Assembly (NCBI GenBank): GCA_001816655.1
Contig: MHCP01000030.1
Location: 69,623 to 133,622 of the forward strand
Source of the DNA: Candidatus Woykebacteria bacterium RBG_13_40_15
GTDB taxonomy: Bacteria > Patescibacteriota > Microgenomatia > Woykebacterales > RBG-16-39-9b
Direction: 5' to 3'
Length of the DNA stretch: 64,000 bases
In this document: positions 1 to 64,000 of the stretch, piece after piece
Numbering within the stretch: the first letter of the stretch is position 1
Layout: each line of letters starts with the position of its first letter
The notes under the pieces: generated by a model
Told to the model about the DNA's origin: nothing
The model's database searches: none
What the model saw: only the letters and a program-made list of their open reading frames with translations
Made by a program: the position numbers and the translations under genes

Positions 1-811
1 CAGGAACTGAAGTTTTGGTCTGATCTCTAACAACAATAAAACCTTTATTATCCAACTCTACTTGCCCTTTTAGGAAGCCTGTGGCTGGATTGTGTCCAAT
101 GGCAATAAACAAACCATCAATCCTTAAATCTTCTTCTTTCTGTGATTTTAAATTTCTTATCTTCACGCCTTCAACTTTACTCTCGCCTAAAATTTCTTCA
201 ACAACACTATCAAAAATAACTTTAATATTTTTGGTTTCGAAGACTCTATCTTGATTTTGGGCGAAAGCATCAAGCCCGCTACCTCTATGGATTAAAACAA
301 CCTCGCTTGCAATTTTAGATAGATAAGTCGCTTCCTTAGTAGCAGTATCCCCACCTCCAACTATTGCTACTTTTTTACCTTTAAAAAATGGGCCGTCGCA
401 AATGGAACAAGCGGAAACTCCTTGTCCAATAAGTCTCTGTTCGCTTTCCAAACCAAGCCAATTAGCGGCTGAGCCTGTCGCTACGATTAAACTTTTTGAT
501 TTGTATTCTTTTTCTTTTGTAAAAACTTTGAAGGGCCTTCCCGACAAATCGACTTTTATTGCTTCTTCACAAACTATTTTCGCTCCCAAGATCTCTGCTT
601 GTTTTTTAGTTTTCACCATCAATTCTGCGCCAGAAATACCTCCCGGAAACCCAGGAAAATCTTCCACCTTTGGGGCCATTGTAATTTGCCCACCAGGTTT
701 GCTGCCTTCAAAAACAATAAAATCCAGATCGCTTCTTGCAGCATAAATTGCTGCAGTTAAACCTGCCGGTCCGCCGCCGATAATAATGATATCAAAGGTT
801 TTGTTTTCCAT
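1..811 (-). CDS. trxB: thioredoxin-disulfide reductase, partial (C-terminus runs past the window start)
   Basis: Reverse-strand translation starts MENKTFDIIIIGGGPAGLTAAIYAARS (FAD GxGxxG), then a CSICDG redox CxxC and a second Rossmann motif VAIVGGGDTA. Missing from the supplied ORF track because it is truncated by the window edge. Confidence 0.85.
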   Translation of the reverse strand, partial: MENKTFDIIIIGGGPAGLTAAIYAARSDLDFIVFEGSKPGGQITMAPKVEDFPGFPGGISGAELMVKTKKQAEILGAKIVCEEAIKVDLSGRPFKVFTKEKEYKSKSLIVATGSAANWLGLESEQRLIGQGVSACSICDGPFFKGKKVAIVGGGDTATKEATYLSKIASEVVLIHRGSGLDAFAQNQDRVFETKNIKVIFDSVVEEILGESKVEGVKIRNLKSQKEEDLRIDGLFIAIGHNPATGFLKGQVELDNKGFIVVRDQTKTSVP

Positions 812-834
812 GAGAATAATAATACCACAAAAAC

Positions 835-1896
835 TTAAGCAAGCCTGGAAAGTTGTTCTTTAAAGAAATCTACATTTGGAATAGGCCCGGGGTTTGTATC
901 ATAAATGGCCGCTAGGTAGAAACTTACCCAAGAGGAAAAAATTATTGCCTCAAATGCACCGGTCTGTCGATCTTTCCCGGAAAGTTTGTAAGTAACATAT
1001 TCAAACCCTTTATTTGTTAAAAGATCTTTTGTTACCGCGTAGCGTTTATGAATTTTTTGGTCGTAATTATCAGTTTCCAAAAAAACAAATTTAATTACTT
1101 CTTTCAAGCTATCTGGAAACGAAATCCCTTCTAACAAATGGTGATTCGCTTCCGGTATTAGAAAATAATTTGAGAAAACTTTAGCATTTTCATTCAGATC
1201 GTTAGCAAAAATAGGGGCATTACCTGCTAAGAATTCTGAGGCAAAAATAACTGGGATTTTGCCGTTTAGCGCAGTTGCCAATGCTTTTGCGGCGTTTTTT
1301 TCTACAGGTATTTCTGGGCCAAGTTGCATTTTTTCAATTGAATTCAAGACTTTTTCTAAATCTTGGTCTGTAAAATTCAAAAACCCCAATTTTGCAAAGA
1401 CCCCCAAAGTAGCCCCAATAGAATAGCCCAACCCAAGTCTTGGTTTTCCTGATGGATTGTATTTTGAACCAAACTGGTAAAAAGGTAGGCTTTTCTGCTT
1501 TAGCTCTTCAACTAGCTTCCCTCCCGAGGATATCCCCAATATTTTTGCTTCCCTTTTCTGACCATCGGAAAAGGCCGACAGTGTTTCTTCCGTATCGCCA
1601 GAGTAACTAGAAACGACTAACAGGGTATTTCCTTTCACAAATGTCGGCAGGAAATAATCGTTTACAATTTGAAGTGGTAAGGAAAGATCGAAAACACTGC
1701 GAACAAAATGCGCACCTAAGCAGCTGCCGCCCATACCAGCAACTACAATATTTTTTACATTTCGATACTCTAGAGGAATTTCAACTAATCTTAGCTCTTG
1801 CCAAGCTGTTTTTAATTGATCTCCGAAAGATTTTATCGATTCTACCACATTATTGCTGTCGAGTTTTTTTATCTCTTCAACATCGTCTAGTGTCAT
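835..1896 (-). CDS. bifunctional phosphoglucose/phosphomannose isomerase (SIS domain, archaeal-type PGI/PMI)
   Basis: 353 aa. SIS-like VVAGMGGSCLGAHFV and SSYSGDTEETL motifs. Lies in a glycolytic gene context. Confidence 0.6.
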   Translation of the reverse strand: MTLDDVEEIKKLDSNNVVESIKSFGDQLKTAWQELRLVEIPLEYRNVKNIVVAGMGGSCLGAHFVRSVFDLSLPLQIVNDYFLPTFVKGNTLLVVSSYSGDTEETLSAFSDGQKREAKILGISSGGKLVEELKQKSLPFYQFGSKYNPSGKPRLGLGYSIGATLGVFAKLGFLNFTDQDLEKVLNSIEKMQLGPEIPVEKNAAKALATALNGKIPVIFASEFLAGNAPIFANDLNENAKVFSNYFLIPEANHHLLEGISFPDSLKEVIKFVFLETDNYDQKIHKRYAVTKDLLTNKGFEYVTYKLSGKDRQTGAFEAIIFSSWVSFYLAAIYDTNPGPIPNVDFFKEQLSRLA

Positions 1897-1923
1897 AATT
1901 CACCCTTTTGTTGACTCTACCAT

Positions 1924-3186
1924 TTAAATCTTGCGGACGTCAAACCAACCCTCAAGCAAATGTTGAATAATTACCCCTTCCAGCTTATCAACGCTAAAGT
2001 AACTCATGAATATTTTGTTCCAAAGCGCTTCTCTAAAATGGTAATAATACCTATCTTTAAAATTCTTATTGTTCATAACGTTCATTATATTGTCCATAAA
2101 ATTGAAGTTAACCAAATCTTGCTCACCACTAGAATTTGGTAACCACAGGGCTAGATAATTTGTATGCTCCCAAATCTTAAAATCCAAATTTGGCTTCATT
2201 TTCCCAATCTTGAAAAAGGTGTGAGAGGCACCGCGGTGATAAAGAGCTTCTGGATTGACATGCGCTGTCCCAAGGCGAGGGTCCTCCGGACTATATTTAT
2301 ACAAATAACGCTGGATTATTAGCCATTTATTTGGATCATTATGCGATAAAGAAATATCAGGCACATCACAACGGAGAGCTGAGACCATTTTTTTACCAAA
2401 GAGAGGCTGTTCAATTTGGTGCTTAAAATATCCGGAATAAGTAAGTATTTCGTCAATGTAATGATTCGTCATCACAAACATATAAAGAGTGGCTGCTTCG
2501 GTAATGTTGTCTTTTGGAATTACGAATATTACCCCAAGCTCTTTCAGATGACTCATTGAGTGTAACTTTTCTTTAAGAAACCTTTCTGCAAGCTGCTCCC
2601 ATTTGCTTCTGTCCAAAACTCGTATCTCAATTGGTCTTTCCTCAAAATCATCCTTTGAAAGTCTTCTGTAGGCTGCTATATACGTGGCATTCATCCAGTC
2701 AGAAGGTTCTGCAAACCGAAGAGCTGCATAGATTTCAAAAAGATCCTCATTTTCCAACATTTTATCAACTGACGGATACCCCAAATTCTCCAGAATATTC
2801 TTTGGGGGGTTTTCGCGCATTAGCCTTTCAGCAACATTCCTCTTTATAAAAAAGCCCGTCCGATCTTGATGCAAGGCTAGAGCTGCAGACATTAAATTAT
2901 AACAACCTTTACTCTCTAAGTAACTAGGGTGGCCCAAGGCCTCAAACATCTGTTTATCCAGCTTTCGTACACACTCCTTAATCGTTGTGTAGAGCTCTTC
3001 TGCTTTTGGATAGGTAAGACCGAGCCCTGTTAATATTCTTCCAGCTTTTTCATGGTTTTCTTCGTAAAACCGCTCCAGAACCTGCTTTTTGTCAGTTATT
3101 TTCTCTAGCGCGTCAATGTTTCGTGAGAAAATATCGGGATCAATATTTAATTGAGTTGAAAAAAATTCAGCTACTGTACTTTTCAT
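1924..3186 (-). CDS. hypothetical protein (420 aa) embedded in the sugar-metabolism cluster
   Basis: Long clean ORF, same strand as and tightly spaced with flanking metabolic genes. I recognise no motif. Confidence 0.5.
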   Translation of the reverse strand: MKSTVAEFFSTQLNIDPDIFSRNIDALEKITDKKQVLERFYEENHEKAGRILTGLGLTYPKAEELYTTIKECVRKLDKQMFEALGHPSYLESKGCYNLMSAALALHQDRTGFFIKRNVAERLMRENPPKNILENLGYPSVDKMLENEDLFEIYAALRFAEPSDWMNATYIAAYRRLSKDDFEERPIEIRVLDRSKWEQLAERFLKEKLHSMSHLKELGVIFVIPKDNITEAATLYMFVMTNHYIDEILTYSGYFKHQIEQPLFGKKMVSALRCDVPDISLSHNDPNKWLIIQRYLYKYSPEDPRLGTAHVNPEALYHRGASHTFFKIGKMKPNLDFKIWEHTNYLALWLPNSSGEQDLVNFNFMDNIMNVMNNKNFKDRYYYHFREALWNKIFMSYFSVDKLEGVIIQHLLEGWFDVRKI

Positions 3187-3272
3187 TTCTCTAGCCCACT
3201 TCAGTGGTCGCAGTATTCGAGAGTACCAAAATCATTAAGCGATTAGCGAAAATTATTTTGTTACAAAGAATA

Positions 3273-4253
3273 CTATTTGACCTTTTGCTTACTAATTGGT
3301 AATTTTTCCCTGAACGGTCTTTCTCCCAAACGCAGTATCCCTTTCTTTGCTCCGAAGAAACTAACGACGGACGATGAGTTATCAATAGCAAGTTCTAGGG
3401 CACCTTCAATATTTTCGTATTTTATTAACCCAACAATAAAGCCGGATGCGAAAGCATCACCTGCCCCAGTGCGATCAACAGCGCTATTACTATGTGTGCC
3501 AATGTGATAAAAATAGTTGCCGTCACAAGCCGTAGCTCCATTTTCCCCGTCTGTAACCACTCCAATCCCGGCAGCTAAAAGACAAGTTCTGTGGGTCAAC
3601 TTTTCTTTATCATCGAATGAAATACCTGTGAGTTCGCTAGCCTCTTCTCTATTCATTATAACAACATCCGCTTTAGCAAAAATTGGCCTAAGAACCCGAA
3701 GACCACTTTCTAGTTCCCCACCTCCGGGAATCAAGGCAACCTTAGTTCCCTTTTCTTTTGCTTCTTTCACCAGAGAGTTCAAAAGCTTGATATTTCCACC
3801 AAGACTAGTAATAACAAGCCACTTTGAATCTAGGCTCTTTGGAAAATCTTCTTCGCAAAAGTCCCCACTTGCACCTCTGAAAACAAGGATAGTTCGCTCA
3901 CCATTTTTTACAACGAGAATAATCGAATAGCCAGTGTAGTTTTCTCTATCTTTAATAACAAATTCGGTACTGACACCATCTTTTTCTAATGACTCGGCCA
4001 CAGCCTTACCTCCGGGATCATCTCCAACTCGGCAAATGCAAGCTGTATTTAATTTTTGTCTTGCGAAAGTAACTGCGGTATTTGTCGCTCCTCCACCTGT
4101 TTCAAAAATAAGCTCCTCAACATTTAATTTACTGCCAAGAGGAAGAGGTAAATTAAAACCAGTTGGGGAAGAGCGGTCACGCTTAGGTTTAAACTCTTTT
4201 GATTTTAAGAAGACGTCTCTTGTTGCAGAACCTACAGTTATTACATCAAACAT
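3273..4253 (-). CDS. PfkB-family carbohydrate kinase (ribokinase-like)
   Basis: N-terminal GGGATN and C-terminal DRTGAGDAFASGF signature motifs of ribokinase/PfkB. Confidence 0.8.
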   Translation of the reverse strand: MFDVITVGSATRDVFLKSKEFKPKRDRSSPTGFNLPLPLGSKLNVEELIFETGGGATNTAVTFARQKLNTACICRVGDDPGGKAVAESLEKDGVSTEFVIKDRENYTGYSIILVVKNGERTILVFRGASGDFCEEDFPKSLDSKWLVITSLGGNIKLLNSLVKEAKEKGTKVALIPGGGELESGLRVLRPIFAKADVVIMNREEASELTGISFDDKEKLTHRTCLLAAGIGVVTDGENGATACDGNYFYHIGTHSNSAVDRTGAGDAFASGFIVGLIKYENIEGALELAIDNSSSVVSFFGAKKGILRLGERPFREKLPISKQKVK

Positions 4254-4338
4254 TGGACAGATAAACCTTTCAAAATAAGTATAGCATTCTCCGTAACCAA
4301 ATTCTTTCCCTAATCGTTCAAGTAGATCGCTTTGCGTT

Positions 4339-4407
4339 CTGCGACCATTTCATGGACTAAATTTGGGTACTCTCAAATGCTGCGACCACTTTGTGGACTA
4401 AAATAGA
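4339..4407. promoter_or_regulatory. two adjacent copies of a dyad motif GCGACCAY-TTY-RTGGAC TAAA (CCAC-N3-GTGG core) in the pfkB upstream region
   Basis: Read directly: ctgcgaccatttcatggactaaa at 4339-4361 and ctgcgaccactttgtggactaaa at 4378-4400. A third, inverted copy lies at 5270-5300. Confidence 0.35.
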
Positions 4408-4541
4408 TGTGCTCAATTTGTGAAGAAGAAACTAAAAAACTTTGTCCTCACTCAATCAAAATTAACCATTAGGATAGCGGATTTCTACCATTCAGACTTT
4501 CTTTTTTTGGTATAATATGAACATATAGACTCCGAAAGGCG

Positions 4542-5174
4542 GTGAAACTTATGAAAAGATCTGCCAGCTTTTTATTAGCGTTCTTACTTCTAGCTTTCCC
4601 ATCCACTGTTTTTGCTGTGAGCGAGCAAGATAGTCAAGTCCAAAATCAAACTCAAACTTCAACCCAAAACCAGGGTGATGACCAACAAATCCAGACCCAA
4701 ACACAGGAGCAGGAATCCCTAAAGGCTACCTCTAGCGCTAACCAAAACAAAAACCAAACTGCTCAGCAAAACATGGAAAGGGTTCAGGAACGCTTTCAAG
4801 CCCTTCTTCAAATCCAAACTTCAGGCAGTGTTGGTGACCAGGTAAGAGTACAGGCACGAGCACAAATCCAAACTCAGGAGCAAATTAGAGAACAGCTAAA
4901 TAAAGTTGAGGCTAGAAAAGGGTTAATTAAATTCTTAATTGGCCCTCATTATCCTGGCCTAGAAAACCTAAAAGAGCAGCTTGAGCAAAACCAGCTAAGA
5001 ATAATGCAGCTTTATCAACTGCATAGCCAGATCCAAAATCAAGGTGACAAAACGGCTATCCAGTCAGCGATAGAAGCTTTGATTCAGGAAAATACTAGCC
5101 TTCAAGATAAGATCAACGAACAGGATAAATCCTTTAGTTTGTTAGGTTGGTTGCTCAAATTATTCGTTCGCTAG
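4542..5174 (+). CDS. secreted Gln-rich coiled-coil protein (signal peptide), unknown function
   Basis: N-terminal MKLMKRSASFLLAFLLLAFPSTVFA signal-like segment, then a Q/T/N-rich low-complexity region and heptad-like repeats. RBS aaaggcgg lies upstream. Confidence 0.55.
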   Translation: MKLMKRSASFLLAFLLLAFPSTVFAVSEQDSQVQNQTQTSTQNQGDDQQIQTQTQEQESLKATSSANQNKNQTAQQNMERVQERFQALLQIQTSGSVGDQVRVQARAQIQTQEQIREQLNKVEARKGLIKFLIGPHYPGLENLKEQLEQNQLRIMQLYQLHSQIQNQGDKTAIQSAIEALIQENTSLQDKINEQDKSFSLLGWLLKLFVR

Positions 5175-5190
5175 AATCGGCTGTTTTATT

Positions 5191-5293
5191 CGACAACCTT
5201 ACCGGCGGAAACGAATATGTCGATCTTGTGTTCGAAAACTGACTGAATTGCGGAGATAACATCTGGCATTAGTTTTAGCCCACGAAGTGGTCG
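5191..5293 (-). repeat. degenerate copy (about 70% nucleotide identity) of the last ~27 codons plus stop of fba; frame kept (MPDVISAIQSVFEHKIDIFVSAGKVVE*)
   Basis: Aligned by eye to 5414-5520: shared ccttaccg, cgaatatgtc, tgaattgcggagataacatctggcat versus tgaatcgcacttataacggttggcat. Confidence 0.5.
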
Positions 5294-5329
5294 CAAACTT
5301 ATGCGGACTCAGTTTTTCCAGCCGACCCA

Positions 5330-5413
5330 AAAATTTCAATTTTGCGCTCTACAACGGCTTGGATCGATGTTATAACGGTCGGCATAAGTTTTAGGAGCGG
5401 TAGCGACGCAAGA
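5330..5413 (-). repeat. second degenerate tandem copy of the fba 3' end; frame kept (MPTVITSIQAVVERKIEIFGSAGKTESA*)
   Basis: ttttgcgctctacaacggcttggatcgatgttataacggtcggcataagtttt versus ttttatgctcaacaacctcttgaatcgcacttataacggttggcataatttta in the real gene. Confidence 0.5.
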
Positions 5414-6286
5414 TTATGCGTAATTAGCCTTACCGACTGAGCCGAATATGTCTATTTTATGCTCAACAACCTCTTGAATCGCACTTATAACGGTTGGCAT
5501 AATTTTATAAACCGCGTATTCTTCCGGTTTTTCACTCAAAACTTTTTCCGTAGTGTCTCTAAAAGCTTGCCGCAGTTCCGTATTGATGTTAACTTTTACA
5601 ATTCCCCCAACTTTTATTGCTTCCTTCACCTGTTCATCGGAAATTCCGCTCCCCCCGTGCATTGATAGGAAAGTGCCTGGAAGAGCTGCTCTTATTTTTT
5701 TCAAAAGATCGAAATCAACCTGTTTTTCCTGCCCCTCAAAAATCCCATGATAGTTGCCAAAAAATGCAGCGAAAATGTCTATTCCTGTCTCCTCAACAAA
5801 TTCTTTTGCCTTCTCTGGGTTAGTTAAAGCTTTTTTTATCTCATCTTGCGACAATTTTCCGCTATGTACCCCCGAAGAGCCAGCGATATGATCTATTTCA
5901 CCTTCGACAGTAAGTCCCTTAGCGTGGACTTTTGGAACAACTTCTTTGGCAATTTTCAAATTTTCCTCGTAAGGCAACTTGGAACCATCAAAATGAACCA
6001 TATCAAAGCCAGCTTTAATTGCCTTTTCAATACCAGCCTTATCCGGGCAATGATCCAAATTTATAAGAATTGTTGCACCTTCCTCCCTCGCGTTGTCAAC
6101 AAGATCAACAATGTTATTTACACCAACAAACTTTTCTTCTCCAGAAGAAAATTCCATAATAACCGGTGCTTTTTTGTTTTTTGCGGCTGCCAAAACTCCC
6201 TTGAAAATTTCAAGATTATCAATATTAAAAGCCCCCAGGGCAAAACCTTCTGCTTCAGCTTTTGCTAACCATTTTTGAGCGTTCAT
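5414..6286 (-). CDS. fba: class II fructose-bisphosphate aldolase
   Basis: 290 aa. Class II FBA/tagatose-bisphosphate aldolase hallmarks: GAFNIDNLE at the N-terminus, DHCPD, SMHGGSG. Confidence 0.85.
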   Translation of the reverse strand: MNAQKWLAKAEAEGFALGAFNIDNLEIFKGVLAAAKNKKAPVIMEFSSGEEKFVGVNNIVDLVDNAREEGATILINLDHCPDKAGIEKAIKAGFDMVHFDGSKLPYEENLKIAKEVVPKVHAKGLTVEGEIDHIAGSSGVHSGKLSQDEIKKALTNPEKAKEFVEETGIDIFAAFFGNYHGIFEGQEKQVDFDLLKKIRAALPGTFLSMHGGSGISDEQVKEAIKVGGIVKVNINTELRQAFRDTTEKVLSEKPEEYAVYKIMPTVISAIQEVVEHKIDIFGSVGKANYA

Positions 6287-7266
6287 GACGTGCCTTTTCT
6301 TTTTAAAACTGTCCTTACGGCCTCCTTAATATCTTTTACACCCATCCCATACTTGTCCAGTAACTCTCTCGGATGTCCAGACTCACCAAATGTATCTTTT
6401 ACCCCAATTCTTTCAATTGGAACAGGATAGCTCTCAGCTAAAACCTCGGCTACTGCTCCACCAAGACCACCATCTATTTGGTGTTCCTCCACTGTAACAA
6501 TTGCGCCTGTTTCTTTAGCCGCTTTTGCAATTCCAAGCTTGTCAATTGGTTTCACCGTATGGTTGTTGATAACTTGCACGCTAATTCCCTCTTTTTCTAG
6601 TTCTTTTGCAGCCAAAAGGCAGTAGTAAACCAATGGGCCACAAGCAATAATGGTTACATCTTTTCCTTCTCTGAAAATTTCCGCTTGGCCGAATTTAAAA
6701 GGTGTTGCCTCTGTTGTAATTACTGCAGTTTTTCCCCGGGCAAAGCGAAGATAAAGCGGGCCTTTGTGCTCTGCAACATAAACAGCTGCTTTTCTAGTCT
6801 CGATGTAATCACACGGAACAACCACAGCCATATTCGGCAAAACTCTCGCTATCGCAATATCTTCCAAAGCTTGATGAGTTGCTCCATCACCACCAACACT
6901 GATTCCAGCGTGAGAGCCAACTATTTTTACATTCGCTTTTGAATAACAAACGCTGACTCTAATTTGATCCCAGGTTCTTCCAGGAGCAAAAACTGCCAGA
7001 GACGAGGCGAAAGGAATTTTCCCGTTTAAAGCAAGCCCTGCTGCAATTCCAATCATGTTTTGCTCGGCAATACCACACTCAAAAAACCTCTCAGGAAATT
7101 TTTCCGCGAAAGAATCTACGCGGGTTGATTGCTTAAGGTCTGCGCTCAATGCAACAACATCCGGGTTTTTCCCAGCCTCAAGTAAACCTTCCCCATAACC
7201 ATCCCGCATCGAAATTTTCTCGATGTCGGAATCAAAAATTTTTGAATTTAGGACAGTTTCCCTCAT
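6283..7266 (-). CDS. tkt: transketolase, C-terminal (pyrimidine-binding) subunit of a split transketolase
   Basis: 327 aa, FECGIAEQNMIGIAAGLA... and GGDGATHQALEDIA motifs. Overlaps fba by 4 nt. Confidence 0.85.
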   Translation of the reverse strand: MRETVLNSKIFDSDIEKISMRDGYGEGLLEAGKNPDVVALSADLKQSTRVDSFAEKFPERFFECGIAEQNMIGIAAGLALNGKIPFASSLAVFAPGRTWDQIRVSVCYSKANVKIVGSHAGISVGGDGATHQALEDIAIARVLPNMAVVVPCDYIETRKAAVYVAEHKGPLYLRFARGKTAVITTEATPFKFGQAEIFREGKDVTIIACGPLVYYCLLAAKELEKEGISVQVINNHTVKPIDKLGIAKAAKETGAIVTVEEHQIDGGLGGAVAEVLAESYPVPIERIGVKDTFGESGHPRELLDKYGMGVKDIKEAVRTVLKRKGTS

Positions 7267-7820
7267 TTATTCGCCTTGGCCGCCACATTTAGGTACCTTC
7301 TAGTCACCAAAACCAATCCAATCAGTACAACAACTAATTCCAAAAAGAGCCACCTCTTATCAACCGCGGTCATTCCCCGGCCGGCACCATAAAGGATCGT
7401 GAAAATTCCACCAAAGACAAGCCCTGGCCCTACTGGTCCCATCGCCTCACTAAGAAACAATGCCCCACCAGCAAGCGCAACAAAACCAATTATTGTAATT
7501 GGAATAAAGACGTTGCGATTATACGTCTCATTTTCTTTCTGGAAATCCTTGTTGCATTTATCCATCTCGGCTTGTTGATCTTCAGTCGGTCCGTCCTTGC
7601 CAAAGTTTCTCTGCATAATTGATTCGCAGTTTTCGCTCATTTGTGGAGAAGGGTAAAAAGCCTCTATTCCAAGGCCGACCATCAACGGAAAAACTACTGC
7701 AATCGCCAACCCAAGTCCCATTTTGACAACTGTATTCATTATGTCCTCACCTCCTTTGCTAGCGCTAAAGACTGCAATAATAATTAGTACCAGAACCCCT
7801 ATACCTGCTAAGCCTATCAT
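7263..7820 (-). CDS. small multi-pass membrane protein inserted between the two transketolase halves
   Basis: 185 aa with four hydrophobic segments. 4-nt overlap with tkt-C. Confidence 0.5.
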   Translation of the reverse strand: MIGLAGIGVLVLIIIAVFSASKGGEDIMNTVVKMGLGLAIAVVFPLMVGLGIEAFYPSPQMSENCESIMQRNFGKDGPTEDQQAEMDKCNKDFQKENETYNRNVFIPITIIGFVALAGGALFLSEAMGPVGPGLVFGGIFTILYGAGRGMTAVDKRWLFLELVVVLIGLVLVTRRYLNVAAKANK

Positions 7821-7850
7821 TTTATTTTAGCCAACGCAAAAATTGTAAAG

Positions 7851-8741
7851 TCACTCATGTTCGCTCACAATTTTTCCTTTCAAAGTCCGTAATTCATGCA
7901 AAGCTTTTTTGGCTTGTTCGGGACTTGGAAATTTTCCATGCCAAGAAGGATCGGCTTCCATAAAATCAACCCCTTTTCCTGGAATCGTATGGGCAATTAT
8001 AACACTTGGCTTTTCTAAAATTGCCTGAGCTTGCCTACATGCATCAACAATTGCTCTAATATTGTGCCCATCAACCTCCAACACGTGCCAGCCAAATGAT
8101 TCATATTTTTCTTTTAATGGCTCGAGTGGCATAACGTCTTCTGTAAATCCATCGATTTGAATGTTGTTTCGATCAATGATGTTTGTTAAGTTGTGCAATT
8201 TATTTTTCCCCGCAAACATTACGGCTTCCCAAGTCTGACCCTCATCGTGCTCGCCGTCACTAGTTATGCAATAAACCCAATATTTTTTATTATCCAGGCG
8301 TCCTGCAAGAGTTATTCCAATTGCTTGAGACAATCCCTGACCAAGAGAGCCAGAAGTGTTTTCTACTCCAGGGAGAGATCCAAAATGAGGATGCCCTTGA
8401 AGACGGGAACCAATTCTCCGCAGAGTAAAAAGCTCTTCCATAGGAAAGTAACCACTGTGTGCTAAGGTTGCGTATAAAACTGGAGCAATGTGGCCGTTGG
8501 AAAGTACTAATCTATCACGGTCTTCAAAGTTTGGGTTTTTGGGATTGTGATCTAAAACAGAAAAATAGAGAGCGGTAAAAACATCTGCCATCCCCAAAGA
8601 ACCAGCAGAATGACCACTGCCTGCTTCAAGAAGCATTTTTATAATGTCTTCTCTTATTTCACAGGCTTTTTTCTCTAAAATTTTTAAGTGCTCCTCAGTT
8701 AACATAGTAGTGAAGATATTAACTTTCCACAACAGGTACAA
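7851..8741 (-). CDS. tkt: transketolase, N-terminal (TPP-binding) subunit
   Basis: GSGHSAGSLGMADVFTALYF and GHPHFG... motifs. The second in-frame ATG (MLTEEHL, about 8705) is the more likely start, since the first ATG overlaps rpe by 23 nt. Confidence 0.85.
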   Translation of the reverse strand: MYLLWKVNIFTTMLTEEHLKILEKKACEIREDIIKMLLEAGSGHSAGSLGMADVFTALYFSVLDHNPKNPNFEDRDRLVLSNGHIAPVLYATLAHSGYFPMEELFTLRRIGSRLQGHPHFGSLPGVENTSGSLGQGLSQAIGITLAGRLDNKKYWVYCITSDGEHDEGQTWEAVMFAGKNKLHNLTNIIDRNNIQIDGFTEDVMPLEPLKEKYESFGWHVLEVDGHNIRAIVDACRQAQAILEKPSVIIAHTIPGKGVDFMEADPSWHGKFPSPEQAKKALHELRTLKGKIVSEHE

Positions 8742-9402
8742 TTCCTTCGATATCTTCTTTCAAAATAGATAGGGCGTTTTTTATTTTTTCTTGGTAAGTT
8801 TCTCCTTTGATATTCTCGTTTTCAAAAATGAAACTACCAGCCACTAGTATATTTGCTCCAAGCTCGGCGCAACGCCGAGCAGTTCCTGGCTCAATTCCCC
8901 CATCAATTTCGACTATAATATCTGGTCGCATGGATCGAAGTTCCGTAATCTTTCCAAGAGTCCCATGGACAAAATGCTGTCTTGAAAAACCCGGGTACAC
9001 AGCTAGCAGCAGCACTGTATCAACTTTATCTATCACATGTTGCAGGCGAGAAACTGGAGTTTCCGGGTTTATTGAAAAACCGATTTGAATATCGTGGTGG
9101 CGCATATGATGAATTAAACCAATAGGATCTCGAGCACTTTCATAAGGCACTATAATTCTAGAAGCTCGGGCTTTAACAAAAGGATCAATCCAATCTTCAA
9201 TAAAATCTACCATTAGCTGAATCTCAAGTTTTTTTAATGTTCTAAAAGAGGTGACTTCTTTATATCCAATTGTCTGGTTTCTGGCAAACTTATTATCGAC
9301 GATATCAATCTGAACCCACTCTGTTAGAGGTTCAATTGCTTTAAATTTTTTATGGTAATCGGCGACAGTTCTACTTAAAATCGCTGGGATTATTTCTGCC
9401 AT
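8719..9402 (-). CDS. rpe: ribulose-phosphate 3-epimerase
   Basis: 227 aa, AEIIPAILS..., HHMRHHD..., EIDGGI motifs of Rpe. Confidence 0.85.
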   Translation of the reverse strand: MAEIIPAILSRTVADYHKKFKAIEPLTEWVQIDIVDNKFARNQTIGYKEVTSFRTLKKLEIQLMVDFIEDWIDPFVKARASRIIVPYESARDPIGLIHHMRHHDIQIGFSINPETPVSRLQHVIDKVDTVLLLAVYPGFSRQHFVHGTLGKITELRSMRPDIIVEIDGGIEPGTARRCAELGANILVAGSFIFENENIKGETYQEKIKNALSILKEDIEGIVPVVES

Positions 9403-9869
9403 AAAGCCTCGAATTCCTCAATTTTTTTAAGGCGTCTCATGTGCCTCTCTTCAGCTGAAAACTCTGTTGAAAGCCAAGCATCAACTATTCTTTCCGCCTC
9501 CTCGAGCGATAACCCGGGAATTGGAACCAGTGTTTTTCCACCTGAGAGACAGAGTACATTTGCATCGTTACGCTCACGACTCAATTGCGCAGTTGTCGGA
9601 GTCCAAGCTGCAATTGCTCTTACCCACCTAACCTTATTAGCAGCAATACACATACCCTCCGCTGATCCGCAAAACAAAATTGCTTTTGATTTTCCTTTTG
9701 ACTCTGCTACTTTCTCGGCTGCCACAAAAGCAAAATCCGGGTAATCGTCGTCTTTATTTAATACGTGAGCACCCAAATCCTCAACCTCGTAATTATTCTC
9801 TTTAAGATGGTTCTTAATTTTTTCTTTTAACTCAAATCCTGCGTGATCGGAAGCTATATAAATTTTCAT
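9390..9869 (-). CDS. rpiB: ribose-5-phosphate isomerase B
   Basis: 159 aa, MKIYIASDHAGFELKE and LFCGSAEGM motifs of the RpiB/LacAB family. Confidence 0.85.
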   Translation of the reverse strand: MKIYIASDHAGFELKEKIKNHLKENNYEVEDLGAHVLNKDDDYPDFAFVAAEKVAESKGKSKAILFCGSAEGMCIAANKVRWVRAIAAWTPTTAQLSRERNDANVLCLSGGKTLVPIPGLSLEEAERIVDAWLSTEFSAEERHMRRLKKIEEFEALWQK

Positions 9870-9875
9870 AGAGAA

Positions 9876-10886
9876 CTAATTTTTGATTTTCTTTGCCGCC
9901 AAAATTGCCATTTCAACTAACCTATGGGAATAGCCTATTTCATTGTCATACCAAGCAAAAACTTTGGCTAAATTACCCCCTATAACCTGAGTTAGCGGCA
10001 AATCAACAATAGAACTTTCTGTTCGACCGACAATATCAGAAGAGACAATTGGATCACTGCTCACAGCCAAAATCCCTTTCAAGCGGCCGCTTTTTGACGC
10101 TTCTTCCAAAACTTTGTTTATCTCCTGCGCGGTTGTTTCCTTTTTCAACAAAAATGTGAGATCAGAAAGAGAAGCAACCGGAGTTGGAACTCTAATTGCA
10201 ATCCCATCAAATTTTCCCTTAAGATCTGGGATCACCTCTGTGGTGGCAATTGCCGCTCCTGTTGAAGTGGGGACTATATTTTCCGCTGCAGCCCTCGCCC
10301 TTCGTAAATCTTTGTGCGGAGCATCTTGCAGATTTTGATCGGCTGTGTAACTATGAATCGTATTTAGAAAAGCTTTTTCTATCCCAAATTTTTCGTTTAT
10401 TACAGAGACAGGAGGAGCAATCGAATTAGTAGTACAGGAAGCGTTGTTGATAACAGGTTCACTTCCATCGTATTTATCGTGGTTTACCCCAATTAAAAAT
10501 GTTGGAGCGTCTTTTGCTGGTGCTGAAATAATCACTCTTTTTGCTCCAGCTTTAAGATGAGCAGAAGATTTCTCTTTGTCTGCGAATCTTCCTGTACATT
10601 CAAGTACCACATCAACACCCAAGTTTTTCCAGGGGAGAAGCGATGGGTCTTTCTCAGCATAAACGTGATATTTTTTATCATCGATAATTATGTCATTTTG
10701 ATCCGAGGAAATTTTTCGATGATAAATTCCGTAAGCAGTATCGTATTTTAAAAGATGGGCAAGCGTTTTAGCATCAGTCAAATCATTGATAGCGACAATT
10801 TCAACATCATCTGCGTGATTATCTAAAGCAATTTTGAAAGCACTTCGTCCTATTCTACCAAAGCCATTTATACCGATTTTTACCAT
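9876..10886 (-). CDS. gap: glyceraldehyde-3-phosphate dehydrogenase (type I)
   Basis: MVKIGINGFGRIGR NAD-binding start and the SCTTNS catalytic-Cys motif. RBS aaaggag lies 8 nt upstream. Confidence 0.9.
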   Translation of the reverse strand: MVKIGINGFGRIGRSAFKIALDNHADDVEIVAINDLTDAKTLAHLLKYDTAYGIYHRKISSDQNDIIIDDKKYHVYAEKDPSLLPWKNLGVDVVLECTGRFADKEKSSAHLKAGAKRVIISAPAKDAPTFLIGVNHDKYDGSEPVINNASCTTNSIAPPVSVINEKFGIEKAFLNTIHSYTADQNLQDAPHKDLRRARAAAENIVPTSTGAAIATTEVIPDLKGKFDGIAIRVPTPVASLSDLTFLLKKETTAQEINKVLEEASKSGRLKGILAVSSDPIVSSDIVGRTESSIVDLPLTQVIGGNLAKVFAWYDNEIGYSHRLVEMAILAAKKIKN

Positions 10887-11016
10887 ATTATTTCTCCTTT
10901 CTCTCGCAATAATAAGGAGGAATTGAACCTGGAGACACTGGCGTAAGCTAGTCTCGAAGGTTTCAATTCAATCCTATTGATGGCAACATTAAACATAATT
11001 CCTCCTTTGTTTTTAC
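10887..11016 (-). promoter_or_regulatory. structured gap leader with an SD-mimic, an anti-SD and the true SD (candidate translational switch)
   Basis: On the mRNA strand, AAGGAGGAATT, then 79 nt containing an inner hairpin, then AATTCCTCCTT (perfect 11-bp complement), then attattgcgagag, AAAGGAG and ATG. CTCCTT can pair either with the upstream mimic or with the real RBS. Confidence 0.35.
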
Positions 11017-11061
11017 TATATACAAGAAAGCTCCGTAAAGCAACACGAAATACGTCTTAAA

Positions 11062-11070
11062 TGGTATAAT
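11062..11070 (+). promoter_or_regulatory. extended -10 element (tggtataat) upstream of the P-type ATPase gene
   Basis: TGnTATAAT match 70 nt upstream of the ATG at 11141. Confidence 0.3.
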
Positions 11071-11140
11071 CGCGAGATTACATCTCGCACTTGTTTCTCT
11101 GGCGAGATATAATTTTCATGAAGGGTAATTTCCTGCCAGT

Positions 11141-13720
11141 ATGACAATTGAAATAACCAAACCCTGGAATTTAACTATTGATCAGGTTTTCAAGGCATTA
11201 CAGACTTCAAGTAATGGTCTTTTACACCATGAAGTTATAAGACGATTAAAGAGACATGGCTTAAATGACATTGAACGAGAGTCTAGGCGAGGCGCATTAA
11301 AAATCTTTTTGAGCCAATATAAAAACCCTCTAATTTTAATTCTAATTGTTGCCAGCATTCTTAGTTTTTTCATGGGTGATCGCCTAGGATCAGTTATTAT
11401 CCTCGTAATGCTTGCTGTTAACTCTCTGATGGGATTTTTCCAGGAGTACCGTTCGGAAAAAGCAGTTGAACTTCTTCGAAGAAAGGCTAGTCTAAAAACT
11501 ACTGTTATTCGAGAAGGTGTAGAACACAGAGTTGATGCAACTGACCTTGTACCTGGAGACATCGTTAAAGTTTTTCAGGGTAGTGTCATTCCAGCCGATT
11601 TACGACTTATTGAAGCAAAAAACTTATCAATCGACGAGTCAATGCTTACAGGTGAGTCAGAACCAGCTGAGAAAAGTAGCAATTTAATTAAAGTAAACCA
11701 GGAAATTCCGCAAGAATTGGAAAATATAGCCTTCATGGGTACAAATGTTGAAACTGGAAATGGGCTTGGGGTTGTTTTTGCCACTGCGGGAAATACCGAG
11801 TTTGGAAAGACAGCTCTTGCTCTTAAAGCAGCTGAGCCAGAAACAGAATTCCAAACCGGAACAAGGAAATTTGGAAATTTTCTTGTTATTGTCATTTTGT
11901 CCCTCGTAGTTTTCATATTTCTGGCAATGGTTTTTATCAAACCAGTATTTCTCGGGATTCCAGCTAATGTACTGGAAGCACTTCTTTTCTCGCTGGCTCT
12001 AGCAATTGGAATCACACCTGAGCTTTTACCAATTATTATTACCATCAATCTTTCTCAAGGTGCCATGATGATGTCCAAAAAGCACGTGATTGTAAAAAAG
12101 CTGATGGCAATAGAGGATATAGGTAACGCAGACGTATTATGTACCGATAAAACGGGTACTATTACAGAAGGAAAGATTTTTTTGGAAGACTACGTTAATT
12201 ACAATGGTTTGCAAGAACCAAAACTGCTACTTTATGGCCTACTTAGTAACACAGAGGTAGATCAGCCAGCAATCACTCACCCCCTTGAAACCGCCCTAGA
12301 CAGATTTACCCAAATGAGAAAGGAAATAACAGATGAAGCCAACTCGTTTAAAAAAATTGATACTCTGCCATTTGACTTCGAAAGAAAGCTCAACACCGTT
12401 CTAGCTAAAAATAAAGAAGGCTATTTTGTAATTTCAAAGGGGGCAACTGAAAAAATCTTAAAAACCTGTTCATCAATTTACATTGAAAAGAACCGGACGC
12501 TTTTGCTGGAAGGTTATCGAAAAATTTTACGAGAAAAATTTATTCAGCTAAGTAGTAGTGGTTTAAGAATACTGGCAGTCGCCTCGAAAAAAATTAAAGC
12601 AAAAAATAAACTCGCAAAGTCTGATGAGAAAAATCTCACATTTGAAGGTTTTCTTGTTTTCTCAGACCGACCGAAACACACAGCTCCTGAAACAATTAAA
12701 GACTTGGAGAATCTCGGTGTGCAAGTAAAAATATTAACTGGTGATAACGAATATGTCACAAAGCATATTTGCGATCAAGTAGGGATTGAAGTTAAAAACA
12801 TAATCACTGGGGAGTCGATCGATGTACTAACGGATAGTGAGTTTGCTGAGACAGTAGCTGAAGCAACTATTTTTGCAAAAGTCACTCCAGAGCATAAACT
12901 TCGGATTATTCAGGCTATAAAACAAGCTGGGCATACAGTTGCTTTTATGGGAGATGGCGCAAACGATGCCCCAGCTCTCAAAGCTGCTGATGTTGGTATC
13001 TCAGTTGACACTGCGCTTGATATCGCAAAAGAAGCGGCTGATATTATATTACTCCGAAAAGGCCTCGACGTGTTAATAGAAGCAGTAAAGGATGGGCGGA
13101 GGACTTTTGGTAATTCAATGAAATACATTTTCACAACTTCTAGCGCCAACTTCGGAAATATGATTAGTCTTGCTGGAGCTTCTATGTTTATCCGCTTTAT
13201 CCCACTTTTACCCGCTCAGGTAATATTACTAAACATTTTAAGCGATCTACCTTCTCTAGCAATTTCCACCGACAATGTAGACTCAGAGTATCTGAAAAAA
13301 CCAAAGCATTGGGATATCCATGAGATTAGTAGATTTATGGTTCCATTTGGCCTTATTAGCTCGATTTTCGATGTTACAACTTTTTTCCTTCTGTTTTACG
13401 CTATTAGTCATTTGGCCAACCATGAAAGTCTTTTCAGAACTGGGTGGTTTATCGAATCCCTACTTACTGAAATATTTGTGATTTATCTTATTAGAACAAG
13501 AAGGGCATTTTGGAATAGTCGTCCAAGCAGCGTGTTACTTATCGCAGGCCTATTATCATTTTTTGTCGGGGCAGCTTTCATCTATACTCCAATTTCTCAA
13601 ATATTCCAATTTGTCGCCCCGCCTGTGAATATCTTAATGATTATCGGATTAATCTTGGTAGCCTACCTCTGCCTCACCGAATTCGCAAAAAGGATTTACT
13701 ACAAAAAAGTCAGCATTTAA
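11141..13720 (+). CDS. P-type cation-transporting ATPase, MgtA-like (Mg2+ transporter family)
   Basis: 859 aa. DKTGTIT phosphorylation site, GDGANDAPALKAADVGISV hinge, TPELLP (PEMLP-like) in TM4, ten predicted TM segments. Confidence 0.8.
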   Translation: MTIEITKPWNLTIDQVFKALQTSSNGLLHHEVIRRLKRHGLNDIERESRRGALKIFLSQYKNPLILILIVASILSFFMGDRLGSVIILVMLAVNSLMGFFQEYRSEKAVELLRRKASLKTTVIREGVEHRVDATDLVPGDIVKVFQGSVIPADLRLIEAKNLSIDESMLTGESEPAEKSSNLIKVNQEIPQELENIAFMGTNVETGNGLGVVFATAGNTEFGKTALALKAAEPETEFQTGTRKFGNFLVIVILSLVVFIFLAMVFIKPVFLGIPANVLEALLFSLALAIGITPELLPIIITINLSQGAMMMSKKHVIVKKLMAIEDIGNADVLCTDKTGTITEGKIFLEDYVNYNGLQEPKLLLYGLLSNTEVDQPAITHPLETALDRFTQMRKEITDEANSFKKIDTLPFDFERKLNTVLAKNKEGYFVISKGATEKILKTCSSIYIEKNRTLLLEGYRKILREKFIQLSSSGLRILAVASKKIKAKNKLAKSDEKNLTFEGFLVFSDRPKHTAPETIKDLENLGVQVKILTGDNEYVTKHICDQVGIEVKNIITGESIDVLTDSEFAETVAEATIFAKVTPEHKLRIIQAIKQAGHTVAFMGDGANDAPALKAADVGISVDTALDIAKEAADIILLRKGLDVLIEAVKDGRRTFGNSMKYIFTTSSANFGNMISLAGASMFIRFIPLLPAQVILLNILSDLPSLAISTDNVDSEYLKKPKHWDIHEISRFMVPFGLISSIFDVTTFFLLFYAISHLANHESLFRTGWFIESLLTEIFVIYLIRTRRAFWNSRPSSVLLIAGLLSFFVGAAFIYTPISQIFQFVAPPVNILMIIGLILVAYLCLTEFAKRIYYKKVSI

Positions 13721-13789
13721 ATAAGGTTTGCCGAAGAAAGGCTAAGGGCGGCCTGGAAAAGGTCGCCCTTGCATAGACGTTCGCTGGAA

Positions 13790-14224
13790 CTACGACGGGA
13801 CTACCAGTAGCTGACGTGTTCGTTCGTTAGTGACGAGCCAGCTAGCCATCTCCTTTATGGCAGCTCTCTCCTGTTCACCTACTCGACTTTCATAATACCT
13901 TAGAGATTCCTCTCTAGCAGTATCGATCACGCGCATGCGGCTACTACCAGCTCGGTGTATCGTCTCAACGATACCCAACAAGATCCAGGTAAGAAACCCG
14001 CTGACCTGCTGGCAGTAAGGAAAGGCTGGGGACCGTTCGACAAAACTGAAGCCCTCAAACAGACCCGAGTATTCGTTCTCGAATTGCTCACGAAGCAGTC
14101 TTATCGCTTCCGCCCATTTCCCATCATTTAGCGTGAGATCAAGGCCTTTTGGGAGACAGAACAGAAGCATGGACAGGAATTGAAGACTCCCAATCCTGTT
14201 TCCAGTTGTGGGTGCTGTAGTCAT
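13790..14224 (-). CDS. hypothetical protein on a GC-rich islet
   Basis: 144-aa ORF. Local GC clearly above the flanks. Upstream tggtataat and RBS ggaaggaaggtg. Confidence 0.45.
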   Translation of the reverse strand: MTTAPTTGNRIGSLQFLSMLLFCLPKGLDLTLNDGKWAEAIRLLREQFENEYSGLFEGFSFVERSPAFPYCQQVSGFLTWILLGIVETIHRAGSSRMRVIDTAREESLRYYESRVGEQERAAIKEMASWLVTNERTRQLLVVPS

Positions 14225-14392
14225 CTGCTCACCTTCCTTCCGTCAGTAATACCCAACCAACGCGCTAATTATACCATAGGGTATGATTAAAGAAGAGATT
14301 ACACGTCTTGTAAAAGAATTATGGGTGTAGAAAATTTTAGTTTTCGATTTTCCCGTTGGGGGGATTTATTTCAACGGATTAGAGTAAGGGGA

Positions 14393-14959
14393 TTATTTAT
14401 TGTTAATCTCTTTTTGTCTATCATTTAATTCTCTCTCAAATATTTCTTTAGCTGTCTTTGTATAAAAAGTATTTTTGCTGCGAAATTCCCAAATTTCTCT
14501 CGGAGTTGAGCCATAAGATTTTACATCGCTGTAAAAAGATTCTTTGTATGTGTCTGATAAAGTATCGGCATCAATTAGAATTTGCTTTTCTTTCTCCTTT
14601 GGTTCTGTAAATTTGTGAGCAACAACTATGTCAACTATCCTCTCTATTTTGTCTTTGTCGTAATTTACTTTGGTAAGGAGCTCTCTAATAATTTTTGGGG
14701 CTTTTTGGATATGCTCTTGAAGGGCCTTGTTCTTTCTTTCTTCATCCTTCGCAAGTTGAAGCTTTTCCGAAACTTCTGACCAACCAACATCATGTAAAAT
14801 CGCGGCTGGGATTAAGAAGGTAGTGTCTCCTCCCTCACCAGCAATAATCTCCCTCATCGCCTTTTCCACCATTTTCGTGTGAATCAAAAAATCTTTTCTC
14901 TTTGCTTTAAAAAGAAGTGGCTCGACAAGTTTCCAAATTTCTTGATAGCTTTCTTCCAT
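14393..14959 (-). CDS. HD-domain phosphohydrolase
   Basis: 188 aa with the AAILHDVGW HD motif. Confidence 0.65.
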   Translation of the reverse strand: MEESYQEIWKLVEPLLFKAKRKDFLIHTKMVEKAMREIIAGEGGDTTFLIPAAILHDVGWSEVSEKLQLAKDEERKNKALQEHIQKAPKIIRELLTKVNYDKDKIERIVDIVVAHKFTEPKEKEKQILIDADTLSDTYKESFYSDVKSYGSTPREIWEFRSKNTFYTKTAKEIFERELNDRQKEINNK

Positions 14960-14962
14960 AAA

Positions 14963-15640
14963 CTAACTTTCGATTTTTCCGTCGCGGAGTTTAATGATTC
15001 GGCGGCAAGTCTTAGCAATTTCGGGATTGTGAGTAACAAGCACAAACGTCTGATTTTCCTTTTTATTTAGATCTTTTAAGAGAGTGATAATTTCCATTGA
15101 AGTTTGGGTATCGAGTTCGCCAGTTGGTTCATCAGCTAAAATAATTGCCGGTTTATTTACTAGGGCGCGGGCAACCGCTACTCTTTGCTGTTCTCCACCG
15201 GAAAGTTCGTTTGGTTTGTGATTTAGTCTTTTTCCAAGACCAACGTCAGTTAAAATTTCGGTTGCTTCCTTTTTGGCATTATTTTTTCTACCTGAATATT
15301 CAACCGCGAGCATTACGTTTTCCAAAGCCGTCAGAGTCGGGATAAGATTGTACCCTTGAAAAATAAAACCAATTTTTCTTCCGCGGATTTTATAAAGTCC
15401 AGAGATTTTTTCCTTGGAAATTTCTTCCCTATCAAGCCACACCTGTCCTTTTGTTGCAGTATCCAGCGCCCCCATTATATGCATCAGGGTGCTTTTTCCA
15501 GAACCTGATGGACCAATAATTGCTGTGAATTCCCCCTTTTTTATTTGCAGATTTATTCCTTGCAAAGCGCGTACAACATTTTCTTTGCTAAGATCGTAAT
15601 ATTTATGCAGTTCTTTTACTTCCAAAATTACTTCGTCCAT
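14963..15640 (-). CDS. ABC transporter ATP-binding protein (MacB/LolD-like)
   Basis: Walker [10 protein letters not shown], signature [15 protein letters not shown], Walker B ILADEPTG. Confidence 0.85.
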
Positions 15641-16813
15641 TTATTCACTCCTCAAAGCTTGAATTGGATTCAAGCGTGATGCGTACCAAGCAGGGTAAAG
15701 ACCGGCAAACGCACCAAGGAAAGTTGAAAACGCCACCGACCCAATTGCTAGTCTTGGTGTAGTCAAAAATATAATTTGGCCACTAGAAGCCGTAATTGCA
15801 TTAATAATTCGAACAGTTCCCCAGCCTAAAAGAAGGCCCATTAATCCTCCAAGTAGTCCCATTACTGCTGCTTCAAGAACAAACTCTCTTAAAATTCTAA
15901 AATTTGAAGCACCGATTGCTTTTTTGATACCGATTTCGCGAATCCTCTCAGTTACCGACATAATCATTGTATTAATAATAGAGAAACTACCAACGATTAA
16001 AGCGATAAGACCAACAGCGTAAATAATTAAATTGAAAATAGCTACTGAACTGGCAATTTGTTTTTTAAATTCATCTGGAGCTAGCGCTTTTACATCTTTC
16101 ACCTTTTCATTGATCTGCTTTGTTATCTCATTTGGATCGAAACCATCTTTAACCAAGACAGAAATAGAAGTAGCTATATCTTCTTTTTTTACAGACGACC
16201 TGAAAGCGGCTGGCAGTGTATTTAAATAAAGTTCTTGCGCATCCGGGAGATTTATTGAGATTGAATTGTCTGGGGCTGAAAAAGTTTTATCATAAACGCC
16301 TACAACCTCAAAGTCTTTCCCCTTCAGTTTAATTGTGCCCCCGACCTTTGCATTTAATTTTTTAGGCATATCCGAACCTAAAACAGCCTTTCTGATATCA
16401 TTTTTTTGAATATCTCTGCCAGTAGCAATCGTCAACATAGCCGCCGATGGGTCGTCCTTCATCTGATCTGGGTCATAACCTCCAATCGAATCGGGCACAC
16501 CAAAACTTACCCCACTTATATCGTCTTCTTTCAACATTTCGACGCTTGCGTAAGCGTTTTTCACACCTTCAATTTTTTTAATTTCGTCTATTTTTGAAAT
16601 TGAGAGAGGAGTTCCGCCAAAAAAAGACATCCCACTTTTTGCATCTTGGACCGTGATTCTTGTTCCATAATACTCAAGACCGCCTTGAACCAACTTGTTT
16701 AGTTTTTCAGCAAGAGACCCCATTACTACCAAGGCGAAGATACCAATAGCAATACCAAATATCGTCAAAGCACCGCGGATTTTTCGCCTAAAAATGTTTC
16801 GGATTATTTTCAT
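15641..16813 (-). CDS. ABC transporter permease, FtsX/MacB-type
   Basis: 390 aa. N-terminal TM, large periplasmic domain and a C-terminal 3-TM FtsX-like region. Contiguous with the ATPase gene. Confidence 0.75.
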   Translation of the reverse strand: MKIIRNIFRRKIRGALTIFGIAIGIFALVVMGSLAEKLNKLVQGGLEYYGTRITVQDAKSGMSFFGGTPLSISKIDEIKKIEGVKNAYASVEMLKEDDISGVSFGVPDSIGGYDPDQMKDDPSAAMLTIATGRDIQKNDIRKAVLGSDMPKKLNAKVGGTIKLKGKDFEVVGVYDKTFSAPDNSISINLPDAQELYLNTLPAAFRSSVKKEDIATSISVLVKDGFDPNEITKQINEKVKDVKALAPDEFKKQIASSVAIFNLIIYAVGLIALIVGSFSIINTMIMSVTERIREIGIKKAIGASNFRILREFVLEAAVMGLLGGLMGLLLGWGTVRIINAITASSGQIIFLTTPRLAIGSVAFSTFLGAFAGLYPAWYASRLNPIQALRSE

Positions 16814-16886
16814 GAGAATTAATTGTAACTAAAGTAGTGAATACTTACAAGGCTACATTGTCTTTTTAATTGGGCTAAGTAAGAAA

Positions 16887-17822
16887 TTACTGATAAGTGT
16901 CTTTCAAGATTTCACTCGGTTTATTTGGGTTGCGATAACCTCCGACAGTTGGATCATAAGAACTCAACGGTAATATAAAACTCTGCCCGGTTGATGGCGA
17001 AACTAAGTCGCTTTCCTGACCCATAATAGCATCGGAAAATTCATGCGAGGTTTTTTCTTGAGATTTGCTTCGATACTCCCAAGCTTCCATCAGAGGAGAT
17101 GAATCATTAGATAAATCAGCGGCTGTCGGCAAGCGTACCTTATCAATTCCACCAGCTTTCGAGGGATTAATAATTGTGATTGACTGAGCTACTCTCTCCA
17201 AAGTTGGTGCCCACTTACTCCATTTATCAGGTGTTGTCTGAAACGCAATTATCATTCCCATAAATTGCCCATAGCCATTTAAAACACCGGCGCTGGCTTT
17301 TGCTTTCAGGGTCTTCCCGTTTTTCTGAAACGTGAAAGTTTTAGTTTTCATTTTCCAAGTCAGGTTATTACATGGATCTTTAACCGATTCTTCGGCTGAT
17401 TCATTTTCCACCTTCATATTCGTACCGCCAACAGCCTGAACCATAAAACTAATAAAACCATCGGGAGTCTGGTAACCGTACCAACCAACCGCAACCGCTC
17501 CTGTTGCTCCAGTGTTGTTATCGGCCGGATCCATAATATCGATACCGCTTTCATTATCCGTAATAGACCAGCCCTTTGGGACTTTGGCACCAAAAACTTG
17601 TCCCTTGTAGGCAACTAATATGTAGGCAAACGATTGCGAGGATTGGGATTTTGATTGATTAGTTTGTTGGGGTTGCTCTTTGCTGGAGTTTTGGGTGGAA
17701 TTTGTGGGCTTTTTATTTATCTCTAAATAGTACAAGCCTGAACCTGATACAATTAAAACCACGGTAATTACGATGAACAAAAGTACTAATCGTTTTTTGG
17801 TTAGGCTTTTGCTTAGGTGCAT
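16887..17822 (-). CDS. membrane-anchored extracytoplasmic protein, unknown function
   Basis: 311 aa, a single N-terminal TM, then a Q/S/N-rich linker. Confidence 0.5.
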   Translation of the reverse strand: MHLSKSLTKKRLVLLFIVITVVLIVSGSGLYYLEINKKPTNSTQNSSKEQPQQTNQSKSQSSQSFAYILVAYKGQVFGAKVPKGWSITDNESGIDIMDPADNNTGATGAVAVGWYGYQTPDGFISFMVQAVGGTNMKVENESAEESVKDPCNNLTWKMKTKTFTFQKNGKTLKAKASAGVLNGYGQFMGMIIAFQTTPDKWSKWAPTLERVAQSITIINPSKAGGIDKVRLPTAADLSNDSSPLMEAWEYRSKSQEKTSHEFSDAIMGQESDLVSPSTGQSFILPLSSYDPTVGGYRNPNKPSEILKDTYQ

Positions 17823-17859
17823 CTATTTATAGTTTACAATAAATACATTTTGTTTTCAG

Positions 17860-18573
17860 TCAATCTCCCATCCTTTTTTGGACTGGTTCACTTTGAAGTT
17901 CGCGAAGGGCATCGGATGCAATCCATTTTGCAGACCTCGAATCCATCTTAGAAATTTCTTTCGCAACTTCGATTGCTTTTTTGTTTAAATTCTTGTTTCT
18001 TTTTCCAATTTGCCGAAGGGCCCAATTAACTGCTTTTTTAACATAATTTCGCTCATCGACTGCCTCTCTTTTTATTAAAGGAAAAAATCTTTCGAAGTCA
18101 GAATCTTTTAAATCTTTGTTATGAACTGAAAGACAAGCCATCAGTGTAAAGGCTGTTCTTTTTTCAAATTCAGCTTCTTTTTTAGCTAGCTCAAAAACTT
18201 TTTTATAAGCAAAGGGTGTTTTATCAAGGAGATTACTACAAACTTGGTCGCAGATATCCCAGGAATTAAAATCGGCTACCCAAGAATCAAATTGCTCTTC
18301 TGTTACTTTTTCCGGCTCATCAACTTGGCTTGCCAAATGCCTCGCTTCGTGGATTCCGCTGTCCCAAAGTCTCAGCGCTAACTCATGGTTTTTCGGAATC
18401 CCCTTTGCAATATCGCGCAAAGTATAGATTGAAATTCCAAGAGCCGCCTTTGTATTTATCCCAAACCTAGCCATTCCTTCCCTATTTTTTTGATTCGAAA
18501 GCGATTCTAACTTTAAAATAATTTCTTTATAATTCACTCTATCTCCTGATTTTATTAATAAATTAATCTTCAA
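17860..18573 (-). CDS. DNA alkylation repair enzyme (AlkC/AlkD-like HEAT-repeat glycosylase family)
   Basis: 237 aa. FNSWDICDQ motif and all-helical repeat composition typical of the family. Confidence 0.6.
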   Translation of the reverse strand: MKINLLIKSGDRVNYKEIILKLESLSNQKNREGMARFGINTKAALGISIYTLRDIAKGIPKNHELALRLWDSGIHEARHLASQVDEPEKVTEEQFDSWVADFNSWDICDQVCSNLLDKTPFAYKKVFELAKKEAEFEKRTAFTLMACLSVHNKDLKDSDFERFFPLIKREAVDERNYVKKAVNWALRQIGKRNKNLNKKAIEVAKEISKMDSRSAKWIASDALRELQSEPVQKRMGD

Positions 18574-19147
18574 AATTTAGTCTTCTTTGAATTTTCTGTA
18601 TAGTAAAACCAAGAAATTTAAGCTGTCTATCGAACTTACTAACAACATATATAACTGCTACTCCCAATAAAGCACCGGCTAGAACGTCGCTTGGGTAGTG
18701 AACTCCCGCATAAACCCTTGAAAAAGCGTAAAAACCGGCGAGAAAGAGTGCGGCGCTACCGATTTTCTTATTTGCAAAAAATATTGCCGTTGCAAGAGCG
18801 AAACCAACAGTAGCTGCATTACTTGGAAAGGAGGGATCCGTAGGCTTGTAAAAAAGTAGGTTAGTTGATAGCTCTCCAAAGGGCCGTACTCTAACAAAAA
18901 AATGGTTGCTCAAGGCTATTATTAAGCTTAGCACACCAATAGAAATACTTGCTGAAACAACCATTCTTTGACTCCTCTCTTTTACATTACTTGGTCTAAA
19001 CCAGAGATAAAGAAGGATCAAAGCAAGCGTTACAGGGACAAAATACTCATTCACTACCAATTTAACAAGATCGTCAAAAACCGGAAATTTGCCAACAAAG
19101 CTGTTGATAAATAAAAAAAGGTTTTTATCTAAACTGAGTAGATTCAT
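18563..19147 (-). CDS. PAP2-family phosphatase (undecaprenyl-diphosphatase/phosphatidate phosphatase-like)
   Basis: 194 aa membrane protein with the PAP2 motifs KPTDPSFPS and SRVYAGVHYPSDV. Confidence 0.75.
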   Translation of the reverse strand: MNLLSLDKNLFLFINSFVGKFPVFDDLVKLVVNEYFVPVTLALILLYLWFRPSNVKERSQRMVVSASISIGVLSLIIALSNHFFVRVRPFGELSTNLLFYKPTDPSFPSNAATVGFALATAIFFANKKIGSAALFLAGFYAFSRVYAGVHYPSDVLAGALLGVAVIYVVSKFDRQLKFLGFTIQKIQRRLNFED

Positions 19148-19416
19148 CTTTTATTGTAAAAATACTTTAAATACTTAGTGAGCAGAATTGAAACTAGAGA
19201 TGCAAAAGCAAAAATCAAAAAGAGCTGAGTTCCTTCTACTACGGAATGGACATTGCGATTTCTAACTGTAAAGAACCAAACGTAGGAAATAAATATAAGA
19301 ACAGCTCCAATAAAAAACCGGATTGACTTTTTGTTGGAGAAGGCAAGTTGCAGTGTCCCAAAAGTCGCCAACAAAACAAATATAAAATATTCAACAACAT
19401 ACGGATTCATTTCCAT
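19144..19416 (-). CDS. small membrane protein
   Basis: 90 aa, three hydrophobic helices, 4-nt overlap with the PAP2 gene. Confidence 0.45.
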   Translation of the reverse strand: MEMNPYVVEYFIFVLLATFGTLQLAFSNKKSIRFFIGAVLIFISYVWFFTVRNRNVHSVVEGTQLFLIFAFASLVSILLTKYLKYFYNKR

Positions 19417-19568
19417 AATTAAACCAGATTTTTCAAGATTCTACCAGATCCTCTGAAGAAAGGTCAAAGAAGGAAAGGAGTGGGCGCATGAAGAGCACGC
19501 AAGCTAGCCCGACTCAACGGTTTCTGCCCGCTGAAGCCCTCAAAGCTTCGGGTAGCAATTATTTATAG

Positions 19569-20867
19569 CTAAAGATTGGTTGATGAGTTACTTTTTTTGT
19601 TTCTAAGCTTTACAAGCCAGTAAACTAGTGAAGCTATAGCCACAATTGCAAGAATAGCTAGCAATGTATACAGCAGAAGATTTGATTTAGCTGCTGCAGC
19701 GATCAATCTTCCACTAACCGTTGCTGAAGCAGTAGCCCCATTTGCCGAAACGACGTTCAACAGAATTTTGTTCACGCCTTCTACCAAATTAATATTTGAA
19801 GAAATCTCCCCGGATTTTGTCGCGACTTTTAATTTTCCAAGGTTCCTACCGTTCAAATATGCAGACACCGTGGCGATTGGGTCGGAAACCAGTGCCTTCA
19901 GAGTAATTTTTTTCTCCTTTGTTTCAAACCCATCCTTGGGCTCTGATATTGTAATTGTAGGCGCTGCCGTAAAAGTAGAAAAGTGAGTGACATCAAATGT
20001 AAGAACTCCACTAGAATAGCTTATATTAGAGACAACTCCCCTGTCTTCTTTGCCATTGACTAGAACCCTAGGAGTTTTAACGAAAGGGAGGCTTTTCATC
20101 TTAATAGTGGCTTTTTTGTTAAGTGCCGGTAGTTTCCCAGAATCAATCGAAACGACTCCTGACTTATCAGCCTTAACATACTGATCAAGGCTTCTAAATT
20201 TATTCACTACCTCTGAAGAAGAAAGATCGACAGCTTCATTAAATTTTATAGTGTTTTTACCTGTATCTAGAGTTAGATTTTCAACTTTATTTGGGCTCGT
20301 TATTTTTTTCAGGTCAGTAGTTTCTCCGATTCTAAAAACAGCCGGTAGAGTAACATTTTGGATTTTCACCATTTGAACAATTGTTATACCACTGCTAGTA
20401 TTATTCGTAGATGGTTGCGAAGGCACCCGGTCCAAGTAGACTGTATCCGGAGGCGAGATGCTTGTTGTTATACTTGTCGTTTTAGTGATGTAACTTGATT
20501 TGGAAATTTGAACTTCGACGGTAGGTGGTAAGGTATATCCCTCTTTTAATGATCCATCAGTTACAGTTGTGTAGATTACAACACCTGATTTGACATATTG
20601 TGTAAAGCCGAAACTCGAAAAGTTAAAAGGCTCTTGGGTTAAAAGAGCTGCCGTTGCTCCCTGTAGGTAACTACCATCACTTGAATCTTTCAAATAAAAT
20701 TCAAAACAAGGGTTACATCCGGCCAAAACAGCGCCAGAGCTGTTACTAGCGATCTCTTTGGCTGCTTTTTCAGAACTAGTTTTGGCCCAAAGAGAAGTAA
20801 GATTAAGAGCAACAATCGAAATGAGTAGAGTGGAAACAAGAAAACCAAGGCGAGCTGTCTTTACCAT
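19569..20867 (-). CDS. surface/extracellular protein with an N-terminal signal anchor and a C-terminal TM anchor
   Basis: 432 aa. An S/T-rich region, a C-terminal LLLYTLLAILAIVAIASLVYWLV helix and then a basic tail. Confidence 0.55.
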   Translation of the reverse strand: MVKTARLGFLVSTLLISIVALNLTSLWAKTSSEKAAKEIASNSSGAVLAGCNPCFEFYLKDSSDGSYLQGATAALLTQEPFNFSSFGFTQYVKSGVVIYTTVTDGSLKEGYTLPPTVEVQISKSSYITKTTSITTSISPPDTVYLDRVPSQPSTNNTSSGITIVQMVKIQNVTLPAVFRIGETTDLKKITSPNKVENLTLDTGKNTIKFNEAVDLSSSEVVNKFRSLDQYVKADKSGVVSIDSGKLPALNKKATIKMKSLPFVKTPRVLVNGKEDRGVVSNISYSSGVLTFDVTHFSTFTAAPTITISEPKDGFETKEKKITLKALVSDPIATVSAYLNGRNLGKLKVATKSGEISSNINLVEGVNKILLNVVSANGATASATVSGRLIAAAAKSNLLLYTLLAILAIVAIASLVYWLVKLRNKKSNSSTNL

Positions 20868-20957
20868 ACTTTAATTTTATTTTATGGTTTGTTGCCTTGT
20901 CAATTTAAAATTGGCTGAGCACGACGGTCTAGAACCGTTCGATCCCATAGGCTCCAT

Positions 20958-21734
20958 TTATAACAAACGGCTCTCAATATATGCTATCCCAAGAGGAGAT
21001 AGTGTTACGCTTTTGTCCACTTTATCGTACTCCCATAGTCGATTTCTGTGTCCTGGTATTAAGACATCGCGTCTGTAAACACCTGAATTTGTGTGTTCTG
21101 TCCAGGATACTAAAACCTTTTCTGTTACCCGATTATTTTCCGAGTAGAGGAGTAGCAACGTTTTTTCTCTCATGGTCAATTGAGTATTTAATACTCTTTT
21201 TTTATTATTGACTTTCCAAATTGTTGGAGTTTCTCTTTCAGTCAGCACCTCGACAACGGCAGTCGCTTCTTGGGTGTCAACGTTGTGGAAAATTCTGACC
21301 AACTCAGCCATAATCCATTTGGAACAATACAGTACTACAGTAGCATCCATGTGATTTGGATCGACTTCTCCGCCCACGTGCCCTACCCCACGATTATTGC
21401 GGACCTCGTACAACGCTATCAACATTCTTGGAATTTGAATTCGCACCGACCGCGGAAATGCTGCCGGAACTCTGGAAAGAGAGTTGCAAGCGTCAACCAT
21501 GTTAGGGGGTTTGGAAGATTTCTGTGGAAATGAACCAGTTATGTGGCCGTTCAAAATGGAGTATACTACTTCACAAAACTTGCCACCATTAAGCTCGGAT
21601 GGCTCCCATCTACCTTCCCGAAAATTTACCATTATTTTGTTAAGAGCTTGTAAAAGTTCTTTGCGCAGTCTTACTGGTAGTTGGCCAAGGGCATTCTCAG
21701 GATTCATCGAAGTTGTTTTCAAGGAGTCTTTCAC
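20958..21734 (-). CDS. hypothetical protein with a HEPN-like Rx6H motif (EVRNNRGVGHVGGE), possible RNase effector
   Basis: 258 aa, last gene of a 3-gene overlapping operon. The motif was read from the translation; the family is unassigned. Confidence 0.5.
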   Translation of the reverse strand: MKDSLKTTSMNPENALGQLPVRLRKELLQALNKIMVNFREGRWEPSELNGGKFCEVVYSILNGHITGSFPQKSSKPPNMVDACNSLSRVPAAFPRSVRIQIPRMLIALYEVRNNRGVGHVGGEVDPNHMDATVVLYCSKWIMAELVRIFHNVDTQEATAVVEVLTERETPTIWKVNNKKRVLNTQLTMREKTLLLLYSENNRVTEKVLVSWTEHTNSGVYRRDVLIPGHRNRLWEYDKVDKSVTLSPLGIAYIESRLL

Positions 21735-22110
21735 CCGAATTTGTTATATACCAAGCTTTTTTATTGTCTTTTTTTTCTGAAGCTTCGGCCATATGCCCGT
21801 TTTTGACATTGATATTGACTTTGTCATTTATGTTAAGGGGTTTTTTCTCCTTGGCTTTCTCATACTCACTCCTCAGGTCATCAACGTTAAAAGATATAAA
21901 GCCTTCATTTTTTTCTAAAAAACAGCCGATCGCGAGTGTCTTTTGGACATTGTTAGTGGTTTTTTTTGAAATTAGAAATTCTTTAATACTCAATTTCTTG
22001 CTCTGACGGTGCTCAGGCAGAGTATCAAACCTCGTCTTGCTAATGGCCTGCTCTAGGATTGTTATCCTTCTTTTGAGATCTTCTAATTGCTCTTGGATAT
22101 CTTTACTCAT
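21697..22110 (-). CDS. hypothetical protein with an N-terminal coiled coil (middle gene of the module)
   Basis: 137 aa. QEQLEDLKRRITILEQAISK heptads. Overlaps its neighbours by 8 nt and 38 nt. Confidence 0.45.
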   Translation of the reverse strand: MSKDIQEQLEDLKRRITILEQAISKTRFDTLPEHRQSKKLSIKEFLISKKTTNNVQKTLAIGCFLEKNEGFISFNVDDLRSEYEKAKEKKPLNINDKVNINVKNGHMAEASEKKDNKKAWYITNSGERLLENNFDES

Positions 22111-22534
22111 CTTTTTTCAAACCTCTTTTCAGCTCGTCAGCAATCTTCGATAGCGAGTAACCAGGAATAAAATAACTCCCACCTTTTCCCATATCAACAA
22201 CTCCCTTAGATCTAAGTTGCGACAAATAAGATCTAGTAGAGTTGTAGTTAACTCCTGTTTTCTTGCTAATCTCCTTAGGCTTTTCAGGCTCATTTTCCGA
22301 AGAGATTTTCCCCGTCTCTAAAAGTGCTTTTCTGTAGAGAAGGTAAACCAAGAGCTTCAATCTTGCGTCAAGGTTGGAAAAAGCCTCCTTGAAAACCGGC
22401 CCAAGAGTCTTATTATCAATTCCGATATAATCCTTAAGAAGATTTGCTAACAATTCCCTATTAACCTCTGTGCCGTCTACAAAAAGGTATTCTAAGGGAT
22501 CATTATTAGAATTCTTAATAGTTTTTTCTGACAT
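22103..22534 (-). CDS. predicted winged-helix DNA-binding protein (first gene of the module)
   Basis: 143 aa. HTH-like ISKKTGVNYNSTRSYLSQLRSKGVV followed by GGSYFIPG. Confidence 0.45.
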   Translation of the reverse strand: MSEKTIKNSNNDPLEYLFVDGTEVNRELLANLLKDYIGIDNKTLGPVFKEAFSNLDARLKLLVYLLYRKALLETGKISSENEPEKPKEISKKTGVNYNSTRSYLSQLRSKGVVDMGKGGSYFIPGYSLSKIADELKRGLKKDE

Positions 22535-22738
22535 AGTATCTTTTTCACTATAACTATCTTTTTATTTAAAAATAGCTTCCATTAGGACTGTATCAAAAAA
22601 GATACTACCTGTCAATAGTACATTATGGATACTATGATAGGCATGAGTTTTCGGTATGAGTGTTTCAAGAAAAAACTAGTGATTTTGGAGGAAAACATGG
22701 TCTATTTAAGGAATGTGGGTCGCTAGAGGTGCGCAATC

Positions 22739-22812
22739 TGGCTGCCGGACTAGGATTCGAACCTAGATATGCAGATCCAGGGTCTGCTGTCCTACCGTTA
22801 GACGATCCGGCA
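22739..22812 (-). tRNA. tRNA, anticodon read as CUG (Gln); unusual C at position 33
   Basis: Folded by hand: acceptor TGCCGGA/TCCGGCA, D-arm GTCT-AACGGTA-GGAC, anticodon stem GCAGA/TCTGC with loop CCCTGGA, T-arm CTAGG-TTCGAAT-CCTAG, discriminator G, CCA encoded. Confidence 0.6.
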
Positions 22813-22942
22813 ATAATCCCGCCTCTCCGGCGGGTCGCTGTTGAGACGACTACCACTAGACGACCCCGCAATACTTCGACAAGCTCAGTATAAATGTAGA
22901 AGAATTTTAACAAACGGAAGGCTAAATTACAAACCTTGAGGA

Positions 22943-24208
22943 TTACTCATGAGGAACTATTGGCAAGGTAAAGGTAAATCTACTACCCCTCCCAACCTGA
23001 CTTTCGACAGAAATCTCACCACTCATTTTGTCTACTAGACTTTTTGCTAGGAAAAGTCCTAGCCCTGCTCCCCCGGCTTTTTGGATTTTACTTCCATCTG
23101 AAGAATAAAATCTCTCGAATATATACGATAGCTCTTGCTTAGCAATTCCAACCCCATTATCGGCTACCGAAACATATGCTTTACCTTCTTTTGCCCCAAC
23201 AGCGACCTTCACTTGACCAAACGGAGCTGTAAAATTCAAGGAATTTTCTACTAAAATAAGTACCACTTCTCTAATCCTTTCTTTATCTGTCTCGACAAAG
23301 ATGTTAAGAGGCGAAGGGATGAAGTTAAATGAAATATTTTTTTCTTTGGCTTCGGCTTCAACTTCTTTTAGCACTTCTTTTAGAAAGCCATTTAGCTCAA
23401 ATACCTCATTCGAAAGCCTCAACTTTCCAGTTTCTAAACGCGATACGTCAAGCAGTTCTCCAATTAGGTTGTTTAATTTCGAGCTCTGTCTAAAGGCTGC
23501 ATCGGCAAACTCTTTCGCTTTCGCATTCAGTTCTTTCCCACTTGTAAGGAATAGTTCTATATATCCTCTAATTGCCGTTATTGGGCCCCGTAGTTCGTGG
23601 GCAATTACAAAAAGGAACTCATCCTTCAATTTATTAACTGCCTTTTCTTTTTCGACTGTTGCACTCGTAGCAGCAACCTGTGCTACTTTGATTTCTCTTG
23701 ATAAGAAAAGCCCGTGGGCAAAAACTAAACTCACACCAAAATAGGTAAGTAGTGAAGAAGCAAAATCACTTGTAATGAAAACATTTGTACTGGTCGGCGG
23801 AAAAAGGATCAACTCTCCAAAAATACACATGCAGCACAAAACCCAAATAGCTATAGACTGAAGCCTATTAATAGTTACGGCAGCTGAAAAAGCAGGAAGA
23901 ATGTAAAGAAAACTAAAATAACTAGACACACCCCCACTATTGTGAACAACCAGTGTAATAATTAAAAGGTAAACCAGAAGCTCGGCTGTTTTCTTGCGTT
24001 CATATGGAATAGGAATTTTTAATTTATGCCAGAGAAAAACGAAAGCCAAAACGAAAATTAACGAAGCGATAAAAAGCCCTTTATTCAATTGTAAATCCAG
24101 GGGCGACAATGCAACAGCGATACCGGTTATAAAAAATAGCCCGACAAGAATCTCTTCAAGTCTCTCTAATCTAGAGAAAATTATTCTTCGTTTTTCCATT
24201 ATTACCAA
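22943..24208 (-). CDS. sensor histidine kinase (membrane; HisKA + HATPase_c)
   Basis: 421 aa. Multiple N-terminal TM helices, H-box IAHELRGPI, G-boxes GGAGLGL. Confidence 0.8.
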   Translation of the reverse strand: MVIMEKRRIIFSRLERLEEILVGLFFITGIAVALSPLDLQLNKGLFIASLIFVLAFVFLWHKLKIPIPYERKKTAELLVYLLIITLVVHNSGGVSSYFSFLYILPAFSAAVTINRLQSIAIWVLCCMCIFGELILFPPTSTNVFITSDFASSLLTYFGVSLVFAHGLFLSREIKVAQVAATSATVEKEKAVNKLKDEFLFVIAHELRGPITAIRGYIELFLTSGKELNAKAKEFADAAFRQSSKLNNLIGELLDVSRLETGKLRLSNEVFELNGFLKEVLKEVEAEAKEKNISFNFIPSPLNIFVETDKERIREVVLILVENSLNFTAPFGQVKVAVGAKEGKAYVSVADNGVGIAKQELSYIFERFYSSDGSKIQKAGGAGLGLFLAKSLVDKMSGEISVESQVGRGSRFTFTLPIVPHE

Positions 24209-25497
24209 CGATACCTCGGTAGTGTAAAGAAGAAGGTGCTTCCCTTACCAAATTCACTTCTCACACCAATTTCGCCTCCCATCTTTTCAACTAATTGTTT
24301 CGTAATGAAAAGTCCTAGACCGTTCCCTTTAATTGCTTTTGTTTTTTCATTTTCGGCTCTAAAGAATTTACCAAAAAGATTTTTTTGATCTTCAATGCTA
24401 ATTCCAATACCGGTATCTGAAACAGAGATTTCAGCTTTCCCTTCTCCTTTTCTAACTTCCACCACAACTCTACCCCCTTCGGGCGTATATTTAATCGCAT
24501 TACCAACCAAGTTCATTAAAACTTCTTTAAGACGATTAGCGTCAGCATTAACCGCCGTGTCTAAATCGCCTCTTTCCAGAAGCGAAATTTTTTTCGACTG
24601 TGCATCAAGGAATAAGTTTGAAAGTACTTCACTAATAACAGGGCTTAAAGAAACATCTGAAAGATTTATTTGCATAGTTCCTTTTTCGATTTGTGAAATA
24701 TCTAAAAGATCGTCTAAAAGTTTCTCTAGTCTCTCATTATTTGTCTTGATAAATTCGAGTGTTTCCCTAGCCTCCGAATCTAACTCTTGATAATAATCTT
24801 TACTTATTGTATCGATACAGCCCTTAATTGCAGCGGCGGGCTGTTTTAACTTATGTGAAATAATAAAAACGTATTCGTCTTTTAGTTTACTAAGGGTTCT
24901 CTCCTTCTCTAAGTTTTCCTCCTCTTCTTTTTGTCTTGATAGAGCCGCCTCCCCCGCTAGTGAACGGGTATAAAAAACGACTATTAATAAGCCCAACGAA
25001 TAAAGAATCGTAGAGCTCAAAGCAGCACTGGGTGCTCCACTTGAAACCCATTCAGCTAAAATTAAAATAAGCGCGGCCGAAGCAATCATAAGAGCAGCAA
25101 CAGTAGGCATACTAACAACAGCGCCGACCGTTATAACATAATAAAGTACAACCAAATATCGACTAATCTCACCACTTCCACTTGTATGGATTAAAAGTGC
25201 AACAGAAAAATTAGCCAAAAGACTGAAAATAAAATTCTTGGGTAGCCCGGAAAATCGGCGGGGAAAAAGCCTGAACCAAACGATGCAAAAAACTGCCCCA
25301 CCTACAACAAATGGATAAACAATTTTTTTATCCATTGTTTGGCCAAAAGGAACTTGTACTGAAAAAAGGGCTAGAGCTAAAGCGAGCCACGTAAAGACCT
25401 CGGACACTCGCTCGAACCTTTTATTTTGTTCAGCTGCAACAACTTTTCCAACAGACAGAAAAGAGTTTAGCCAACTCTCAGTCGGATTAGCAATCAT
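24202..25497 (-). CDS. sensor histidine kinase (second, tandem)
   Basis: 431 aa. TM-rich N-terminus, H-box IISHKLKQP, GNGLGLFI G-box. Overlaps the downstream kinase gene by 7 nt. Confidence 0.8.
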   Translation of the reverse strand: MIANPTESWLNSFLSVGKVVAAEQNKRFERVSEVFTWLALALALFSVQVPFGQTMDKKIVYPFVVGGAVFCIVWFRLFPRRFSGLPKNFIFSLLANFSVALLIHTSGSGEISRYLVVLYYVITVGAVVSMPTVAALMIASAALILILAEWVSSGAPSAALSSTILYSLGLLIVVFYTRSLAGEAALSRQKEEEENLEKERTLSKLKDEYVFIISHKLKQPAAAIKGCIDTISKDYYQELDSEARETLEFIKTNNERLEKLLDDLLDISQIEKGTMQINLSDVSLSPVISEVLSNLFLDAQSKKISLLERGDLDTAVNADANRLKEVLMNLVGNAIKYTPEGGRVVVEVRKGEGKAEISVSDTGIGISIEDQKNLFGKFFRAENEKTKAIKGNGLGLFITKQLVEKMGGEIGVRSEFGKGSTFFFTLPRYRW

Positions 25498-25544
25498 TAA
25501 CTTAATTTTAGCACGGGTGAGGGAAGATTGTTAAACAATTTTAA

Positions 25545-26933
25545 TTATTTTGAAAATAAACTCGATATTTTTTTAAGTCTTTTAACCGTTTCTTCTTTTC
25601 CTAAAACAGTTAATGTCTCAAAAAGTGGTGGGCTCACTTTGCTTCCCGTAATGGCTATTCGCAAACACATGAATAAATCCGAGGCAATCCAGCCTAATTT
25701 TTCTGATAATTTCCTTGTTTCCCCTTCCAATCTCGGTGTTCCCCAACCCAAACCTTTATAAAGTTTGGCCGCCTCCCCCAGGGCTTCCTTTGTCTCTTTT
25801 TCATTATGTCCCAAGTCCAATAATAATTTGGTGTCAACGGACGGTTCTTCGAAAAAGAGCTTTGTTTGAGCTTCAAATTCAGAAAGTTTCTTTAATCTTT
25901 CGCGAACGAGCGGCAGAACTATTTCGATTTGCTTTAAATCCCTCTTTGTATAATCTTTCAATCTGTCGGCTAACTCTTTTTCTGGTAACGAACGAATCCA
26001 CTGCCCATTAAGCCAATCCAACTTCTGAAGATCAAAGACTGGACCACTCGGATCTACTCGTGCGAAATCAAAGTTGTCAATAAATTCCTTTAATGTGAAT
26101 TTTTCTCTTTCATCTGGCATAGACCAACCCATCAAAGATAAGTAATTTAGCAAAGCCTGCGGCAAATAACCTTGTTCCTTGTACCAAATCAAAGAAACTG
26201 GGTTTTTTCTTTTTGAGATTTTGCTTTTATCAGGATTCCTTAGCAGTGGTAGATGAGCAAAAATTGGGGGTTTTAATTTGAATGCGTTATAAAGTAAAAT
26301 ATGCTTTGGTGTTGATGAAAGCCACTCTTCTGCTCTGATGACATGGCTAATTTCCATGTCGGAATCGTCAACAACAACTGCCAAGTGGTAAGTGGGCCAG
26401 CCGTCAGATTTTAAAAGTACGCTGTCATCAATATCTTTGTTTTGAAAAGTAATTTCTCCGCGAACCAGGTCTTCAAAAGAAGTTTCTCCGCTTTCTGGGA
26501 CTTTCAATCTTATTACACAATTTCCTTTTTCGATTTCTTCTTTGCTCGGAGGTTTCTGGCGGCATTTTCGATCGTATCTTGGAACTTCTTTTTTTGCCTG
26601 TTGTTCGGCTCTTACTTTTTCCAACCGCTCTGATGAACAACTGCAGTAGTAAGCCAATCCTTTGCCGACCAATTCTTTGGCTTTTTTTTGGTAAAGACTC
26701 AGTCGGTCTGACTGATGAATCGGTCCCTCATCCCAAGCAAGCCCCAGCCACGTAAGGGAATCAAGTATCTTTTCAGTCGCACCCGGAACTAACCGTGCGC
26801 GGTCTGTGTCTTCAATACGAAGAACAAATTTGCCTTTATTTTTCTTGGCAACAGCATAATTAAAAAGGGCAGTATAGGCTGTTCCAATGTGGGGATCTCC
26901 AGTAGGGGAGGGGGCGATTCTAGTTTTAACCAT
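25545..26933 (-). CDS. gltX: glutamate--tRNA ligase
   Basis: Class I HIGH motif (PSPTGDPHIGTAYTA) and a KMSKS-like KISKRK. Confidence 0.85.
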   Translation of the reverse strand: MVKTRIAPSPTGDPHIGTAYTALFNYAVAKKNKGKFVLRIEDTDRARLVPGATEKILDSLTWLGLAWDEGPIHQSDRLSLYQKKAKELVGKGLAYYCSCSSERLEKVRAEQQAKKEVPRYDRKCRQKPPSKEEIEKGNCVIRLKVPESGETSFEDLVRGEITFQNKDIDDSVLLKSDGWPTYHLAVVVDDSDMEISHVIRAEEWLSSTPKHILLYNAFKLKPPIFAHLPLLRNPDKSKISKRKNPVSLIWYKEQGYLPQALLNYLSLMGWSMPDEREKFTLKEFIDNFDFARVDPSGPVFDLQKLDWLNGQWIRSLPEKELADRLKDYTKRDLKQIEIVLPLVRERLKKLSEFEAQTKLFFEEPSVDTKLLLDLGHNEKETKEALGEAAKLYKGLGWGTPRLEGETRKLSEKLGWIASDLFMCLRIAITGSKVSPPLFETLTVLGKEETVKRLKKISSLFSK

Positions 26934-26935
26934 GG

Positions 26936-28327
26936 TTATTTTTTCTCTTCTTTTTCTATTATTTTTAGGCCAAGGTCTTTTAGTTGTTCTGGGTTGGCTT
27001 CACTTGGCGCATCCATGACAGAAGTTTGCCCACCGGAAGTGACCGGAAAAGCAATTACCTCGCGGATATTTTCTTCTCCAGCTATTACCGAAACTAACCT
27101 ATCAAAACCAACTGCAATACCCCCGTGCACAGGAGCACCATATTTATACGCAGCTAAAAGATGACCAAATTCATCATCGATTCGTTTATCGGAGTAACCC
27201 ATTACCCTCAAGGCCTGACGCTGGACTTCTGGTTCATGAATACGGATACTTCCACCGGCAACTTCGGCTCCGTTGCAAACAAGATCGTACTGCAAAGATT
27301 GCAAGTTAGCTAACTCTTTTTCTTTCATGAGGGAGTCGACAAATTCTGGTTTTGGTGCAGCAAATGGGTTATGAGCAAATGTATAACCTCCCTCATCGGT
27401 TTTTTCCAACAGCGGAAAGTCTACAACCCAAGCAAACGAAAGATCAGCCTTATTTTTATTCAAATTTGGCCTGTCTGTTTTGTATTTTTCCATTACCTCT
27501 TTATAAGTAAGAACTGGGAAAGGTTTTTTCTCAATTTTTTTCCCTATTTTTCCGACAACAAAAGTAATTAGTCTTTCAACTGCACTCATTACGTCTTCGC
27601 GTTTAACAAAAGCCATTTCAATATCTATTTGCGTGTGCTCAAATTGACGATCGGCTCGCAAATCTTCATCTCTAAAACAGCGAGCAAATTGATAATATTT
27701 TTCAATGCCGGCAATCATTAAAAGTTGTTTATATTGTTGGGGGGATTGGGCAAGAGCGTAAAATTTTCCCTTTTGCAATCTGGAGGGGACTAAAAAGTCT
27801 CGTGCTCCTTCTGGTGTTGTTTTTGACAAATAGGGGGTTTCAATTTCTGTGAAACCCTCACTGTCTAAAAATGCCCTTGCCACTTTTACAATTTGATGCC
27901 GAAGCTTCAAATTTTTTTGCAGACGAGGTCGTCTTAAATCAATATAGCGGTATTTAAATCGAATGCTTTCTTCAACGTCGTAGCCGTCTCCCTCGATAGG
28001 AATTGGTAACGCGACAGCTTTCCCAATGAGATTAATTTCTTCTGCAACTATTTCAATTTCACCAGTCTCAATTTCTTTATTAATATTTTCTGCCGGTCTC
28101 TTGTTTACAGTTCCGACAACAGAAATCACATCTTCACTTCCAAGTTTTTCCGCTACCTTGTAGGATTCTTCCTCTTTTGGAGTAACGACAACTTGAACCA
28201 AACCGGATGCGTCCCGAACATCAAAAAAGATAATTTTTCCATGATTTCTTCGTGTATTGATCCAACCAGCAATCTCAACTTTTTCACCTTGCTTTTTGCT
28301 TGCTTCGCTGATAGAGAGTCTTGCCAT
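26936..28327 (-). CDS. aspS: aspartate--tRNA ligase (short, archaeal/type-2-like form)
   Basis: 463 aa. N-terminal OB anticodon-binding domain, class II motifs FRDEDLRADRQFE and GGSIRIH...GFDRL. Confidence 0.85.
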   Translation of the reverse strand: MARLSISEASKKQGEKVEIAGWINTRRNHGKIIFFDVRDASGLVQVVVTPKEEESYKVAEKLGSEDVISVVGTVNKRPAENINKEIETGEIEIVAEEINLIGKAVALPIPIEGDGYDVEESIRFKYRYIDLRRPRLQKNLKLRHQIVKVARAFLDSEGFTEIETPYLSKTTPEGARDFLVPSRLQKGKFYALAQSPQQYKQLLMIAGIEKYYQFARCFRDEDLRADRQFEHTQIDIEMAFVKREDVMSAVERLITFVVGKIGKKIEKKPFPVLTYKEVMEKYKTDRPNLNKNKADLSFAWVVDFPLLEKTDEGGYTFAHNPFAAPKPEFVDSLMKEKELANLQSLQYDLVCNGAEVAGGSIRIHEPEVQRQALRVMGYSDKRIDDEFGHLLAAYKYGAPVHGGIAVGFDRLVSVIAGEENIREVIAFPVTSGGQTSVMDAPSEANPEQLKDLGLKIIEKEEKK

Positions 28328-28436
28328 TTGGCTTTATTTTACGCGAAGTTTATAGGTTTGTCCAGCCTTAAGGGATTGCTTTTTTACTTTAAATATGTTA
28401 TACTATAGGTTTGTGGCGTGGGTAGAAAGGAGTCTC

Positions 28437-28820
28437 ATGCGGAAGTTGAAGGGGGCAGCAGTCTGGGTTTCGTGCACGCTAGTGGTAGTTGTCGTGGTCC
28501 TGGTATTCGTCGAGCAACGGCGGTCGGACCAAGAGAACTCCATTTGGGGGTCGCTAGAAGATCTCCAAATAGCGTCGCTAACAATCCCAACACCGGCACC
28601 AAACTCGATAGTGGGGTGCTATATGGTAGAGCCCGGGGATACAATCGCTGACATCTCAGCAGAGTTCCTCGGAGACGACGACTACTACGGATGGGTTATG
28701 TTCACGAATGACCGCGATCCAATGACCGGCAGTAGTCTCATTCGACCAGGCGATCAACTCCTCATAAAGGGGGCGATTCTGAATACCGAGCGCCTAACGC
28801 CACCACCGTGCCGGCAGTAA
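28437..28820 (+). CDS. membrane-anchored LysM-domain protein on a GC-rich islet
   Basis: YMVEPGDTIADISAEFLG...LIRPGDQLLI fits the LysM pattern. RBS aaaggag 6 nt upstream. The ATG at 28437 is preferred over the longer 28395 start. Confidence 0.55.
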   Translation: MRKLKGAAVWVSCTLVVVVVVLVFVEQRRSDQENSIWGSLEDLQIASLTIPTPAPNSIVGCYMVEPGDTIADISAEFLGDDDYYGWVMFTNDRDPMTGSSLIRPGDQLLIKGAILNTERLTPPPCRQ

Positions 28821-28827
28821 CTTCAAA

Positions 28828-28868
28828 GAGCGGGGAACCAGTTGCACCGATGTAACCAGGCCCCGCTC
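28828..28868. terminator. 8-bp GC stem hairpin (GAGCGGGG...CCCCGCTC) between the convergent LysM and recJ genes
   Basis: Read directly. A T-rich run follows on the + strand. Overlaps the recJ stop codon. Confidence 0.4.
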
Positions 28869-30480
28869 AAGAATTTCTAAAGTCTTTTATTTTTAATTGC
28901 AACTTATTGTTGCCCTTCCAAGAGTCTTCATTGAGTGAGTAGACCACATCGATGGTATTTCCTTTTTCCATTTCTTTTTCTGCTAGATTGAATCCAACGC
29001 TGTCAAATACAGTCCCTTCTTTTCCATACAAATAAGCTTTTATGTGTTTTCCATCGCGCCCAACATTTCGAACACTTGCAACTTTCAGCCCTTCAGTTAG
29101 AAAAAGAGGCTCGCGGTTGCCTGACCCAAAAGGCTCAAATTCACGAACTAAATCCAATGTTTCGTGATTTAGGTCTGATTGACCTAAGCGAGTATCAATT
29201 TCGAGGGTAGGGGAAAGGCTTTTCTTTTTCAAATTTTTTTCTGCATATTCAATAATGGCTTCTTTAAAATAGGGGATCTTTTCTTTACTAATAGAAAAAC
29301 CAGCAGCCAGCTCGTGGCCACCCATATTTAGTAGATATTTTTCTGAAGATCCTATAGCTTTTACTATATCAAATCCACTTATACTCCTAGCACTTCCTTT
29401 GCAAATCTCTCCCAACTCACTTATTACAATTGCTGGGCGGTAAAATTCTTCGCTAAGTTTTCCAGCAACCAAACCAATAACTCCAGCGGGATAACTATCA
29501 TGACTAGCAAAAATAATACCATCACCAGGATCCTTTAAATTTTCCTTTGCGTATTCCAAGGATACCGATAAAGCATCTTGCCGTTGTCTGTTTACGAGCG
29601 TAAGTTTCTTTGCTAACTGGGCCGCTCTTTCTTTTTTCCTAGTAAGCAAGATACGGAGTGAATCAATCGCGTGGTCCATCCGACCTGTCGCGTTGAGCCT
29701 TGGAGCAATAATAAAACCTACTTCATACGGAGTAATTTTCTTATTTATTCCAGCTTCTTCATAAATTGCCTGTAAACCGGCTCTTTCAGTATTTATCAAA
29801 TTGTGCAGGCCATTAGCAACAATTATTCTATTATCGTTAACTAAAGGCGAAAGGTCGGCAATGGTCCCAATTGCTGCAAGCTCCAAATTTTTGAAAAGTT
29901 GTTCTTCGATATCTTTGTTGAAAGCTTCAAGTAGCTCTCTAGCTAGTATAAAGGCAATGCCCGAGCCTGAAAGTTTTTTTGTGTGGAGTAAGGCGAGGCA
30001 CTCAGGAAGTACTTTTCCTTCTTCATGGTGGTCGGTGACTATTAACTCTACTCCGAGCTTCTTGGCTAATTTTGCTTCCGCGAGTCCCCCGACCCCACAA
30101 TCAACGGTAATGATTAGCCCTGCGCCTTCTCTGGCAATTGTTTCGATTGCACTGCTGTTCAGTCCATACCCCTCTTTACCCCGGTGGGGGATATAGGGCA
30201 AAACCTTCCCACCAAGAAAATTTATTGTTTCCCAAAGGATCGCCGTAGCGGTCAGGCCATCCACATCAAAATCCCCATAGATGTAAACTAATTCCCTATT
30301 CTCTATTGCCCTCTTTATCCGATCTACGGCTTTATCAAGCCGAGGAAAAAATTTACTTGGTGGTGTTAACTTGTTCAAATGGGGTCGGAAAAACTTTTCT
30401 TCGTCCCTCACTCCCCTATTCTTGGTCAAAACTTTTCGCAAGTCTCTTCCATTACCCAAAACAGTCCAGCTTTTTTCCAT
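28867..30480 (-). CDS. recJ: single-stranded-DNA-specific exonuclease RecJ
   Basis: 537 aa. DHH motifs IYGDFDVDGLTA and TDHHEEG, plus a DHHA1-like C-terminal half. Confidence 0.8.
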   Translation of the reverse strand: MEKSWTVLGNGRDLRKVLTKNRGVRDEEKFFRPHLNKLTPPSKFFPRLDKAVDRIKRAIENRELVYIYGDFDVDGLTATAILWETINFLGGKVLPYIPHRGKEGYGLNSSAIETIAREGAGLIITVDCGVGGLAEAKLAKKLGVELIVTDHHEEGKVLPECLALLHTKKLSGSGIAFILARELLEAFNKDIEEQLFKNLELAAIGTIADLSPLVNDNRIIVANGLHNLINTERAGLQAIYEEAGINKKITPYEVGFIIAPRLNATGRMDHAIDSLRILLTRKKERAAQLAKKLTLVNRQRQDALSVSLEYAKENLKDPGDGIIFASHDSYPAGVIGLVAGKLSEEFYRPAIVISELGEICKGSARSISGFDIVKAIGSSEKYLLNMGGHELAAGFSISKEKIPYFKEAIIEYAEKNLKKKSLSPTLEIDTRLGQSDLNHETLDLVREFEPFGSGNREPLFLTEGLKVASVRNVGRDGKHIKAYLYGKEGTVFDSVGFNLAEKEMEKGNTIDVVYSLNEDSWKGNNKLQLKIKDFRNS

Positions 30481-30543
30481 AGTAGGTCGATTTTAACACA
30501 ATAATTTTTTGAAAAGACCACGTAACTTCCCTTGACAGGCAAG

Positions 30544-31902
30544 ATGCAAAGAGCTATTGTTAATATAATGCCTTTAATTAAAAATAAAATCTTCATTCTT
30601 GTACTAGTATTAATCTTTTTATTGCTAGTAGGTGTAGGAGGCTACAAGCTTTTTTCGATCTACGCCTTTAACTCTTTATCCAAACAACTAGAAACCGGAA
30701 ATAACGAGCTTTTTTCTGGGTTCAAAGAAGAAATAGCTGCTGCCAATAAAATCAACCTTAATCTTTTTGAAGCATCAAAATCTTTAGAGCCAACCAATTT
30801 TTCGAAGGAAAAAACCGACAACTATCTAAACCAAACCAAAACAGAATATAATAACTCGCTCTCTGCCTACAAAAAGGGTTTGGATGACCTAGAGTCCAAC
30901 GTCTCAAAGCTTGATAGTGCCTCTAAACTGCCTCTCTGGCTCTCAGGGGACCAGAAAAAATTTGTCTCAGACATTACTACTTCGCTAAAAGCGCACAAAG
31001 ACGCTCGGAAAGCTGACTATGATTTTTCGGTCGAGGTAAAACCAGTATTTTCCAACGTTTTGCAAATTATTAGTGACACCGGTTCATTACTTGATTACAT
31101 GCTACCCCTGCAAACTGCGAAAACAGAGCAGGAAGTTACAGCCGCTTTCACTCAAAATTTCTCTAAAGTAGCATCCCTAGAGAAATATTCAAAAGAAAGT
31201 TATAAGTTCGAGAGCCAAGATACACTTTCTACAAAATATCCAGACTCCTACAAAGCCTTTGCCGCTTTTAAAACCGTTTTTGGCCAATACTTCTTAGCAA
31301 TCAAGGGTCTCTCCCAAGGTGATATGTCCCAAGCCGCAAAACTAGAACAGATAGGAAATAGCTTTCAGCTTTCTCTAAACTCTCTGCAAAATCCGCTAGA
31401 AGAGATATCAGGGAAAGCAAAGCCTACTACAACCAAAATCAAAGACACTTACGCCGACTATGCTAAGACCTTGGATTTCTATAACGAGAACAAACTTTAT
31501 TCAAATATGCTTTCCAAGGAAAAGTGGCTAGCCCAAAACAATCAAAACAAGGCCGCCGTCTTTGCTTACGGAGTTAATTTATATCAAACTGATCTTGACA
31601 AGTATCCAGCTGATAAAACATTTTCGGATCTGGCTGCTACTTTGAAAGATAGGAACTACTTTGTCAGCGGTTTAAAATATAATGAAGCCGATTTTACTTA
31701 CAGTTCAGACGGTGACATGTATTTTAAACTTGGTTACAAGAACGAAGTTTCAGGGCAGATTGAAACATTTACCGTTGGAATAACAGAAGATGCTCAAAAA
31801 TCCCTCGGGGCTTTTAACAAAGTGGTTAAATTAAAAAGCGTTGAACTAAACTTTGGATCAGTAAACCACCTCATCAATTATATCGGCTCTTTCGCTCCGT
31901 AA
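30544..31902 (+). CDS. membrane-anchored extracytoplasmic protein, unknown function
   Basis: N-terminal TM IFILVLVLIFLLLVGVGG. The ORF track starts at a TTG at 30532; ATG 30544 or ATG 30577 is more likely. Confidence 0.5.
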   Translation: MQRAIVNIMPLIKNKIFILVLVLIFLLLVGVGGYKLFSIYAFNSLSKQLETGNNELFSGFKEEIAAANKINLNLFEASKSLEPTNFSKEKTDNYLNQTKTEYNNSLSAYKKGLDDLESNVSKLDSASKLPLWLSGDQKKFVSDITTSLKAHKDARKADYDFSVEVKPVFSNVLQIISDTGSLLDYMLPLQTAKTEQEVTAAFTQNFSKVASLEKYSKESYKFESQDTLSTKYPDSYKAFAAFKTVFGQYFLAIKGLSQGDMSQAAKLEQIGNSFQLSLNSLQNPLEEISGKAKPTTTKIKDTYADYAKTLDFYNENKLYSNMLSKEKWLAQNNQNKAAVFAYGVNLYQTDLDKYPADKTFSDLAATLKDRNYFVSGLKYNEADFTYSSDGDMYFKLGYKNEVSGQIETFTVGITEDAQKSLGAFNKVVKLKSVELNFGSVNHLINYIGSFAP

Positions 31903-32099
31903 CATTTTTGCTACTCTCAATTCAAAAAACCGCTGTTTTTATTAATGTCTTTGGATCTTGGGAGCGTTAAACCAGCAATCAGCCTGTTTATTTAATTCTA
32001 TTCTTTCCTGTCTAGCAGCGTTTAAGCCTTTAATGAGCAAAAAGGTACTTGCCAACTTTATTTAATAGTATATAATTGTAGGCAGCCTCCCTATACTAT

Positions 32100-32786
32100 A
32101 TGGCAACAGCAAAGAAAATTTCGGAAACTCAAGAAACTTCCCTAAACGATAAAAAATCTCTAACCTCTGGTTTTCTTAACTTTGGTAGTTGGAGAAAGAA
32201 TATAGCAAAAAGCTACGGTAAAAGACCAAACTTTTACAAAGGCGGCTTTGTGTTAGTCCTAATTATCGTTGTTTTAGGCACCATCCTTTGGTTCAACAAG
32301 GGACTGATTGTAGCTGGGAATGTCAATGGCCAGATTGTTACTACTCCACAGTTTTATAATAAATTAGTAAAAGCTGATGGAACAGCTGTTTTCGACTCGT
32401 TAGTTCAAGAAATTTTAATCAAACAAGAGGCTTCAAAAAAGAGAATCAAGGCCACGAAAGAAGACATTGATAAAAAAGTGGCAGAAATTGAAAAAGGTCT
32501 TGGAGGAAAAGAAAACCTTGACGTAGCTCTAACTCAAAATAACACGACCATGGAACAACTTCGCGATCAACTTGAGATTCAAATTTTGGTTGAAAAGATA
32601 TTGGCAGATCAAATAAAGATAGCAGATAGCGAAATAACAAAATATATCGCAGATAACAAAGCGACCAACCCAGATATAACTCGCGATCAAGCACAGCAAC
32701 AGGTAAAAAACCAAAAATTAAGCGATAAATTCACTACTTGGTACAACGATCTGAAAGCTAAAGCAAAAATCTACAAGTTCTTCTAA
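32100..32786 (+). CDS. SurA-N-terminal-domain-like periplasmic chaperone, membrane-anchored
   Basis: 228 aa. TM anchor, then a helical domain with the GQIVTTPQFYNKL...FDSLVQEILIKQEA pattern typical of the SurA/PpiD N-domain. Confidence 0.5.
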   Translation: MATAKKISETQETSLNDKKSLTSGFLNFGSWRKNIAKSYGKRPNFYKGGFVLVLIIVVLGTILWFNKGLIVAGNVNGQIVTTPQFYNKLVKADGTAVFDSLVQEILIKQEASKKRIKATKEDIDKKVAEIEKGLGGKENLDVALTQNNTTMEQLRDQLEIQILVEKILADQIKIADSEITKYIADNKATNPDITRDQAQQQVKNQKLSDKFTTWYNDLKAKAKIYKFF

Positions 32787-32789
32787 GCT

Positions 32790-33350
32790 CTACTTCTGGC
32801 CAACGAACTTTACGCCTTGAGACTCCATTACTATTTCCGGGTAGCCACGTCTTTCAATGTTACTCTCAGGCAGCTCGAGTCGTTTAAATAGCTCTTTTAT
32901 TTCCTCTTGCAGCTTCTCACCATCAGTTCCGATTGCTTCGACTTCTAGGTAGTTGCCAAGTTCTTCCACCTCGTCAATTTCTAGACCAAAATCCCTATAG
33001 CGGGCTGAAGTTCTTTTTTTGTGAAAAGTGAGAACACAGTTGTAGCCAAGCTTATCTAAAATTTTTTCCATTGCTTCTGCATCGCCGATTTTCGTTTCAT
33101 ATTCCTCCCAAACTCCCCTTCTATTCGTCAAACCCTTTATTGTCAGCGAATTTTCATTGGCTCTGCGGATTCTGACAACAAAAGAGCCAGGCCTCTGGGT
33201 TTCCCTTTCCTTGCCTTTGGGACGAAAATATTTATCGATTAAAGTTTGTGGTTTGCTCCATAAAACGCCAAGAGCTGCAATTTTCTTTTTGGCCTGACTG
33301 ACATCATCTAACTTTATTTTTACCTCGATTTCCCGCTCGTTCTTTTTCAT
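32790..33350 (-). CDS. CYTH-domain protein (class IV adenylate cyclase / triphosphatase-like)
   Basis: N-terminal EIEVKIKL (ExExK) and a later EID motif. 186 aa. Confidence 0.6.
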   Translation of the reverse strand: MKKNEREIEVKIKLDDVSQAKKKIAALGVLWSKPQTLIDKYFRPKGKERETQRPGSFVVRIRRANENSLTIKGLTNRRGVWEEYETKIGDAEAMEKILDKLGYNCVLTFHKKRTSARYRDFGLEIDEVEELGNYLEVEAIGTDGEKLQEEIKELFKRLELPESNIERRGYPEIVMESQGVKFVGQK

Positions 33351-33354
33351 AGCT

Positions 33355-34458
33355 TTAAATCCCCTTCCTTATTGAAATAGCAGCTAGAATTATCATCGCA
33401 ATAGCAAAGATTAACAAAATATAAATATCAAAACTAACACTTGAGAGATCCTTCCCTCTTATCATAATATCCCGAAGGGCGTTATTGGCGTAAGTAAGCG
33501 GCATCGCCCAAGAGAGCCACTGTAAAATGGTCGGCATAGATTTTATTGGGAAGATTAGGCCAGACAAAAGTCCTTGAGGAACGATCATTAAAGGGATAAA
33601 TTGAACGACCTGTAGCTCATTTTTAGCAAAAGAGGAGAGAAAAATACCTAGATTTACTGACCCCACAACCAAAAGCAGTTCAATCAAAAACACAAACCAA
33701 ATACTTCCCAGGAAATGAACATTTAAAATATAAATCGTGAAAAGCAAAACAATTACGGATTGAATAAGAGCAAAGAGGGAAAATCCCAAGAAATACCCCA
33801 AAACTAGCTCAGCATTATTGACTGGGGAAGCAAAGATTCTCTCAAAAGTCCCCTGATTCCTTTCCCGCAAAAATGAGACCGAAGTTAAAAGAAAAACAAA
33901 AAAGAACGCGAAAAAGGCAATAAAAACAGGGGCAAAATAATCAAGTGAGTTAAATTTTTCACCGCCATAAAGGTAGTAGACTTTTATTTCCGCTCCCTTT
34001 TGACTCTCAAAAAGAGCGGCCAGTTTTTGATTGATTAACCCCAATACTTGTTGAGAGCTATTTGGATCCGATCCTTCTAATTGGATAGTTATTGCTGGGG
34101 TTTTTTTATTTAAAAGGTCGGAGCTGAAATTTTTATCCAGCAAAACATACGCATCTAGCAAGTTTTCTTTCAATTCGGCTTCCGCATCGTTGAGATTTTT
34201 GATTTGCCAAACAAAGTTGTCAGTATTTTTCAATGAGTCTTCTATTTTTTGTGAAAGTTTCTGATTGCCAAGTGGGGTGTTCACCCCATTATCTTGATTT
34301 ACAAACCCAACCTCAAACACTCTTGCAGTCTTAAACAGCGCTCCTAAGATAGAGAGCAGAAGAAGCGGAACCACCACCATCAAACCAAGCGTCCGCCTGT
34401 CGTGGATAAATTGCTGAACTATTCTTTTTGCTACAGCTAGAGTTCTTTGGATATTCAT
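33355..34458 (-). CDS. ABC-2-type transporter permease
   Basis: 367 aa. N-terminal TM, an extracytoplasmic loop and six C-terminal TM helices. 4-nt overlap with the ATPase gene. Confidence 0.7.
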   Translation of the reverse strand: MNIQRTLAVAKRIVQQFIHDRRTLGLMVVVPLLLLSILGALFKTARVFEVGFVNQDNGVNTPLGNQKLSQKIEDSLKNTDNFVWQIKNLNDAEAELKENLLDAYVLLDKNFSSDLLNKKTPAITIQLEGSDPNSSQQVLGLINQKLAALFESQKGAEIKVYYLYGGEKFNSLDYFAPVFIAFFAFFFVFLLTSVSFLRERNQGTFERIFASPVNNAELVLGYFLGFSLFALIQSVIVLLFTIYILNVHFLGSIWFVFLIELLLVVGSVNLGIFLSSFAKNELQVVQFIPLMIVPQGLLSGLIFPIKSMPTILQWLSWAMPLTYANNALRDIMIRGKDLSSVSFDIYILLIFAIAMIILAAISIRKGI

Positions 34459-35177
34459 TCTCCGCCTTCCAATTTCAAAAATGCTTCCTCAATATTTTTT
34501 GTTTTTGCTTGCGATAGTATGCCTTCTATTTTTCCTTGAGCAAGAAGCTTACCGTCCCGCAAAAGTGCAAGTTCGCTGCATCTTGCTGCTTCATCCATCA
34601 CATGAGTAGATAAAACAATACTTGTTCCTTCTCTATTTAACTTCTTGAAATAATCCCAAAATTCAACTCGCAAAGAGGGATCGACACCAACAGTCGGCTC
34701 ATCTAGAAAAACCAGTTCTGGCTTATGGACTAAGCTCGTCGCTAACGAGAGGCGTTGTTTCATACCCCCACTCAATGTATTAACAGCGGACCTTTCTTTC
34801 CCTTCAAGTTTCACTAAAGATAGCAATTCTCCAATCCGTTTCTTTTTTTCTTTGGAAGAAACCCCGTAGATTGTTGCAAAGAAGTCAAGATTCTCTGCTA
34901 CTGTCAATTCCTGGTACAAAGCTGAACTTTGAGTCATGTAACCTATTTTTTCTGAACGCTCTGCCCAGGATAGTGAGTCGCTTATTACACGGATCTTTCC
35001 GGAATCTGGTTTTAACACTCCAACCAAAATTCGAATCAAGGTTGTTTTCCCCGAACCATTTGGGCCAAGAAATCCAAAGGTAATTCCCTTTTTTATTTTT
35101 AGAGAGAGGTTTTCTAGGGCGTAAATATCTGGAGGAAATTTTTTTGTAAGTCCTTCCACTTCAATAATGTCATTCAT
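34455..35177 (-). CDS. ABC transporter ATP-binding protein
   Basis: GPNGSGKTT Walker A, LSGGMKQRLSLA signature, LDEPT Walker B. Confidence 0.85.
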   Translation of the reverse strand: MNDIIEVEGLTKKFPPDIYALENLSLKIKKGITFGFLGPNGSGKTTLIRILVGVLKPDSGKIRVISDSLSWAERSEKIGYMTQSSALYQELTVAENLDFFATIYGVSSKEKKKRIGELLSLVKLEGKERSAVNTLSGGMKQRLSLATSLVHKPELVFLDEPTVGVDPSLRVEFWDYFKKLNREGTSIVLSTHVMDEAARCSELALLRDGKLLAQGKIEGILSQAKTKNIEEAFLKLEGGE

Positions 35178-35287
35178 ACAAGCAACAAAAGTGTAAGGGA
35201 GAACACTAGTGGTGTCAAGAAAATAAAATGCTCCTTAGTTTATTTATGGTATACTTGCCTCGAAAAGAAGAAAGTGAGGGCGAAAAA

Positions 35288-35551
35288 ATGAAGATCAGGA
35301 AACCCGAAAACCTGACTGAGGCTATCATCTTCGGCGTCGGATTCATTTTCTTCTACGCCTTCACGGTGACAGGCGTCGAAGTGTTGATGGAACGAAGGGC
35401 TGAATCAAAAGGCCGCTCTAAGGCTAAGCAACGTCGAGGCTGGCTTGCGATTACCTTACCAATAGCCCTAATCAAAGGGGCTTGGAAACTCGCCAGGTTT
35501 CTCTTAGGGGAAGGCAGGCGAAAGTTACGAGAAAGGGGGAAGAGTCTATGA
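35288..35551 (+). CDS. small membrane protein on a GC-rich islet
   Basis: MKIRKPENL start with RBS gaaagtgaggg. A TM segment, then a basic tail. A hairpin GGGGCcttgagcaaGCCCC lies downstream near 35718. Confidence 0.4.
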   Translation: MKIRKPENLTEAIIFGVGFIFFYAFTVTGVEVLMERRAESKGRSKAKQRRGWLAITLPIALIKGAWKLARFLLGEGRRKLRERGKSL

Positions 35552-35822
35552 CCAGCAAACGAACCGGCATGAATACGACAGAGCTTCTGATGATTCAGTC
35601 CATGAGAGGCCACAATTGGAGGCTCTGATACCCTATTCACGGCATTTGCCGCTGCAGCCGTGGGCTGCGGGATCGCTATCGACCATCCTCGCTCTCGCTA
35701 CGGAAGAAGCGGAAACCGGGGCCTTGAGCAAGCCCCCTCCTTACTTAAATGTCAAGAAAACGCTATTCCAATGCCCTCACTTTTACTGAGCAAAGTCGAA
35801 ATAAGAATTGAGAATAAATGAT

Positions 35823-36302
35823 TTAATCGGTTTTGGCGAAGAGGACGACGTAGTTTTTTCCGTAGGCTTTAGCGCAATTTGGACAAGTCGTGTAGGAAAA
35901 GTAAAGTTTGTTAATTTTTTTGCCTTTTGAGCTTACAAAACTTTCCATTTCTTTTATCCACTTTCCGGTATTTTGATATGGTCCTTCGAAAACCTTTGTC
36001 AAAAAATTACCAGATATAGTTGCCATTTGAGCGTCGGAAACATCCTTTGACACGTCAATGTAGATATCAGACCCCCAAAGAGACTTTTCATCTGTAAGCA
36101 TTAGTTGATATGGGGATTTTGCATCGGCCTTTTCAATGAGCGCCATATTCTTAACTACTTTCTGCCCCATGTTTATTGGGATATGAAGGAAACTAGTAAC
36201 GTGGTCTTTGACGAAAAGTTTATTACTCCAGTTAATTTCCTTTTCGTCCCAAGGTGCAGGATCAAAAGGCTCACAACAATCTGTTTTCTTTATATTTTCC
36301 AT
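35823..36302 (-). CDS. hypothetical protein (159 aa; CC...CPNC cysteines)
   Basis: Clean ORF, not recognised. Confidence 0.45.
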   Translation of the reverse strand: MENIKKTDCCEPFDPAPWDEKEINWSNKLFVKDHVTSFLHIPINMGQKVVKNMALIEKADAKSPYQLMLTDEKSLWGSDIYIDVSKDVSDAQMATISGNFLTKVFEGPYQNTGKWIKEMESFVSSKGKKINKLYFSYTTCPNCAKAYGKNYVVLFAKTD

Positions 36303-36375
36303 TTCGGAAGAATTATATTACCTATTCAATTTTTATTCAAGCAAGAAATGTTCTTCCAATGTTCTTACTCGTCAT

Positions 36376-36430
36376 GAGCTAGTTTGCCCTGAGTGTAATC
36401 GAAGGGAAGGAAGAATTTGAGGGTATACCT
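36376..36430 (+). repeat. copy X of a dispersed intergenic repeat (permuted/junction form)
   Basis: gagctagtttgccctgagtgtaatcgaagggaaggaagaatttgaggg matches the end plus start of copy Y (39990-40108). Confidence 0.5.
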
Positions 36431-36734
36431 AAATTGTGATGGAACGGTGCGTGAGGATATTTCCCCAGGTCATTGCTTGTTCTGCCCAAAAAAGCGTGTT
36501 TGCTGGACCTGCTTTGGCGTTTTTTTCAAGTTTTGAATACTCTAGTAAAAATCTATCAAAAGTCTTTTTAAAAGGCTGGTTAAAGGAACTTTGGTCAATA
36601 GACGATATGTAACCAGTTGTTTGATTTAAAAAGGTAATAATTCTCGTCTTTTTACCATCATAATCATCAACCGCCCAGTTGCCTATTCGGTTTAGATTCA
36701 TTGCGATATCAAGTATTTTGGCTTTATTATCCAT
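36429..36734 (-). CDS. hypothetical protein (101 aa)
   Basis: ORF 3 nt from the next gene (operon). Confidence 0.45.
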   Translation of the reverse strand: MDNKAKILDIAMNLNRIGNWAVDDYDGKKTRIITFLNQTTGYISSIDQSSFNQPFKKTFDRFLLEYSKLEKNAKAGPANTLFWAEQAMTWGNILTHRSITI

Positions 36735-36736
36735 AT

Positions 36737-37096
36737 TTAGAGAAGTAAATCTTTTACTATTTTATCAAATTTGCTTCTGACCTCTTTCGATAATATGTCA
36801 CGACTAGGGTTGTCTTGGTTTGGGCGGAGATTAATAATTGAATTGTAATCGATTTCGCGTGTTTCTAAATCAACACCGCCACCCCAAAGATCTGTTTGTT
36901 TTGATCCCTTTCCTAAAAGTTTTTGCTCTCCGTCGAAATGCCTTTCACCACCACCAGCCAAGATCTCTTTTTCAATATCAACCACCACTTTTATATAACC
37001 GTCAAAATCCTCCGCCATTTTTTTGAGTTCTTCCGGTGCAGCTTTTTTAGAAATAACAAGAAGCATAGCTTTTATTATATCTTGCCGGAAAAACAA
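36737..37096 (-). CDS. hypothetical protein (119 aa)
   Basis: ORF, operonic with 36429..36734. Confidence 0.45.
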   Translation of the reverse strand: MFFRQDIIKAMLLVISKKAAPEELKKMAEDFDGYIKVVVDIEKEILAGGGERHFDGEQKLLGKGSKQTDLWGGGVDLETREIDYNSIINLRPNQDNPSRDILSKEVRSKFDKIVKDLLL

Positions 37097-37184
37097 TAGC
37101 CAGCTTCGTAACTAAATAATTTCGCTAACCAGCCAATTATTTAGATACTCTCGCGTGCTGCGTCGAAGATCTCCTAAGAAAGCT

Positions 37185-37394
37185 TTAGGTTATTTCAAAG
37201 GTTTTGTTTTTGCTAGAAAAGCCGGAAAGAAGTTTGATAGAGCTTTTTGGAACTTCAAAATATTCTGCTAGTGCTAAGATAATCGCTTTATTTGCGGCGC
37301 CTTTTACAGGTAGTTCTTTAACGGAAACAATAAAATAGTTCTCCTCGATTTTTTCTTGATTAGAATGCGGTTTTGCCTTAACAGTGATTTTCAT
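37185..37394 (-). CDS. DUF167/YggU-like small protein
   Basis: 69 aa, KITVKAKPHSNQEKI...GAANKAI pattern. Confidence 0.45.
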   Translation of the reverse strand: MKITVKAKPHSNQEKIEENYFIVSVKELPVKGAANKAIILALAEYFEVPKSSIKLLSGFSSKNKTFEIT

Positions 37395-37436
37395 TCATTT
37401 ATTGTAGTAAAAATCGCCTTTTCCAATGTTCTCCTA

Positions 37437-37613
37437 TTATTCTTTTGGAGAAGGCTCGGACGGAGGGCTTTGATTAAAATGGCGCCCACAAATAATGCAC
37501 TTATACACTTGAGGGGTCTCGGGTTTAGCGGGTTCCGAATCAATTCCTGAAGGAGCATGAACTTTGAACACGTCTCTACTGCCGCACTGTGGGCATTTTA
37601 TACCATCTGCCAT
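37437..37613 (-). CDS. small zinc-ribbon protein (58 aa, CPQC...CIIC), missing from the ORF track (below 60 aa)
   Basis: Hand translation MADGIKCPQCGSRDVFKVHAPSGIDSEPAKPETPQVYKCIICGRHFNQSPPSEPSPKE*. The start overlaps (TAATG) a 21-aa highly basic upstream mini-ORF, MAHSQGKQRREKKKPKKDKKK. Confidence 0.45.
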   Translation of the reverse strand: MADGIKCPQCGSRDVFKVHAPSGIDSEPAKPETPQVYKCIICGRHFNQSPPSEPSPKE

Positions 37614-37726
37614 TATTTCTTTTTATCTTTCTTAGGTTTCTTTTTTTCTCTTCTTTGTTTACCTTGACTGTGAGCCATAGAGTGTAATTATATGCTCGCT
37701 AACACCAAAAGACAAGGACACTTTGT

Positions 37727-38977
37727 TTACTCAACAAAAGTTAGTGCTGTTCCCCTTTTATTTAATCGCCCAGTACGCCCGATACGATGGACGTAGTCGT
37801 CATAAGTCTCTGGAAGATCGTAGTTGATTACGTGAGAGACATTATCTATATCAAGTCCCCGACTAGCTACATCGGTAGCCAGTAATATGCTTATTTCATC
37901 ACTCTTGAAGCTTTTTAATATTTTTTGCCTTTGGGATTGCCTTTTGTTTCCATGGATAGAACCAACCCTGAAACCACGCATCGTCAATTGGCTATCCAAT
38001 TTATCAATCCCGTGCTTGGTACGGCCGAAAATCATCACTTTATCGAAACCTTCTTTATTTAAAAGGTCATGCAATTGATCCACTTTTTTACTGCGATCCA
38101 CAACTTTAATGACATCCTGTTCGATATTTTCAGGAGTATTTTGTTTTTTGACCGAGACTGTTACCGGATTGGTAACAAAGGCGGTCAGCACCTCGCGTAC
38201 TTTGGGTGGAATAGTAGCCGAAAAAAATAGTGACTGACGAGGCCTCGGAAGTAAGGAAATAAAGTATTTAACGTCGTTTATAAAACCAATGTCCACCATC
38301 AGATCTACCTCATCCAAGACAATCGTCCGAAAATCACCAAGATAGAGGTGTTTGTGATCAACTAAGTCCTTTAGTCTTCCAGGAGTACCTATAACCACGC
38401 TGGGCCGGCGGCTGAGGTCTGCAATTTGCCGGTGTATATTTGCGCCTCCAATAACAAGACTTGAATAAATACCCAATCCCTCTGCTAGGATATGCAATTC
38501 CTCATTGATCTGGCCTGCCAGTTCCCTAGTAGGGGTGACGATCAGAGCTCGCTGTCCCCTGTCTCTAGCGATTTTGTCTACTAAGGGAACTAAAAAGGCT
38601 GCTGTTTTACCAGTACCAGTCTGGGCTAGTCCGATCAGGTCGCGGCCTTCAAGAATCGGTTTAATAGCTTGATCTTGAACGGGAGTTGGGTTCTCATAGT
38701 CTTTTTTTGCAATATTTGCTTTCAAAGCGGGAACAAGATTGAAATCCTCAAATTTGTACCTTGTTTGATAATTATCTACTGAAGAGTTTCCTACCGCTTT
38801 CTTAATAAAAATACTTGTGTTCCCCTCTAGCTCACTTTTAGGACCACCAGAATACCGACTCTGGTTAGAGATACTTTTTGGATAGCTGTAACTGCCCCCA
38901 TTTCCATTTCTTTTAAATTTTCGTCCGCCAAAACCGCTCGCGCGGCCGAAGCTTGCACTATTTCGCGATCTATGCAT
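37727..38977 (-). CDS. DEAD-box ATP-dependent RNA helicase with an N-terminal RG/S-rich tail
   Basis: Q-motif, AQTGTGKTAAF, PTRELA, DEVD (DEAD variant), SAT, HRIGRTGR. Confidence 0.85.
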   Translation of the reverse strand: MHRSRNSASFGRASGFGGRKFKRNGNGGSYSYPKSISNQSRYSGGPKSELEGNTSIFIKKAVGNSSVDNYQTRYKFEDFNLVPALKANIAKKDYENPTPVQDQAIKPILEGRDLIGLAQTGTGKTAAFLVPLVDKIARDRGQRALIVTPTRELAGQINEELHILAEGLGIYSSLVIGGANIHRQIADLSRRPSVVIGTPGRLKDLVDHKHLYLGDFRTIVLDEVDLMVDIGFINDVKYFISLLPRPRQSLFFSATIPPKVREVLTAFVTNPVTVSVKKQNTPENIEQDVIKVVDRSKKVDQLHDLLNKEGFDKVMIFGRTKHGIDKLDSQLTMRGFRVGSIHGNKRQSQRQKILKSFKSDEISILLATDVASRGLDIDNVSHVINYDLPETYDDYVHRIGRTGRLNKRGTALTFVE

Positions 38978-39222
38978 GATTTTTGAATGAGAAAGACTAA
39001 GAAGAAATAGTGTTTGCAGTCAGAGCAAAAACTTTGAAATCCTAGGCCTGCCCGACAAGCCCAATGCTAGTCTAGGCGGGCGGTGAGCTAATTTCAAAGA
39101 CTCATTCACTCTGCTTCTAATGCAGAAAATAAAAGAAAATAAGTGTTTGTATAGCTCAAATTCTAATTCAAGGAGATAGTTTAACATAGCTAGAAAAATA
39201 AAGCAAGTGCTATCGGACTGTT

Positions 39223-39275
39223 GGATTTTATGGCTGATTTGATGGGATTTCAAATATTGAGCTGGACGAAATCGC
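39223..39275 (+). repeat. copy Z of the dispersed intergenic repeat (left flank of the higBA cassette)
   Basis: ggattttatggctgatttgatgggatttcaaatattgagctggacgaa matches ggattttagggctgattggatggggtttcaaacagtgagcttgaag in copy Y. Confidence 0.5.
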
Positions 39276-39295
39276 GCTAAGAAAGGGTGTTATCT

Positions 39296-39592
39296 TTATC
39301 TTGAGCTAAAATGGAGATGGACTTTAAGATCCAAAGCATCTGCCAATTTTCTAATTTGAGAGAGTGATGGGCTAGCAGTTGCTGTTTCCAAACGTGATAT
39401 AACAGCTTGTCCTGTCTTCATTCTTTTTGCAAGCTCCTCTTGCGAAATCTTCTTTTTTATGCGCGCTTCGACTATTGCCTTTACAATCTCGAACTCTGGC
39501 TGTAAATCATCATATTCTTTCCTAACCCCAGGTTTTGCAAGGAGCTTTTTTTTAAATTGTTCGTATGTTGTAAAATTTGGTCTTTTTTTCAT
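39296..39592 (-). CDS. higA: HigA-like XRE-family HTH antitoxin
   Basis: 98 aa, HTH ISQEELAKRMKTGQAVISRLE. Overlaps the upstream toxin gene by 4 nt. Confidence 0.7.
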   Translation of the reverse strand: MKKRPNFTTYEQFKKKLLAKPGVRKEYDDLQPEFEIVKAIVEARIKKKISQEELAKRMKTGQAVISRLETATASPSLSQIRKLADALDLKVHLHFSSR

Positions 39593-39888
39593 ATTTTGTA
39601 TTCTCCTAAACGCTTTTTTGCTGTTTCTATTTCGTTCTTGGGTGTCTTTTGACTTTTCTTTTTGAAAGCATTTACGACTATAATCCTAGATTTCACTTTA
39701 CCTAAAATCAGCCTAATATTTCCAGGTCGTAGTTCCCACAAATTCTTATCCAGCTTCTTTAAATATTTTCCCGGTAAGGTAAATTGATATTGATTAAATA
39801 AATCAAAATATCCAACAATCCTACCTTGATCTGTATCTGCTAAAGTTTCGACAAATTGGTTAACCCGCTTGTCAACAATTACATTCAT
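39589..39888 (-). CDS. higB: RelE/ParE-superfamily toxin, HigB/phage Gp49-like
   Basis: 99 aa. LWELRPGNIRLIL motif typical of Gp49/HigB killer proteins. Toxin lies upstream of antitoxin, the higBA order. Confidence 0.65.
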   Translation of the reverse strand: MNVIVDKRVNQFVETLADTDQGRIVGYFDLFNQYQFTLPGKYLKKLDKNLWELRPGNIRLILGKVKSRIIVVNAFKKKSQKTPKNEIETAKKRLGEYKI

Positions 39889-39989
39889 ATAAATATTATG
39901 ATAAATTTGTCATATTGTCAACTTATTATCTAGCGAAAAAATTATACCATAAAATAAATCATCGCTATTCTAATTTTCTCATTCGTCCT

Positions 39990-40108
39990 AAGCGAAGCCG
40001 AAGGAAAGTAAGAATTTGAGAATGCTTAAGGAGGGGATTTTAGGGCTGATTGGATGGGGTTTCAAACAGTGAGCTTGAAGTTTACACTGAGTGAAATCGA
40101 AGTGAACC
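39990..40108 (+). repeat. copy Y of the dispersed intergenic repeat (complete unit; right flank of the higBA cassette)
   Basis: cgaaggaaagtaagaatttgag...ggattttagggctgattggatggggtttcaaacagtgagcttgaagtttacactgagtgaaatcgaagtgaacc. Same orientation as copy Z. Confidence 0.5.
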
Positions 40109-40205
40109 TGTGTCAAGGAAAGATTGGGAGAATTCTCAATTATCAGTCCATAAAATTAATTTCCTATGTTCAGTCCCTTTAGATTGTACTGTCTCCGTGT
40201 TTTAT

Positions 40206-40505
40206 TTATCTTCCTCTTCCACGCTTTACAATTTTTGCATTTTCATTCATTACACCGAAACGGGTTCCTTCAGTGGCATCCACGGCTTGCTTAACCAGTT
40301 TATTTGGTACTGCAATATAAGGTGTTTTTGTTGACGCAGCTAGTTGTTGTTTTGCATGACCAAAAGCATTTGGATCAACTTCCACCTCAATCGCCTGAGT
40401 TTTAGTCCGAACATCCACTCCTTTGTCAGAAGTGTAATCGGTTTCTTTAATTTGGGCTATTTTGATTGCAATCTGTTTATGCTGTTTACTTTCCACAATA
40501 ATCAC
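40206..40505 (-). CDS. hypothetical protein (99 aa) between the repeat and the restriction-modification (R-M) operon
   Basis: Clean ORF, not recognised. Confidence 0.4.
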   Translation of the reverse strand: MIIVESKQHKQIAIKIAQIKETDYTSDKGVDVRTKTQAIEVEVDPNAFGHAKQQLAASTKTPYIAVPNKLVKQAVDATEGTRFGVMNENAKIVKRGRGR

Positions 40506-40682
40506 CCCCTTACGGGATAGTTTAATATTATTTAATTATTTCAAGATTTTTCCCTCTCTCCCTGAGGTCAAAAGACTACAAAAAGAAAGGCCTGTTTAAA
40601 AATCCATTGTATATATTATACTACTCAAGCGACTAATTTGGAAGATAGAATAACCTTTTTTAGCCTCAAAGTTACCCTTAAT

Positions 40683-41870
40683 TTAGGAAAAAGGTAGTTT
40701 TTGTTGATCTACCCATACTGTTTCTCGTAAATTAACTTTTTGGATATTAAAATCTATTAATGATTTATGAACTTTTTTCTTCTGTATCAAGAAAAGGAAT
40801 TCTTTATTCTGAATGTTGTGTTCGTTTTCCCCTAACCATTCATTCGTCCAAGTCATTGTTGACATAACATTTTTCTTGTAATCCATCTCCAAAATAGAAC
40901 ACGGTAAATTAAGCTCTCGTAAAATTTCCATTATAGCATCAAAGGTGGCTCTTCCATTGTTGCTATAAGACAAAACAACATATTTTGCATTAGTCTTTTT
41001 TATTAGTTCTTTAAGTGCGTTAATAACAACATATCGGCCATTTTTGTCCTTTCGAAACTCCTCAAAAATTGACCCCGCAACTATATCACTTACGTCCTCA
41101 CGTCGATTAGCCGCACCTACCACCTTTGGTTTGTCATTAAGACAGACCGATTTCCAAATATGATAGTAAGAGGCATATCGAACACGTGATGGGGGCATAA
41201 GTTCATTAGAAGAACCATATGGTGGATCATAGTAGGCTAGATCAACCTCTACTTTATCTAGGAGGTTAAAAATATCATCGCAGAAAACCCGATGATCCAT
41301 TTCATCTATTATTAACCTCGGAGCCTCCATTTTCATTACATGGTAAGCGCGGGGGGCCCATTGTTTTAAATAAGAAACGTGGTGCCCTACAGAACTATCT
41401 ACCTTATCCATTGCTAAAATTAGGCTTGTGAGAAGTACTGACTTTTCAATTTCATCTTTTGAAACCTTATCAATTTGCTCACGGATAGCATCAAGCTTCA
41501 TAGTATTATGCAACTGCCACATCTTCTTTCTACCATCTATATCTACAGCACTACCACCGTTAGGTTCTCCACCATAATGTTTCGAAAACCATCCCAACTT
41601 ACCTGGAATTTTATTCAAATTATCAATCAGGGGTAGATAGTAAGATGCTGGTTTCCTATTTAAAAGATAGCATTGCCCAAAAATTTTTGACCATACAGCA
41701 ATATCGTTTGCATAAACAGTATACCCAGCCTTTTTGAATGCTTGAGAAACTCTTGTGGTACCAGAAAAGCCGTCGAATATCGTACTAACATTTAAGGAAG
41801 CTACTAGCTTGAGTAGAATGGGAATTATCTCCCTTTTTGATCCTGTGTACTTAATACCTTCAGTTTGCAT
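40683..41870 (-). CDS. DNA N6-adenine methyltransferase, Dam/D12 class (R-M methylase)
   Basis: N-terminal KYTGSKREI (Y.GSK) and motif IV YYDPPYG. 395 aa. Confidence 0.8.
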   Translation of the reverse strand: MQTEGIKYTGSKREIIPILLKLVASLNVSTIFDGFSGTTRVSQAFKKAGYTVYANDIAVWSKIFGQCYLLNRKPASYYLPLIDNLNKIPGKLGWFSKHYGGEPNGGSAVDIDGRKKMWQLHNTMKLDAIREQIDKVSKDEIEKSVLLTSLILAMDKVDSSVGHHVSYLKQWAPRAYHVMKMEAPRLIIDEMDHRVFCDDIFNLLDKVEVDLAYYDPPYGSSNELMPPSRVRYASYYHIWKSVCLNDKPKVVGAANRREDVSDIVAGSIFEEFRKDKNGRYVVINALKELIKKTNAKYVVLSYSNNGRATFDAIMEILRELNLPCSILEMDYKKNVMSTMTWTNEWLGENEHNIQNKEFLFLIQKKKVHKSLIDFNIQKVNLRETVWVDQQKLPFS

Positions 41871-41919
41871 ATTATTATCCTTCTATCTGATTTTAGCAAA
41901 AGAAAGTATCTATTGTAAG

Positions 41920-42750
41920 TTATATTACTGATTTTTCTTTTGATTGTGGAAATAATTTTAGAATTTCTTCGTGCTTGTCTTTTGGAGAAACAAGAATTTT
42001 TGAAATTAAGTTAATAAGAGACTCATTAATTTTATAGGAACCGCTCAGTAGCTCCCGAAAGTAAGGTTTTGCATTTTCAGTATGTGTCCACAAACCTCTT
42101 TGTAGTGCATTAGCGCTTACTCCACCGTATCTTACCTCAAAAATATACTGACCTTTCTCATTATAGAATTTATATATTGGAAATGTCTGTTTAAGTCCTA
42201 GTTTCCTTGGTGGATAAAACTTGATTTGTCTAACTGATTGGTAAGCGCGAGACAAATCAAATACAACAATTTTGAAGTTTAACTGCTTTTCGTTGTAAAT
42301 TAATGGCAGAACATTCACAGCACCGAAATTCACAAAACATGGTTCGTTCAAAATAATTTTGATTTTGTTTATGTCTTTAATATCCTTGTTAGCTACCACT
42401 TTTTGTAGAAACTTAAACATCGAACTGTCTTTATTCGTTGACAGTTGCAACGGACCAGCGCCATATGTTTTTACGCTGACAGGGATTTCAGATTCAGATT
42501 GAAGGTCTTTAATCCTGATATCTTCTTCAAATTCCTTTGCTCTAAACTTTTCCTTCCCAGTGTGTCGAGCAGAAAAACCATCGACAAACTGATTGATGTA
42601 TTCCGTAAGTGCGATTTCTGCAAGATCTCCGTGTGTTTTGTTTCCTATAACTCGCATGGAGAAAACATTAGCTAGGACGCTGTAAATAATCGGTTGGTTG
42701 CCTCTAAAGCTCTCTTCAAATTTGTTTAAAAACTTATCAAATGAAGACAT
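41920..42750 (-). CDS. putative type II restriction endonuclease (assigned by position between the C and M genes)
   Basis: 276 aa. No family recognised. 3-nt gap to the C gene and 50-nt gap to the methylase. Confidence 0.45.
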   Translation of the reverse strand: MSSFDKFLNKFEESFRGNQPIIYSVLANVFSMRVIGNKTHGDLAEIALTEYINQFVDGFSARHTGKEKFRAKEFEEDIRIKDLQSESEIPVSVKTYGAGPLQLSTNKDSSMFKFLQKVVANKDIKDINKIKIILNEPCFVNFGAVNVLPLIYNEKQLNFKIVVFDLSRAYQSVRQIKFYPPRKLGLKQTFPIYKFYNEKGQYIFEVRYGGVSANALQRGLWTHTENAKPYFRELLSGSYKINESLINLISKILVSPKDKHEEILKLFPQSKEKSVI

Positions 42751-42752
42751 AT

Positions 42753-42968
42753 TTAAGAGTCTTGAAATAAGTCTGCTAATTTCAGATTAAGAGCTGTTGC
42801 TACTTTTTGTATATTCTCGAGGGTAATATTTTTCTCAGCCCTTTCTATCATTCCAATATACGTCCTATGCATGCCAGCCCGATCCGCTAACTCCTCTTGA
42901 GATATTCCAAGTTTTTTTCTTTCCGCTTTGACACGTATAGCAAAACTAAGTAGTACAGAACTTTTCAT
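42753..42968 (-). CDS. R-M controller (C) protein, XRE-family HTH
   Basis: 71 aa. LGISQEELADRAGMHRTYIGMIERAEKNITLENIQKVATALNLKLADLF matches the C-protein family pattern. Confidence 0.75.
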   Translation of the reverse strand: MKSSVLLSFAIRVKAERKKLGISQEELADRAGMHRTYIGMIERAEKNITLENIQKVATALNLKLADLFQDS

Positions 42969-43009
42969 ATCGAGTTAAGTTTATGATAATGCTAACTTTA
43001 GTTCTACAT

Positions 43010-43017
43010 ACTATAGT
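43010..43017. promoter_or_regulatory. C-box-like palindrome ACTATAGT about 42 nt upstream of the C gene, nested in GATAA...TTATC
   Basis: Perfect 8-bp palindrome read from the sequence. Resembles the GACT-N3-AGTC C-box core. Confidence 0.35.
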
Positions 43018-43221
43018 TATCGAAGGAAGAGTTGGTGGTTTATTAGATTTTGGCCTCAAAATCGATTCCGATTGATTTCTCTCTTTAGTTAGATGGAAGA
43101 TGTTAGATTGAAGACTGAAGGCGGGTTGGGAGTTGACAATAATTGGGCAGCCTACTATAATAAGTCCATAAAACTAGGGAATGATCCTAATTCAGGGTCC
43201 TCCCTATTTTTGTTAGCCTAT

Positions 43222-43497
43222 CTAGAACCAAAGCGGATTTAGAAGAGGTTCGCCAAGAGCTTTGGAAATTTTCTTAAGAGTCGCTACCGAGGGCAAAGAG
43301 TGCATTGATTCAATACGAGAAATCACCGGCTGCTTCATACCTACTTTTTTGGCAAGCTCTTCTTGCGATAAATTCTTTTTAATCCGTACTTCAATTAAAC
43401 TTTTTACCAGTTGATATTCCGGCTCCAAATCTTCGTAAGCTTTTTGGATAGCCGTATTTTTCGCCCAGCGTCTTTCAATTTTTTCGAATGGAACCAA
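43222..43497 (-). CDS. HigA-like XRE HTH antitoxin paralogue (orphan)
   Basis: 91 aa, about 45% identical to 39296..39592 (LSQEELAKKVGMKQPVISRIE). Uses a TTG start. Confidence 0.65.
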   Translation of the reverse strand: MVPFEKIERRWAKNTAIQKAYEDLEPEYQLVKSLIEVRIKKNLSQEELAKKVGMKQPVISRIESMHSLPSVATLKKISKALGEPLLNPLWF

Positions 43498-43700
43498 CTT
43501 GATTTTATTTTTTCTCCTAATAAACCCCCTTTACATACTCAAAAATTCGAGGGAATCTTATAACTTTTTTGTTATAAAGTCAACGGTCAATCAAGACAAC
43601 CCGATTTTATCGCTTTGGCAATCAGGCGTCAAATATGTAGGGAAATGGTTCGACAGGCTCACCACTGGGTTGGGAGTTGACTAAAGGTTGACAAAAAGTT
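43498..43700 (-). pseudogene. decayed HigB/Gp49-like toxin remnant upstream of the orphan HigA
   Basis: The minus-strand reading keeps ttaggagaaaaaataa (compare ttaggagaatacaaaatatga, the LGEYKI* end of higB) and gtcgaacca (compare gtcgaaact), but has multiple stops. Confidence 0.4.
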
Positions 43701-43787
43701 TACAATATATTTACAAAGACCCTGTTTCCGAATTGTCACCGTATGGTGCGCGTTCCAAGCTTACGTTTGGATAGGAAGCAGGGTCGC

Positions 43788-44411
43788 TTATTTAAACTCC
43801 CATAAATCTTCAATTTTTTTGGAGCTCTTTAATTCATTTAAATATCTCTTCTCCTTACCTGAAAATACTGAAAATATTGATCCTGCAACCATATCAGCAA
43901 GTTGAATAAGTGTGTTTTGCCTAGATTCCACAAATTTCAAATCTTTAAAAATCTTCTTACTTTTATTGTCCAATTCTCTGCTTAGATATGTGCGAAGCTG
44001 GTCTCTCAACTCCTTTTCACCTCTTTTGTCAAATTTTAATCGTGCGTTTTTTATAGAACCGCTGCTATGCTTTAAAACCTGCATAATAATGTAGTTATAA
44101 AAGTTTTCTTTGTTATTTCGAAGGTGAGAACTTCGAATATTTTGTTTGCCCGCAACAATTGCTCTAATTCGAAATTTGTATGTTTTCACTGTTTCAAAAA
44201 ATAAATCTTTAAATTTTTTATTAGTTTTATTGAATTTAAATTCGTAAAAATCAGAAACTTTCAATTTCCTCCGCAACTCCTTAATTGCAAGGGATGTTTT
44301 CTCTGCTTCTAAATCGTCGTCAAACACAACTAATGCAATAACAAAGACTTTAGTTGATCCTTTATCAATTTTGAATCCTGGGTCTCCTGAATCATCGATA
44401 AAAACAAGCAT
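43788..44411 (-). CDS. DUF3800-family protein
   Basis: 207 aa. N-terminal LVFIDDSGD and C-terminal IQLADMVAG, characteristic of DUF3800. Confidence 0.6.
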   Translation of the reverse strand: MLVFIDDSGDPGFKIDKGSTKVFVIALVVFDDDLEAEKTSLAIKELRRKLKVSDFYEFKFNKTNKKFKDLFFETVKTYKFRIRAIVAGKQNIRSSHLRNNKENFYNYIIMQVLKHSSGSIKNARLKFDKRGEKELRDQLRTYLSRELDNKSKKIFKDLKFVESRQNTLIQLADMVAGSIFSVFSGKEKRYLNELKSSKKIEDLWEFK

Positions 44412-44522
44412 GGTAAAATTTTATCGCTTTATGAATCAAGCATCAATTAAATCAGAGTTAAGAATTGGGGTTTTTGAAGGCGGGAGGATTTATTTCTTTT
44501 TCCCTTTTATTTTTGTTTCTAT

Positions 44523-44714
44523 TCACTTCAGAAGAGGTATGGCATCTCTTTCGGGTCGCTCAGCAAACTTTTTTCTCGTGCGTGCCAGTGAATCATCTAT
44601 TGCTTCGTTCGCCCAAGAAGAAAAGCTCTGTCCGGCTAGCAAGAGATTGGCTCTTAATTTAAGATAGTTTTCTTTGTTTACCATCACTGAGATTTTGTAG
44701 TTTTTGTTTTCCAT
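44523..44714 (-). CDS. ribbon-helix-helix (Arc/MetJ/CopG-like) small DNA-binding protein
   Basis: 63 aa. ISVMVNKENYLKLRANLLLAGQSFSSWANEAI fits the RHH beta-strand plus two-helix pattern. Confidence 0.45.
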   Translation of the reverse strand: MENKNYKISVMVNKENYLKLRANLLLAGQSFSSWANEAIDDSLARTRKKFAERPERDAIPLLK

Positions 44715-45223
44715 ATTTCTATAATACCCTAATTATATATTTATGTCAATATGGTTTTATGGTATCAAAGGGGACCTAAAGTATCTCTTATTTACCTCTT
44801 CTTACCGGCTTTGTGGTGGTTTTTTTGGAAAGACTTTCTACCTGCATTTCGACCATTAAAGGCATTAGAGTGTTTCCTTACTTCCTGCGGCCAGGTTGGT
44901 TTCATGCTTTTATTATACATCTTACCCAAGTAATAAATAAGGTGGCTGCCTCTCTGATACCTTGCTTATTTGAATTAAGGGTGTAGACTGAAAGCAGTGA
45001 CTGAAAACGTAAGTGATTTCATTTCCTTTCATAATGCCCATATATTAGATCCGGAACTTACCGCCAGCTTCGAGACTGTTTCAGTTTTTGCAGCAAAGAA
45101 AAATATCGCCCTTGAAGATTTATCGATCGAAAAACACAGGCTCCCTTTTATCAACTGGTGCATCGGCCTCACTATCTCCCAAGTCTAATCTTTAAGGATA
45201 ATTCAAAAGGCCTAGCTTAGTAT

Positions 45224-46243
45224 TTAGAAAATTTTTTCTCTAACCACCTCTTCGACTAGTTTACCCTTCATCCCATAACCTGGCAGTGACCAAGCCGAAT
45301 AAAATACACCGTCATAATAAGGCATCACTGTAGCCAGGTACCAGCCTGTAAAACTAGCCTGTTCCTCTTCGCTTACCTCAATTCCTGGCATAATCGCTTT
45401 ATAAAGAGCAGGCTTTTTGGTGGAAATAGCAAATTCGCCAACTATAATTGGAAGATTTAGTTTTTCGGCTGCACTAGAGGTCTCTTTGACAAAATCGGCA
45501 AATTCGAATTCTTTAAACTCTTTTAGCCACTCGGCACGATCTGGCGGAAAGAGGTCTAGCATCACTCCATCAAAATCTTTGCTTGATTCGACTCGCTGTA
45601 TCGCTGCAATTCGATTTTTAAATCGCTCACCAGAACAATCGCGATTTATACATTCGTAACATCCCCATTTGCCGTAGATTTTTCCAAAGTAAACTTTTCT
45701 AATCTCCGGCAAAATCTTTTTATGCCATTCTATCGCCCTCTCCCCACCAAAAATACAATCCGGTTCATTAAAAGGGCTAAAGTACTCGACACCATATTTT
45801 TCAGCAAATCGCGCCCACTTTATAACTTCTTTGGAATAATCATCAATTGTTTTATCAGATAGTTTAGCCGGATCATCCCCCAATGGGTTTGTCCCTTCGG
45901 GAGCTAAGTGAACTGCGATTTTTTCTTTTTTTGCAGCTTTAATCAAATGGAGAAGCATTGTCTGCTGGGCGTAATCGGTTATACCAACTGCCCAAGAAGG
46001 CACATTCACCGGCGGCCCGACCGAAACTAAATTTATATTGTCTTTTTTTATATCTGGTATGTCTTTTCCCAAAACAAAAGGCATTGCAGGACCCCAAACT
46101 CCTTTTATGTAAGTAGGATAGTTACGCTCTGTTGGAACACCGACCCAAGCGGTAGCCGTGTAATAAATAAGAAAAAGCAAAATTAATGAAAAGATTCCGA
46201 GAAGTACAGAAATTATCTTATGCTTTTTTATAAATCTGAGCAT
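45224..46243 (-). CDS. membrane-anchored glycoside hydrolase, GH5-like
   Basis: N-terminal TM. FNEPD (NEP acid/base) and VGEFA (nucleophile Glu) spaced as in GH5. Confidence 0.5.
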   Translation of the reverse strand: MLRFIKKHKIISVLLGIFSLILLFLIYYTATAWVGVPTERNYPTYIKGVWGPAMPFVLGKDIPDIKKDNINLVSVGPPVNVPSWAVGITDYAQQTMLLHLIKAAKKEKIAVHLAPEGTNPLGDDPAKLSDKTIDDYSKEVIKWARFAEKYGVEYFSPFNEPDCIFGGERAIEWHKKILPEIRKVYFGKIYGKWGCYECINRDCSGERFKNRIAAIQRVESSKDFDGVMLDLFPPDRAEWLKEFKEFEFADFVKETSSAAEKLNLPIIVGEFAISTKKPALYKAIMPGIEVSEEEQASFTGWYLATVMPYYDGVFYSAWSLPGYGMKGKLVEEVVREKIF

Positions 46244-46346
46244 AAATTTATTGATGATTTATAATAATTGTAGCAAAATGGGAATGGAAAGGGCAGGTGC
46301 GGTATCTCGTCCTTTCCATCATTAGCAATCTATGTTGTCGACGTCG

Positions 46347-46745
46347 CTACGCTGCTTCCTCCTCCACGTAGAGCGCGCAGTCCTGAACGGAAGCAACCTT
46401 GATCCGAATATGCCGAGGGTCAGTCCAGAACTCCCTGATCGCAACGATGCACCGCTTCCCTTGGTCGGTCCTTCTCTTCAGAGCGTTGTATAGCCAGGGG
46501 CAGATCAGAAAGTCTCTAAACATGGCTGAGAGAATTATGCCGTCACTAAGGCTGCGTACCCCTCCGTCTCGCAAGAACCTTGTATCTCCACAGTCGAGTT
46601 TCTTTGGAGGTACCTCGTTGATTGAGAACACCTCCACACAACGCACTGCTCCTCGTAATGCATCACCCTGTGTCCGTGCAACTGGAATCGAAATCAACCA
46701 GCTTTGGTCTATCGTCCCTTCATCGGTAAAAATGACTGTAGTCAT
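46347..46745 (-). CDS. hypothetical protein on a GC-rich islet
   Basis: 132 aa ORF, high local GC. Confidence 0.4.
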   Translation of the reverse strand: MTTVIFTDEGTIDQSWLISIPVARTQGDALRGAVRCVEVFSINEVPPKKLDCGDTRFLRDGGVRSLSDGIILSAMFRDFLICPWLYNALKRRTDQGKRCIVAIREFWTDPRHIRIKVASVQDCALYVEEEAA

Positions 46746-46879
46746 AGTTACCCTGTCTCCTCCTATTCTGTTTACCTGGCTTTAGCCGGCTTCTTCTCTT
46801 TCCTCGAACCAGATTTTAACAGATTTGGGATAAAAAATCGAAAATAAAATGCAATCTCTAGCTTTTTACTAGCTTTTAC

Positions 46880-46977
46880 ATGTAGAAAGGAAGAAAGATA
46901 GAAAGGGGGCGCAACCCTTGGGAGAATTGCGCCCCAGTGGTAGAAGGTGGCTTGCTGAAGCGTTTAGCGGCAAGCCA
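46880..46977 (-). terminator. two consecutive GC hairpins downstream of 47030..47404; the first is followed by a U-rich tract on the minus strand
   Basis: GGGGCGCAA-n12-TTGCGCCCC (46906-46935), then TGGCTTGC-n14-GCAAGCCA (46948-46977). Confidence 0.45.
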
Positions 46978-47029
46978 CTGTAGGACCAGTACCCTACGTC
47001 AATCTTCAACCCGAGTCGTAAGGATCCGA

Positions 47030-47404
47030 TTAGGCAGGGACTTTTATCGGCTCCCTACAATCAAGGTTGATTGATAGCCCCAGATCCTTGTAGTGAGCAA
47101 GAACCACCCGGCATCTATCGCTAACTCGAAGCCGCTCATCGTTGTCCCCTGGAACAACCGCATTTAGGTTGTGCCTCTCAGCATCGGGGTACGGCTCGGG
47201 TGCGTAGAAGTAGCTGAACTCGGCGTCCGGGCAGACTTGTCTTATCTCTCTTACCACCGCCCGAACATGGGACGCTATGATCCTCACTTCTCCAGGGGCC
47301 CGCTCAAGCTCCGCTCGCAGCAGTGCAACGCCTGCTTCGATTGACTGCTTCACCGCTTGATCAACCGACTCGAGGGTATCGATTGGGATCATATCAATCT
47401 TCAT
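47030..47404 (-). CDS. hypothetical protein on a GC-rich islet
   Basis: 124 aa ORF, high GC. Confidence 0.45.
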   Translation of the reverse strand: MKIDMIPIDTLESVDQAVKQSIEAGVALLRAELERAPGEVRIIASHVRAVVREIRQVCPDAEFSYFYAPEPYPDAERHNLNAVVPGDNDERLRVSDRCRVVLAHYKDLGLSINLDCREPIKVPA

Positions 47405-47528
47405 TGACCGCTCCTTCCTCGTCTGATTCCCTGCTTCTTAATTAAATTCTAACATTATCAAGTTTTTTGTTCTAGCAAGGAAAAGTTTATTTGACGCAAA
47501 AGCCTCGCGATAATAAACTTAAAGATAG

Positions 47529-48362
47529 ATGGAAACTCCTGCCCAAGTCTCAGCAACCCAACCTCCCCAACCAGAGATAACGAAATCTGGTGGTGGAAAG
47601 CGGTTACTCTTCTTTTTTATTGTTTTAGTTCTTTTAATTGGTCCTTGGGTTTTTGAATTTGGTTTACTTGATCTATTAAGGGACCAACCAAAAGATTATA
47701 TCCCACCCGTCGCCACAAAAAGCGCCAAACCTAAAGCACCCACGTTTACAAAAGAAGAACTCATAGATTCTTTTGTCAATACAGCCATTTTTGACGTAAA
47801 GGAGCAGGAGATTTGTATTACCAGATGGAATAAAGCTGTTGTCACTATTGGATTTGCTCAAGCGCCAACAGAAAACATAAAAAAATACGTAGATGAATAT
47901 GTAGAACAATTCAACAGCGTTTCAAATTCTGTAAAACTAGTGGGAATAGATCAAGGCCAAGCAGACATAACAATACAACTACTTTCTGAATCTAAGTATC
48001 TAAACGTTGCAAATACAGAAAGAACTAAAAAGGCAAGGGGTTTTGCCCGTTGGGAGTACAACAAAGGCAGTTGCGAAACCTACACTGGCGGTGCTTACTT
48101 TAATATGACTCAATTGACTGCTGCTCTGGCACAAAAAATTATAATTTGGCATGAGCTTCAACACAATATGGGGTTTTGGGGCCATTCAGAACTAAAAGCT
48201 TGTACCATTCACGGAATGGCCTGTGATTTGAAAGAGTTTGGGGAAATCGAGAAAAACTTTATTGATATGCTTTATAACAGCGGTTTGCCTCTTTGTTCAA
48301 AATCACATGCAGCAACTACTTATTTGCTAAATAATTGGCAAAAAAAGTATAATGATAATTAA
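47529..48362 (+). CDS. membrane-anchored putative zinc metallopeptidase (HELQHNMGFWGH, metzincin-like)
   Basis: 277 aa. N-terminal TM. HExxH followed by G and H. Confidence 0.5.
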   Translation: METPAQVSATQPPQPEITKSGGGKRLLFFFIVLVLLIGPWVFEFGLLDLLRDQPKDYIPPVATKSAKPKAPTFTKEELIDSFVNTAIFDVKEQEICITRWNKAVVTIGFAQAPTENIKKYVDEYVEQFNSVSNSVKLVGIDQGQADITIQLLSESKYLNVANTERTKKARGFARWEYNKGSCETYTGGAYFNMTQLTAALAQKIIIWHELQHNMGFWGHSELKACTIHGMACDLKEFGEIEKNFIDMLYNSGLPLCSKSHAATTYLLNNWQKKYNDN

Positions 48363-48370
48363 CTGCCTTA

Positions 48371-49870
48371 ATGGGTAATCAAGAGCAACAACAACCGCAA
48401 CAAACTCCAAAGCCGAAAAGCAAGAAATTACTTTGGTTTTTTCTTATTTTAATTATTTTAATAATCACCGCTGCAATTGGTTGGTTCTTATGGCAGAAAT
48501 TTGGTAATAAGGAAGCCGCCAAAGAACAGGGTTTCTCAGGAGAACTTCAAGTCCAGGCAGCCAAAATTGATAGAAACCACACTGTCACAAAAACTTTTTC
48601 CACCGCAGGCGATACAATGTCTGTACGAGCCGCCGATGGGACTCTCTACACACTCACTGTTCCACCGGACGCCTTAATCTTGCCTTCAACAATTACTATG
48701 TCTGCTTTATCCGAATCCACCGTTGCCAATTGGGACAAGGGAGCCGCCGGATATGGTGTCTTTCTAGACGGTAAGTTTTCTTTTATACGACCCGCCTACA
48801 TCACTATTCAACCCAATACCGAAATGCCAACTCTAGGAAAAACGAAGGCTGCTGATTGGGGTAGATGCACCATTGCCTCTAGAGGGTATGATCCGGAAAT
48901 TTGTGCTGGAAACAACAAGATCCCGCTTCGAGGCGGGGTGGAACCAGGAAAAGTTGTAACTTATGTTTCATCAGAAAGAAAAGAGATACTTCTTACACCA
49001 ACCATCCCGATCGGAAAAGAAAATGTCTGGAACGGTTTTGTCTTTTACCCTGGGGCATATTTTGCCGACAAGATAAATAAAACAAAGGCAGGGCAACTAG
49101 TAGATAAAATGTATGATGGGGGTAACGATTATATAAACCAAACAGAAACCCTAATGCATCTCTGGGCTCTCGGGGGAGATCTAACAAAATACAAGAGCGA
49201 GATTGAAAGATTTGCCAGAGAAAAGAGAGATTATCCACGTGAAGTCTATAAAGGTGCAATCATCGCGAAGGTCGTAAAAGACGATACTACCTATCAAAAA
49301 AGGATAGAAGACTTTAAAGGGGTGTATGAGAAAGTTTTAACTCGTAAGGGTTCATCCTTCTTACCGCTGCCACGTTACTATTCTCTCCTTAACCAACTTT
49401 TGGTGCCGAGAAAAAAAAGTGCGTCTATCTTTGCTGCTTATGCCAGTTCAGATTGGACTTGGCCTGACACCCTTCCATGGTATGACGAGGATGCTAGAGG
49501 TGATACTGGTGGAGACTCCTCTTGGGAGGACGATATGAGGGAAAGATCAGACCAAATGCTAAGGAATATTATGGGAAATAGAAATGCTTTTTGCTACGAT
49601 AAATTTCAAGCGGCTGAAGCTCTTGAGGCTCTAGGAACTTTGGATGCGGCTGATCGAGATGCTATAAATTCGATTCTTGGCCAATGCAATAAAAAGTGTG
49701 CAACACTTGAGGAGTGTGAGCGTGCTGCCGACGATGCAAAGCGTTATGGAAATTCCGATGCTCTGGCAGAAGCACTCTACCGAATAATCGCCTTTTTAGA
49801 GCAAGGGACTGATTGCAAAGCGCAAGTTAAAAAGGATCTTTCTAATTACGGCCAAAATTTTTGTCAATAA
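48371..49870 (+). CDS. membrane-anchored extracytoplasmic protein, Cys-rich C-terminus, unknown function
   Basis: 499 aa, 9 nt after the previous gene. TM LLWFFLILIILIITAAIGWFLW. Confidence 0.5.
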   Translation: MGNQEQQQPQQTPKPKSKKLLWFFLILIILIITAAIGWFLWQKFGNKEAAKEQGFSGELQVQAAKIDRNHTVTKTFSTAGDTMSVRAADGTLYTLTVPPDALILPSTITMSALSESTVANWDKGAAGYGVFLDGKFSFIRPAYITIQPNTEMPTLGKTKAADWGRCTIASRGYDPEICAGNNKIPLRGGVEPGKVVTYVSSERKEILLTPTIPIGKENVWNGFVFYPGAYFADKINKTKAGQLVDKMYDGGNDYINQTETLMHLWALGGDLTKYKSEIERFAREKRDYPREVYKGAIIAKVVKDDTTYQKRIEDFKGVYEKVLTRKGSSFLPLPRYYSLLNQLLVPRKKSASIFAAYASSDWTWPDTLPWYDEDARGDTGGDSSWEDDMRERSDQMLRNIMGNRNAFCYDKFQAAEALEALGTLDAADRDAINSILGQCNKKCATLEECERAADDAKRYGNSDALAEALYRIIAFLEQGTDCKAQVKKDLSNYGQNFCQ

Positions 49871-49885
49871 AATGAAAGGAAAATT

Positions 49886-50329
49886 ATGAAAACTTTTCTT
49901 TTGTCAATATTAGCAATTGTAGTTGTCGCCGGCCTGATAGGAAGTGGTTTTGTATTATACGAGTACGGCAAGAAACAAGGAGAGGGAAAAACTACTCCTA
50001 CTACGATAACCAAATCCGCTAGCTCTTCTGCCACTACATCCGCTACTTCCGAAGAAGACATCAATAAAATTATTCGGGAATGCGTCCTCGGAATGGCAGC
50101 GCCAGGTATCACGGATGTGTCTATTGATAAAAAATATTATTACACCGACGCTCCGAAAACCCAGTGGATAAGATTCCATGTTTCCCCGATACCGCAAGGC
50201 TCGGCAGATCCAGCTTACGGAGTTATGAAAAAAGTTTCAGGCGGAAAGTGGACCGTGGTAGATTTCGGAACAGCCGGAGTGGAAGATACTCTCCCAGCAG
50301 ATGTCAAAACAGGCCTGGAATTTGAATAG
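49886..50329 (+). CDS. small membrane-anchored protein
   Basis: 147 aa. TM, then a T/S-rich linker. Third gene of the + strand operon. Confidence 0.5.
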   Translation: MKTFLLSILAIVVVAGLIGSGFVLYEYGKKQGEGKTTPTTITKSASSSATTSATSEEDINKIIRECVLGMAAPGITDVSIDKKYYYTDAPKTQWIRFHVSPIPQGSADPAYGVMKKVSGGKWTVVDFGTAGVEDTLPADVKTGLEFE

Positions 50330-50392
50330 CTAGCCTTCAGAAATTAAAGGAGAGGGCAGGTATCGACTTGTTTTTCCCTCCCCTTGTCCTGC

Positions 50393-50758
50393 TTAGTAGA
50401 GGCCGCCGCTTGGTCTGACTGGCTTTCTTGTTGTTTGGACATAGATTGCTAGTCCTCTGTACATCCTCCAGTCAGCGGCGAGGAAGTGATTAACCCCGGC
50501 TCGCCGAAGAACCCGACACGCCCGAACGACCTCTTCGTCCCAAAGCGTGCTACTGATGGAAGCAGCCCCCGACTTCTCCCACCCTAAGAGAAAGGCGTAG
50601 GTCGAGCCGTCCAACGATATCTCTCCTGGGAAATAGGGATTGTCTAGTACCCAAACCGAACGCGATTCGAAAGAGGTTTGCCCCACCGCACCTATGGTCA
50701 GACGGCACATTTCGCCGCGAACTACTCTCAGCTGTTTTCTTCCTTCAACTGCAACCAT
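50393..50758 (-). CDS. hypothetical protein on a GC-rich islet
   Basis: Start preferred at MVAVEGRK (50758), because AAGGAGG lies 8 nt upstream. The ORF track extends it to 50776. Confidence 0.45.
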   Translation of the reverse strand: MVAVEGRKQLRVVRGEMCRLTIGAVGQTSFESRSVWVLDNPYFPGEISLDGSTYAFLLGWEKSGAASISSTLWDEEVVRACRVLRRAGVNHFLAADWRMYRGLAIYVQTTRKPVRPSGGLY

Positions 50759-50892
50759 GGTGAAAGCCTCCTTCATCGCTTTACCAAGCTACTCCCACGA
50801 CAAGGCTTTTTTATATCTCGTTTGGCGGTTTGATTTTAACATATTTGAAAGGTATTCGTCTACATTATGGGATAAAGTTACTACAGGGAGAT

Positions 50893-51333
50893 TTATTGCC
50901 TCTTATAAAAACCAACGAGTTCGGTGTGGGAGATAATATGATTAGACATTGTGTCTTCAAGTTCTTCCCGGCTCATACCGGTTGATAAATCCAACTTTGT
51001 ATCAAGAGCATAAAGGTTGAAGACGTAGTGATGAGTTCCTTGGCTTGGGCAAGGACCACCGTAACCGGTCTTTCCGAAATCATTTTTGCCCTCTACTAAA
51101 CCGGCTGGCAGCATGCCTTCTGAAATTTCTTTTGTGTCGGCCGGTATATTCCAAACTACCCAGTGAGTAAAATGGCCGCTTGGTGAATCTGGATCGACAA
51201 CTGTCAATACCAAACTTTGCGAGCCGCTAGGAATTTCTGAAAATAAAAGCGAGGGGATGATATCCTGTCCGTCACAGGTATATTTGGAAGGAATAGCTTG
51301 ATTTTGTTCAAAAGCTGTACTAGTTATCTTCAT
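50893..51333 (-). CDS. YbhB/YbcL-family phosphatidylethanolamine-binding-protein-like (PEBP) protein
   Basis: GHFTHWVVWNIP and HHYVFNLYALD motifs. The ATG at 51333 (MKITSTAF) is the likelier start; the ORF track begins at a TTG at 51393. Confidence 0.7.
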   Translation of the reverse strand: MKITSTAFEQNQAIPSKYTCDGQDIIPSLLFSEIPSGSQSLVLTVVDPDSPSGHFTHWVVWNIPADTKEISEGMLPAGLVEGKNDFGKTGYGGPCPSQGTHHYVFNLYALDTKLDLSTGMSREELEDTMSNHIISHTELVGFYKRQ

Positions 51334-51515
51334 AGATTTAGAAATCGGTATATTACCCAGTTTATTTTGCGACTTGTTTTGAGTCTTTGTCAATAGAAAT
51401 GAATCACTCTACATTCTTAAATAACAACAAGCAAGCTCTACACATCGGGAAGGGCCTGCAGCTTTTACACCCAGGCCCTTGTGACACTCCTTTCCCCCTT
51501 TTCTTATGCGAAGTC

Positions 51516-51893
51516 TTAGCTGATGTCTCTGAGGTACAAGGCCACTGCTTCGAAACTTGCCTGGCCGTCGCGCTCGGAACCCTTGGCAAGAGCAAAGACT
51601 ACACCGTGAGCACTGTTCATGCCCCGAAGAGCTTCCCACAAGTCTCGGTTGCGAAGAGGTGCGGCTAAGCGGGAGTCACCGTCATTAACTGAGAAATATC
51701 TTGTTCGTCTACTGATAACTCGATGGAACCCCCTAATCCCTTCGTAAACTTCCTTGGGAAATTGGGTCACTTTTCGGCCCATCAAAAAAACGGGCACAAT
51801 TAAGGACCCCTTCTCCCCAAGGGCAGTGATGGTTAGCCACATCTGGCTTTCAGGATCTAGACGCACTGCTTCCTTTCCCGAACTACTAGTCAT
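51516..51893 (-). CDS. hypothetical protein on a GC-rich islet
   Basis: 125-aa ORF. Overlapping plus-strand ORFs also exist here, so the strand is uncertain. Confidence 0.35.
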   Translation of the reverse strand: MTSSSGKEAVRLDPESQMWLTITALGEKGSLIVPVFLMGRKVTQFPKEVYEGIRGFHRVISRRTRYFSVNDGDSRLAAPLRNRDLWEALRGMNSAHGVVFALAKGSERDGQASFEAVALYLRDIS

Positions 51894-52036
51894 CTTTCTC
51901 CTCCTAAACGATGGTCTTGAACGCTATTTTACTATAAAAGGCCAAACATTGATTGAAAAATCAAAGTAAACAAATCAAGCGGGATTGGGGCTAGCGCCTT
52001 TTGCAAATTATAAATTTTTGGGCTTCCTCTAGAGAT

Positions 52037-52735
52037 TTATTTGAGGGTTACTGTGGAAAAAATTTGTTCGTATTCGGCTGAAGAAACAGTATTTTTTGTG
52101 TCAGTAATAACAAGGTAGTTAAACAGATAAACTTTTTGGTTGCTAGCAACAACATAACCCACTTGATCGTAGCTTTGAACACCATCGTAGGTTATTTTCA
52201 AAGTGGCTTTGCTATCTATTGTCAGCTCAGAAGTTTCTTGGAGTAAGTACCCGGAGAAAAACGTTTGATGTGAATTGTAAAAATTCGTCAAGCTTAGATT
52301 TTCCGGGTTGTTGGCAACATTAACCATAAACATCCCAAGCAACTCCTTACCAGAAGATTTTTGAAATTCGACTAATCTAAGCCAAATCTCTCCTGTTTTT
52401 GATTTTTGGGAGTTGGAATTATCATACTCATTAGTTTTCACCCATCCAACTGGGTATTTAAGAGAAAATTTACCTATTGCATCAGTGTAAAGCGTCCAAT
52501 TCTTTGTTGATTCTAGCTCATCTGTCTTTTTCGCAGAGGATGTAGATGTTTTTTTAGGACTTGGTGTAGCTACTAGTTTATTTGTAGTAGCGGCAGTATT
52601 ATCTTCTGTCTTTGTTTGGAATTGAACGTAAAACCAAATTCCAACAGCGATTAGAGTTGTAATAAGTAAAATGGGAATAACCGTAAGAATTACTTTTTTC
52701 CAGCTAATTAGCGGGACGGAAGATTTTTCAGGCAT
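52037..52735 (-). CDS. membrane-anchored extracytoplasmic protein, unknown function
   Basis: 232 aa. N-terminal TM ILTVIPILLITTLIAVGIWFYV. Confidence 0.5.
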   Translation of the reverse strand: MPEKSSVPLISWKKVILTVIPILLITTLIAVGIWFYVQFQTKTEDNTAATTNKLVATPSPKKTSTSSAKKTDELESTKNWTLYTDAIGKFSLKYPVGWVKTNEYDNSNSQKSKTGEIWLRLVEFQKSSGKELLGMFMVNVANNPENLSLTNFYNSHQTFFSGYLLQETSELTIDSKATLKITYDGVQSYDQVGYVVASNQKVYLFNYLVITDTKNTVSSAEYEQIFSTVTLK

Positions 52736-52815
52736 TAGATTTATTATATCTTTTCAAAGAAAACATACGCAAGACGTAATCTTGCTCGCTCTTATAAAAC
52801 AGCTTTGGAATGCAA

Positions 52816-53511
52816 TCAAGCATTCTTTTTGACTGACAATTCTTCTTTTACTTTGTCGTACCAGGTGCAAAATGGGCAATCTTCTGCGGGATTTGGAATT
52901 TCTTTTTCTAAAACTGATTTTGCTTTTTTTATTCTTTCATTTGTTTTTTTTGGGTCCCCATTAAGTTTTTGGATATGGATAATCATTGGAAACCCTTTGT
53001 GCAGTTCTTCTGAGTGGTCCGGGAAAAAGTAGATTAAATAACCGTAGCCAGTAACTTTTTTTCCATTTTCAGCCAAGATATAAACATAATCATCAATTTG
53101 GGATTGGTATGCTCCCAAAACTTCTTTCTCGCGCGGATCGGAACTCGCAGTTTTGAAGTCAACTGGGATGTGCTCTCCTTTCTCATCCACCAGGCATTCA
53201 TCGAGCTTTCCAAAAAACCCATATTTTTCATCGATCCGCACAAAATATTTTTCCTGAAACGGGTTTTGCAACTTCCCACCCAACTTTCCCACGACAAGTG
53301 GCGGCAGCTCCCCAAGTGGTCGGAAAATATTAAAATAATTTTTTAAAACTGTGTCGAAGCGATTTGGCAAGCGGGATACAATTCCTTCTGGCTGATAAAT
53401 TCCTCTACGGTATTGCAGCCAAAAGCATCTCGGGCAGCGCTCAAGCACTTCAACACCTGTATGGGAAAGCCAAATACGGCCATCTTTACTCATATGTTTA
53501 TGAACTACCAT
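52816..53511 (-). CDS. Cas4/RecB-like PD-(D/E)xK nuclease with a four-Cys cluster (DUF83-like)
   Basis: N-terminal CPRC and C-terminal CPFC bracket a central D...E.K-like region. 231 aa. No cas genes nearby. Confidence 0.55.
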   Translation of the reverse strand: MVVHKHMSKDGRIWLSHTGVEVLERCPRCFWLQYRRGIYQPEGIVSRLPNRFDTVLKNYFNIFRPLGELPPLVVGKLGGKLQNPFQEKYFVRIDEKYGFFGKLDECLVDEKGEHIPVDFKTASSDPREKEVLGAYQSQIDDYVYILAENGKKVTGYGYLIYFFPDHSEELHKGFPMIIHIQKLNGDPKKTNERIKKAKSVLEKEIPNPAEDCPFCTWYDKVKEELSVKKNA

Positions 53512-53651
53512 TGGTTTACACCCATGGTATCCTCAGGCTTCGCCTTCGGCGAGTACGTAATTGTTCAATTCCCCCACGGGTAGAAACCCGTGGTACTCTT
53601 GAACAATTATAGATTCTAAAGCTGTATCAAGAAGGTGTCAAGGAAGGGGTT

Positions 53652-53966
53652 TTAAACTAAATCATCTTCTGAAGGGAGAAATTTTTCATTTTCAAAAGAT
53701 TGGTTTATCTCTGGTTTAACTTGCTCTTCCTCCCTAGGATCATCAGCGAAGCGTTGAACCCTACCAATGATTCCATTTGTTAATCGCACTTTATGGCCTC
53801 TTGGGTGAAATTTCTTACTCGTCAGAACATCCTTGACAACCCCTTCAGTCAATTTACCAGATTCATAATCTTTTTTCTGGACTATTAATACTTTTTCACC
53901 GCTCTTTGGATAACGACTTCCAACTTCGTAGCTCATTTTTTGCGTCTCTCTCCCCATTCCTGCCAC
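53652..53966 (-). CDS. YwbE-like (DUF2196) small protein
   Basis: KVLIVQKKDYESGKLTEGVV...HPRGHKVRLTNGIIGRV pattern. Confidence 0.5.
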   Translation of the reverse strand: MAGMGRETQKMSYEVGSRYPKSGEKVLIVQKKDYESGKLTEGVVKDVLTSKKFHPRGHKVRLTNGIIGRVQRFADDPREEEQVKPEINQSFENEKFLPSEDDLV

Positions 53967-54829
53967 AAAACAAGCAGGGGCGCGGCATTAAAGACGGAAG
54001 AATACGTACCTGAAACTACCCCAATCAAGAGGGCTGCAGTAAACCAACGGATGTTTGCTCCACCAAAAAGTAGTACTGCCAAAAGAACCAAAACAACTGT
54101 CAGGGAAGTATTTATGGAACGATCAATCGTTTGGATTATGGAGTGATTTACTGTATCTGCAAAACTATTTCCAACTCCTTTTGATAAATTCTCTCTGATT
54201 CTATCAAAAACAACGATCGTATCGTGGACAGAAAATCCAATAATTGTAAGTAGCGCTGTAATAAATAATGCATCGATTTCAACCCCAAAGAAATGCCCAA
54301 AGATTGAAAAAATTCCAACAACTACTAACACATCATGAAGGAGTGCAACAACAGCGCAAATCCCAAACCGCCAGGAAGATGCCGGAGCTGGCACTTTACG
54401 GAAAGCTAAAGCAATATAAAGCACGATAGCTAAAGAAGCGACACCAATTGCGAGCAGCGCTTTCTTCATTAATTCCGATCCAATTGTTGGACCAATAGTT
54501 TCAATACTTACCTGCTCAACATTGCCAAATTTGTTTTGAGAGGAAGCTATAATCGATTTTCGGCTATTTTCATCCAATGGCTTTGTTCTAACCAAATATG
54601 TCTTGCTTTCAGTTGATGCAATTGAGGCTACTTCAACACCAGTCGTTTTAATAGTTTTTTCAAGATTTTCTTTAGATACAGATTGAGAAAATTTTAACTC
54701 AAGGAGGGTCCCGCCGGTAAAATCAACCCCTAGATTCAATCCCCACAGAACCAAAGCTACCAAACCAGGAATAATAACTAAAAGAGAAAAGCCAAAATAC
54801 CAAAATTTTTTGCCTGCTATGTCAATCAT
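53933..54829 (-). CDS. secF: protein translocase subunit SecF
   Basis: 298 aa. GVDFTGGT motif and six TM segments. Confidence 0.85.
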   Translation of the reverse strand: MIDIAGKKFWYFGFSLLVIIPGLVALVLWGLNLGVDFTGGTLLELKFSQSVSKENLEKTIKTTGVEVASIASTESKTYLVRTKPLDENSRKSIIASSQNKFGNVEQVSIETIGPTIGSELMKKALLAIGVASLAIVLYIALAFRKVPAPASSWRFGICAVVALLHDVLVVVGIFSIFGHFFGVEIDALFITALLTIIGFSVHDTIVVFDRIRENLSKGVGNSFADTVNHSIIQTIDRSINTSLTVVLVLLAVLLFGGANIRWFTAALLIGVVSGTYSSVFNAAPLLVLWQEWGERRKK

Positions 54830-55154
54830 TTTTACCTTCCTTTAAACTACGAATATCTTCTATTATTTCATTTTCTAAAACTTTCGCGGCGCGAGCTAAA
54901 ACTACTTCGATATTCTCGATTTTTTCTCTCAAAAACTCTATAAAAACTTCTGATGCGCCGCTTTCTAGTTGCTCTAAGAAAAGTTCCTTATCTTTCTTTT
55001 CCAGTCTTTCTAAAATTAGATCGATCAGGCGAACCTCAGCAATTTCATCTGCCATCTTTAATAACTTTTCTCTTTCTTCATTTGAAATATTAAGAGTTTG
55101 TAGCTCAAAAATAATATTTTCTTTCTTTAAGAAGGCAGTTGCAATTATACTCAT
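54822..55154 (-). CDS. hypothetical helical protein between secD and secF
   Basis: 110 aa, overlaps both neighbours. Confidence 0.45.
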   Translation of the reverse strand: MSIIATAFLKKENIIFELQTLNISNEEREKLLKMADEIAEVRLIDLILERLEKKDKELFLEQLESGASEVFIEFLREKIENIEVVLARAAKVLENEIIEDIRSLKEGKND

Positions 55155-56068
55155 AGACCATACCTCCCAAGCGGCACTTGATCAGCCGGATCATCGACAA
55201 AATACATTAATACATTTATTCCCCCGCCACGAAGCCCAAGCTCTTCCATTACCTCAGGAGAGCCACCAAAAGCTCTCCCTGTCCCAGTTTCGGGTCCTGC
55301 GTCCTCCAAGACTCCAACTACCGCCTTGCCATTTTGGGGATTTATAACAATCATTTTTCGATGTCGAAACCACTCCTTTGTAGCTGCCGAGCCCCAGTTT
55401 GGCGACAACCAAGTCTGGGCCACCAAGTAATACCTTTCCCTTTCAATGTCTTTTTCTGTTAACGCCTGCCTACTCGGCACAATGTACCCCCAAGCCCCAG
55501 GACCACCAGCCATTGAAGCGTGTGAATATCTTTTATAATCACCACTAGTTTCAAAATGGGTGAGGATATTATCTCCTGGATACCTCGTCAGATGCGATTC
55601 GTAACCTATTATCCCGCTAGTTTTGTTAAGCCGAATTCCCTGCAACTCTGATACTATTTTGATATTAAGCTCCTTACTTAACTTTTCCGTAAGAACATTT
55701 TCATCAGACATTCTAGTAGTGTTTAGAATTTTCTTTACCCTATCACTAGTATCTTTTTTTGCACTTAAAAATGCTGGAAGGTTTCCTTCCAAAAGTTCTC
55801 TATGTAATTCTTTCACTGCAGGGGCGTGTGAAATTTGAGCAGCTCCTGAGGAAACCAATACCGCACCAGCAGCAAAACTGGCTGCCAAAGTCCTCGCCCC
55901 TTTAGAAACAACATCATTAACATTTATCTTTCGACGAGCGGCCCAACTGACTACGTCTTCATGCTTTTCCTTAAATTCCGCGAGAAGGGCGCTCCTTCTC
56001 TTCTGAAATCCAGCAGCTAATACTTTAAATTGTTTGCTCTCCTTTTTTTGCCAAAAACGCAAGTCCAT
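55151..56068 (-). CDS. hypothetical protein with a C-terminal RlpA-like double-psi beta-barrel signature
   Basis: 305 aa. GKAVVGVLEDAGPETGTGRAFGGSPEVMEELGL resembles the RlpA/DPBB motif. Confidence 0.4.
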   Translation of the reverse strand: MDLRFWQKKESKQFKVLAAGFQKRRSALLAEFKEKHEDVVSWAARRKINVNDVVSKGARTLAASFAAGAVLVSSGAAQISHAPAVKELHRELLEGNLPAFLSAKKDTSDRVKKILNTTRMSDENVLTEKLSKELNIKIVSELQGIRLNKTSGIIGYESHLTRYPGDNILTHFETSGDYKRYSHASMAGGPGAWGYIVPSRQALTEKDIERERYYLVAQTWLSPNWGSAATKEWFRHRKMIVINPQNGKAVVGVLEDAGPETGTGRAFGGSPEVMEELGLRGGGINVLMYFVDDPADQVPLGRYGL

Positions 56069-56070
56069 TT

Positions 56071-57402
56071 TTAACCTCGATAAACTACTCTTAAAAGATT
56101 TCTAGTAACTGTTATTGCTGTGAGCATAGAAACCAAAATACCAATTGCGAGTGCTATTGCAAAACCACGCACCGAACCAGTACCAAACCAAAATAAAATT
56201 CCGCTGGTTATAAGTGAAGAAACATTTGAATCGCGTATAGAACTCCAAGCCCTTGTAAATCCTATTTCAATTGCCTGAATACGGTTGCGACCGGCCCGAA
56301 GCTCTTCTTTCATTCGCTCAAAGATTAAAATATTCGCATCAACAGCCATACCAATGGAAAGAATGAAACCAGCAATTCCTGCTAATGTCAGAGTAACTGG
56401 GATTATTTTAAATAACGCTAAAACAAATAAAGCATAAAGTACTAAAGCAATATCGGCCAATATACCAACCAAGCCGTAATAAATCGCCATGAAAAGAGCA
56501 ATTACAGTAAAACCAATTATCCCAGCTACTAAACTGCGATCTATAGAGGTTTTTCCTAATGTTGGTCCTAGTGTCCGCTCGGAAATTATATCGATCTTTT
56601 TTACCGGCAAGGCTCCAGCTGAGAGTTGAATAGATAGGCGTTTTGCTTCTTCTGAAGTCAAACCAGTTATAACTCCTTCTTTACCAATTTCGGTTTTTAC
56701 AATTGGAGCGGATACCGGAATGTCATCTAAAAATACTATAAGAGGCTTGCCGATTAGGCTGCGGGTAACAGCGCTAAATTTATTTGCTGATTCTGATTTT
56801 AACTCAAAACGAACAACAGGCCCTCCTTTATTTTCCGTATCCCCCTGTTGATAATCAACGGCTGCGGTTTTTAGGTCTTTGCCACTTATACCTGTTGGCT
56901 TCGTATTTTTAATTGTCGGAATTGTAGAAGTGGCGTCCGCTGGGTTGATAAATTCGCGAAATTCTAGTTTTGCAGTCTGTCCAACAAGCTGCCTAGCATT
57001 TTCAAGGTTTGTTACACCTGGCAGCTCTACAATTATTCGGTAATCTCCACCAACCTTTGAAGTTTGTATAATCGGTTCTGTAACACCAAACAAATTTATT
57101 CGGCGGTCAATTACTTCTTTTGCTGCTTCTAGAGCTTTATCGCGATCACTCTGGGCAATATCACTAACATCAGCCTTCAGGGTAAGACTTGTTCCCCCTT
57201 TCAAATCCAAACCGAGTTTTACATCGAGATCTCGTTTAAACTCAAATCCAAACACATTCCAGTCTATTTTTGGACCAGCCAAAACTGTATTTACTTTTAT
57301 GGGGCCTGCTGAGAATCTAATTGGCACATTAGGCCAATCTACTAAGACAGCCAAGCAAGTTAGCCCAACTATAGTTAATAACAGGACCCGAGGGGACTTC
57401 AT
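56071..57402 (-). CDS. secD: protein translocase subunit SecD
   Basis: 443 aa. DLKGGT motif, large periplasmic domain, six C-terminal TMs. Confidence 0.85.
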   Translation of the reverse strand: MKSPRVLLLTIVGLTCLAVLVDWPNVPIRFSAGPIKVNTVLAGPKIDWNVFGFEFKRDLDVKLGLDLKGGTSLTLKADVSDIAQSDRDKALEAAKEVIDRRINLFGVTEPIIQTSKVGGDYRIIVELPGVTNLENARQLVGQTAKLEFREFINPADATSTIPTIKNTKPTGISGKDLKTAAVDYQQGDTENKGGPVVRFELKSESANKFSAVTRSLIGKPLIVFLDDIPVSAPIVKTEIGKEGVITGLTSEEAKRLSIQLSAGALPVKKIDIISERTLGPTLGKTSIDRSLVAGIIGFTVIALFMAIYYGLVGILADIALVLYALFVLALFKIIPVTLTLAGIAGFILSIGMAVDANILIFERMKEELRAGRNRIQAIEIGFTRAWSSIRDSNVSSLITSGILFWFGTGSVRGFAIALAIGILVSMLTAITVTRNLLRVVYRG

Positions 57403-57445
57403 CGTCTAAGATTATATCGATTTGTGGTATTGGAAGCAAGCTAAT

Positions 57446-58048
57446 TCACCGAATCAATTCTTCCTCATCACCAACTAATACTACTCCAACTCTTTCCAGG
57501 ACTCTTCCCACAAAGGGGTCTTTCCTTCTTTTTCTGAAAGTAAATTCGTCCTCACTCATTACAGTATAATTTATTTCACGCCCAATAGAATCTTCCGCTT
57601 TTTTTACTAAGGCAGCTAATTGCGGTACAACTACATTTCCAACGACTAAAAGGTCTACATCGGCGGAGTTTACTGGCAAGCGCCTCAAAAAACCTGTTGA
57701 AAGAGTCGCAAATTTAATTTTCCCAAGTTTATTTCTCTCTCGAATTATATCGCCGCCAAGGCCAGAGACTTTAGAAATTAACCTGGTTAATTCTGATTGA
57801 AAGACGTAATCTTTTCTAAAACCGTAAAACTTTCTATTGGCTCTGTTTTCACTCGTCAACATCCCAGCCTTTTCCAATCGCGATAGTTCCGCTCTCACAG
57901 CATTTATTTGTTCGCCGACAGATCGCACCAATTCCCTAACGTAATAAATCTTACCGGGATTATTCAAAAATAAAGAGAGCAGCTTTGCTCTAGTTTTAGA
58001 GATAAGCAAAGGGCGCAGTTGGCTGGCAGCAAAATTTAAGTCACTCAA
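57446..58048 (-). CDS. predicted winged-helix transcriptional regulator
   Basis: 200 aa. N-terminal HTH-like KIYYVRELVRSVGEQINAVRAELSRLEKAGML. Confidence 0.45.
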   Translation of the reverse strand: MSDLNFAASQLRPLLISKTRAKLLSLFLNNPGKIYYVRELVRSVGEQINAVRAELSRLEKAGMLTSENRANRKFYGFRKDYVFQSELTRLISKVSGLGGDIIRERNKLGKIKFATLSTGFLRRLPVNSADVDLLVVGNVVVPQLAALVKKAEDSIGREINYTVMSEDEFTFRKRRKDPFVGRVLERVGVVLVGDEEELIR

Positions 58049-58085
58049 ATTTACCTCCTTAAAGCTTGGGCAGTTATAAATAATT

Positions 58086-59165
58086 CTACTTATATGAGAC
58101 GGGGGAGCCGGTAGGTACCGCCCCCACCCAAATCTGGCCTCTATTCAAACTTATTTCTTTTCCTTTATTATCGTAAAAACGGGTACGAGAAGCTCTATTG
58201 GCCTTTTTCCACTTTCCAGCAATTGCTTTCCCATCCTTGAAAACTATGACATCCCCACTGCCCTCATTTTGTATCAAAATCCTACTGTGCCCTGAGGGTT
58301 CGGGACTAATCTGAACGTATTGGACAATGATATTTTTTGCTGAAAGCCGCTCACTGTTCCCAGCGTCAAGATGTTTTTCACCACCATTACTTCGTAAATA
58401 GGTGTTTGTTGCGGGCTGGTAGACCCAGCTTACATCATAGCCATATGCACCGAGAAATCCTAAGCTTAAGGTAAATGTTTTTGGTCGCTCTTTGGGCGTT
58501 GCTTCAAAGTCAGAAAAAATCCAAGAATCAATTTTCACGGGTCCCCTAAAACCACGATCCGTTGCAACCTCACGCAGTTTTTTTGTATTTGTATAGACAT
58601 TATGAGGTGCAGCACGACTGCTTATTCTTTCATACGTAGGGCTACCGATAAAGAATTGATCTAGATCCTTAATACCGTAATCTTTCACAAGTTGCTGAGC
58701 CAAAGGGCTTCCACCAATATGGGCGTATCCAGCGCTATATTCACTTACCCAATCAAGAAAATACGGTCGATTGCTTCTGACTGGTCCTAAATTGGAATCG
58801 TTCGCTAAATAAATAGCTAGTAGTCTGGTAATTCCCCCTTCAGCCAAAGTCTCGTAAACAAGGTCGGCACGGCTTAAACCTGTTTGTGGACGAGCTTCAG
58901 TGTGATTCTCAATAACAACTGCTAAAGGCAAGTTATTACTCCAAGCTTTTGCTTCGTCTTTTGTGTAAAGCAAGCCATTTATTGGATTTGGGATATTGGC
59001 TATGACAGGCGCGTTTCTGTTTTCATAATTTCCAATTGAAGCTATCGAAACGCTTTTTTTACCGAGAACAAATCCTAGTGCACCCCAAACAAAAATATAG
59101 ACGAGCAGCAAAATTAAAACTAATATTTTTTGCTTTTTTGATAAAAGTTTAAAGTGTTTTAGCAT
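58086..59165 (-). CDS. DUF3048 (YerB-like) membrane-anchored protein
   Basis: 359 aa. ENHTEARPQTGL and NRPYFLDW, characteristic of DUF3048. Confidence 0.6.
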   Translation of the reverse strand: MLKHFKLLSKKQKILVLILLLVYIFVWGALGFVLGKKSVSIASIGNYENRNAPVIANIPNPINGLLYTKDEAKAWSNNLPLAVVIENHTEARPQTGLSRADLVYETLAEGGITRLLAIYLANDSNLGPVRSNRPYFLDWVSEYSAGYAHIGGSPLAQQLVKDYGIKDLDQFFIGSPTYERISSRAAPHNVYTNTKKLREVATDRGFRGPVKIDSWIFSDFEATPKERPKTFTLSLGFLGAYGYDVSWVYQPATNTYLRSNGGEKHLDAGNSERLSAKNIIVQYVQISPEPSGHSRILIQNEGSGDVIVFKDGKAIAGKWKKANRASRTRFYDNKGKEISLNRGQIWVGAVPTGSPVSYK

Positions 59166-59339
59166 CGATTTGGTTCAAATTGAACAATACTAGTACCCAA
59201 AAAGATACAAATTTTTTAACAAACCGTCAAGTGGTAGTTTCGAGTTGCGTACCAGTTAGCTTTGTGCTAGCATATTCAATGAATTCAGTTAGAACGTAAG
59301 CCCTGCTTATTTCTTAATTCTGAATTATTAATTAGTAAC

Positions 59340-59714
59340 ATGCCAAAAAAGACTCGTGCGGAAAAACTGGCAGCCCAGCTACGGCGACTAAAAATGCAAT
59401 CGTCTGTTAGCGGTCAGCAACCAAGCCCTATTAACCAAACAATACCGCAACCAACAGCAGAGGTTGGACAGGAAAAACCAAGAGAAGTTCCTATAACCAC
59501 AACCAAACCCGTAATTAACATTCAGCAAATTATCGAAAAAAAACAGTCTCCAAAAGACGAGTCCCAAAGATATAGTTATTCGTATGTAAAAGGCGATTTG
59601 AGGAAGATAGTTGTCCTCGCTAGCCTCGCAGTAGCAGTCGAAGTAGGGTTGAACTTGACATTACGCACAAGCTTTGCTAAGCTGATCCTACGCACGTTCG
59701 GGATCGAAATTTAG
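59340..59714 (+). CDS. hypothetical protein with a C-terminal TM
   Basis: 124 aa ORF with a Q/P-rich middle. Confidence 0.4.
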   Translation: MPKKTRAEKLAAQLRRLKMQSSVSGQQPSPINQTIPQPTAEVGQEKPREVPITTTKPVINIQQIIEKKQSPKDESQRYSYSYVKGDLRKIVVLASLAVAVEVGLNLTLRTSFAKLILRTFGIEI

Positions 59715-59802
59715 ATGAAAATCTCGAACCTTTATTTCTTTTTCGAAAGGGGGTGAACCAACCAACAGGTTGAATTTCGAAAAAAGATTCAACCTACTAT
59801 AT

Positions 59803-59943
59803 ATGGCTTCAATGTATTGCGTAAAATGCCGCGCCAAGAAAGAGGTTGCAAACCCAGAAAGCGTTACCATGAAGAATGGTAAGAAAGCTTTGCGCGGAAC
59901 ATGTCCAGACTGTGGGACAAAGATGTTCAAGATTGGTGGCTAA
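59803..59943 (+). CDS. small zinc-ribbon protein (46 aa, CVKC...CPDC), missing from the ORF track
   Basis: Hand translation MASMYCVKCRAKKEVANPESVTMKNGKKALRGTCPDCGTKMFKIGG*. A 7-bp hairpin GTTGAAT-n11-ATTCAAC lies just upstream. Confidence 0.5.
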   Translation: MASMYCVKCRAKKEVANPESVTMKNGKKALRGTCPDCGTKMFKIGG

Positions 59944-59971
59944 TTTAGTTTTTGAATTAGTTTTTACCACA

Positions 59972-60008
59972 ACGAAAAACCCCTCGAATTTCATCGGGGG
60001 TTTTTCGT
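59972..60008. terminator. intrinsic terminator, 12-bp stem ACGAAAAACCCC / GGGGGTTTTTCGT (bidirectional)
   Basis: Read directly. A U-tract follows on both strands. Confidence 0.6.
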
Positions 60009-60038
60009 TTGTTGAAAGCTAAACTGTATCTCCTAAAC

Positions 60039-60067
60039 TTGAAATCCCATAGTATTTGTGATATAAT
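60039..60067 (+). promoter_or_regulatory. near-consensus sigma70-type promoter TTGAAA-N17-TATAAT (extended TGTGaTATAAT)
   Basis: Positions 60039-44 and 60062-67. Drives the small GC-rich ORF; the RBS GAGGAGG sits at 60099-60105. Confidence 0.5.
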
Positions 60068-60111
60068 GTAGTTGCGGAAAAATTTAATGTCTACATTTGA
60101 GGAGGAGACGA

Positions 60112-60330
60112 ATGGAAGCATTAGTAAAAGGGTTAGAGGTCATCGCGGGGCTTGCGGCGTTTTATAGCCTACTCTTTGCGGCTGTCGGGGGGATGGTATC
60201 AGCAAACGCAGGAACGTATGGTATGAAGAACACGCGTGCTGAGAACGCGGCGAACCTGCTCTTAACGGTGTTCACAATAGCTCTTGTTGCCTTCCTAATC
60301 ACCTTATGGATCCAATCCTCCACAAGGTAA
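60112..60330 (+). CDS. small two-TM membrane protein on a GC-rich islet
   Basis: MEALVKGLEVIAGLAAFYSLLFAAVGG... Start at the ATG after the GGAGG RBS, rather than the TTG at 60097 used by the ORF track. Confidence 0.5.
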   Translation: MEALVKGLEVIAGLAAFYSLLFAAVGGMVSANAGTYGMKNTRAENAANLLLTVFTIALVAFLITLWIQSSTR

Positions 60331-60366
60331 CATTCTTGGAAGGAGGCGACGGAGGAGAACTGAAAG

Positions 60367-60412
60367 CCCTGCGGAAGTTGCGTTGAACGCAGCCGTAGGG
60401 TTTTTTATTTTT
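60367..60412 (+). terminator. intrinsic terminator CCCUGCGG...CCGUAGGG plus U6AU5
   Basis: 8-bp stem with one G-U wobble, then a T-run. Confidence 0.55.
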
Positions 60413-60431
60413 ATAAATTTAACTTGCCACT

Positions 60432-61250
60432 CTAGTGGATAAAATCTTCGGTTAAGGTAGCTATGTGAACTGGTTCTTCAAGAGGAGTTAAGTGACTGTG
60501 TTCTGGGATAATAATAAGTTCAGATCTCCTTATAGAACTTCTTAGTATTTTGATTCTTTCTAACGGCACGATTATATCTAATTCTCCTGCGATCAATAAT
60601 GTTTCTGCTGCAATCTTCTTGGAAAGCTCAATAAGGTCAGTTTTTAAGTAGCTAAGAGCCGATTCCACTATGACTCTCGATTTAGCCTCTTTAAGATCTT
60701 TTATTCCTGAATTTATAAGTTCTTGCTTTCTCTTATTGCTAACACCCCTAATAAGTAGTTCGCCACCAAGTTTGCTAATCAATTCATTTGCTACCCAGAT
60801 TTTCCTGTATTTCCTTGGTAAAAAGTTTGTGAGTTTGTAATAATCGGCTTCCAAATTTTCTAAGAATCCTTTTCCTGAAATTGCTGGAGAAACCAAAATT
60901 AATTTGTTAATTAGGTTTGGAAACATAGCAGCATATTGGATACCTATAGATCCACCTAAAGAGTGTCCCCACAAGTAAAAGTCTTTTAAACCTAAACTAG
61001 TGACAAAGGAATTAAGAAATAAAGCATAGTTCTTTAAACTGTGAGTTTTGTTTAAAGATTCGGAAAATCCGTAACCAGGCAGATCCAAAAGAATTACTCG
61101 GTGGTTTTCAAAGCATCTAGCAAAAGCAGTTAAGGCTTTGTGATTGCCTCTAAAACCAGGAACTGCCAATAGGGTTGGTTTTAAATGGAGGTTATAAACA
61201 TAGTAAAAAATTTTTGATTCTTCAATATTAATTTGCTTTGACACCATCAA
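60432..61250 (-). CDS. alpha/beta hydrolase (esterase/lipase-like)
   Basis: GHSLGG nucleophile elbow. 272 aa. Confidence 0.75.
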   Translation of the reverse strand: MMVSKQINIEESKIFYYVYNLHLKPTLLAVPGFRGNHKALTAFARCFENHRVILLDLPGYGFSESLNKTHSLKNYALFLNSFVTSLGLKDFYLWGHSLGGSIGIQYAAMFPNLINKLILVSPAISGKGFLENLEADYYKLTNFLPRKYRKIWVANELISKLGGELLIRGVSNKRKQELINSGIKDLKEAKSRVIVESALSYLKTDLIELSKKIAAETLLIAGELDIIVPLERIKILRSSIRRSELIIIPEHSHLTPLEEPVHIATLTEDFIH

Positions 61251-61443
61251 TTTATTATATCAAGGAAATGGAAACAAATTTCAAACCAGCTTCCAACTTG
61301 AAAAACCTATAGCATAATGGTATACTACATCCAACATAACCGCCAAACTAGCGGAAAACGTTAGACTAACGAGGAGGAAACAAGAGAAATGTCGCCAGTA
61401 CACAACGACCCGTTTCTAGGTTGGTGGCTCTGGAAACTAGAGC

Positions 61444-61981
61444 CATGGCAGGCTGGCCTGGTAGCGTTGGCGTAGTCGGTCTTTGGTTCGTCGAAGTCCT
61501 CAGACGCAGGTTCACGACACCGGACTTACCATCTTATGGGCTGTCCATTTTCAAGTGGCACTCTAACTACCTGGGGTACCCTTTTCTGGCTGTGGTAGTA
61601 GGCTCGCTAGCCTTCTACTTCAAAGAGGTAAGCACAGCAACCCCAATAAGCGGGTGGTTGTTCCCAGTCTTCTTCGTGTTGGCTCTCGCGTCGGCTGCTC
61701 TGTTCATCCGGTGGGAGGACCAGAAGAACGGAATCCGCCCTTTCACGAAGCTGAACGCCAATCGGGTTTACAACGCCCTGTTCTGGTTCGCGCCAATAGT
61801 GTACGTACTCATCACGGGGCTCGCGGTACTACTCGGTTATCGGGAAATCCCAAGCGTGGTTGCGCTCGTCGTAGTGCTCTGCCTAGCAATCTTCGCCGGA
61901 ACCCTACTTCTCGATGGCACTGGGTGGAACCCACTACGGGATGAAGTCAAACGCTCGTACCCGAAGTGGAAACTGGATTGA
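61444..61981 (+). CDS. multi-pass membrane protein on a GC-rich islet
   Basis: Five hydrophobic helices. The ORF track begins at a TTG at 61421. A Trp-rich 28-aa mini-ORF (61389..61475) overlaps the start. Confidence 0.4.
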
Positions 61982-62050
61982 CTGGAGTGGAGATCGAAAG
62001 CCTCGCGGAAGTTGCGCAAGCAGCGGAAGCGGGGCTTCTCGGTTTATTGA

Positions 62051-63571
62051 CTAATTTTCACTCTTTGCTCGGTACTGTAGGCTTTCGGCAATGTGCTGTG
62101 GTTTTATTTCTTCTGAACTTTCCAGGTCAGCTATAGTTCTAGCTACTTTCAAAACTCGATGATATGCCCTAGCGGAGAGTTGCATTTTACTGACCGCAGC
62201 TCGAAGAAGATTTAAACAGTCTTGATCAAGTTTGCAAAACTCTTTTATTTCTTTTGCACTCATTTCACTGTTGTTCGCTAGCTTTGTTCCTTTTAGTCTT
62301 TCTGTTTGTTTTTCTCTTGCTTTCTGGACTCTGCTTCTAATTCGTTCTGATGGTTCTGCTTCTTGTTCTGAAGTCAATTTTTCGATTTTCACCGCTGGAA
62401 CATCAATATGTAAATCAATCCGATCTAAAATTGGGCCAGAGAGCCTTTTGTTATAACGAGTGATTTCCCCTGGCACACAAACACATTCTTTTGTTGGCTC
62501 TCCTAAAAACCCGCAAGGGCAAGGATTGGCGGCAGCAATTAGAGTAAATTTGGCTGGGAATGATATGCTGCCAACGGCACGCGACACTGTAACCACACCG
62601 TCTTCCAGGGGCCCTCGCAAGCTTTCTAGAACCATTCTCGGAAATTCAGGAAACTCATCTAAAAATAGGACCCCTCTGTGCGATAGTGAAATTTCCCCTG
62701 GTTTTGGGTGAGTTCCTCCACCGATCAAACCAATCGCACTTGCAGAGTGGTGGGGGCTTCTAAAAGGTCTAGTTTTAACTATTGGCTCTTCTGAATTTAT
62801 CTGCCCCAAAATGGAGTAAATTTTTGTTACTTCCAAAGCCTCGTTAAATGTTAGTCTTGGTAATATTCCCGAAAAAGCCCGAGCCAGAAGGGTCTTCCCC
62901 GCACCTGGTGGTCCTTTGAGTAGCACATTGTGCCCTCCCGCCGCTGCGATCTCTAGTGCTCTTTTCGCTGTCTCCTGTCCTTTTACCTCTTTCATGTCTA
63001 CTCCATTATTTTCGCTTTGATTTAAATTAATCTCCGATTTTGGAACCGCTTTTATTACTTTGTTTCCCGACAAATGATGGAAAAGGCTTGTGACACTTTC
63101 GACTGGTATAACTTTAATCCCATCAACAATTGCTGCTTCTTTTGCGTTTATTGCTGGAACGAAAAAGTTTTTTAATTTCTTCTCTTTTACTAGCATCGCA
63201 ATAGACAACACTGCATTGGTCGAACGCAAAGTTCCGTCAAGAGAAAGCTCACCTATAAAAAGTGAATCGGCTGGGGCAACTGATAATTGGCCAGAAGCAA
63301 TTAAAATTCCAAGAGCCATAGGTAAATCAAAGCTAGGTCCTTCTTTTGGAATATCGGCCGGGGCGAGGTTTACCGTAATTCTTTTTGTGGGAAAATCTGC
63401 GCCAGCATTTTTCAGTGCAGCTCTTACTCGCTCCTTGCTCTCTTCCACGGCTTTGTCCGGGAGACCAACAATTGTGAACGATGGGAGACCTTGAGCGGCG
63501 ATATCGACTTCAACTGTGATAGGAATTGAATCGAGTCCAATGGTAGCACCAGACATCACTTTGGCAAGCAT
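62051..63571 (-). CDS. comM: YifB/ComM-family Mg-chelatase-like AAA+ ATPase
   Basis: 506 aa. N-terminal Lon-like domain, Walker A GPPGAGKT, C-terminal ChlI-type helical domain. Confidence 0.85.
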   Translation of the reverse strand: MLAKVMSGATIGLDSIPITVEVDIAAQGLPSFTIVGLPDKAVEESKERVRAALKNAGADFPTKRITVNLAPADIPKEGPSFDLPMALGILIASGQLSVAPADSLFIGELSLDGTLRSTNAVLSIAMLVKEKKLKNFFVPAINAKEAAIVDGIKVIPVESVTSLFHHLSGNKVIKAVPKSEINLNQSENNGVDMKEVKGQETAKRALEIAAAGGHNVLLKGPPGAGKTLLARAFSGILPRLTFNEALEVTKIYSILGQINSEEPIVKTRPFRSPHHSASAIGLIGGGTHPKPGEISLSHRGVLFLDEFPEFPRMVLESLRGPLEDGVVTVSRAVGSISFPAKFTLIAAANPCPCGFLGEPTKECVCVPGEITRYNKRLSGPILDRIDLHIDVPAVKIEKLTSEQEAEPSERIRSRVQKAREKQTERLKGTKLANNSEMSAKEIKEFCKLDQDCLNLLRAAVSKMQLSARAYHRVLKVARTIADLESSEEIKPQHIAESLQYRAKSEN

Positions 63572-63614
63572 ACGAGGAATTATATCCAGATTTGTAATAA
63601 AAATTCAAGGGTCT

Positions 63615-63974
63615 TTACTTTACATCTTCGTCTTTAAGCTTATTTAAACCCTCAAAATGAATTTTGTTGTCTTTAAAAACTTCCGTAACTTTATACTTTC
63701 CTTTTGTATAAACCTTATCATTTTCCAAAAAGTGGGTTGCTTCTAAAATTATAATGCTGGCTTTAGGTCGTGAGAGCCGTTGGTTACCTTTTGTTTCAAG
63801 CAAAGGAATATCTCCAAAAAGCCAATAATGCCTCTGACCACTTTTTAAAAATGAAAAAATCTTACCTGCCTTTAAATCTTCTGGAATACATTCTTCCTTT
63901 TTCCTTTTCCCGTTTTTAAATTCTGAAATGTTACGCAAAGCAAGATCTGGATTGTACTCAGTTATTATTCCCAT
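63615..63974 (-). CDS. hypothetical protein (119 aa)
   Basis: Clean ORF near the window end. Confidence 0.4.
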   Translation of the reverse strand: MGIITEYNPDLALRNISEFKNGKRKKEECIPEDLKAGKIFSFLKSGQRHYWLFGDIPLLETKGNQRLSRPKASIIILEATHFLENDKVYTKGKYKVTEVFKDNKIHFEGLNKLKDEDVK

Positions 63975-64000
63975 AACGTCCCTTATTCTACCAAAAACCG

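What the first reader, a model, noticed from the sequence alone, without database searches (positions are those of the whole stretch)
10887..11016. The gap leader contains an SD-mimic, an anti-SD and the true SD: a candidate translational switch controlling the glycolysis/PPP operon
On the gap mRNA strand, an 11-nt AAGGAGGAATT is perfectly complementary to AATTCCTCCTT 79 nt downstream, and the intervening loop holds its own hairpin (GAACCTGGAGAC…GTCTCGAAGGTTTC). The same anti-SD (CTCCTT) lies 14 nt upstream of the true RBS AAAGGAG and can pair with it instead, giving a 6-bp RBS-sequestering hairpin. Mutually exclusive pairings around an RBS are how riboswitch expression platforms and RNA thermometers work. 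This element would gate translation of gap and possibly the downstream genes.
Basis: seen in the sequence. Interest (0 to 1): 0.55.

Follow-up and report, generated by a model that had tools for sequence, protein, structure and literature searches.

The report
Palindromic insertion scar in gap leader
The proposed RNA switch in front of the glycolysis gene gap is best read as the scar of a small hairpin-forming insertion element that split off the gene's old ribosome-binding site and start, leaving a short upstream reading frame that probably hands ribosomes on to the real start.

Summary
The 11-nt complement, the inner hairpin and the CUCCUU upstream of the gap RBS are all there. In G000 the CUCCUU:AAGGAG pairing is the predicted dominant state (P about 0.75-0.8).

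Comparison with relatives changes what the three parts are:
- **"SD mimic":** this is the ancestral gap RBS. It sits behind the gap promoter and is followed by a decayed copy of gap codons 1-7 (18 of 21 nt identical to a relative's real gap start).
- **Upstream ORF:** that copy now opens a 38-codon ORF whose stop overlaps the gap AUG. It is open in 5 of 6 homologous leaders.
- **"Anti-SD":** this is the right arm of a roughly 60-nt palindromic hairpin, whose conserved partner is its own left arm. The same hairpin sits at fpg and rplT 3' ends, behind another gene's stop, and in an intergenic spacer in relatives and metagenomes.

The switch as proposed is not conserved: anti-SD:SD pairing is predicted in only 1 of 6 leaders. 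A different helix, linker against gap codons 3-6, covaries instead.

Most likely the leader is an insertion scar with a duplicated start, and gap translation is coupled to the upstream ORF. Coupling is inferred, not shown. Interest is moderate.

The parts
11015..11043 (-). Predicted gap promoter: -35 TTGCTT (11043-11038), 17-nt spacer, -10 TATAGT (11020-11015)
   Evidence: Read. The same TTGC(G/T)T-N17-TATA(G/T)T arrangement lies directly upstream of gap, or of the relic start, in relatives. The consensus scan did not list it. The transcription start is inferred, not measured.
10997..11007 (-). 'SD mimic' AAGGAGGAATT, which is the ancestral gap RBS and now the RBS of the upstream ORF
   Evidence: An ATG follows at once. 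The segment is collinear with the promoter-RBS-ATG of element-free relatives such as G009.
10976..10996 (-). Relic copy of gap codons 1-7 (T_L; encodes MFNVAIN)
   Evidence: 18 of 21 nt match the real gap start of G009, and 13 of 21 match G000's own start. Among 3000 random window 21-mers, the best match to the 13 element-free starts reached at most 14.
10880..10996 (-). Upstream ORF of 38 codons; its stop TAA (10882-10880) overlaps the gap ATG
   Evidence: The frame has 0 stops while the other two frames have 3 each. The frame is open in 5 of 6 homologous leaders and in the G001 remnant.
10915..10975 (-). Core palindromic element. Left arm AGGATTGAATTGAA (10975-10962), variable inner hairpin (GAGAC 10955-10951 with GTCTC 10936-10932), right arm TTCAATTCCTCCT (10927-10915)
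   Evidence: It folds to one long hairpin: -22.0 kcal/mol and z -4.5 for the 74-nt stretch 10908-10981. Model R1 finds 1 copy in G000, 4 in G005 and 1 in G007. Further copies are in metagenome contigs.
10914..10920 (-). 'Anti-SD' CCTCCTT, which is the 3' part of the element's right arm
   Evidence: Invariant in all 10 aligned copies, though they were found with a pattern that contains it. It pairs with the left arm's AGGA in the consensus structure, and with the gap SD in G000's predicted ensemble.
10901..10913 (-). Linker ATTATTGCGAGAG between the element and the gap RBS
   Evidence: In 5 of 6 leaders its 9 nt pair with gap codons 3-6, and 3 pairs show compensatory changes. The only 2 unpaired cells out of 54 are both in G000.
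10894..10900 (-). Working gap RBS AAAGGAG, 7 nt before the ATG; the right-hand copy of the duplicated start region
   Evidence: Predicted paired with CUCCUU at P 0.83 in G000 and 0.00 in the 5 other leaders.
9876..10886 (-). gap (glyceraldehyde-3-phosphate dehydrogenase, 336 aa), first gene of gap-rpiB-rpe-tktN-ORF185-tktC
   Evidence: Pfam Gp_dh_N and Gp_dh_C match. The downstream ORFs match LacAB_rpiB, Ribul_P_3_epim, Transketolase_N, and Transket_pyr with Transketolase_C.

Best explanation
The gap leader is the scar of a small palindromic insertion element. The element has a core of about 60 nt plus a short right-hand linker. It sits where codon 7 of an ancestral gap gene ended.

The ancestral promoter, RBS and first seven codons stayed on its left. 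That RBS is the 'SD mimic'. A second copy of RBS, ATG and codons 1-7 on its right keeps gap intact.

The old start now opens a 38-codon upstream ORF. It reads through the hairpin and stops on the gap AUG. The 'anti-SD' is simply the right arm of the hairpin.

**Likely mechanism (inferred).** The hairpin's 3' side and linker fold onto the gap initiation region. In G000 this is CUCCUU on the RBS; in the relatives it is the linker on codons 3-6. Ribosomes that start at the strong old RBS melt these helices and terminate on the gap AUG. Gap translation is therefore largely coupled to the upstream ORF.

This is constitutive plumbing left by an insertion, not a sensor.

My confidence in the anatomy (insertion, duplicated start, dispersed element family) is about 0.85. 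My confidence in the coupling is about 0.45.
For: **Duplicated start**
- The left copies match real gap starts of element-free relatives at 18-19 of 21 nt. The best match of 3000 random 21-mers reached at most 14.
- The left copy sits right behind the promoter and RBS, exactly where 13 of 17 family genomes have their gap start.

**Dispersed element**
- All 11 copies examined fold into the same long hairpin, with z from -1.3 to -5.2. For 9 of 11, 0 of 200 shuffles folded as well.
- G005 has 4 copies: at gap, in an intergenic spacer, antisense behind the rplT stop, and behind the stop of a 251-aa gene.
- Metagenome contigs carry it antisense directly behind fpg stop codons. There an 18-nt flank repeat again surrounds it, and the old C-terminus is left beyond it.
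- G000's rplT end is an empty site.
- G001 keeps the duplicated start with the hairpin largely deleted.

**Upstream ORF**
- The ATG lies at -110, or at -143 with an in-frame 33-nt insert.
- It has 0 stops in 5 of 6 leaders and in G001, against 2-5 stops in each other frame. The chance of an open frame after shuffling is 0.04-0.08 per leader.
- Its stop always overlaps the gap ATG.

**Masking of the gap start**
- In G000 the SD is paired with CUCCUU at P 0.74-0.83.
- The helix between linker and gap codons 3-6 is paired in 52 of 54 cells and has 3 covarying pairs. Slid controls reach only 33-46%.
Against: - **No expression data.** No RNA run was listed, and the transcription start is only predicted.
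- **gap can start by itself.** It has its own good RBS, which is predicted mostly free in 3 of the 5 other leaders and about half free in L057 and L059 (unpaired 0.50-0.93).
- **One leader lacks the ORF.** L058 has lost the upstream ATG and frame, yet keeps the hairpin.
- **Weak evidence for mobility.** G000 has only one copy and no Y1 transposase. No insertion sequence with these ends exists in G000, G005 or G007.
- **Atypical flank repeats.** They are 18 to about 35 nt long, which is not typical of transposase target duplications. They are unclear at 3 of the non-gap copies.
- **More conserved than a scar should be.** The element is 55-67 of 68 nt identical between leaders, although third codon positions of gap are only 37-44% identical. 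The adjacent relic start has diverged far more. This suggests either a sequence-specific function or recent lateral spread.
- **Patchy distribution.** Element-bearing gap genes are scattered on a poorly resolved Gap tree.
Confidence: 0.6

Rival explanations
1. The leader is a regulated three-way RNA switch, like a riboswitch or an RNA thermometer. The anti-SD pairs either with the SD mimic (gap on) or with the true SD (gap off), and a signal sets the balance.
For: - All three segments are mutually complementary.
- The SD-masked state dominates in G000, and the alternative lies only about 3 kcal/mol above it.
- In L057, L058 and L059 the anti-SD is predicted to pair with the upstream SD (P 0.58-0.87). 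Competition between partners is therefore real.
- The element is much better conserved than neutral sites.
Against: - There is no conserved partner choice. SD masking is predicted in 1 of 6 leaders, and G005 has no upstream SD.
- The anti-SD:SD helix shows no covariation.
- The upstream SD has an ATG and an open frame behind it, so ribosomes would occupy it.
- The same hairpin occurs antisense at fpg and rplT ends and in an intergenic spacer.
- No Rfam match was found at E up to 10.
- There is no multi-helix pocket that could bind a ligand. The structure is a single long hairpin.
Confidence: 0.12
2. The leader is a neutral scar with no effect on expression. gap is translated from its own RBS. 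The upstream ORF is open only because it is inherited and young, and the hairpin is tolerated junk.
For: - gap has a canonical RBS with 7-nt spacing.
- That RBS is predicted mostly unpaired in 3 of the 5 other leaders and about half unpaired in 2 (0.50-0.93).
- L058 has lost the upstream ORF.
- G001 has lost most of the hairpin.
- 13 of 17 family genomes do without the element.
Against: - The element is 81-99% identical between lineages whose synonymous sites are saturated, while the neighbouring relic start has decayed.
- Compensatory changes keep both the linker-to-codon helix and the inner stems paired.
- The upstream frame stays open across many substitutions and a 33-nt insert.
Confidence: 0.18
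3. The hairpin followed by UUAUUAUU acts as a weak intrinsic terminator in either orientation. At gap it would form a translation-dependent transcription attenuator. At fpg and rplT it would be an ordinary terminator.
For: - A long stable hairpin is followed by a U-rich tail on both strands (sequences).
- Four copies in three settings sit directly behind stop codons: two or three fpg genes, rplT, and the 251-aa gene.
- A ribosome on the upstream ORF would prevent the hairpin from forming (inference).
Against: - The stem is A+U-rich, the tail is interrupted by A, and the terminator scan did not list it.
- The upstream ORF has no run of regulatory codons.
- There are no transcript data.
Confidence: 0.08

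Closest known systems
REP/REPIN elements mobilised by RAYT (IS200-like Y1) transposases. I saw only the listing abstracts of PMC3116915 and PMC3337134.
   Same: - It is a short non-coding palindrome that folds into a long hairpin.
- It has conserved arms and a variable middle.
- It sits at gene boundaries.
- The copies in one genome are related but not identical.
- One G005 copy lies about 0.6 kb from an IS200-like Y1 transposase gene.
   Different: - Copy number is very low: 1 to 4 per genome.
- G000 has no Y1 transposase. Across the family, presence of Y1_Tnp (8 of 17 genomes) does not follow the element.
- The transposase gene's own flanks share only an 8-nt word with the element.
- The element inserts into the ends of coding sequences, with long flank repeats.
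Bacterial MITEs and palindromic elements that land in or next to genes, such as Correia elements of Neisseria and Rickettsia palindromic elements. These are recalled, not read here.
   Same: - It is small and has inverted-repeat ends.
- It carries an outward-facing signal: TAAGGAGG (a stop followed by an SD) on one strand.
- It can become part of a reading frame. L20 of G005 runs 9-10 codons into it, and the gap upstream ORF reads through it.
   Different: - No parent insertion sequence with the same ends is present in G000, G005 or G007.
- The flank repeats are 18 to about 35 nt long rather than a few nt.
- At gap the insertion did not become part of the protein. A duplicated start bypasses it.
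Translational coupling by unmasking, in which translation of an upstream cistron opens a structure over the next start. Examples are rpmI-rplT in the E. coli IF3 operon and the MS2 coat-replicase pair. These are recalled.
   Same: - A well-initiated upstream frame ends on the next AUG (ATGnTAA or ATGA).
- A predicted helix covers the downstream RBS or its first codons.
- The upstream frame is kept open in relatives.
   Different: - The upstream cistron here is a gene fragment fused to a mobile-element hairpin, not a gene.
- Coupling has not been measured.
Riboswitch expression platforms and RNA thermometers
   Same: Alternative pairings exist around an RBS. In G000 the SD is predicted to be masked by a CU-rich strand.
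   Different: - There is no aptamer and no Rfam match.
- The masking helix is not conserved.
- The element also occurs in unrelated settings and in antisense orientation.

Membership tests
Riboswitch | A conserved ligand-binding aptamer: several helices or a junction supported by covariation, or a match to a curated family | tested here: not met
   No Rfam match over 9000-13000 at E up to 10. The consensus structure is a single long hairpin without a junction.
Riboswitch | Consistent cis position, in sense orientation, ahead of genes of one pathway | tested here: not met
   Besides gap, copies lie antisense behind fpg and rplT, behind the stop of a 251-aa gene, and in an intergenic spacer.
Riboswitch / RNA thermometer | A conserved helix that masks the RBS and has a mutually exclusive alternative | tested here: inconclusive
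   Masking is predicted in G000 (P 0.74-0.83) but at 0.00 in the 5 other leaders. The helix does not covary. Response to temperature or ligand cannot be tested here.
MITE | Short, non-coding, with terminal inverted repeats | tested here: met
   The core is about 60 nt. The arms AGGATTGAATTGAA and TTCAATTCCTCCT pair as 4+8 bp with a small internal loop.
MITE | Several dispersed copies in a genome | tested here: inconclusive
   Four copies in G005, but a single copy in G000 and in G007.
MITE | A short target-site duplication of fixed length | tested here: not met
   The flank repeats are long and unequal: about 21-35 nt at gap and 18 nt at fpg. They are unclear at the rplT, 251-aa-gene and intergenic copies.
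MITE | A parent insertion sequence with the same ends | tested here: not met
   Single-arm searches with up to 2 mismatches in G000, G005 and G007 found only the paired copies plus hits at control level. Other genomes were not searched for single arms.
REPIN-RAYT system | A single-copy RAYT (Y1 transposase) in the same genome, flanked by the same REP sequence | tested here: not met
   PF01797 finds 0 matches in G000, 1 in G005 and 2 in G007, and matches in 8 of 17 family genomes without relation to the element. The flanks of the G005 gene carry AGGTTCAACCT, not the element arms.
Translationally coupled upstream ORF | The upstream frame has its own RBS and start, and its stop overlaps or abuts the downstream start | tested here: met
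   GGAGG, 4 nt, then ATG at 10996. The stop TAA at 10882-10880 lies within ATGgTAA. The same geometry is seen in 5 of 6 leaders.
Translationally coupled upstream ORF | The downstream initiation region is masked by structure that the upstream ribosome must open | tested here: inconclusive
   In silico only. In G000 the SD is masked. The linker-to-codons-3-6 helix covaries in the relatives, yet their SDs are predicted 50-93% free.
Translationally coupled upstream ORF | Downstream expression depends on upstream translation | not testable with these tools
   This needs reporter fusions or ribosome profiling. No RNA run was listed.
Leader-peptide transcription attenuator | A G+C-rich terminator with a U tract, plus regulatory codons in the leader peptide | tested here: not met
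   The terminator scan did not list the hairpin. The tail is UUAUUAUU. The 38-residue peptide has no codon run.

The most novel reading that the evidence does not exclude
The hairpin belongs to an undescribed family of tiny palindromic elements in small (about 1 Mb) bacterial genomes. These elements settle in the very ends of genes and survive because the interrupted gene end is regenerated beside them. At gap this is a new RBS plus start; at fpg and rplT it is a new C-terminus plus stop.

At gap the element would since have been taken over by the host. The upstream ORF, the hairpin and the covarying linker-to-codon helix would together set how much Gap and pentose-phosphate enzyme is made. 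That would explain why the element is kept almost unchanged across genera whose synonymous sites are saturated.
Probability: 0.25. Interest if true: 0.6.

Novelty: new variant of a known kind. Interest (0 to 1): 0.42.

Why it matters
- **How an essential gene survives a hit.** The case shows, step by step, how an essential gene in a very compact genome can survive an insertion into its first codons. A duplicated RBS and start rescues the gene. The old start becomes an upstream ORF, and the insertion's hairpin becomes part of the leader.
- **A warning for annotation.** A pattern of "SD, anti-SD, SD" around a start codon can be a by-product of a mobile palindrome that happens to carry CCUCC, rather than a sensor.
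- **If the takeover reading is right.** It would be a documented route from selfish hairpin to translational control of central carbon metabolism, in bacteria that cannot yet be grown.
- **A further element family.** It would add a gene-end-targeting element family with unusually long flank repeats.

Tried and rejected
- **Known RNA family.** Rfam gave nothing at the site, even at E up to 10. It also gave nothing for the different gap leaders of G012, G015 and G001.
- **tRNA or tmRNA.** None was found in 10000-12000. The GGTTCAATTCC word looks like a T-arm, but the G005 intergenic copy breaks that stem.
- **High-copy repeat.** Rejected. The exact pattern occurs in 3 of 401 genomes of the class. 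Model R1 matched in 5 of 101 relatives, and two of those (G011, G086) are weak matches without the arms.
- **Chance matches set aside.** Of the 11 metagenome loci I set aside L052, L055 and L056. Of the 8 genome-contig loci I set aside L063, L065, L066, L068 and L069. All lack the ATAG and TTAT borders. L054 and L060 repeat the L051 copies, as far as the flanks shown go.
- **Functional peptide from the upstream ORF.** Unlikely. G000 and G005 differ at 8 nt inside the hairpin, mostly at codon positions 1 and 2. Several of these changes are compensatory for the stem (read). The element is also not translated in that frame elsewhere.
- **Ribosomal bypassing of the T4 gene 60 kind.** Take-off and landing would both be at AAT. 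Rejected because no stop follows the take-off codon, and a full RBS plus ATG precedes the landing site.
- **Integron attC site.** The arms do not fit the core-site consensus as I recall it. This was not tested with a model.
- **Co-transfer of the gap 5' end with the element.** Weak. The first 60 nt of gap are about 44 of 60 identical between any two family members. Only G000-G005 (53) and L057-L059 (54) stand out.
- **Gap tree.** It is too poorly resolved to tell one old insertion with losses from lateral spread. G004 was left out because its fragment is under 250 aa.
- **Expression data.** No RNA holder was listed.
- **Literature.** One search for MITEs together with Patescibacteria returned two unrelated papers. 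I did not establish the lineage of G000. The record titles of two same-family genomes name unrelated groups.
- **Unpublished genome.** G086 is flagged as unpublished.

Full report
**Setting**

The finding lies between two divergent genes. gap (9876-10886, minus strand) heads a run of gap, rpiB, rpe, transketolase N-half, an ORF of 185 aa without a Pfam match, and transketolase C-half. A P-type ATPase gene starts at 11141 on the plus strand. The window belongs to a 982,788-base assembly, G000, of 36 contigs and 40.7% G+C. Its family relatives are 0.6-1.1 Mb.

**The observation**

On the gap strand, AAGGAGGAATT (11007-10997) is the exact complement of AATTCCTCCTT (10924-10914). The 72 nt between them hold a hairpin of their own. 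CTCCTT lies 13 nt before the gap RBS AAAGGAG (10900-10894).

An 11-nt perfect inverted repeat is not unusual here. I counted 9 such 11-mer pairs in the window, against 4.4 expected. The whole leader folds only moderately better than shuffles (z -2.33). The 74-nt core hairpin, however, is strongly non-random (-22.0 kcal/mol, z -4.5, 0 of 200 shuffles).

Rfam has nothing at this place, and there is no tRNA.

An ATG at 10996 follows the 'SD mimic' directly. The frame it opens runs 38 codons and ends with a TAA that overlaps the gap ATG (ATGgTAA).

Its first seven codons encode MFNVAIN. That is a decayed copy of the Gap N-terminus, which reads M-x-K-V/I-A/G-I-N in all 17 family genomes.
- The 21-nt relic matches the real gap start of the element-free relative G009 at 18 of 21 positions.
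- It matches G000's own start at 13 of 21.
- Among 3000 random 21-mers, the best match to any element-free start reached at most 14.

The relic sits just behind a TTGCTT-N17-TATAGT promoter and the strong RBS. This is exactly the arrangement that element-free relatives have in front of their real gap gene. So the 'SD mimic' is the ancestral gap RBS, and the working RBS plus ATG further down is a second copy.

**The piece in between**

I took the 320 nt upstream of gap in all 17 family genomes.
- G000, G005 and G007 share the whole arrangement.
- G001 keeps the duplicated start, but most of the hairpin is deleted.
- The other 13 have nothing of it.

An exact-pattern scan found the hairpin in 3 of 401 genomes of the class. 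It also found three further gap-linked copies on metagenome contigs (L058, L059, L061).

The same hairpin also occurs away from gap.
- Metagenome contigs (L051 with two copies, L053) carry it antisense directly behind the stop codons of fpg genes (Pfam Fapy_DNA_glyco, H2TH and the zinc finger).
- Covariance model R1 found four copies in G005:
  - at gap;
  - in the spacer between an AsnC-like and a NIF3-like gene;
  - antisense behind rplT;
  - behind the stop of a 251-aa gene, with arms changed in a compensating way (GAATTAAA/TTTAATTC).
- At fpg in L053, an 18-nt stretch of the gene's zinc-finger end is repeated on both sides of the element. The working gene ends in new codons and a TAA supplied by the element's CCTCCTTA. 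The old C-terminus (...CQRQ stop) is stranded on the far side.
- G005's L20 likewise reads 9-10 codons into the element and stops at that TAA. G000's rplT shows the empty site.

The 'anti-SD' is thus the right arm of a dispersed palindromic element. Its conserved partner is its own left arm: AGGA with UCCU, then GAAUUGAA with UUCAAUUC, then a variable inner hairpin.

No insertion sequence with these ends exists in G000, G005 or G007. G000 has no Y1 transposase, and Y1 genes in the family (8 of 17 genomes) do not follow the element. How it moves is therefore open. The long flank repeats do not fit ordinary target duplications.

**Testing the proposed switch**

I folded all six gap-linked leaders from the predicted transcription start.
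- The gap SD is paired with the anti-SD only in G000 (0.83). In the other five the value is 0.00.
- The preferred partner of the anti-SD is the upstream SD in L057, L058 and L059 (0.58-0.87).
- It is the element's own left arm in L062 (the G005 copy) and L061 (0.64-0.77).
- G005 has no upstream SD at all.

Constrained folding of G000 gives the SD-masked state P 0.74-0.80. It rises to 0.12 only if the transcript began at 11030. The anti-SD:SD helix shows no covariation.

A different helix does covary. Nine nucleotides of the linker just after CCUCC pair with gap codons 3-6.
- 52 of 54 cells are paired.
- 3 pairs carry compensatory changes.
- Slid controls reach only 33-46%.
- Both unpaired cells are in G000.

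With six related sequences this is suggestive, not proof. It could also be a by-product of how the element inserts, because the linker at fpg is likewise complementary to the adjacent gene end (sequences).

**The upstream ORF**

In 5 of 6 leaders the ATG lies at -110, or at -143 in G007 where a 33-nt double hairpin is inserted in frame. The frame has no stop until it overlaps the gap ATG. The other two frames carry 2-5 stops each. Shuffled leaders are open in only 4-8% of trials.

The G001 remnant is open too. L058 has lost both the ATG and the frame. The copies are related, so these are not independent trials.

**Conservation**

Third codon positions of gap are 37-44% identical between the element-bearing genomes, which means they are saturated. 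The element, by contrast, is 55-67 of 68 nt identical. Its 35-nt middle is 35 of 35 identical between L057 and L061. Identity peaks from about -105 to +45 relative to the gap ATG.

The relic start next to it has diverged much more (read). The first 60 nt of gap are conserved in all family members, so they add little. The Gap tree scatters the element-bearing genes and is poorly resolved.

Either the element is under sequence-level constraint, or it has spread laterally in recent times. I cannot tell which.

**Reading**

Shown:
- the duplicated start;
- the dispersed hairpin family;
- the conserved open upstream frame that ends on the gap AUG;
- the predicted masking in G000;
- the covarying linker helix.

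Inferred:
- Ribosomes starting at the old RBS open these helices and hand over to the gap AUG, which is translational coupling.
- The arrangement is constitutive rather than sensing.

Rivals are a regulated switch (about 0.12), a neutral scar (about 0.18) and a translation-dependent attenuator (about 0.08).

**Limits**

Literature was seen only as search listings.

Noticed in passing
window 11061-11116 (reads as a promoter on the + strand), plus 10 other places in G000: A roughly 50-nt multi-copy module lies here. Its 23-nt 3' part, TTGTTTCTCTnGCGAGATATAAT, occurs 11 times in G000. In 8 of the 11, an ORF start follows only 3-27 nt after TATAAT; these include an MreB-like gene, a UppS-like gene and this window's P-type ATPase. 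One copy is followed by what looks like a tRNA gene (read by eye). The module is about 90-94% identical across genera of the family. It looks like a lineage-specific promoter that gives leaderless or short-leader mRNAs. It serves the divergent ATPase gene, not gap. The terminator-like hairpin at 11072-11088 listed is part of it.
   Followed up: partly
L035 (G012), L005 (G015), L037 (G001): about 110 nt upstream of gap: Three relatives share a different structured gap leader: AGCACGC...GCGTGCTGCG, then a CCAC...GTGG hairpin just before the RBS. It has no Rfam match. G001 carries this leader together with the duplicated gap start.
   Followed up: partly
L057/L039 (G007) and L058, between the relic gap codon 7 and the hairpin: A 33-nt insert forms two small hairpins, AGGACGGAGTCCT and GAGCAAC..GTTGCTC. 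One A-T to G-C compensatory change separates the two copies. The insert is in frame and stop-free in G007. It is a second, nested palindromic insertion in the same leader.
   Followed up: no
window 7263-7820 (-): An ORF of 185 aa without any Pfam match sits between the N-terminal and C-terminal halves of a split transketolase.
   Followed up: no
L047/L078 (G005:C2), about 0.6 kb from the intergenic copy of the element: An IS200-like Y1 transposase gene (197 aa, PF01797) is flanked on both sides by AGGTTCAACCT. That motif shares the 8-nt word AGGTTCAA with the right side of the gap-linked copies of the hairpin (not with the nearby intergenic copy).
   Followed up: partly
G000 contig C25 near 29,700 and 65,170; contig C36 near 9,260: Half-copies of the promoter-like module abut a second repeat (GAAAGCTAAAGCTTTCTGCGTCGCA...). 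At C25 near 29,700 this repeat is tandem with a 35-nt period.
   Followed up: no
L062/L064 and L067 (record titles): Two genomes that the genome collection places in the same family as G000 carry record titles naming unrelated groups: one a Gammaproteobacteria bacterium, the other a Nanoarchaeia archaeon. The deposited labels are therefore unreliable for this lineage.
   Followed up: no
G000 contig C25 about 61,400-61,540, and L076 (G005), downstream of rplT: A conserved TTGACA-N17-TATAAT promoter is followed by a conserved hairpin (GGGAGCTCATGTAGGGCAGGCGTGAGCTTCCC) between rplT and pheS in both genomes. It may be a pheS leader.
   Followed up: no

Follow-up and report, generated by a model that had tools for sequence, protein, structure and literature searches.

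GC-rich single-gene cassettes, proposed to be moron-like, scattered among the housekeeping genes of Candidatus Woykebacteria RBG_13_40_15

Results

We analysed a 64-kb stretch (hereafter the window) of a 144.8-kb contig from Candidatus Woykebacteria RBG_13_40_15, a member of the CPR/Patescibacteria, in which nine short genes (S1, S2, S3, S4a, S4b, S5, S6, S7 and S8) stand out in composition. They are scattered over 48 kb (13.7-62 kb), on both strands, in intergenic gaps between conserved housekeeping genes, and their neighbours include AsnRS, RecJ, an ABC transporter, SecDF, PEBP and ChlI. Their ORFs encode 72-178 amino acids; two mini-ORFs of 26 amino acids are found in addition, at 19488-19568 and 35548-35628.

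Cassette S1 occupies 13743-14276 on the minus strand, and its coding sequence (13790-14224, 144 aa, annotated from an internal Met as OGY22930.1; GC 0.50, GC3 0.52) encodes a soluble alpha/beta protein. Its putative signals are an extended -10, TGgTATAAT, at about 14268-14276, the Shine-Dalgarno (SD) sequence GGAAGGAAGG and a 3' hairpin at about 13743-13770. Cassette S2 (28399-28868, plus strand; GC 0.54, GC3 0.61) has a coding sequence at 28437-28820 for a 127-aa protein with an N-terminal membrane anchor and a probable, divergent LysM domain, preceded by a -10-like TATACT (28399-28404) and the SD AAAGGAG, and followed by a hairpin (28828-28868) that abuts the RecJ stop codon. Cassette S3 (35250-35745, plus strand; GC 0.48-0.52) encodes a small membrane protein of 87 aa with one TM-like segment (35288-35551); its candidate signals are an extended -10, TGgTATACT, and the SD GTGAGGG. 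It has a GC-rich 3' tail, and the mini-ORF at 35548-35628 overlaps the coding sequence. Two soluble proteins are encoded on the minus strand by S4a (46286-46818; coding sequence 46347-46745, 132 aa; GC 0.52, GC3 0.57), with the SD AGGAGGAG and a hairpin at about 46286-46317, and by S4b (46906-47451; coding sequence 47030-47404, 124 aa; GC 0.54, GC3 0.58), with an extended -10-like TGtTAGAAT, the SD GGAAGGAG and a pair of 3' hairpins, of which the second lies at 46906-46935.

The remaining cassettes are of the same build. On the minus strand, S5 (50348-50862; GC 0.54, GC3 0.57) encodes 121 aa from an SD-preceded ATG (50393-50758, the ORF running to 50776), with an extended -10-like TGtTAAAAT, the SD AAGGAGG and a 3' hairpin at about 50348-50384; S6 (51450-51959; GC 0.51, GC3 0.52) encodes a soluble protein of 125 aa (51516-51893), with a -10-like TATAGT, the SD AGGAGGAG and a hairpin at about 51450-51480. 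On the plus strand, S7 (60039-60410; GC 0.50, GC3 0.56) encodes 72 aa with two TM-like segments (60112-60330) and carries TTGAAA-N17-TATAAT with a TG (60039-60067), the SD GAGGAGGAG and a canonical terminator hairpin with a U-tract (60362-60410). Between S7 and S8 lies, on the minus strand, an alpha/beta-hydrolase gene (60432-61250; Pfam Abhydrolase_1, E = 1.9e-22) of host-like GC (0.34). Cassette S8 (61298-62045, plus strand; GC 0.55, GC3 0.65) is a frameshifted gene for a multi-pass membrane protein, the body of which (61445-61981, 178 aa) is annotated as OGY22987.1; its N-terminal 28 codons lie at 61389-61475, where the peptide scores 72 against the family (shuffles 23 ± 4.8). Its signals are TTGAAA-N17-TATACT with a TG (61298-61326), the SD GAGGAGGA and a 3' hairpin (61991-62045). 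The 5' arm of the S7 terminator is a 21-nt motif, GAAAGCCCTGCGGAAGTTGCG (60362-60382, plus strand), which recurs in the S8 terminator at 61996-62016; these two are the only matches in the window, where none is expected, and neither the remaining seven cassettes nor the 49 loci compared contain it. A mini GC-rich patch at 19446-19568 (plus strand, GC 0.53) has the SD GGAAAGGAG and the 26-aa ORF at 19488-19568 (MKSTQASPTQRFLPAEALKASGSNYL).

The sequence-only reading had described eight segments richer in G and C than their surroundings, together with a mini version, and in this it was correct. The window has a mean GC of 0.400; the eight segments range from 0.486, in the lowest of them (60090-60420), to 0.550, the mini-segment reaches 0.53, and the remainder of the window lies at 0.390. 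A robust GC3 test (host median 0.33, MAD-sd 0.054, cut-off z > 3) returned exactly nine outlier genes in the window, identical with the ORFs of those segments, and nine per 64 kb compares with one per ~108 kb in relatives picked via SecD. The nine genes have GC 0.48-0.55 and GC3 0.52-0.65, are ~13 points GC-richer than the host, and the GC step coincides sharply with gene boundaries. Moreover, the dinucleotide distance between cassettes and host genes is 0.135, far beyond a null of 0.039 ± 0.0125 (maximum 0.078), while that among the nine cassettes is 0.067, about noise level, and that to homologues elsewhere is 0.043; amino-acid usage also sets the cassettes apart from host genes. Their pooled GC1/2/3 of 56.7/44.1/57.6 is near the expectation for a genome of 52.8% GC, and the composition looks equilibrated, as in a ~53% GC genome. 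GC3 does not lag behind GC1 and GC2, contrary to the prediction of amelioration, despite residence across speciation.

The GGAGG-type ribosome-binding sites described from the sequence are real: an SD core of at least 4 nt precedes all nine cassette genes. This is distinctive, for in 37 of 59 host genes no such core precedes any of the candidate starts (Mann-Whitney p = 4e-5). As sequence motifs, -10 elements, SDs and 3' hairpins are found at 9/9 cassettes. The promoters proposed earlier stand in part; a TGn-extended -10 was recognised by eye in seven of the nine, and TTGAAA-N17-TATAAT is indeed present at 60039, but promoter-like matches across 45-63 kb are no commoner than in shuffles (33 vs 32.6). 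Terminator-like sites number 26 against 18.1 ± 4.0 expected. The GC-stem hairpins are likewise in place 3' of the cassettes, are heterogeneous between them, and gave a z of about -4 in the two that were tested for folding. From these motifs each cassette is predicted to be an independent transcription unit, and the view of self-contained single-gene expression units of foreign make-up is upheld by GC, GC3, dinucleotides, amino-acid usage and SD strength.

The nine proteins are mutually unrelated (best cross-match E = 0.33), in agreement with the sequence-only reading; its statement that many are small membrane proteins applies to the four of nine with TM-like segments. A search among 1.84e9 representatives returned families for S1, S2, S4a, S5 and S8, and no homologue besides self for S3, S4b, S6 and S7. 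There were no PHROG matches, and none in plasmid records, phage records or IMG/VR. The S1 family comprises ~20 representatives with protein identity of only ~30%. For its AF2 model (pLDDT 92) the likenesses noted are to a phage protein that carries the annotation SocA-like Panacea antitoxin (TM 0.51/0.56, non-significant E = 0.09) and to one chain of the DarTG complex (TM 0.49, non-significant E = 0.12). A winged-helix or antitoxin-like binder is a possible role for S1. In one locus (L041) the S1 relative directly precedes an HD-domain gene, a tight pairing seen only in L041-L043; the window copy is monocistronic, with its own predicted promoter and terminator, and the adjacent HD gene is 168 nt away and of host-like GC. 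The Panacea (DUF4065, SocA-like) domain is a known antitoxin domain (PMC8832971). We rejected S1 as a member of it; unlike Panacea, the window S1 has no partner gene in an operon, none of 18 family members matches any Pfam family, DUF4065 included at E <= 1, and the fold E-values are non-significant.

The LysM domain suggested for S2 holds at family level, with a match in five of six members (best 3.1e-6), whereas the window copy alone (E = 0.022, 15.1 bits) falls under the 20.9-bit cut-off. The S2 family profile matches the LysM domain of Kbp at 1.4e-4 and Ecp6 at 1.3e-3, and one relative in JGI bears the name 'LysM repeat protein'. S4a has one distant homologue (P0045, 34% identity, E = 8e-4), itself a GC outlier (0.536 vs 0.39-0.42). 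The S8 family has ~13 representatives, and its AF2 model (pLDDT 77) found no fold match. The membrane and LysM proteins are probably envelope- or interaction-related.

Related genomes differ in which cassettes they hold. An S2 orthologue with 48% aa identity is present at the same AsnRS-RecJ junction in three loci (L036-L038), and against the sister lineage the promoter region is ~93% identical in nucleotides, the coding sequence ~52%. Downstream of the PBP gene in L044 lies an S5 orthologue (P0009, GC 0.525, 56% aa identity), and the start of the same locus, upstream of PBP, encodes a C-terminus matching that of S6 (FEKVALYLRDIS). In sister genomes the S2, S5 and S6 orthologues retain 48-56% aa identity compared with 76-87% for flanking genes; dS is 0.5 to >1, and dN of the cassettes is ~3-fold faster than that of their neighbours. 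Judging from these diverged orthologues, the residence of S2, S5 and S6 predates the splits from the sister lineages, and the acquisition proposed from the sequence was not recent for these three. At least the S7-hydrolase-S8 block (~2 kb) is an insertion with respect to closer relatives (L002/L003), in which the terminator and the DUF5679 gene come straight after the ChlI stop. In L035 the ChlI-DUF5679 variable spot is likewise occupied by a member of the S8 family, and deeply diverged S8 relatives all have a GC3 of ~0.64. The gap that holds S3 contains a DUF4349 gene in L036.

Most unusually, the S1 family remains at 50-53.5% GC in hosts that differ widely in GC. Family members have GC 0.50-0.535 in every host examined, from 38 to 72%: Nealsonbacteria (0.38), the window (0.40), L039 (0.40), L045 (0.62-0.68), where the relative sits inside a VirB4/TrbL region, and L041/L042 (0.72). 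In two high-GC genomes the S1 relatives are themselves compositional outliers (0.51-0.535 vs 0.61-0.75), which leaves the suggested high-GC donor or partner organism unproven. Homologues of S2, S4a, S5 and S8 have GC 0.52-0.54 in hosts of 0.39-0.48. Among ~10 contexts there was no family member with a GC that matched its host, and no donor was found.

Discussion

The cassettes contrast in composition with their genome, are patchy and variable in occupancy, and have homologues of the same GC in other hosts. Their foreign, mutually consistent ~53% GC composition leads us to infer horizontal, gene-by-gene acquisition and a common pool; for the S1 family, found across unrelated hosts, the horizontal transfer already proposed from the sequence gains further support. 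We consider it somewhat better than an even chance (a probability of roughly 0.55) that they are moron-like, fast-evolving accessory genes drawn from a mid-GC gene pool. They would have been acquired singly and at different times from a pool that may also supply other CPR lineages and some unrelated bacteria, and would behave like phage 'morons' though resident in a cellular chromosome: add-on genes that are presumably expressed independently, evolve several times faster than their neighbours, and may be gained and lost at variable spots.

The main rival is that the composition is held in place within the genome. The cassettes would then be vertically inherited, lineage-specific, fast-evolving genes with little transfer, kept at ~53% GC by a gene-specific force, for which selection on mRNA stability or on translation of a short monocistronic message, or GC-biased gene conversion at recombination-prone spots, are candidates. 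S2, S5/S6 and S8-family genes do lie at the same junction or spot in relatives, with 34-56% protein identity and GC3 0.57-0.65 in both lineages; the S2 promoter is far better conserved than its coding sequence; and the searches yielded neither donor nor vehicle. However, such a force would need to lower GC in the 62-72% GC genomes where S1 relatives stay at 0.51-0.535, occupancy is patchy with different genes at one spot, the dinucleotide signature is foreign beyond GC content, and the GC step at gene boundaries is too sharp for gene conversion. On balance we regard maintenance in place as unlikely. The long residence of S2, S5 and S6, the GC3 of ~0.64 in S8 relatives and the absence of a GC3 lag speak against transfer; codon positions that seem to be at equilibrium, with no sign of amelioration, after residence of that length are explained at least equally well by maintenance in place.

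The constant GC of the S1 family in hosts of 38-72% GC, with no native home found, would be explained in one of two ways. Either a hitherto undescribed vehicle or gene-sized mobile gene pool with its own ~53% GC and strong SDs delivers single genes to hot spots between the genes of CPR bacteria and of unrelated bacteria with 62-72% GC, or a mechanism actively holds particular small genes at ~53% GC irrespective of the mutational bias of the host. In this specific form, we put the proposal forward tentatively, as a minority possibility.

It is improbable that the cassettes are one kind of gene-sized mobile element with a single shared mechanism, such as an unrecognised recombinase and its site, or reverse-transcribed messages inserted downstream of resident promoters. 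The architecture is uniform in 9/9, the cassettes lie at hot spots, the foreign composition extends over roughly what would be transcribed, with a conserved S2 promoter of host-like make-up, and the 21-nt arm is common to the S7 and S8 hairpins. That arm is, however, the sole exception in a set of segments with no shared termini, inverted repeats, target-site duplications or DNA similarity; blastn, run all-vs-all and with each segment against the window, found nothing beyond 12-29 nt matches at chance level. The insertion ages differ, and among the neighbours scanned no integrase, transposase, other recombinase, reverse transcriptase, att-like site or target-site duplication adjoins any cassette. 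The family of mobile mini-elements envisaged by the sequence-only reading did not therefore materialise. A MITE- or IS-type family was rejected on the same grounds, as the segments have no similar copies, terminal inverted repeats or target-site duplications.

Islands of high GC in an AT-rich genome are a well-known signature of RNA genes, and the patches might be structured ncRNA genes or regulatory regions whose ORFs are a by-product of few AT-rich stop codons. Several cassettes overlap with long ORFs in antisense or alternative frames, and ORF length alone is non-significant for S3 (423/2000 shuffles) and S7 (245/2000 shuffles). Nevertheless, the joint probability by shuffling of ORFs as long as those of the cassettes is ~1e-15, and codon-position GC patterns, SDs with start codons, a confident fold for S1, the LysM matches of the S2 family, families with protein-like conservation for five of the nine and dN/dS below 1 (for S5 against P0009, dN 0.32, dS 0.65, dN/dS ~0.5) all count against RNA genes. 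Rfam gave no match in the cassettes even at E <= 1 (tRNA-Gln and DUF3800-IX were the only matches elsewhere in the window), and segment fold z-scores of -2.6 to +0.3 are about as in control genes. The cassettes are protein-coding genes, and we give the RNA reading a very small chance. Mis-joining of contaminant fragments into the contig by assembly or binning is very unlikely, to the point of being hardly credible, because independent assemblies from other samples carry equivalent junctions with diverged homologues (L036, L037 and L038 for S2; L044 for S5/S6), host sequence flanks each patch on both sides within one contig, and nine precise gene-sized mis-joins with host-type promoters are implausible, even in a metagenome-assembled genome of ~15x coverage where a local error could account for the S8 frameshift.

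Several known systems invite comparison with the cassettes. An integron cassette lacks a promoter, stands in an array beside intI and terminates in an attC site with a conserved core. The units described here likewise consist of a single ORF with an imperfect hairpin behind it, and their functions are diverse and for the most part unknown; we rejected the identification, since each has its own -10, they are scattered on both strands with no common 3' site, and a scan of neighbouring genes turned up no integrase. Within the Lawrence and Ochman framework of compositionally atypical acquired genes and their amelioration, the cassettes conform in their deviant GC, GC3 and dinucleotides, and in their patchy spread between conserved genes. 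As a rule, AT content is higher in acquired genes and ORFans than in their host; the cassettes, in contrast, are GC-richer by 13 points and, on the regression coefficients applied, have no GC3 lag. Bacterial ORFans (Daubin and Ochman) are short, fast-evolving, taxonomically restricted and typically AT-rich; the cassettes match them in length (72-178 aa), in the scarcity or absence of homologues, in a dN ~3-fold faster than that of their neighbours and in having no known function, but are GC-rich, with translation signals stronger than those of the host's own genes.

The closest likeness that we propose is to the phage 'morons' of Hendrix and co-workers, extra single genes relative to syntenic relatives, with deviant GC and their own promoter and terminator, that are horizontally spread (PMC3594210). 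Unlike morons, the cassettes lie among housekeeping genes (aaRS, RecJ, SecDF, ChlI) of a cellular chromosome and not in a phage or prophage, in keeping with the lack of PHROG matches. L036 and L044 have S2 and S5/S6, respectively, at the equivalent junctions, and several cassettes, being common to sister lineages, are therefore not simple strain-specific add-ons. The S7/S8 block, absent in L002/L003, and the S3 gap, filled by another gene in L036, do behave as extras relative to syntenic relatives, and the cassettes share with morons a GC (0.48-0.55) that departs from that around them (0.39) and a predicted promoter and terminator of their own.

Composition and setting of the cassettes

Judged from sequence comparison, the nine GC-rich cassettes appear to be genuine accessory genes that are expressed independently, evolve fast, and share a foreign composition. 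The window has a mean GC of 40.0% (0.390 outside the segments), and the eight segments named in the sequence-only reading lie at 0.486–0.550, with a mini-segment at 0.53. When GC was computed per codon position on a non-overlapping set of 77 ORFs of the window, host genes had GC3 values of 0.25–0.44 (median 0.33) and nine ORFs had values of 0.52–0.65, with no overlap between the two ranges. A robust GC3 outlier test at z > 3 returned exactly these nine, which bears out the proposal that GC-rich segments are set in an AT-richer background. They are S1 (13790–14224, minus strand), S2 (28437–28820, plus), S3 (35288–35551, plus), S4a (46347–46745, minus), S4b (47030–47404, minus), S5 (50393–50758, minus), S6 (51516–51893, minus), S7 (60112–60330, plus), and S8 (61389–61981, plus), and they make up about 12% of the genes in the 64-kb window. 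Their contig, of 144,797 bp, belongs to Candidatus Woykebacteria bacterium RBG_13_40_15, in whose annotation all nine products are hypothetical proteins. None of these had a significant family match in Pfam, PHROGs, NCBIfam, or PADLOC, and there is no DNA similarity between the segments or similarity among the nine proteins (best E = 0.33). Conserved genes flank the gaps and variable spots in which the cassettes sit. Their neighbours are housekeeping genes (P-type ATPase, HD protein, GluRS/AsnRS, RecJ, ABC transporter, PEBP-family protein, SecD/SecF, DUF3048, and ChlI-like ATPase), the window SecD being 74–75% identical to that of other Woykebacteria-like genomes, and no phage gene adjoins a cassette.

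The symmetrised dinucleotide signature of the nine cassettes lies at a distance of 0.135 from host genes, compared with 0.039 ± 0.0125 (maximum 0.078) for equal-sized host samples; halves of the cassette set agree at noise level (0.067) and the set lies 0.043 from homologues in other AT-rich hosts, a result that is supportive and not decisive because convergence may give mid-GC coding DNA similar values. Pooled GC1/2/3 is 56.7/44.1/57.6 versus 59.4/41.0/57.0 predicted for a genome with this overall GC; the regression coefficients behind the predicted values, reportedly those of Lawrence and Ochman, reproduce the window host genes well. The pooled cassettes showed no GC3 deficit of the kind left by amelioration from a higher-GC donor. 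The encoded proteins have twice the Arg of host proteins and approximately half the Lys and Asn.

Two putative 26-aa ORFs also lie in GC-rich sequence. The one at 19488–19568 is a stand-alone mini-patch with the SD site GGAAAGGAG, and the one at 35548–35628 shares an ATGA overlap with the stop codon of S3, with about 110 nt of untranslated GC-rich sequence beyond it. Elsewhere, an AT-rich accessory patch (39296–44411, GC 0.30–0.37) contains a Gp49/HigB-like and HTH_3 pair (39296–39888), a D12 adenine methyltransferase (40683–41870), a second HTH_3 gene (43222–43497), and a DUF3800-domain gene (43788–44411, minus strand; Pfam E = 1.4e-16) that abuts a DUF3800-IX RNA motif (43718–43789, plus strand; Rfam RF02968, 68 bits). 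This patch is the usual low-GC sort of acquired DNA and stands in contrast to the GC-rich cassettes.

Expression signals

Every cassette has a -10 element (TGn-extended in seven of nine), a strong SD 5–12 nt upstream of the ATG, and a GC-rich 3' hairpin; good -35 boxes are present at S7 and S8. An SD core of at least 4 nt was found in 9/9 cassettes; of 59 host genes, 37 had no core even with all candidate starts among their first 40 codons considered (p = 4e-5), the 3' end of the organism's 16S lying outside the window. The translation signals of the cassettes would, by this comparison, be stronger than the host's own. Thus, where the sequence-only reading had given each cassette its own promoter, SD, and hairpin, the SD proves distinctive and the -10 elements and hairpins occur throughout, but promoter-like matches as a class were not enriched in the tested region, so that it is position, not statistics, that supports the promoter calls.

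Constancy of GC across hosts and origin of the cassettes

Members of the S1 family are approximately 30% identical, yet their GC is constant across hosts of 38–72% GC. Gene GC is 0.50 in the window (host or neighbour GC 0.40), 0.503 in the Nealsonbacteria locus L029 (0.34–0.42), 0.535 in both L039 (0.34–0.43) and L041 (0.63–0.75), and 0.506 in L045 (0.58–0.70), the last three being further comparison loci. Homologues of S2, S4a, S5, and S8 have a GC of 0.52–0.54 in hosts of 0.39–0.48. The window cassettes have a pooled GC of 52.8%, against 52.7% for their homologues from AT-rich hosts and 52.4% for the S1 relatives that GC-rich hosts carry; in 0 of about 10 contexts did gene GC equal host GC. 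The loci L041 (1–2177) and L042 (96–2856), from a genome of ~72% GC, hold an island of ~53% GC and at least 2.8 kb in which the S1-family gene is tightly followed by an HD/HD_assoc_2 gene (500 aa), with a 215-aa ORF upstream, and ENA, JGI, and Logan assemblies all show the same L041 junction. The window S1 also adjoins an HD-domain gene, small and host-like, and this adjacency may be a coincidence. In L045 (6753–15129; contig GC 62.6%), the gene for the S1-family protein P0037 (GC 0.51) is embedded, in opposite orientation, in a VirB4/TraG-like and TrbL-like cluster, a gene content which suggests carriage on a conjugative element.

Small GC-rich ORFs with no Pfam match, unrelated to the nine of the window, are present on other CPR-like contigs: a run of four in L046 (2144–3729; GC 0.47–0.56, mostly membrane proteins), and others in L029 (462–911), L031 (8289–8576), L035 (1832–2158), and L001 (11498–11875).

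The simplest account is that single genes were repeatedly acquired by horizontal transfer from a mid-GC pool, to which we assign a probability of roughly 0.55. The source would be a pool common to other CPR bacteria and to some unrelated bacteria. It is unlikely, though not negligibly so, that the phenomenon is the footprint of a gene pool, a vehicle, or a form of compositional homeostasis that has yet to be described.

The main rival is vertical descent with the composition held in place, which we regard as unlikely; it gains from the age of S2, S5, S6, and S8. S2 homologues occupy the same AsnRS|RecJ gap in L036, L037, and L038, loci from three JGI metagenomes that are syntenic to 25–37 kb of the window. 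Flanking proteins there are 76–87% identical to those of the window and S2 just 48%; at the DNA level, the S2 promoter region is ~93% identical versus ~52% for the coding sequence. The locus L044 carries PBP (81% amino acid identity) and then an S5 homologue (56%), and at its very beginning the C-terminus of an S6 homologue is encoded. Since these homologues lie at equivalent junctions, S2, S5, and S6 are older than the lineage splits, and the acquisition of these three cannot be termed recent, as had been proposed. Neighbour-gene dS is 0.46 to >1, and S2, S5, and S6 evolve about threefold faster in dN than their neighbours. An S8-family gene (34% identity, GC 0.517, GC3 0.63) is found in the same variable spot, with different neighbours, in the more distant L035. 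Vertical descent is also favoured by the equilibrated GC of codon positions and by the fact that no donor was found. It is weakened by the S1 relatives, at the same GC in genomes of 62–72% GC, and by patchy occupancy. In L002 and L003 (SecD 74–75% identical) a terminator and a DUF5679 gene come immediately after the ChlI stop codon; the corresponding spot in the window holds ~2 kb (roughly 60011–62050) with S7 and S8 and, between them, a host-like hydrolase gene. The S3 gap is occupied in L036 by a DUF4349 gene. Relatives chosen through SecD, and hence blind to GC, had 1 outlier in ~108 kb versus 9 in 64 kb here. A metagenome scan with a 499-aa neighbour returned non-syntenic relatives only and is uninformative on S4–S6.

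The small gene at 59809–59994 (minus strand) is a DNA-level homologue of the zinc-ribbon DUF5679 gene in L002, L003, and L035, and forms the conserved edge of the variable spot of S7, hydrolase, and S8; Pfam did not detect the DUF5679 domain in this window copy.

One mobile-element mechanism for all the cassettes is quite improbable. Its sole positive sign is a 21-nt arm, GAAAGCCYNGCGGAAGTTGCG, common to the terminator hairpins of S7 (60362–60382) and S8 (61996–62016), with 0 chance matches expected; the copies are direct repeats bracketing the hydrolase gene and S8, and the motif is absent from the other seven cassettes and from 49 fetched loci. This confinement, and the lack of DNA similarity between segments, led us to reject integron and MITE readings. 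In IMG/VR, scans with S1, S2, and S8 gave zero matches, and so did tblastn searches of phage and plasmid records with proteins of the S1 and S8 families.

Coding status and assembly

That the GC-rich patches are RNA genes is effectively excluded. Rfam searches of the segments gave zero matches even at E ≤ 1, and segment folding-energy z-scores of -2.6 to +0.3 resemble those of control genes, the S4a–S4b terminator region excepted; structured ncRNA genes were rejected on these two grounds. The cassettes are protein-coding. Against composition-matched shuffles, ORF lengths gave individual p values of 0.004 to 0.2 (S3 and S7 being nonsignificant taken singly) and ~1e-15 jointly, and the coding pattern of GC1 > GC2 with high GC3 is seen in the cassette ORFs and is absent from overlapping antisense ORFs. 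Exhaustive HMMER searches of 1.84 billion representatives found homologue families for five of the nine, namely S1 (~20 representatives), S2 (P0007 at 68% and P0011 at 50% identity), S4a (a single match, E = 8e-4), S5 (P0009, 56% identity), and S8 (~13 representatives), and self-matches only for S3, S4b, S6, and S7; a profile search with the S1 alignment gained just a few extra members. The family alignments look protein-like, S5 and its orthologue differ by dN 0.32 and dS 0.65 (dN/dS ~0.5), and the S1-family AF2 model is confident (pLDDT 92, pTM 0.85). Least probable of all, and likewise effectively excluded, is that the GC steps are chimeras, the artefact that the sequence-only reading wished to see excluded, as independent assemblies carry diverged S2 and S5/S6 homologues at equivalent junctions.

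Encoded proteins

Four of the nine cassettes encode predicted membrane proteins. S2 appears to be membrane-anchored with a divergent LysM (peptidoglycan-binding) domain, S3 and S7 are predicted small membrane proteins, and S8 is a predicted multi-pass membrane protein whose AF2 model had zero matches among solved folds. These would be consistent with a cell-surface role in a presumed episymbiont. S8 is frameshifted: a 28-codon ORF (61389–61475) with a strong SD encodes the peptide MSPVHNDPFLGWWLWKLEPWQAGLVALA and ends in a stop, and the remainder lies in another frame. This peptide scores 72 against the family N-terminus (shuffles 23 ± 4.8), and the GenBank protein begins at an internal Met. 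The frameshift could reflect a pseudogene, a truncated product, or an assembly indel. S1 is modelled as soluble and of alpha/beta type, with a core resembling a winged helix; its best fold matches, all nonsignificant, were a DarTG-complex chain, a Sulfolobus virus protein, and a phage protein whose annotation is SocA-like Panacea antitoxin, and no S1-family member matches Pfam DUF4065. S4a, S4b, S5, and S6 are soluble and offer no functional clues.

Significance and relation to known systems

The genomes of CPR bacteria (Patescibacteria) are small and rich in unannotated genes, and their routes of gene gain are poorly understood. Acquired genes are usually pictured as AT-rich and drifting towards host composition. 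The cassettes run against this picture, being GC-richer than the host and constant in GC across very different hosts, and as single-gene units they make up a layer that is foreign, evolves fast, and is coherent in composition. Should this hold generally, scanning genes one by one for GC3 outliers would be a simple way to extract the accessory layer across CPR genomes, to seek its source, and to tell transfer from maintenance of composition in place; if it is merely sporadic transfer of hypothetical genes, the interest is modest. In the literature searched, GC-rich gene cassettes of CPR genomes were not described, and the single candidate paper proved irrelevant.

There is precedent both for the horizontal transfer of genes with atypical composition and for moron-like units. 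What is unusual here is the GC-rich direction, the ~12% density, the strong translation signals, and the constancy of GC in a family of ~30% identity. Repeated acquisition from a mid-GC pool would make the cassettes functional analogues of phage morons, add-on genes with their own promoter and terminator (PMC3594210), with the difference that the cassettes reside in a cellular chromosome.

Follow-up and report, generated by a model that had tools for sequence, protein, structure and literature searches.

Three overlapping genes next to a tRNA-Gln(CTG) gene, here called P1, P2 and P3, form an operon in the window, which is the whole stretch of 64,000 nt of DNA that was analysed. By analogy with other HEPN systems, we interpret the operon, with moderate confidence, as a module of toxin-antitoxin-like or abortive-infection type whose effector, P3, is a predicted HEPN RNase and which is carried on an integrase-less islet at the tRNA gene. 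The conserved unit of the module is P2 plus P3, and P1 is accessory.

Gene structure of the module

The ORF listing contains all three minus-strand reading frames that had been described from the sequence alone (22103-22534, 21697-22110 and 20958-21734). The 8-nt overlap of P1 and P2 was also correct (ATGAGTAA, 22103-22110). In contrast, the 38-nt overlap claimed for P2 and P3 requires P3 to start at GTG 21734. Since all P3 homologues and the NCBI gene model begin at ATG 21707 (MNPENALG), the actual overlap is 11 nt (ATGAATCCTGA, 21697-21707) and the protein has 249 aa instead of the 258 aa first given. Translational coupling of the three genes, as originally proposed, still holds with the shorter overlap. 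The features of the module and its surroundings are collected in Table 1.

A putative sigma-70-like promoter precedes the P1 start by 53 nt, and the distance from the 3′ end of the tRNA to P1 is 204 nt. The GC content of the module, 0.397, is indistinguishable from that of the window (0.400 ± 0.025), and hence there is no compositional sign of recent transfer. Scans of P1, P2 and P3 against Pfam, NCBIfam, PHROGs and PADLOC gave nothing at threshold.

Table 1. Features of the P1-P2-P3 module and its flanks (positions in the window)
Feature	Position	Strand	Basis or remark
Candidate sigma-70-like promoter, TTGACA-17-TACAGT, TG before	22587..22615	-	10/12 consensus match only
P1, 143-aa accessory winged-helix protein	22103..22534	-	Sub-threshold domain matches
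P2, 137 aa	21697..22110	-	Short N-terminal coiled-coil helix and conserved C-terminal winged-helix-like domain of ~85 aa
P3, 249-aa effector	20958..21707	-	HEPN-like N-domain and MarR-like winged helix
P3 HEPN-like N-domain, residues 1-158	21234-21707	-	
Predicted HEPN Rx6H motif, codons of R103-N-N-R106-G-V-G-H110	21378..21401	-	Conservation and helix placement
E46 codon, invariant acidic residue in helix 2 (41-57)	21570..21572	-	Conservation and helix position in AF2 model
tRNA-Gln(CTG), CCA encoded	22739..22812	-	ARAGORN; Rfam tRNA, 57.7 bits
Degenerate copy of tRNA-Gln 5′ part (acceptor and D-arm), upstream of intact tRNA	22850..22873	-	Repeat D3
tRNA 3′-end-like remnant, T-loop to CCA	20912..20936	-	Direct orientation with tRNA-Gln
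Putative mini-island of ~1.8 kb, P1-P2-P3 only	20912..22738	-	Bounded by tRNA 3′ end and remnant

The P3 protein

An AF2 model of the N-terminal domain of P3 (pLDDT 90, pTM 0.87) shows a four-helix up-and-down bundle with HEPN topology across residues 1-158. Residues ~160-249 make up a C-terminal MarR-like winged helix, which the sequence-only reading had missed. The HEPN-type motif on which that reading had based its assignment, EVRNNRGVGHVGGE, is present, and R103, R106 and H110 in it vary little or not at all across the family: among 54 members with 29-51% identity both arginines are invariant, while N104 and H110 are found in at least 90%. In the model the motif occupies the end of helix 86-104 and the loop 105-116 that precedes helix 117-141. 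Passages of a survey of HEPN proteins (Anantharaman et al. 2013, PMC3710099) name as hallmarks a motif at a helix end or loop, Ex3[KR] in helix 2 and an insert separating helix 2 from helix 3. P3 has its Rx6H motif at such a helix end and loop, E46 corresponds to the second conserved HEPN residue, Ex3[KR], and residues 58-85, with a short helix at 70-77, form an insert between helices 2 and 3. The family consensus around E46 is CExVxR; the window protein has S at +4.

Searches against curated families placed P3 in none of them. The window protein had no Pfam match at E ≤ 1 and no relevant NCBIfam match, and none of the 54 diverse members reached threshold with a curated HEPN family (Pfam, NCBIfam) or a PADLOC model, the best curated HEPN-family score being a weak match to Abi_C in two of the 54 (E 0.02). 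PDB sequence searches with the single protein and with a profile gave nothing significant. Foldseek of the N-domain against PDB gave nothing below E 0.2, and HEPN proteins were over-represented among its non-significant matches. A tyrosine recombinase, DinB-like or hemerythrin-like identity of the helical domain was rejected on the basis of conserved residues and top structural matches, neither of which corresponded. A confident non-HEPN housekeeping fold, which the sequence-only reading had named as the result that would overturn its assignment, was checked for as well, and the HEPN reading stood. A literature search found no paper describing the P3 family. Based on the structural model and the placement of the motif, we believe that P3 probably represents a new HEPN-type family fused to a C-terminal winged helix.

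The family comprises 3573 clusters at 90% identity and 1013 at 50%. Using one genome per species (185,579 species), a scan confirmed 304 loci at 51-69% identity, scattered with differing flanks over at least 12 phyla, including Patescibacteria, Actinomycetota, Proteobacteria, Chloroflexi, Planctomycetes, Cyanobacteria, Nitrospirae, Bacteroidetes and others. Family members also occur in culturable hosts (Streptomyces spp., Mesorhizobium sp. B2-1-3A, Xylophilus ampelinus, Solirubrobacter phytolaccae and Puia dinghuensis), and consequently the ideas put forward here are directly testable. No P3 homologue was found by tblastn in 72,556 plasmids and 50,697 phages or in a scan of IMG/VR; the module is thus not evidently plasmid- or phage-borne.

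Partner proteins and exchange of the effector

P2 is the obligate partner of the P3 effector. At 73 of 84 loci the gene immediately preceding P3 belongs to the P2 family, and most of the other 11 have in the same position a diverged ORF with a similar C-terminal end. The N-terminal coiled coil assigned to P2 from the sequence alone does exist as a short helix, but alignment puts the conserved part of the protein in the C-terminal winged-helix-like domain, the N-terminus being variable across the family. A P2 profile compared with PDB sequences gave a weak match to the recognition helix and wing of MarR/MepR (E 0.15), and three family members matched PadR. Mean column identity is 24% for P2 versus 38-63% for P3, which is far more conserved.

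P1, in contrast to the conserved pair, is found at only 11 of the 84 P3 loci, although it is present in every examined locus that has a window-type (P2a) P2 gene. In a word-index search its family is small. Residues 79-131 of P1 give sub-threshold matches to TrmB, HTH_45 and Rrf2, and homologues are at or near threshold for HTH_IclR, HTH_24 and MarR. Domain scans detected no nucleotidyltransferase match in either P1 or P2.

We also found the partner genes in front of other effectors. Homologues of P1 and P2 (P2 55-62% identical) precede wHTH-PLD-like proteins at four loci (L005, L006, L099 and L102), the latter proteins matching PLDc_2 (E 1.5e-4) and the PADLOC model PDC-S05 (E 2e-13 to 6e-11). 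At L101 they are followed by a DUF4145-like HEPN protein. These arrangements indicate that the effector slot is swappable. The neighbours of L099 include a type ISP restriction-modification enzyme and a Cas4-like gene, and those of L100 an integrase and a HinfI restriction-modification pair. Effector swapping, together with these restriction-modification and integrase neighbours, strengthens the label of candidate defence or abortive-infection system that the module had received from its sequence. Among 148 immediate neighbours of the module Phage_integrase was the commonest (5), with Fic (2), DarT (1) and N6_Mtase (1) also present. Since the immediate neighbours are mostly ordinary metabolic or housekeeping genes, any enrichment in defence islands would be modest. 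PADLOC-DB v2 models gave no meaningful match for P1, P2 or P3.

The conservation of the motif and the exchange of effectors bear on the proposal that P1, P2 and P3 are all DNA-binding winged-helix regulators of islet or host genes, with the HEPN-like four-helix domain of P3 serving as a non-catalytic ligand or protein binder, as in Roquin or nucleotidyltransferase-associated HEPN proteins. Residues R103, N104, H110 and E46 of P3 are invariant or nearly invariant down to 29% identity, whereas non-catalytic HEPN proteins are described in passages of PMC3710099 as typically without the Rx4-6H motif. The PLD-like and DUF4145-like proteins that replace P3 in its slot likewise point to an enzymatic effector. 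We therefore regard a purely regulatory trio as improbable and retain the reading of P3 as an effector.

The tRNA-Gln gene and the probable boundaries of the islet

ARAGORN and Rfam both confirmed the tRNA noted next to the module, identifying it as tRNA-Gln(CTG), and its 3′ end faces the module. Stranded tRNA-like fragments had been claimed on both flanks. Both have substance, but only the proximal one is a copy of tRNA-Gln: the 24 nt at 22850-22873 are 83% identical to the 5′ part of the tRNA at 22792-22815. The distal remnant, immediately after the P3 stop, agrees with the tRNA-Gln end at 14 of 25 positions, and because the acceptor and T-stem differ it is not a duplicate of that end. The pattern GGTTCNANNCC-N11-CCA occurs twice in the 64 kb, in the remnant and in the real tRNA, compared with 0.01 occurrences expected by chance. 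In addition, the extent and position of the remnant equal those of the exact att repeats in two relatives (L010 and L071). From these similarities the remnant is probably the distal boundary of an island. ARAGORN and Infernal/Rfam (E ≤ 10) reported no tRNA-like fragment on either flank. A search beyond the module for a second tRNA-Gln 3′ end gave no significant match in the window, nor did it in L001 or L099, and no conserved sequence is common to the tRNA-to-P1 spacers of these two loci and the window. The ORF list shows no integrase gene between 20912 and 22738.

A syntenic relative, L088, is without the whole segment corresponding to 19417-22942. There, gltX and two HK genes are followed by 70 nt and then by a gene of 89 aa, with no tRNA, module or surface-protein gene. 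The absence from L088, the sporadic distribution in at least 12 phyla and the tRNA-repeat islands of eight relatives show that the three genes are not part of a syntenic core, the other result that the sequence-only reading had named as one that would overturn it.

Mobility of the module in relatives

Of the ~85 non-redundant loci of relatives, 13 resemble the window in having a tRNA within ~550 nt whose 3′ end points towards the module, compared with an expectation of ~1 estimated by hand from the background tRNA density in the same loci. Exact or near-exact repeats of 25-50 nt of the tRNA 3′ end bracket islands in L010, L019, L034, L040, L055, L071, L081 and L083. The att-bracketed islands of L010 (2.9 kb) and L071 (2.3 kb) contain the module alone, and that of L083 holds the module and a zeta-toxin-like gene; no integrase is present in any of these three. 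The islands of L034 and L100 contain a tyrosine integrase. Two loci, L001 and L003, are 100% identical over >8 kb, and the identity breaks off exactly at the tRNA 3′ end. The same tRNA-Gln(CTG) abuts P1-P2-effector modules in L001/L002 and L099. Judging from these repeats and junctions, the module is cargo of tRNA-integrating islands.

The same loci could be taken to mean that the module itself controls excision, integration or transfer of the islet, for example through directionality factors, or carries out unconventional recombination at tRNA genes. Excisionases are often winged-helix proteins, the module is at the tRNA-proximal edge in many loci, and no integrase lies within the tRNA-type boundaries of the islets of L010, L071 and the window. 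However, ~84% of the loci have no adjacent tRNA. Where there is one, the species vary (Gln, Ser, Val, Pro, Leu, Trp, Lys, Arg, Met), which fits cargo carried by various integrases, and L034 and L100 carry tyrosine integrases of their own. Neither recombinase-like catalytic residues nor a fold of that kind was found, and swapping of the effector is ill-suited to a role in recombination. A mobility function is accordingly very improbable in our estimation.

The small islets also fit a selfish addiction module, in which P2 and P3 are a toxin-antitoxin pair that only stabilises the tRNA-integrated islet and has no anti-phage role. The islets of L010 and L071 consist of the module alone, that of L083 joins it to a zeta-toxin-like gene, the antitoxin-like gene comes first with a stop/start overlap, and P3 is conserved more than P2. 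The P1/P2 partners, however, are also paired with PLD-like proteins matching the phage-defence candidate PDC-S05, beside restriction-modification systems, and we think that stabilisation as the sole function is unlikely. Many toxin-antitoxin systems also abort infection, and thus the addiction and defence readings are not mutually exclusive.

Proposed function

In the model that we favour, an integrase-less islet of ~1.8 kb at the 3′ end of tRNA-Gln(CTG) would carry a modular 'conflict' operon. HEPN proteins act as dimers in which the Rx4-6H motifs of the two protomers form the active site. By analogy, P3 is predicted to be a metal-independent RNase with R103, N104 and H110 as catalytic residues and E46 assisting. 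P2 would keep P3 inactive and/or autoregulate the operon, acting like an antitoxin or a sensor, while P1 would be an accessory winged-helix regulator of one sub-lineage. Loss of P2, or a cue from an infection or a mobile element, would free P3, and freed P3 would cleave cellular or invader RNA. The expected outcome would be growth arrest, either as abortive infection or as a means of stabilising the islet post-segregationally.

We also suggest, tentatively and with clearly less confidence, a broader scheme. Winged-helix partners of the P1/P2 type may define a new, phylum-spanning modular immune or conflict system that gates interchangeable nuclease effectors (HEPN-wHTH, PLD/PDC-S05-like and DUF4145-like HEPN). 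Such modules might spread as minimal tRNA-att islets that have no integrase and depend on one supplied in trans, and one sub-lineage might have specialised on tRNA-Gln(CTG).

Among protein families that lack annotation, that of P3 ranks with the larger ones; it numbers ~1000 clusters at 50% identity, reaches at least 12 phyla and shows unusually high conservation. If P3 is a HEPN RNase under the control of a winged-helix partner, it would constitute a new architecture for HEPN toxins or abortive infection, provide an operon context for PDC-S05 and supply an annotation for thousands of 'hypothetical' genes. The att-bracketed islets of 2-3 kb that carry only the module would illustrate, in compact natural form, how a defence or toxin module can move between tRNA sites without an integrase of its own.

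Comparison with known systems

The site at a tRNA 3′ end and the direct repeats in relatives resemble tRNA-integrating islands and CIMEs, and an integrase is present in L034 and L100 but not in the islet of the window. Unlike such islands, the present islets are very small (1.8-2.9 kb) and have a defence-like operon as their sole cargo, the distal remnant in the window is not a copy of the adjacent tRNA end, and mobilisation in trans is only putative.

PDC-S05, a phage-defence candidate of PADLOC with a PLD domain, is related through the wHTH-PLD-like proteins that stand in the P3 slot behind homologous P1/P2 genes. Its entry there consists of a single gene, in contrast to the three-gene operon seen here, and the effector in the window is of HEPN type with no PADLOC match.

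Fusions to a wHTH occur in other HEPN families. P3 nevertheless falls in no curated profile of HEPN RNase toxins or Abi effectors (AbiJ/Abi_C, DUF4145, HEPN-MNT, Csm6/Csx1), and the window module has no MNT, CARF, reverse-transcriptase or AbiJ-NTD partner. Compared with AbiJ/Abi_C the domain order of P3 is reversed, with HEPN N-terminal and wHTH C-terminal; Abi_C scores are sub-threshold, and AbiJ_NTD was matched neither by the window protein nor by the 54 members. An N-terminal HEPN domain with a C-terminal wHTH and a wHTH partner is absent from the passages of the HEPN survey that matched by keyword (PMC3710099).

The arrangement of two overlapping genes, with a small partner upstream and a HEPN-like protein downstream, is shared with HEPN-MNT (SO_3166/SO_3165) and RnlA-RnlB. 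P2, with its variable N-terminus and winged-helix-like C-domain, is neither an MNT nor an RnlB. Its own wHTH makes P3 about twice as large as minimal HEPN toxins. As in type II systems with HEPN toxins, conservation is higher in the effector than in its partner and the genes reside on mobile islands, and P2 and P3 show the adjacent, overlapping pairing of partner and effector of type II toxin-antitoxin systems in general.

The three-gene module in the window

All three minus-strand reading frames described in the sequence-only reading, here P1 (143 aa), P2 (137 aa) and P3 (249 aa), are present in the window. P1 and P2 overlap by the reported 8 nt (ATGAGTAA). Coupling of P2 and P3 through overlapping genes also stands, but the overlap is 11 nt (ATGAATCCTGA) rather than 38 nt, because P3 starts at ATG 21707 (MNPENALG) in all homologues and in the deposited 249-aa model, not at the earlier GTG 21734; this shorter overlap is consistent with translational coupling. 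A putative sigma-70-like promoter precedes P1, and both ARAGORN and Infernal/Rfam confirmed the adjacent tRNA as tRNA-Gln(CTG).

P3 and the HEPN superfamily

P3 matched none of the curated families of Pfam, NCBIfam, PHROGs or PADLOC. Its family comprises 3573 clusters at 90% identity (E ≤ 1e-3); at 50% identity there are 1013 clusters with E ≤ 1e-3, 629 of them with E ≤ 1e-10. Length is constant at ~250 aa, and the conserved block reads IPRxL..Y..RNxRGVGH.GG.V.PN..DA...W..AEL.R. Among members 29–51% identical to the query, E46, R103, R106, D121 and W131 are invariant, and N104, H110, N118, E135 and R138 are kept in at least 90%.

The excerpted text of the superfamily's reference survey (PMC3710099) gives four defining features of the HEPN domain; it describes a polar residue (N, D or H) following the motif arginine, a second conserved acidic residue in helix 2, often within Ex3[KR], and common inserts between helices 2 and 3. 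The N-domain of P3 fits all four features in that text. R103-N104 close a modelled helix (86–104) and H110 falls in the loop ahead of helix 117–141, while the invariant E46 lies in helix 41–57 (family consensus CExVxR) and residues 58–85 form the insert. On this fit we regard the N-domain as a new family of the HEPN superfamily. The proposed R-x4-6-H motif is thus present and conserved as R103/H110 within a HEPN-like topology, and no sign of a non-HEPN housekeeping fold was seen. Assignment to Abi_C, DUF4145 or another curated family was rejected (best match Abi_C, E 0.02, 2/54 members).

Probable winged helices in all three proteins

For P1, in which an HTH-like segment had been proposed, winged-helix matches are sub-threshold, and P1 homologues lie at or close to threshold for HTH_IclR, HTH_24 and MarR. 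P2 does have a short coiled-coil-like helix at its N-terminus, but what the family alignment shows as conserved is a C-terminal domain of ~85 aa, with variation in the N-terminus and in a basic linker. The profile of this domain weakly resembles the recognition helix and wing of MarR/MepR (E 0.15) and, also weakly, PadR. P3 carries a C-terminal winged helix in addition to its HEPN domain, which the sequence-only reading had missed. All three proteins thus probably carry a winged helix.

Distribution and exchange of the terminal gene

A scan of one genome from each of 185,579 species confirmed 304 P3 loci, of which the best 80 were retained. These best 80 are 51–69% identical to P3, have unrelated flanks, and include Patescibacteria, Chloroflexi, Planctomycetes, Cyanobacteria, Nitrospirae, Bacteroidetes, Acidobacteria, Gemmatimonadetes, Omnitrophota, Deinococcota, Alpha-, Beta-, Gamma- and Deltaproteobacteria, and Actinomycetota with cultured Streptomyces, Amycolatopsis and Solirubrobacter. 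Searches of 72,556 plasmids, 50,697 phages and IMG/VR yielded no homologues.

In iterative HMM searches a P2-family gene stands directly upstream of P3 in 73 of 84 loci and P1 in only 11 of 84; thus the three-gene unit holds for the window, but the conserved core is P2 and P3. Most loci apparently lacking P2 have a diverged ORF of ~190–250 aa with a similar C-terminal end in its position. P3 is far better conserved than its partner P2. Two or three P2-type paralogues may stand in tandem ahead of the effector, the window type with the coiled coil (P2a) followed by a second type (P2b); both occur in relatives' loci L010, L100 and L101, and the window carries P2a only.

The terminal gene differs among loci whose P1 and P2 are close homologues of those in the window (P2 55–62% identical). 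In L005, L006, L099 and L102 the product (236–274 aa) combines an N-terminal winged helix with a PLD-like domain, which covers the full PLDc_2 profile at a sub-threshold E of 1.5e-4, matches the PADLOC phage-defence candidate PDC-S05 (E 2e-13 to 6e-11) and, more weakly, DrmC and MkoC. At L101 the terminal gene product matches DUF4145 (HEPN) weakly. Exchange of nuclease-type effectors beside conserved partner genes is characteristic of toxin and defence systems. A non-catalytic regulatory trio is an unlikely account of these genes, since both the effector swapping and the invariance of the catalytic-type residues speak against it.

Neighbours include a type ISP restriction-modification enzyme and a Cas4-like gene at L099, and an integrase with a HinfI restriction-modification pair at L100. 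In a set of 148 genes immediately next to 75 loci, Phage_integrase was the commonest Pfam family (5), and Fic (2), DarT (1) and N6_Mtase (1) also occurred; the remainder were mostly housekeeping genes.

tRNA sites and islands

Besides the window, 13 of ~85 non-redundant relatives' loci have a tRNA whose 3′ end faces the module ~80–550 nt away, against ~1 expected by a hand estimate from the tRNA density in the same loci. The tRNA is tRNA-Gln(CTG) beside P1-P2a modules three times (window, L001/2 and L099). In eight loci the island with the module lies between direct repeats of the tRNA 3′ end. The L010 and L071 islands consist of module genes only, without an integrase, implying that they are either mobilised in trans or decayed remains of larger islands; the L034 island has a tyrosine integrase at its distal end. 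Metagenome contigs L001 and L003 are 100% identical over >8 kb, module and right flank; their point of divergence lies exactly inside the final 7 nt of tRNA-Gln(CTG) (position 4723/4724). To the left, L003 carries a VIT1 gene but lacks a tRNA, so one element occupies two left-hand contexts. That the module itself serves islet mobility is most improbable, more so than the regulatory trio; a purely selfish addiction module, which would be compatible with the function proposed below, is unlikely but the weightiest of these three alternatives.

Other cargo was also observed. The L083 island, without an integrase, holds two toxin-like modules, P2-P3 and a zeta-toxin/AAA_33-like gene, plus a small upstream ORF. 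Much of the L019 island is taken up by two adjacent genes next to the module (~290–300 aa, without a Pfam match), which may be further uncharacterised cargo. An IS-like element with predicted transposase-HTH and integrase-core-like ORFs lies within the L040 island.

At L088, a syntenic relative, the order is gltX, two histidine kinases (the second 44% identical to the window's), an 89-aa membrane protein and PAP2. Only 70 nt there replace the window's tRNA-Gln, module and 432-aa surface-protein gene, so the module is not syntenic core in all relatives, and the surface-protein gene is likewise variable. Given this 70-nt counterpart, the window module looks like a 1.8-kb integrase-less islet (20912–22738). 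GC content of the module gave no signal.

Stranded tRNA-like fragments had been proposed on both flanks. Both resemble tRNA, and neither was called as a tRNA by ARAGORN or Infernal on the window. The distal remnant directly follows the P3 stop in the orientation of tRNA-Gln; its T-loop-to-CCA pattern occurs twice in 64 kb (here and in tRNA-Gln itself), where chance would give 0.01. It is identical to tRNA-Gln at 14/25 positions with different stems, and therefore represents another tRNA type, not a duplicate of the tRNA-Gln end. A strong promoter-like site for the surface-protein gene begins right after it; islet boundary and neighbour's promoter adjoin. On the other side, a GC-rich hairpin lies between the intact tRNA and a degenerate tRNA-Gln copy; the two may be a relic of an older rearrangement or a tandem tRNA.

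Coordinates of features in the window and in loci of relatives
Feature	Locus	Position	Details
P1	window	22103-22534 (-)	
P2	window	21697-22110 (-)	
P3	window	20958-21707 (-)	
tRNA-Gln(CTG)	window	22739-22812 (-)	
Putative P1 promoter	window	53 nt upstream of P1	TTGACA-17-TACAGT, consensus match
Promoter-like site	window	20874-20903 (-)	TTGACA-18-TAAAAT, 11/12
tRNA 3′-end-like remnant	window	20912-20936 (-)	generic T-loop-to-CCA layout
GC-rich hairpin	window	22818-22834	CCCGCC-TCTCC-GGCGGG
Degenerate copy of tRNA-Gln 5′ part	window	22850-22873	24 nt, 83% identity
Segment extra relative to L088	window	19417-22942	surface-protein gene (19569-20867), module, tRNA-Gln
Tandem P2 paralogues	L010	1246-2174	
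Tandem P2 paralogues	L100	5001-5843	
Tandem P2 paralogues	L101	4074-5820	
tRNA 3′ end towards module	L001/2, L004/11, L010, L013, L019, L033, L040, L057, L066, L071, L076, L081, L099		
Island with att-type repeats	L010	209-3084	tRNA-Trp, 25 nt exact, island 2.9 kb
Island with att-type repeats	L071	4560-6828	tRNA-Lys, 41/42 nt, island 2.3 kb
Island with att-type repeats	L083	3544-7154	tRNA-Leu, 50 nt, island 3.6 kb
Island with att-type repeats	L081		tRNA-Pro, 44 nt, island 4.3 kb
Island with att-type repeats	L019		tRNA-Val, 46 nt, island 6.0 kb
Island with att-type repeats	L040		tRNA-Pro, 46 nt, island 6.0 kb
Island with att-type repeats	L034		tRNA-Gly, 44 nt, island 6.2 kb
Island with att-type repeats	L055		tRNA-Asp, 44 nt, island 7.7 kb
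Zeta-toxin/AAA_33-like gene	L083	4225-4833	
Two adjacent genes	L019	6890-8658	
IS-like element	L040	8678-9851	

Predicted function and relation to known systems

With fair confidence, on sequence and model grounds, we regard the module as a toxin-antitoxin-like or abortive-infection module with P3 as a predicted HEPN RNase. P3 would presumably be dimeric with its Rx6H motifs juxtaposed, its own winged helix possibly binding nucleic acid; P2, its translationally coupled partner, would keep P3 in check or regulate it, and P1 would be an accessory regulator. Activation would lead to RNA cleavage and growth arrest, and thereby defend the population against phage or keep the islet stable.

The libraries (Pfam, NCBIfam, PHROGs and PADLOC) and literature searched contained no description of the P3 HEPN family, its combination of HEPN with wHTH or its winged-helix partners, of the effector series linking P3 modules to PDC-S05-like PLD proteins, or of minimal att-bracketed islets with the module. 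HEPN-based conflict modules on tRNA islands are already known as a kind of system.
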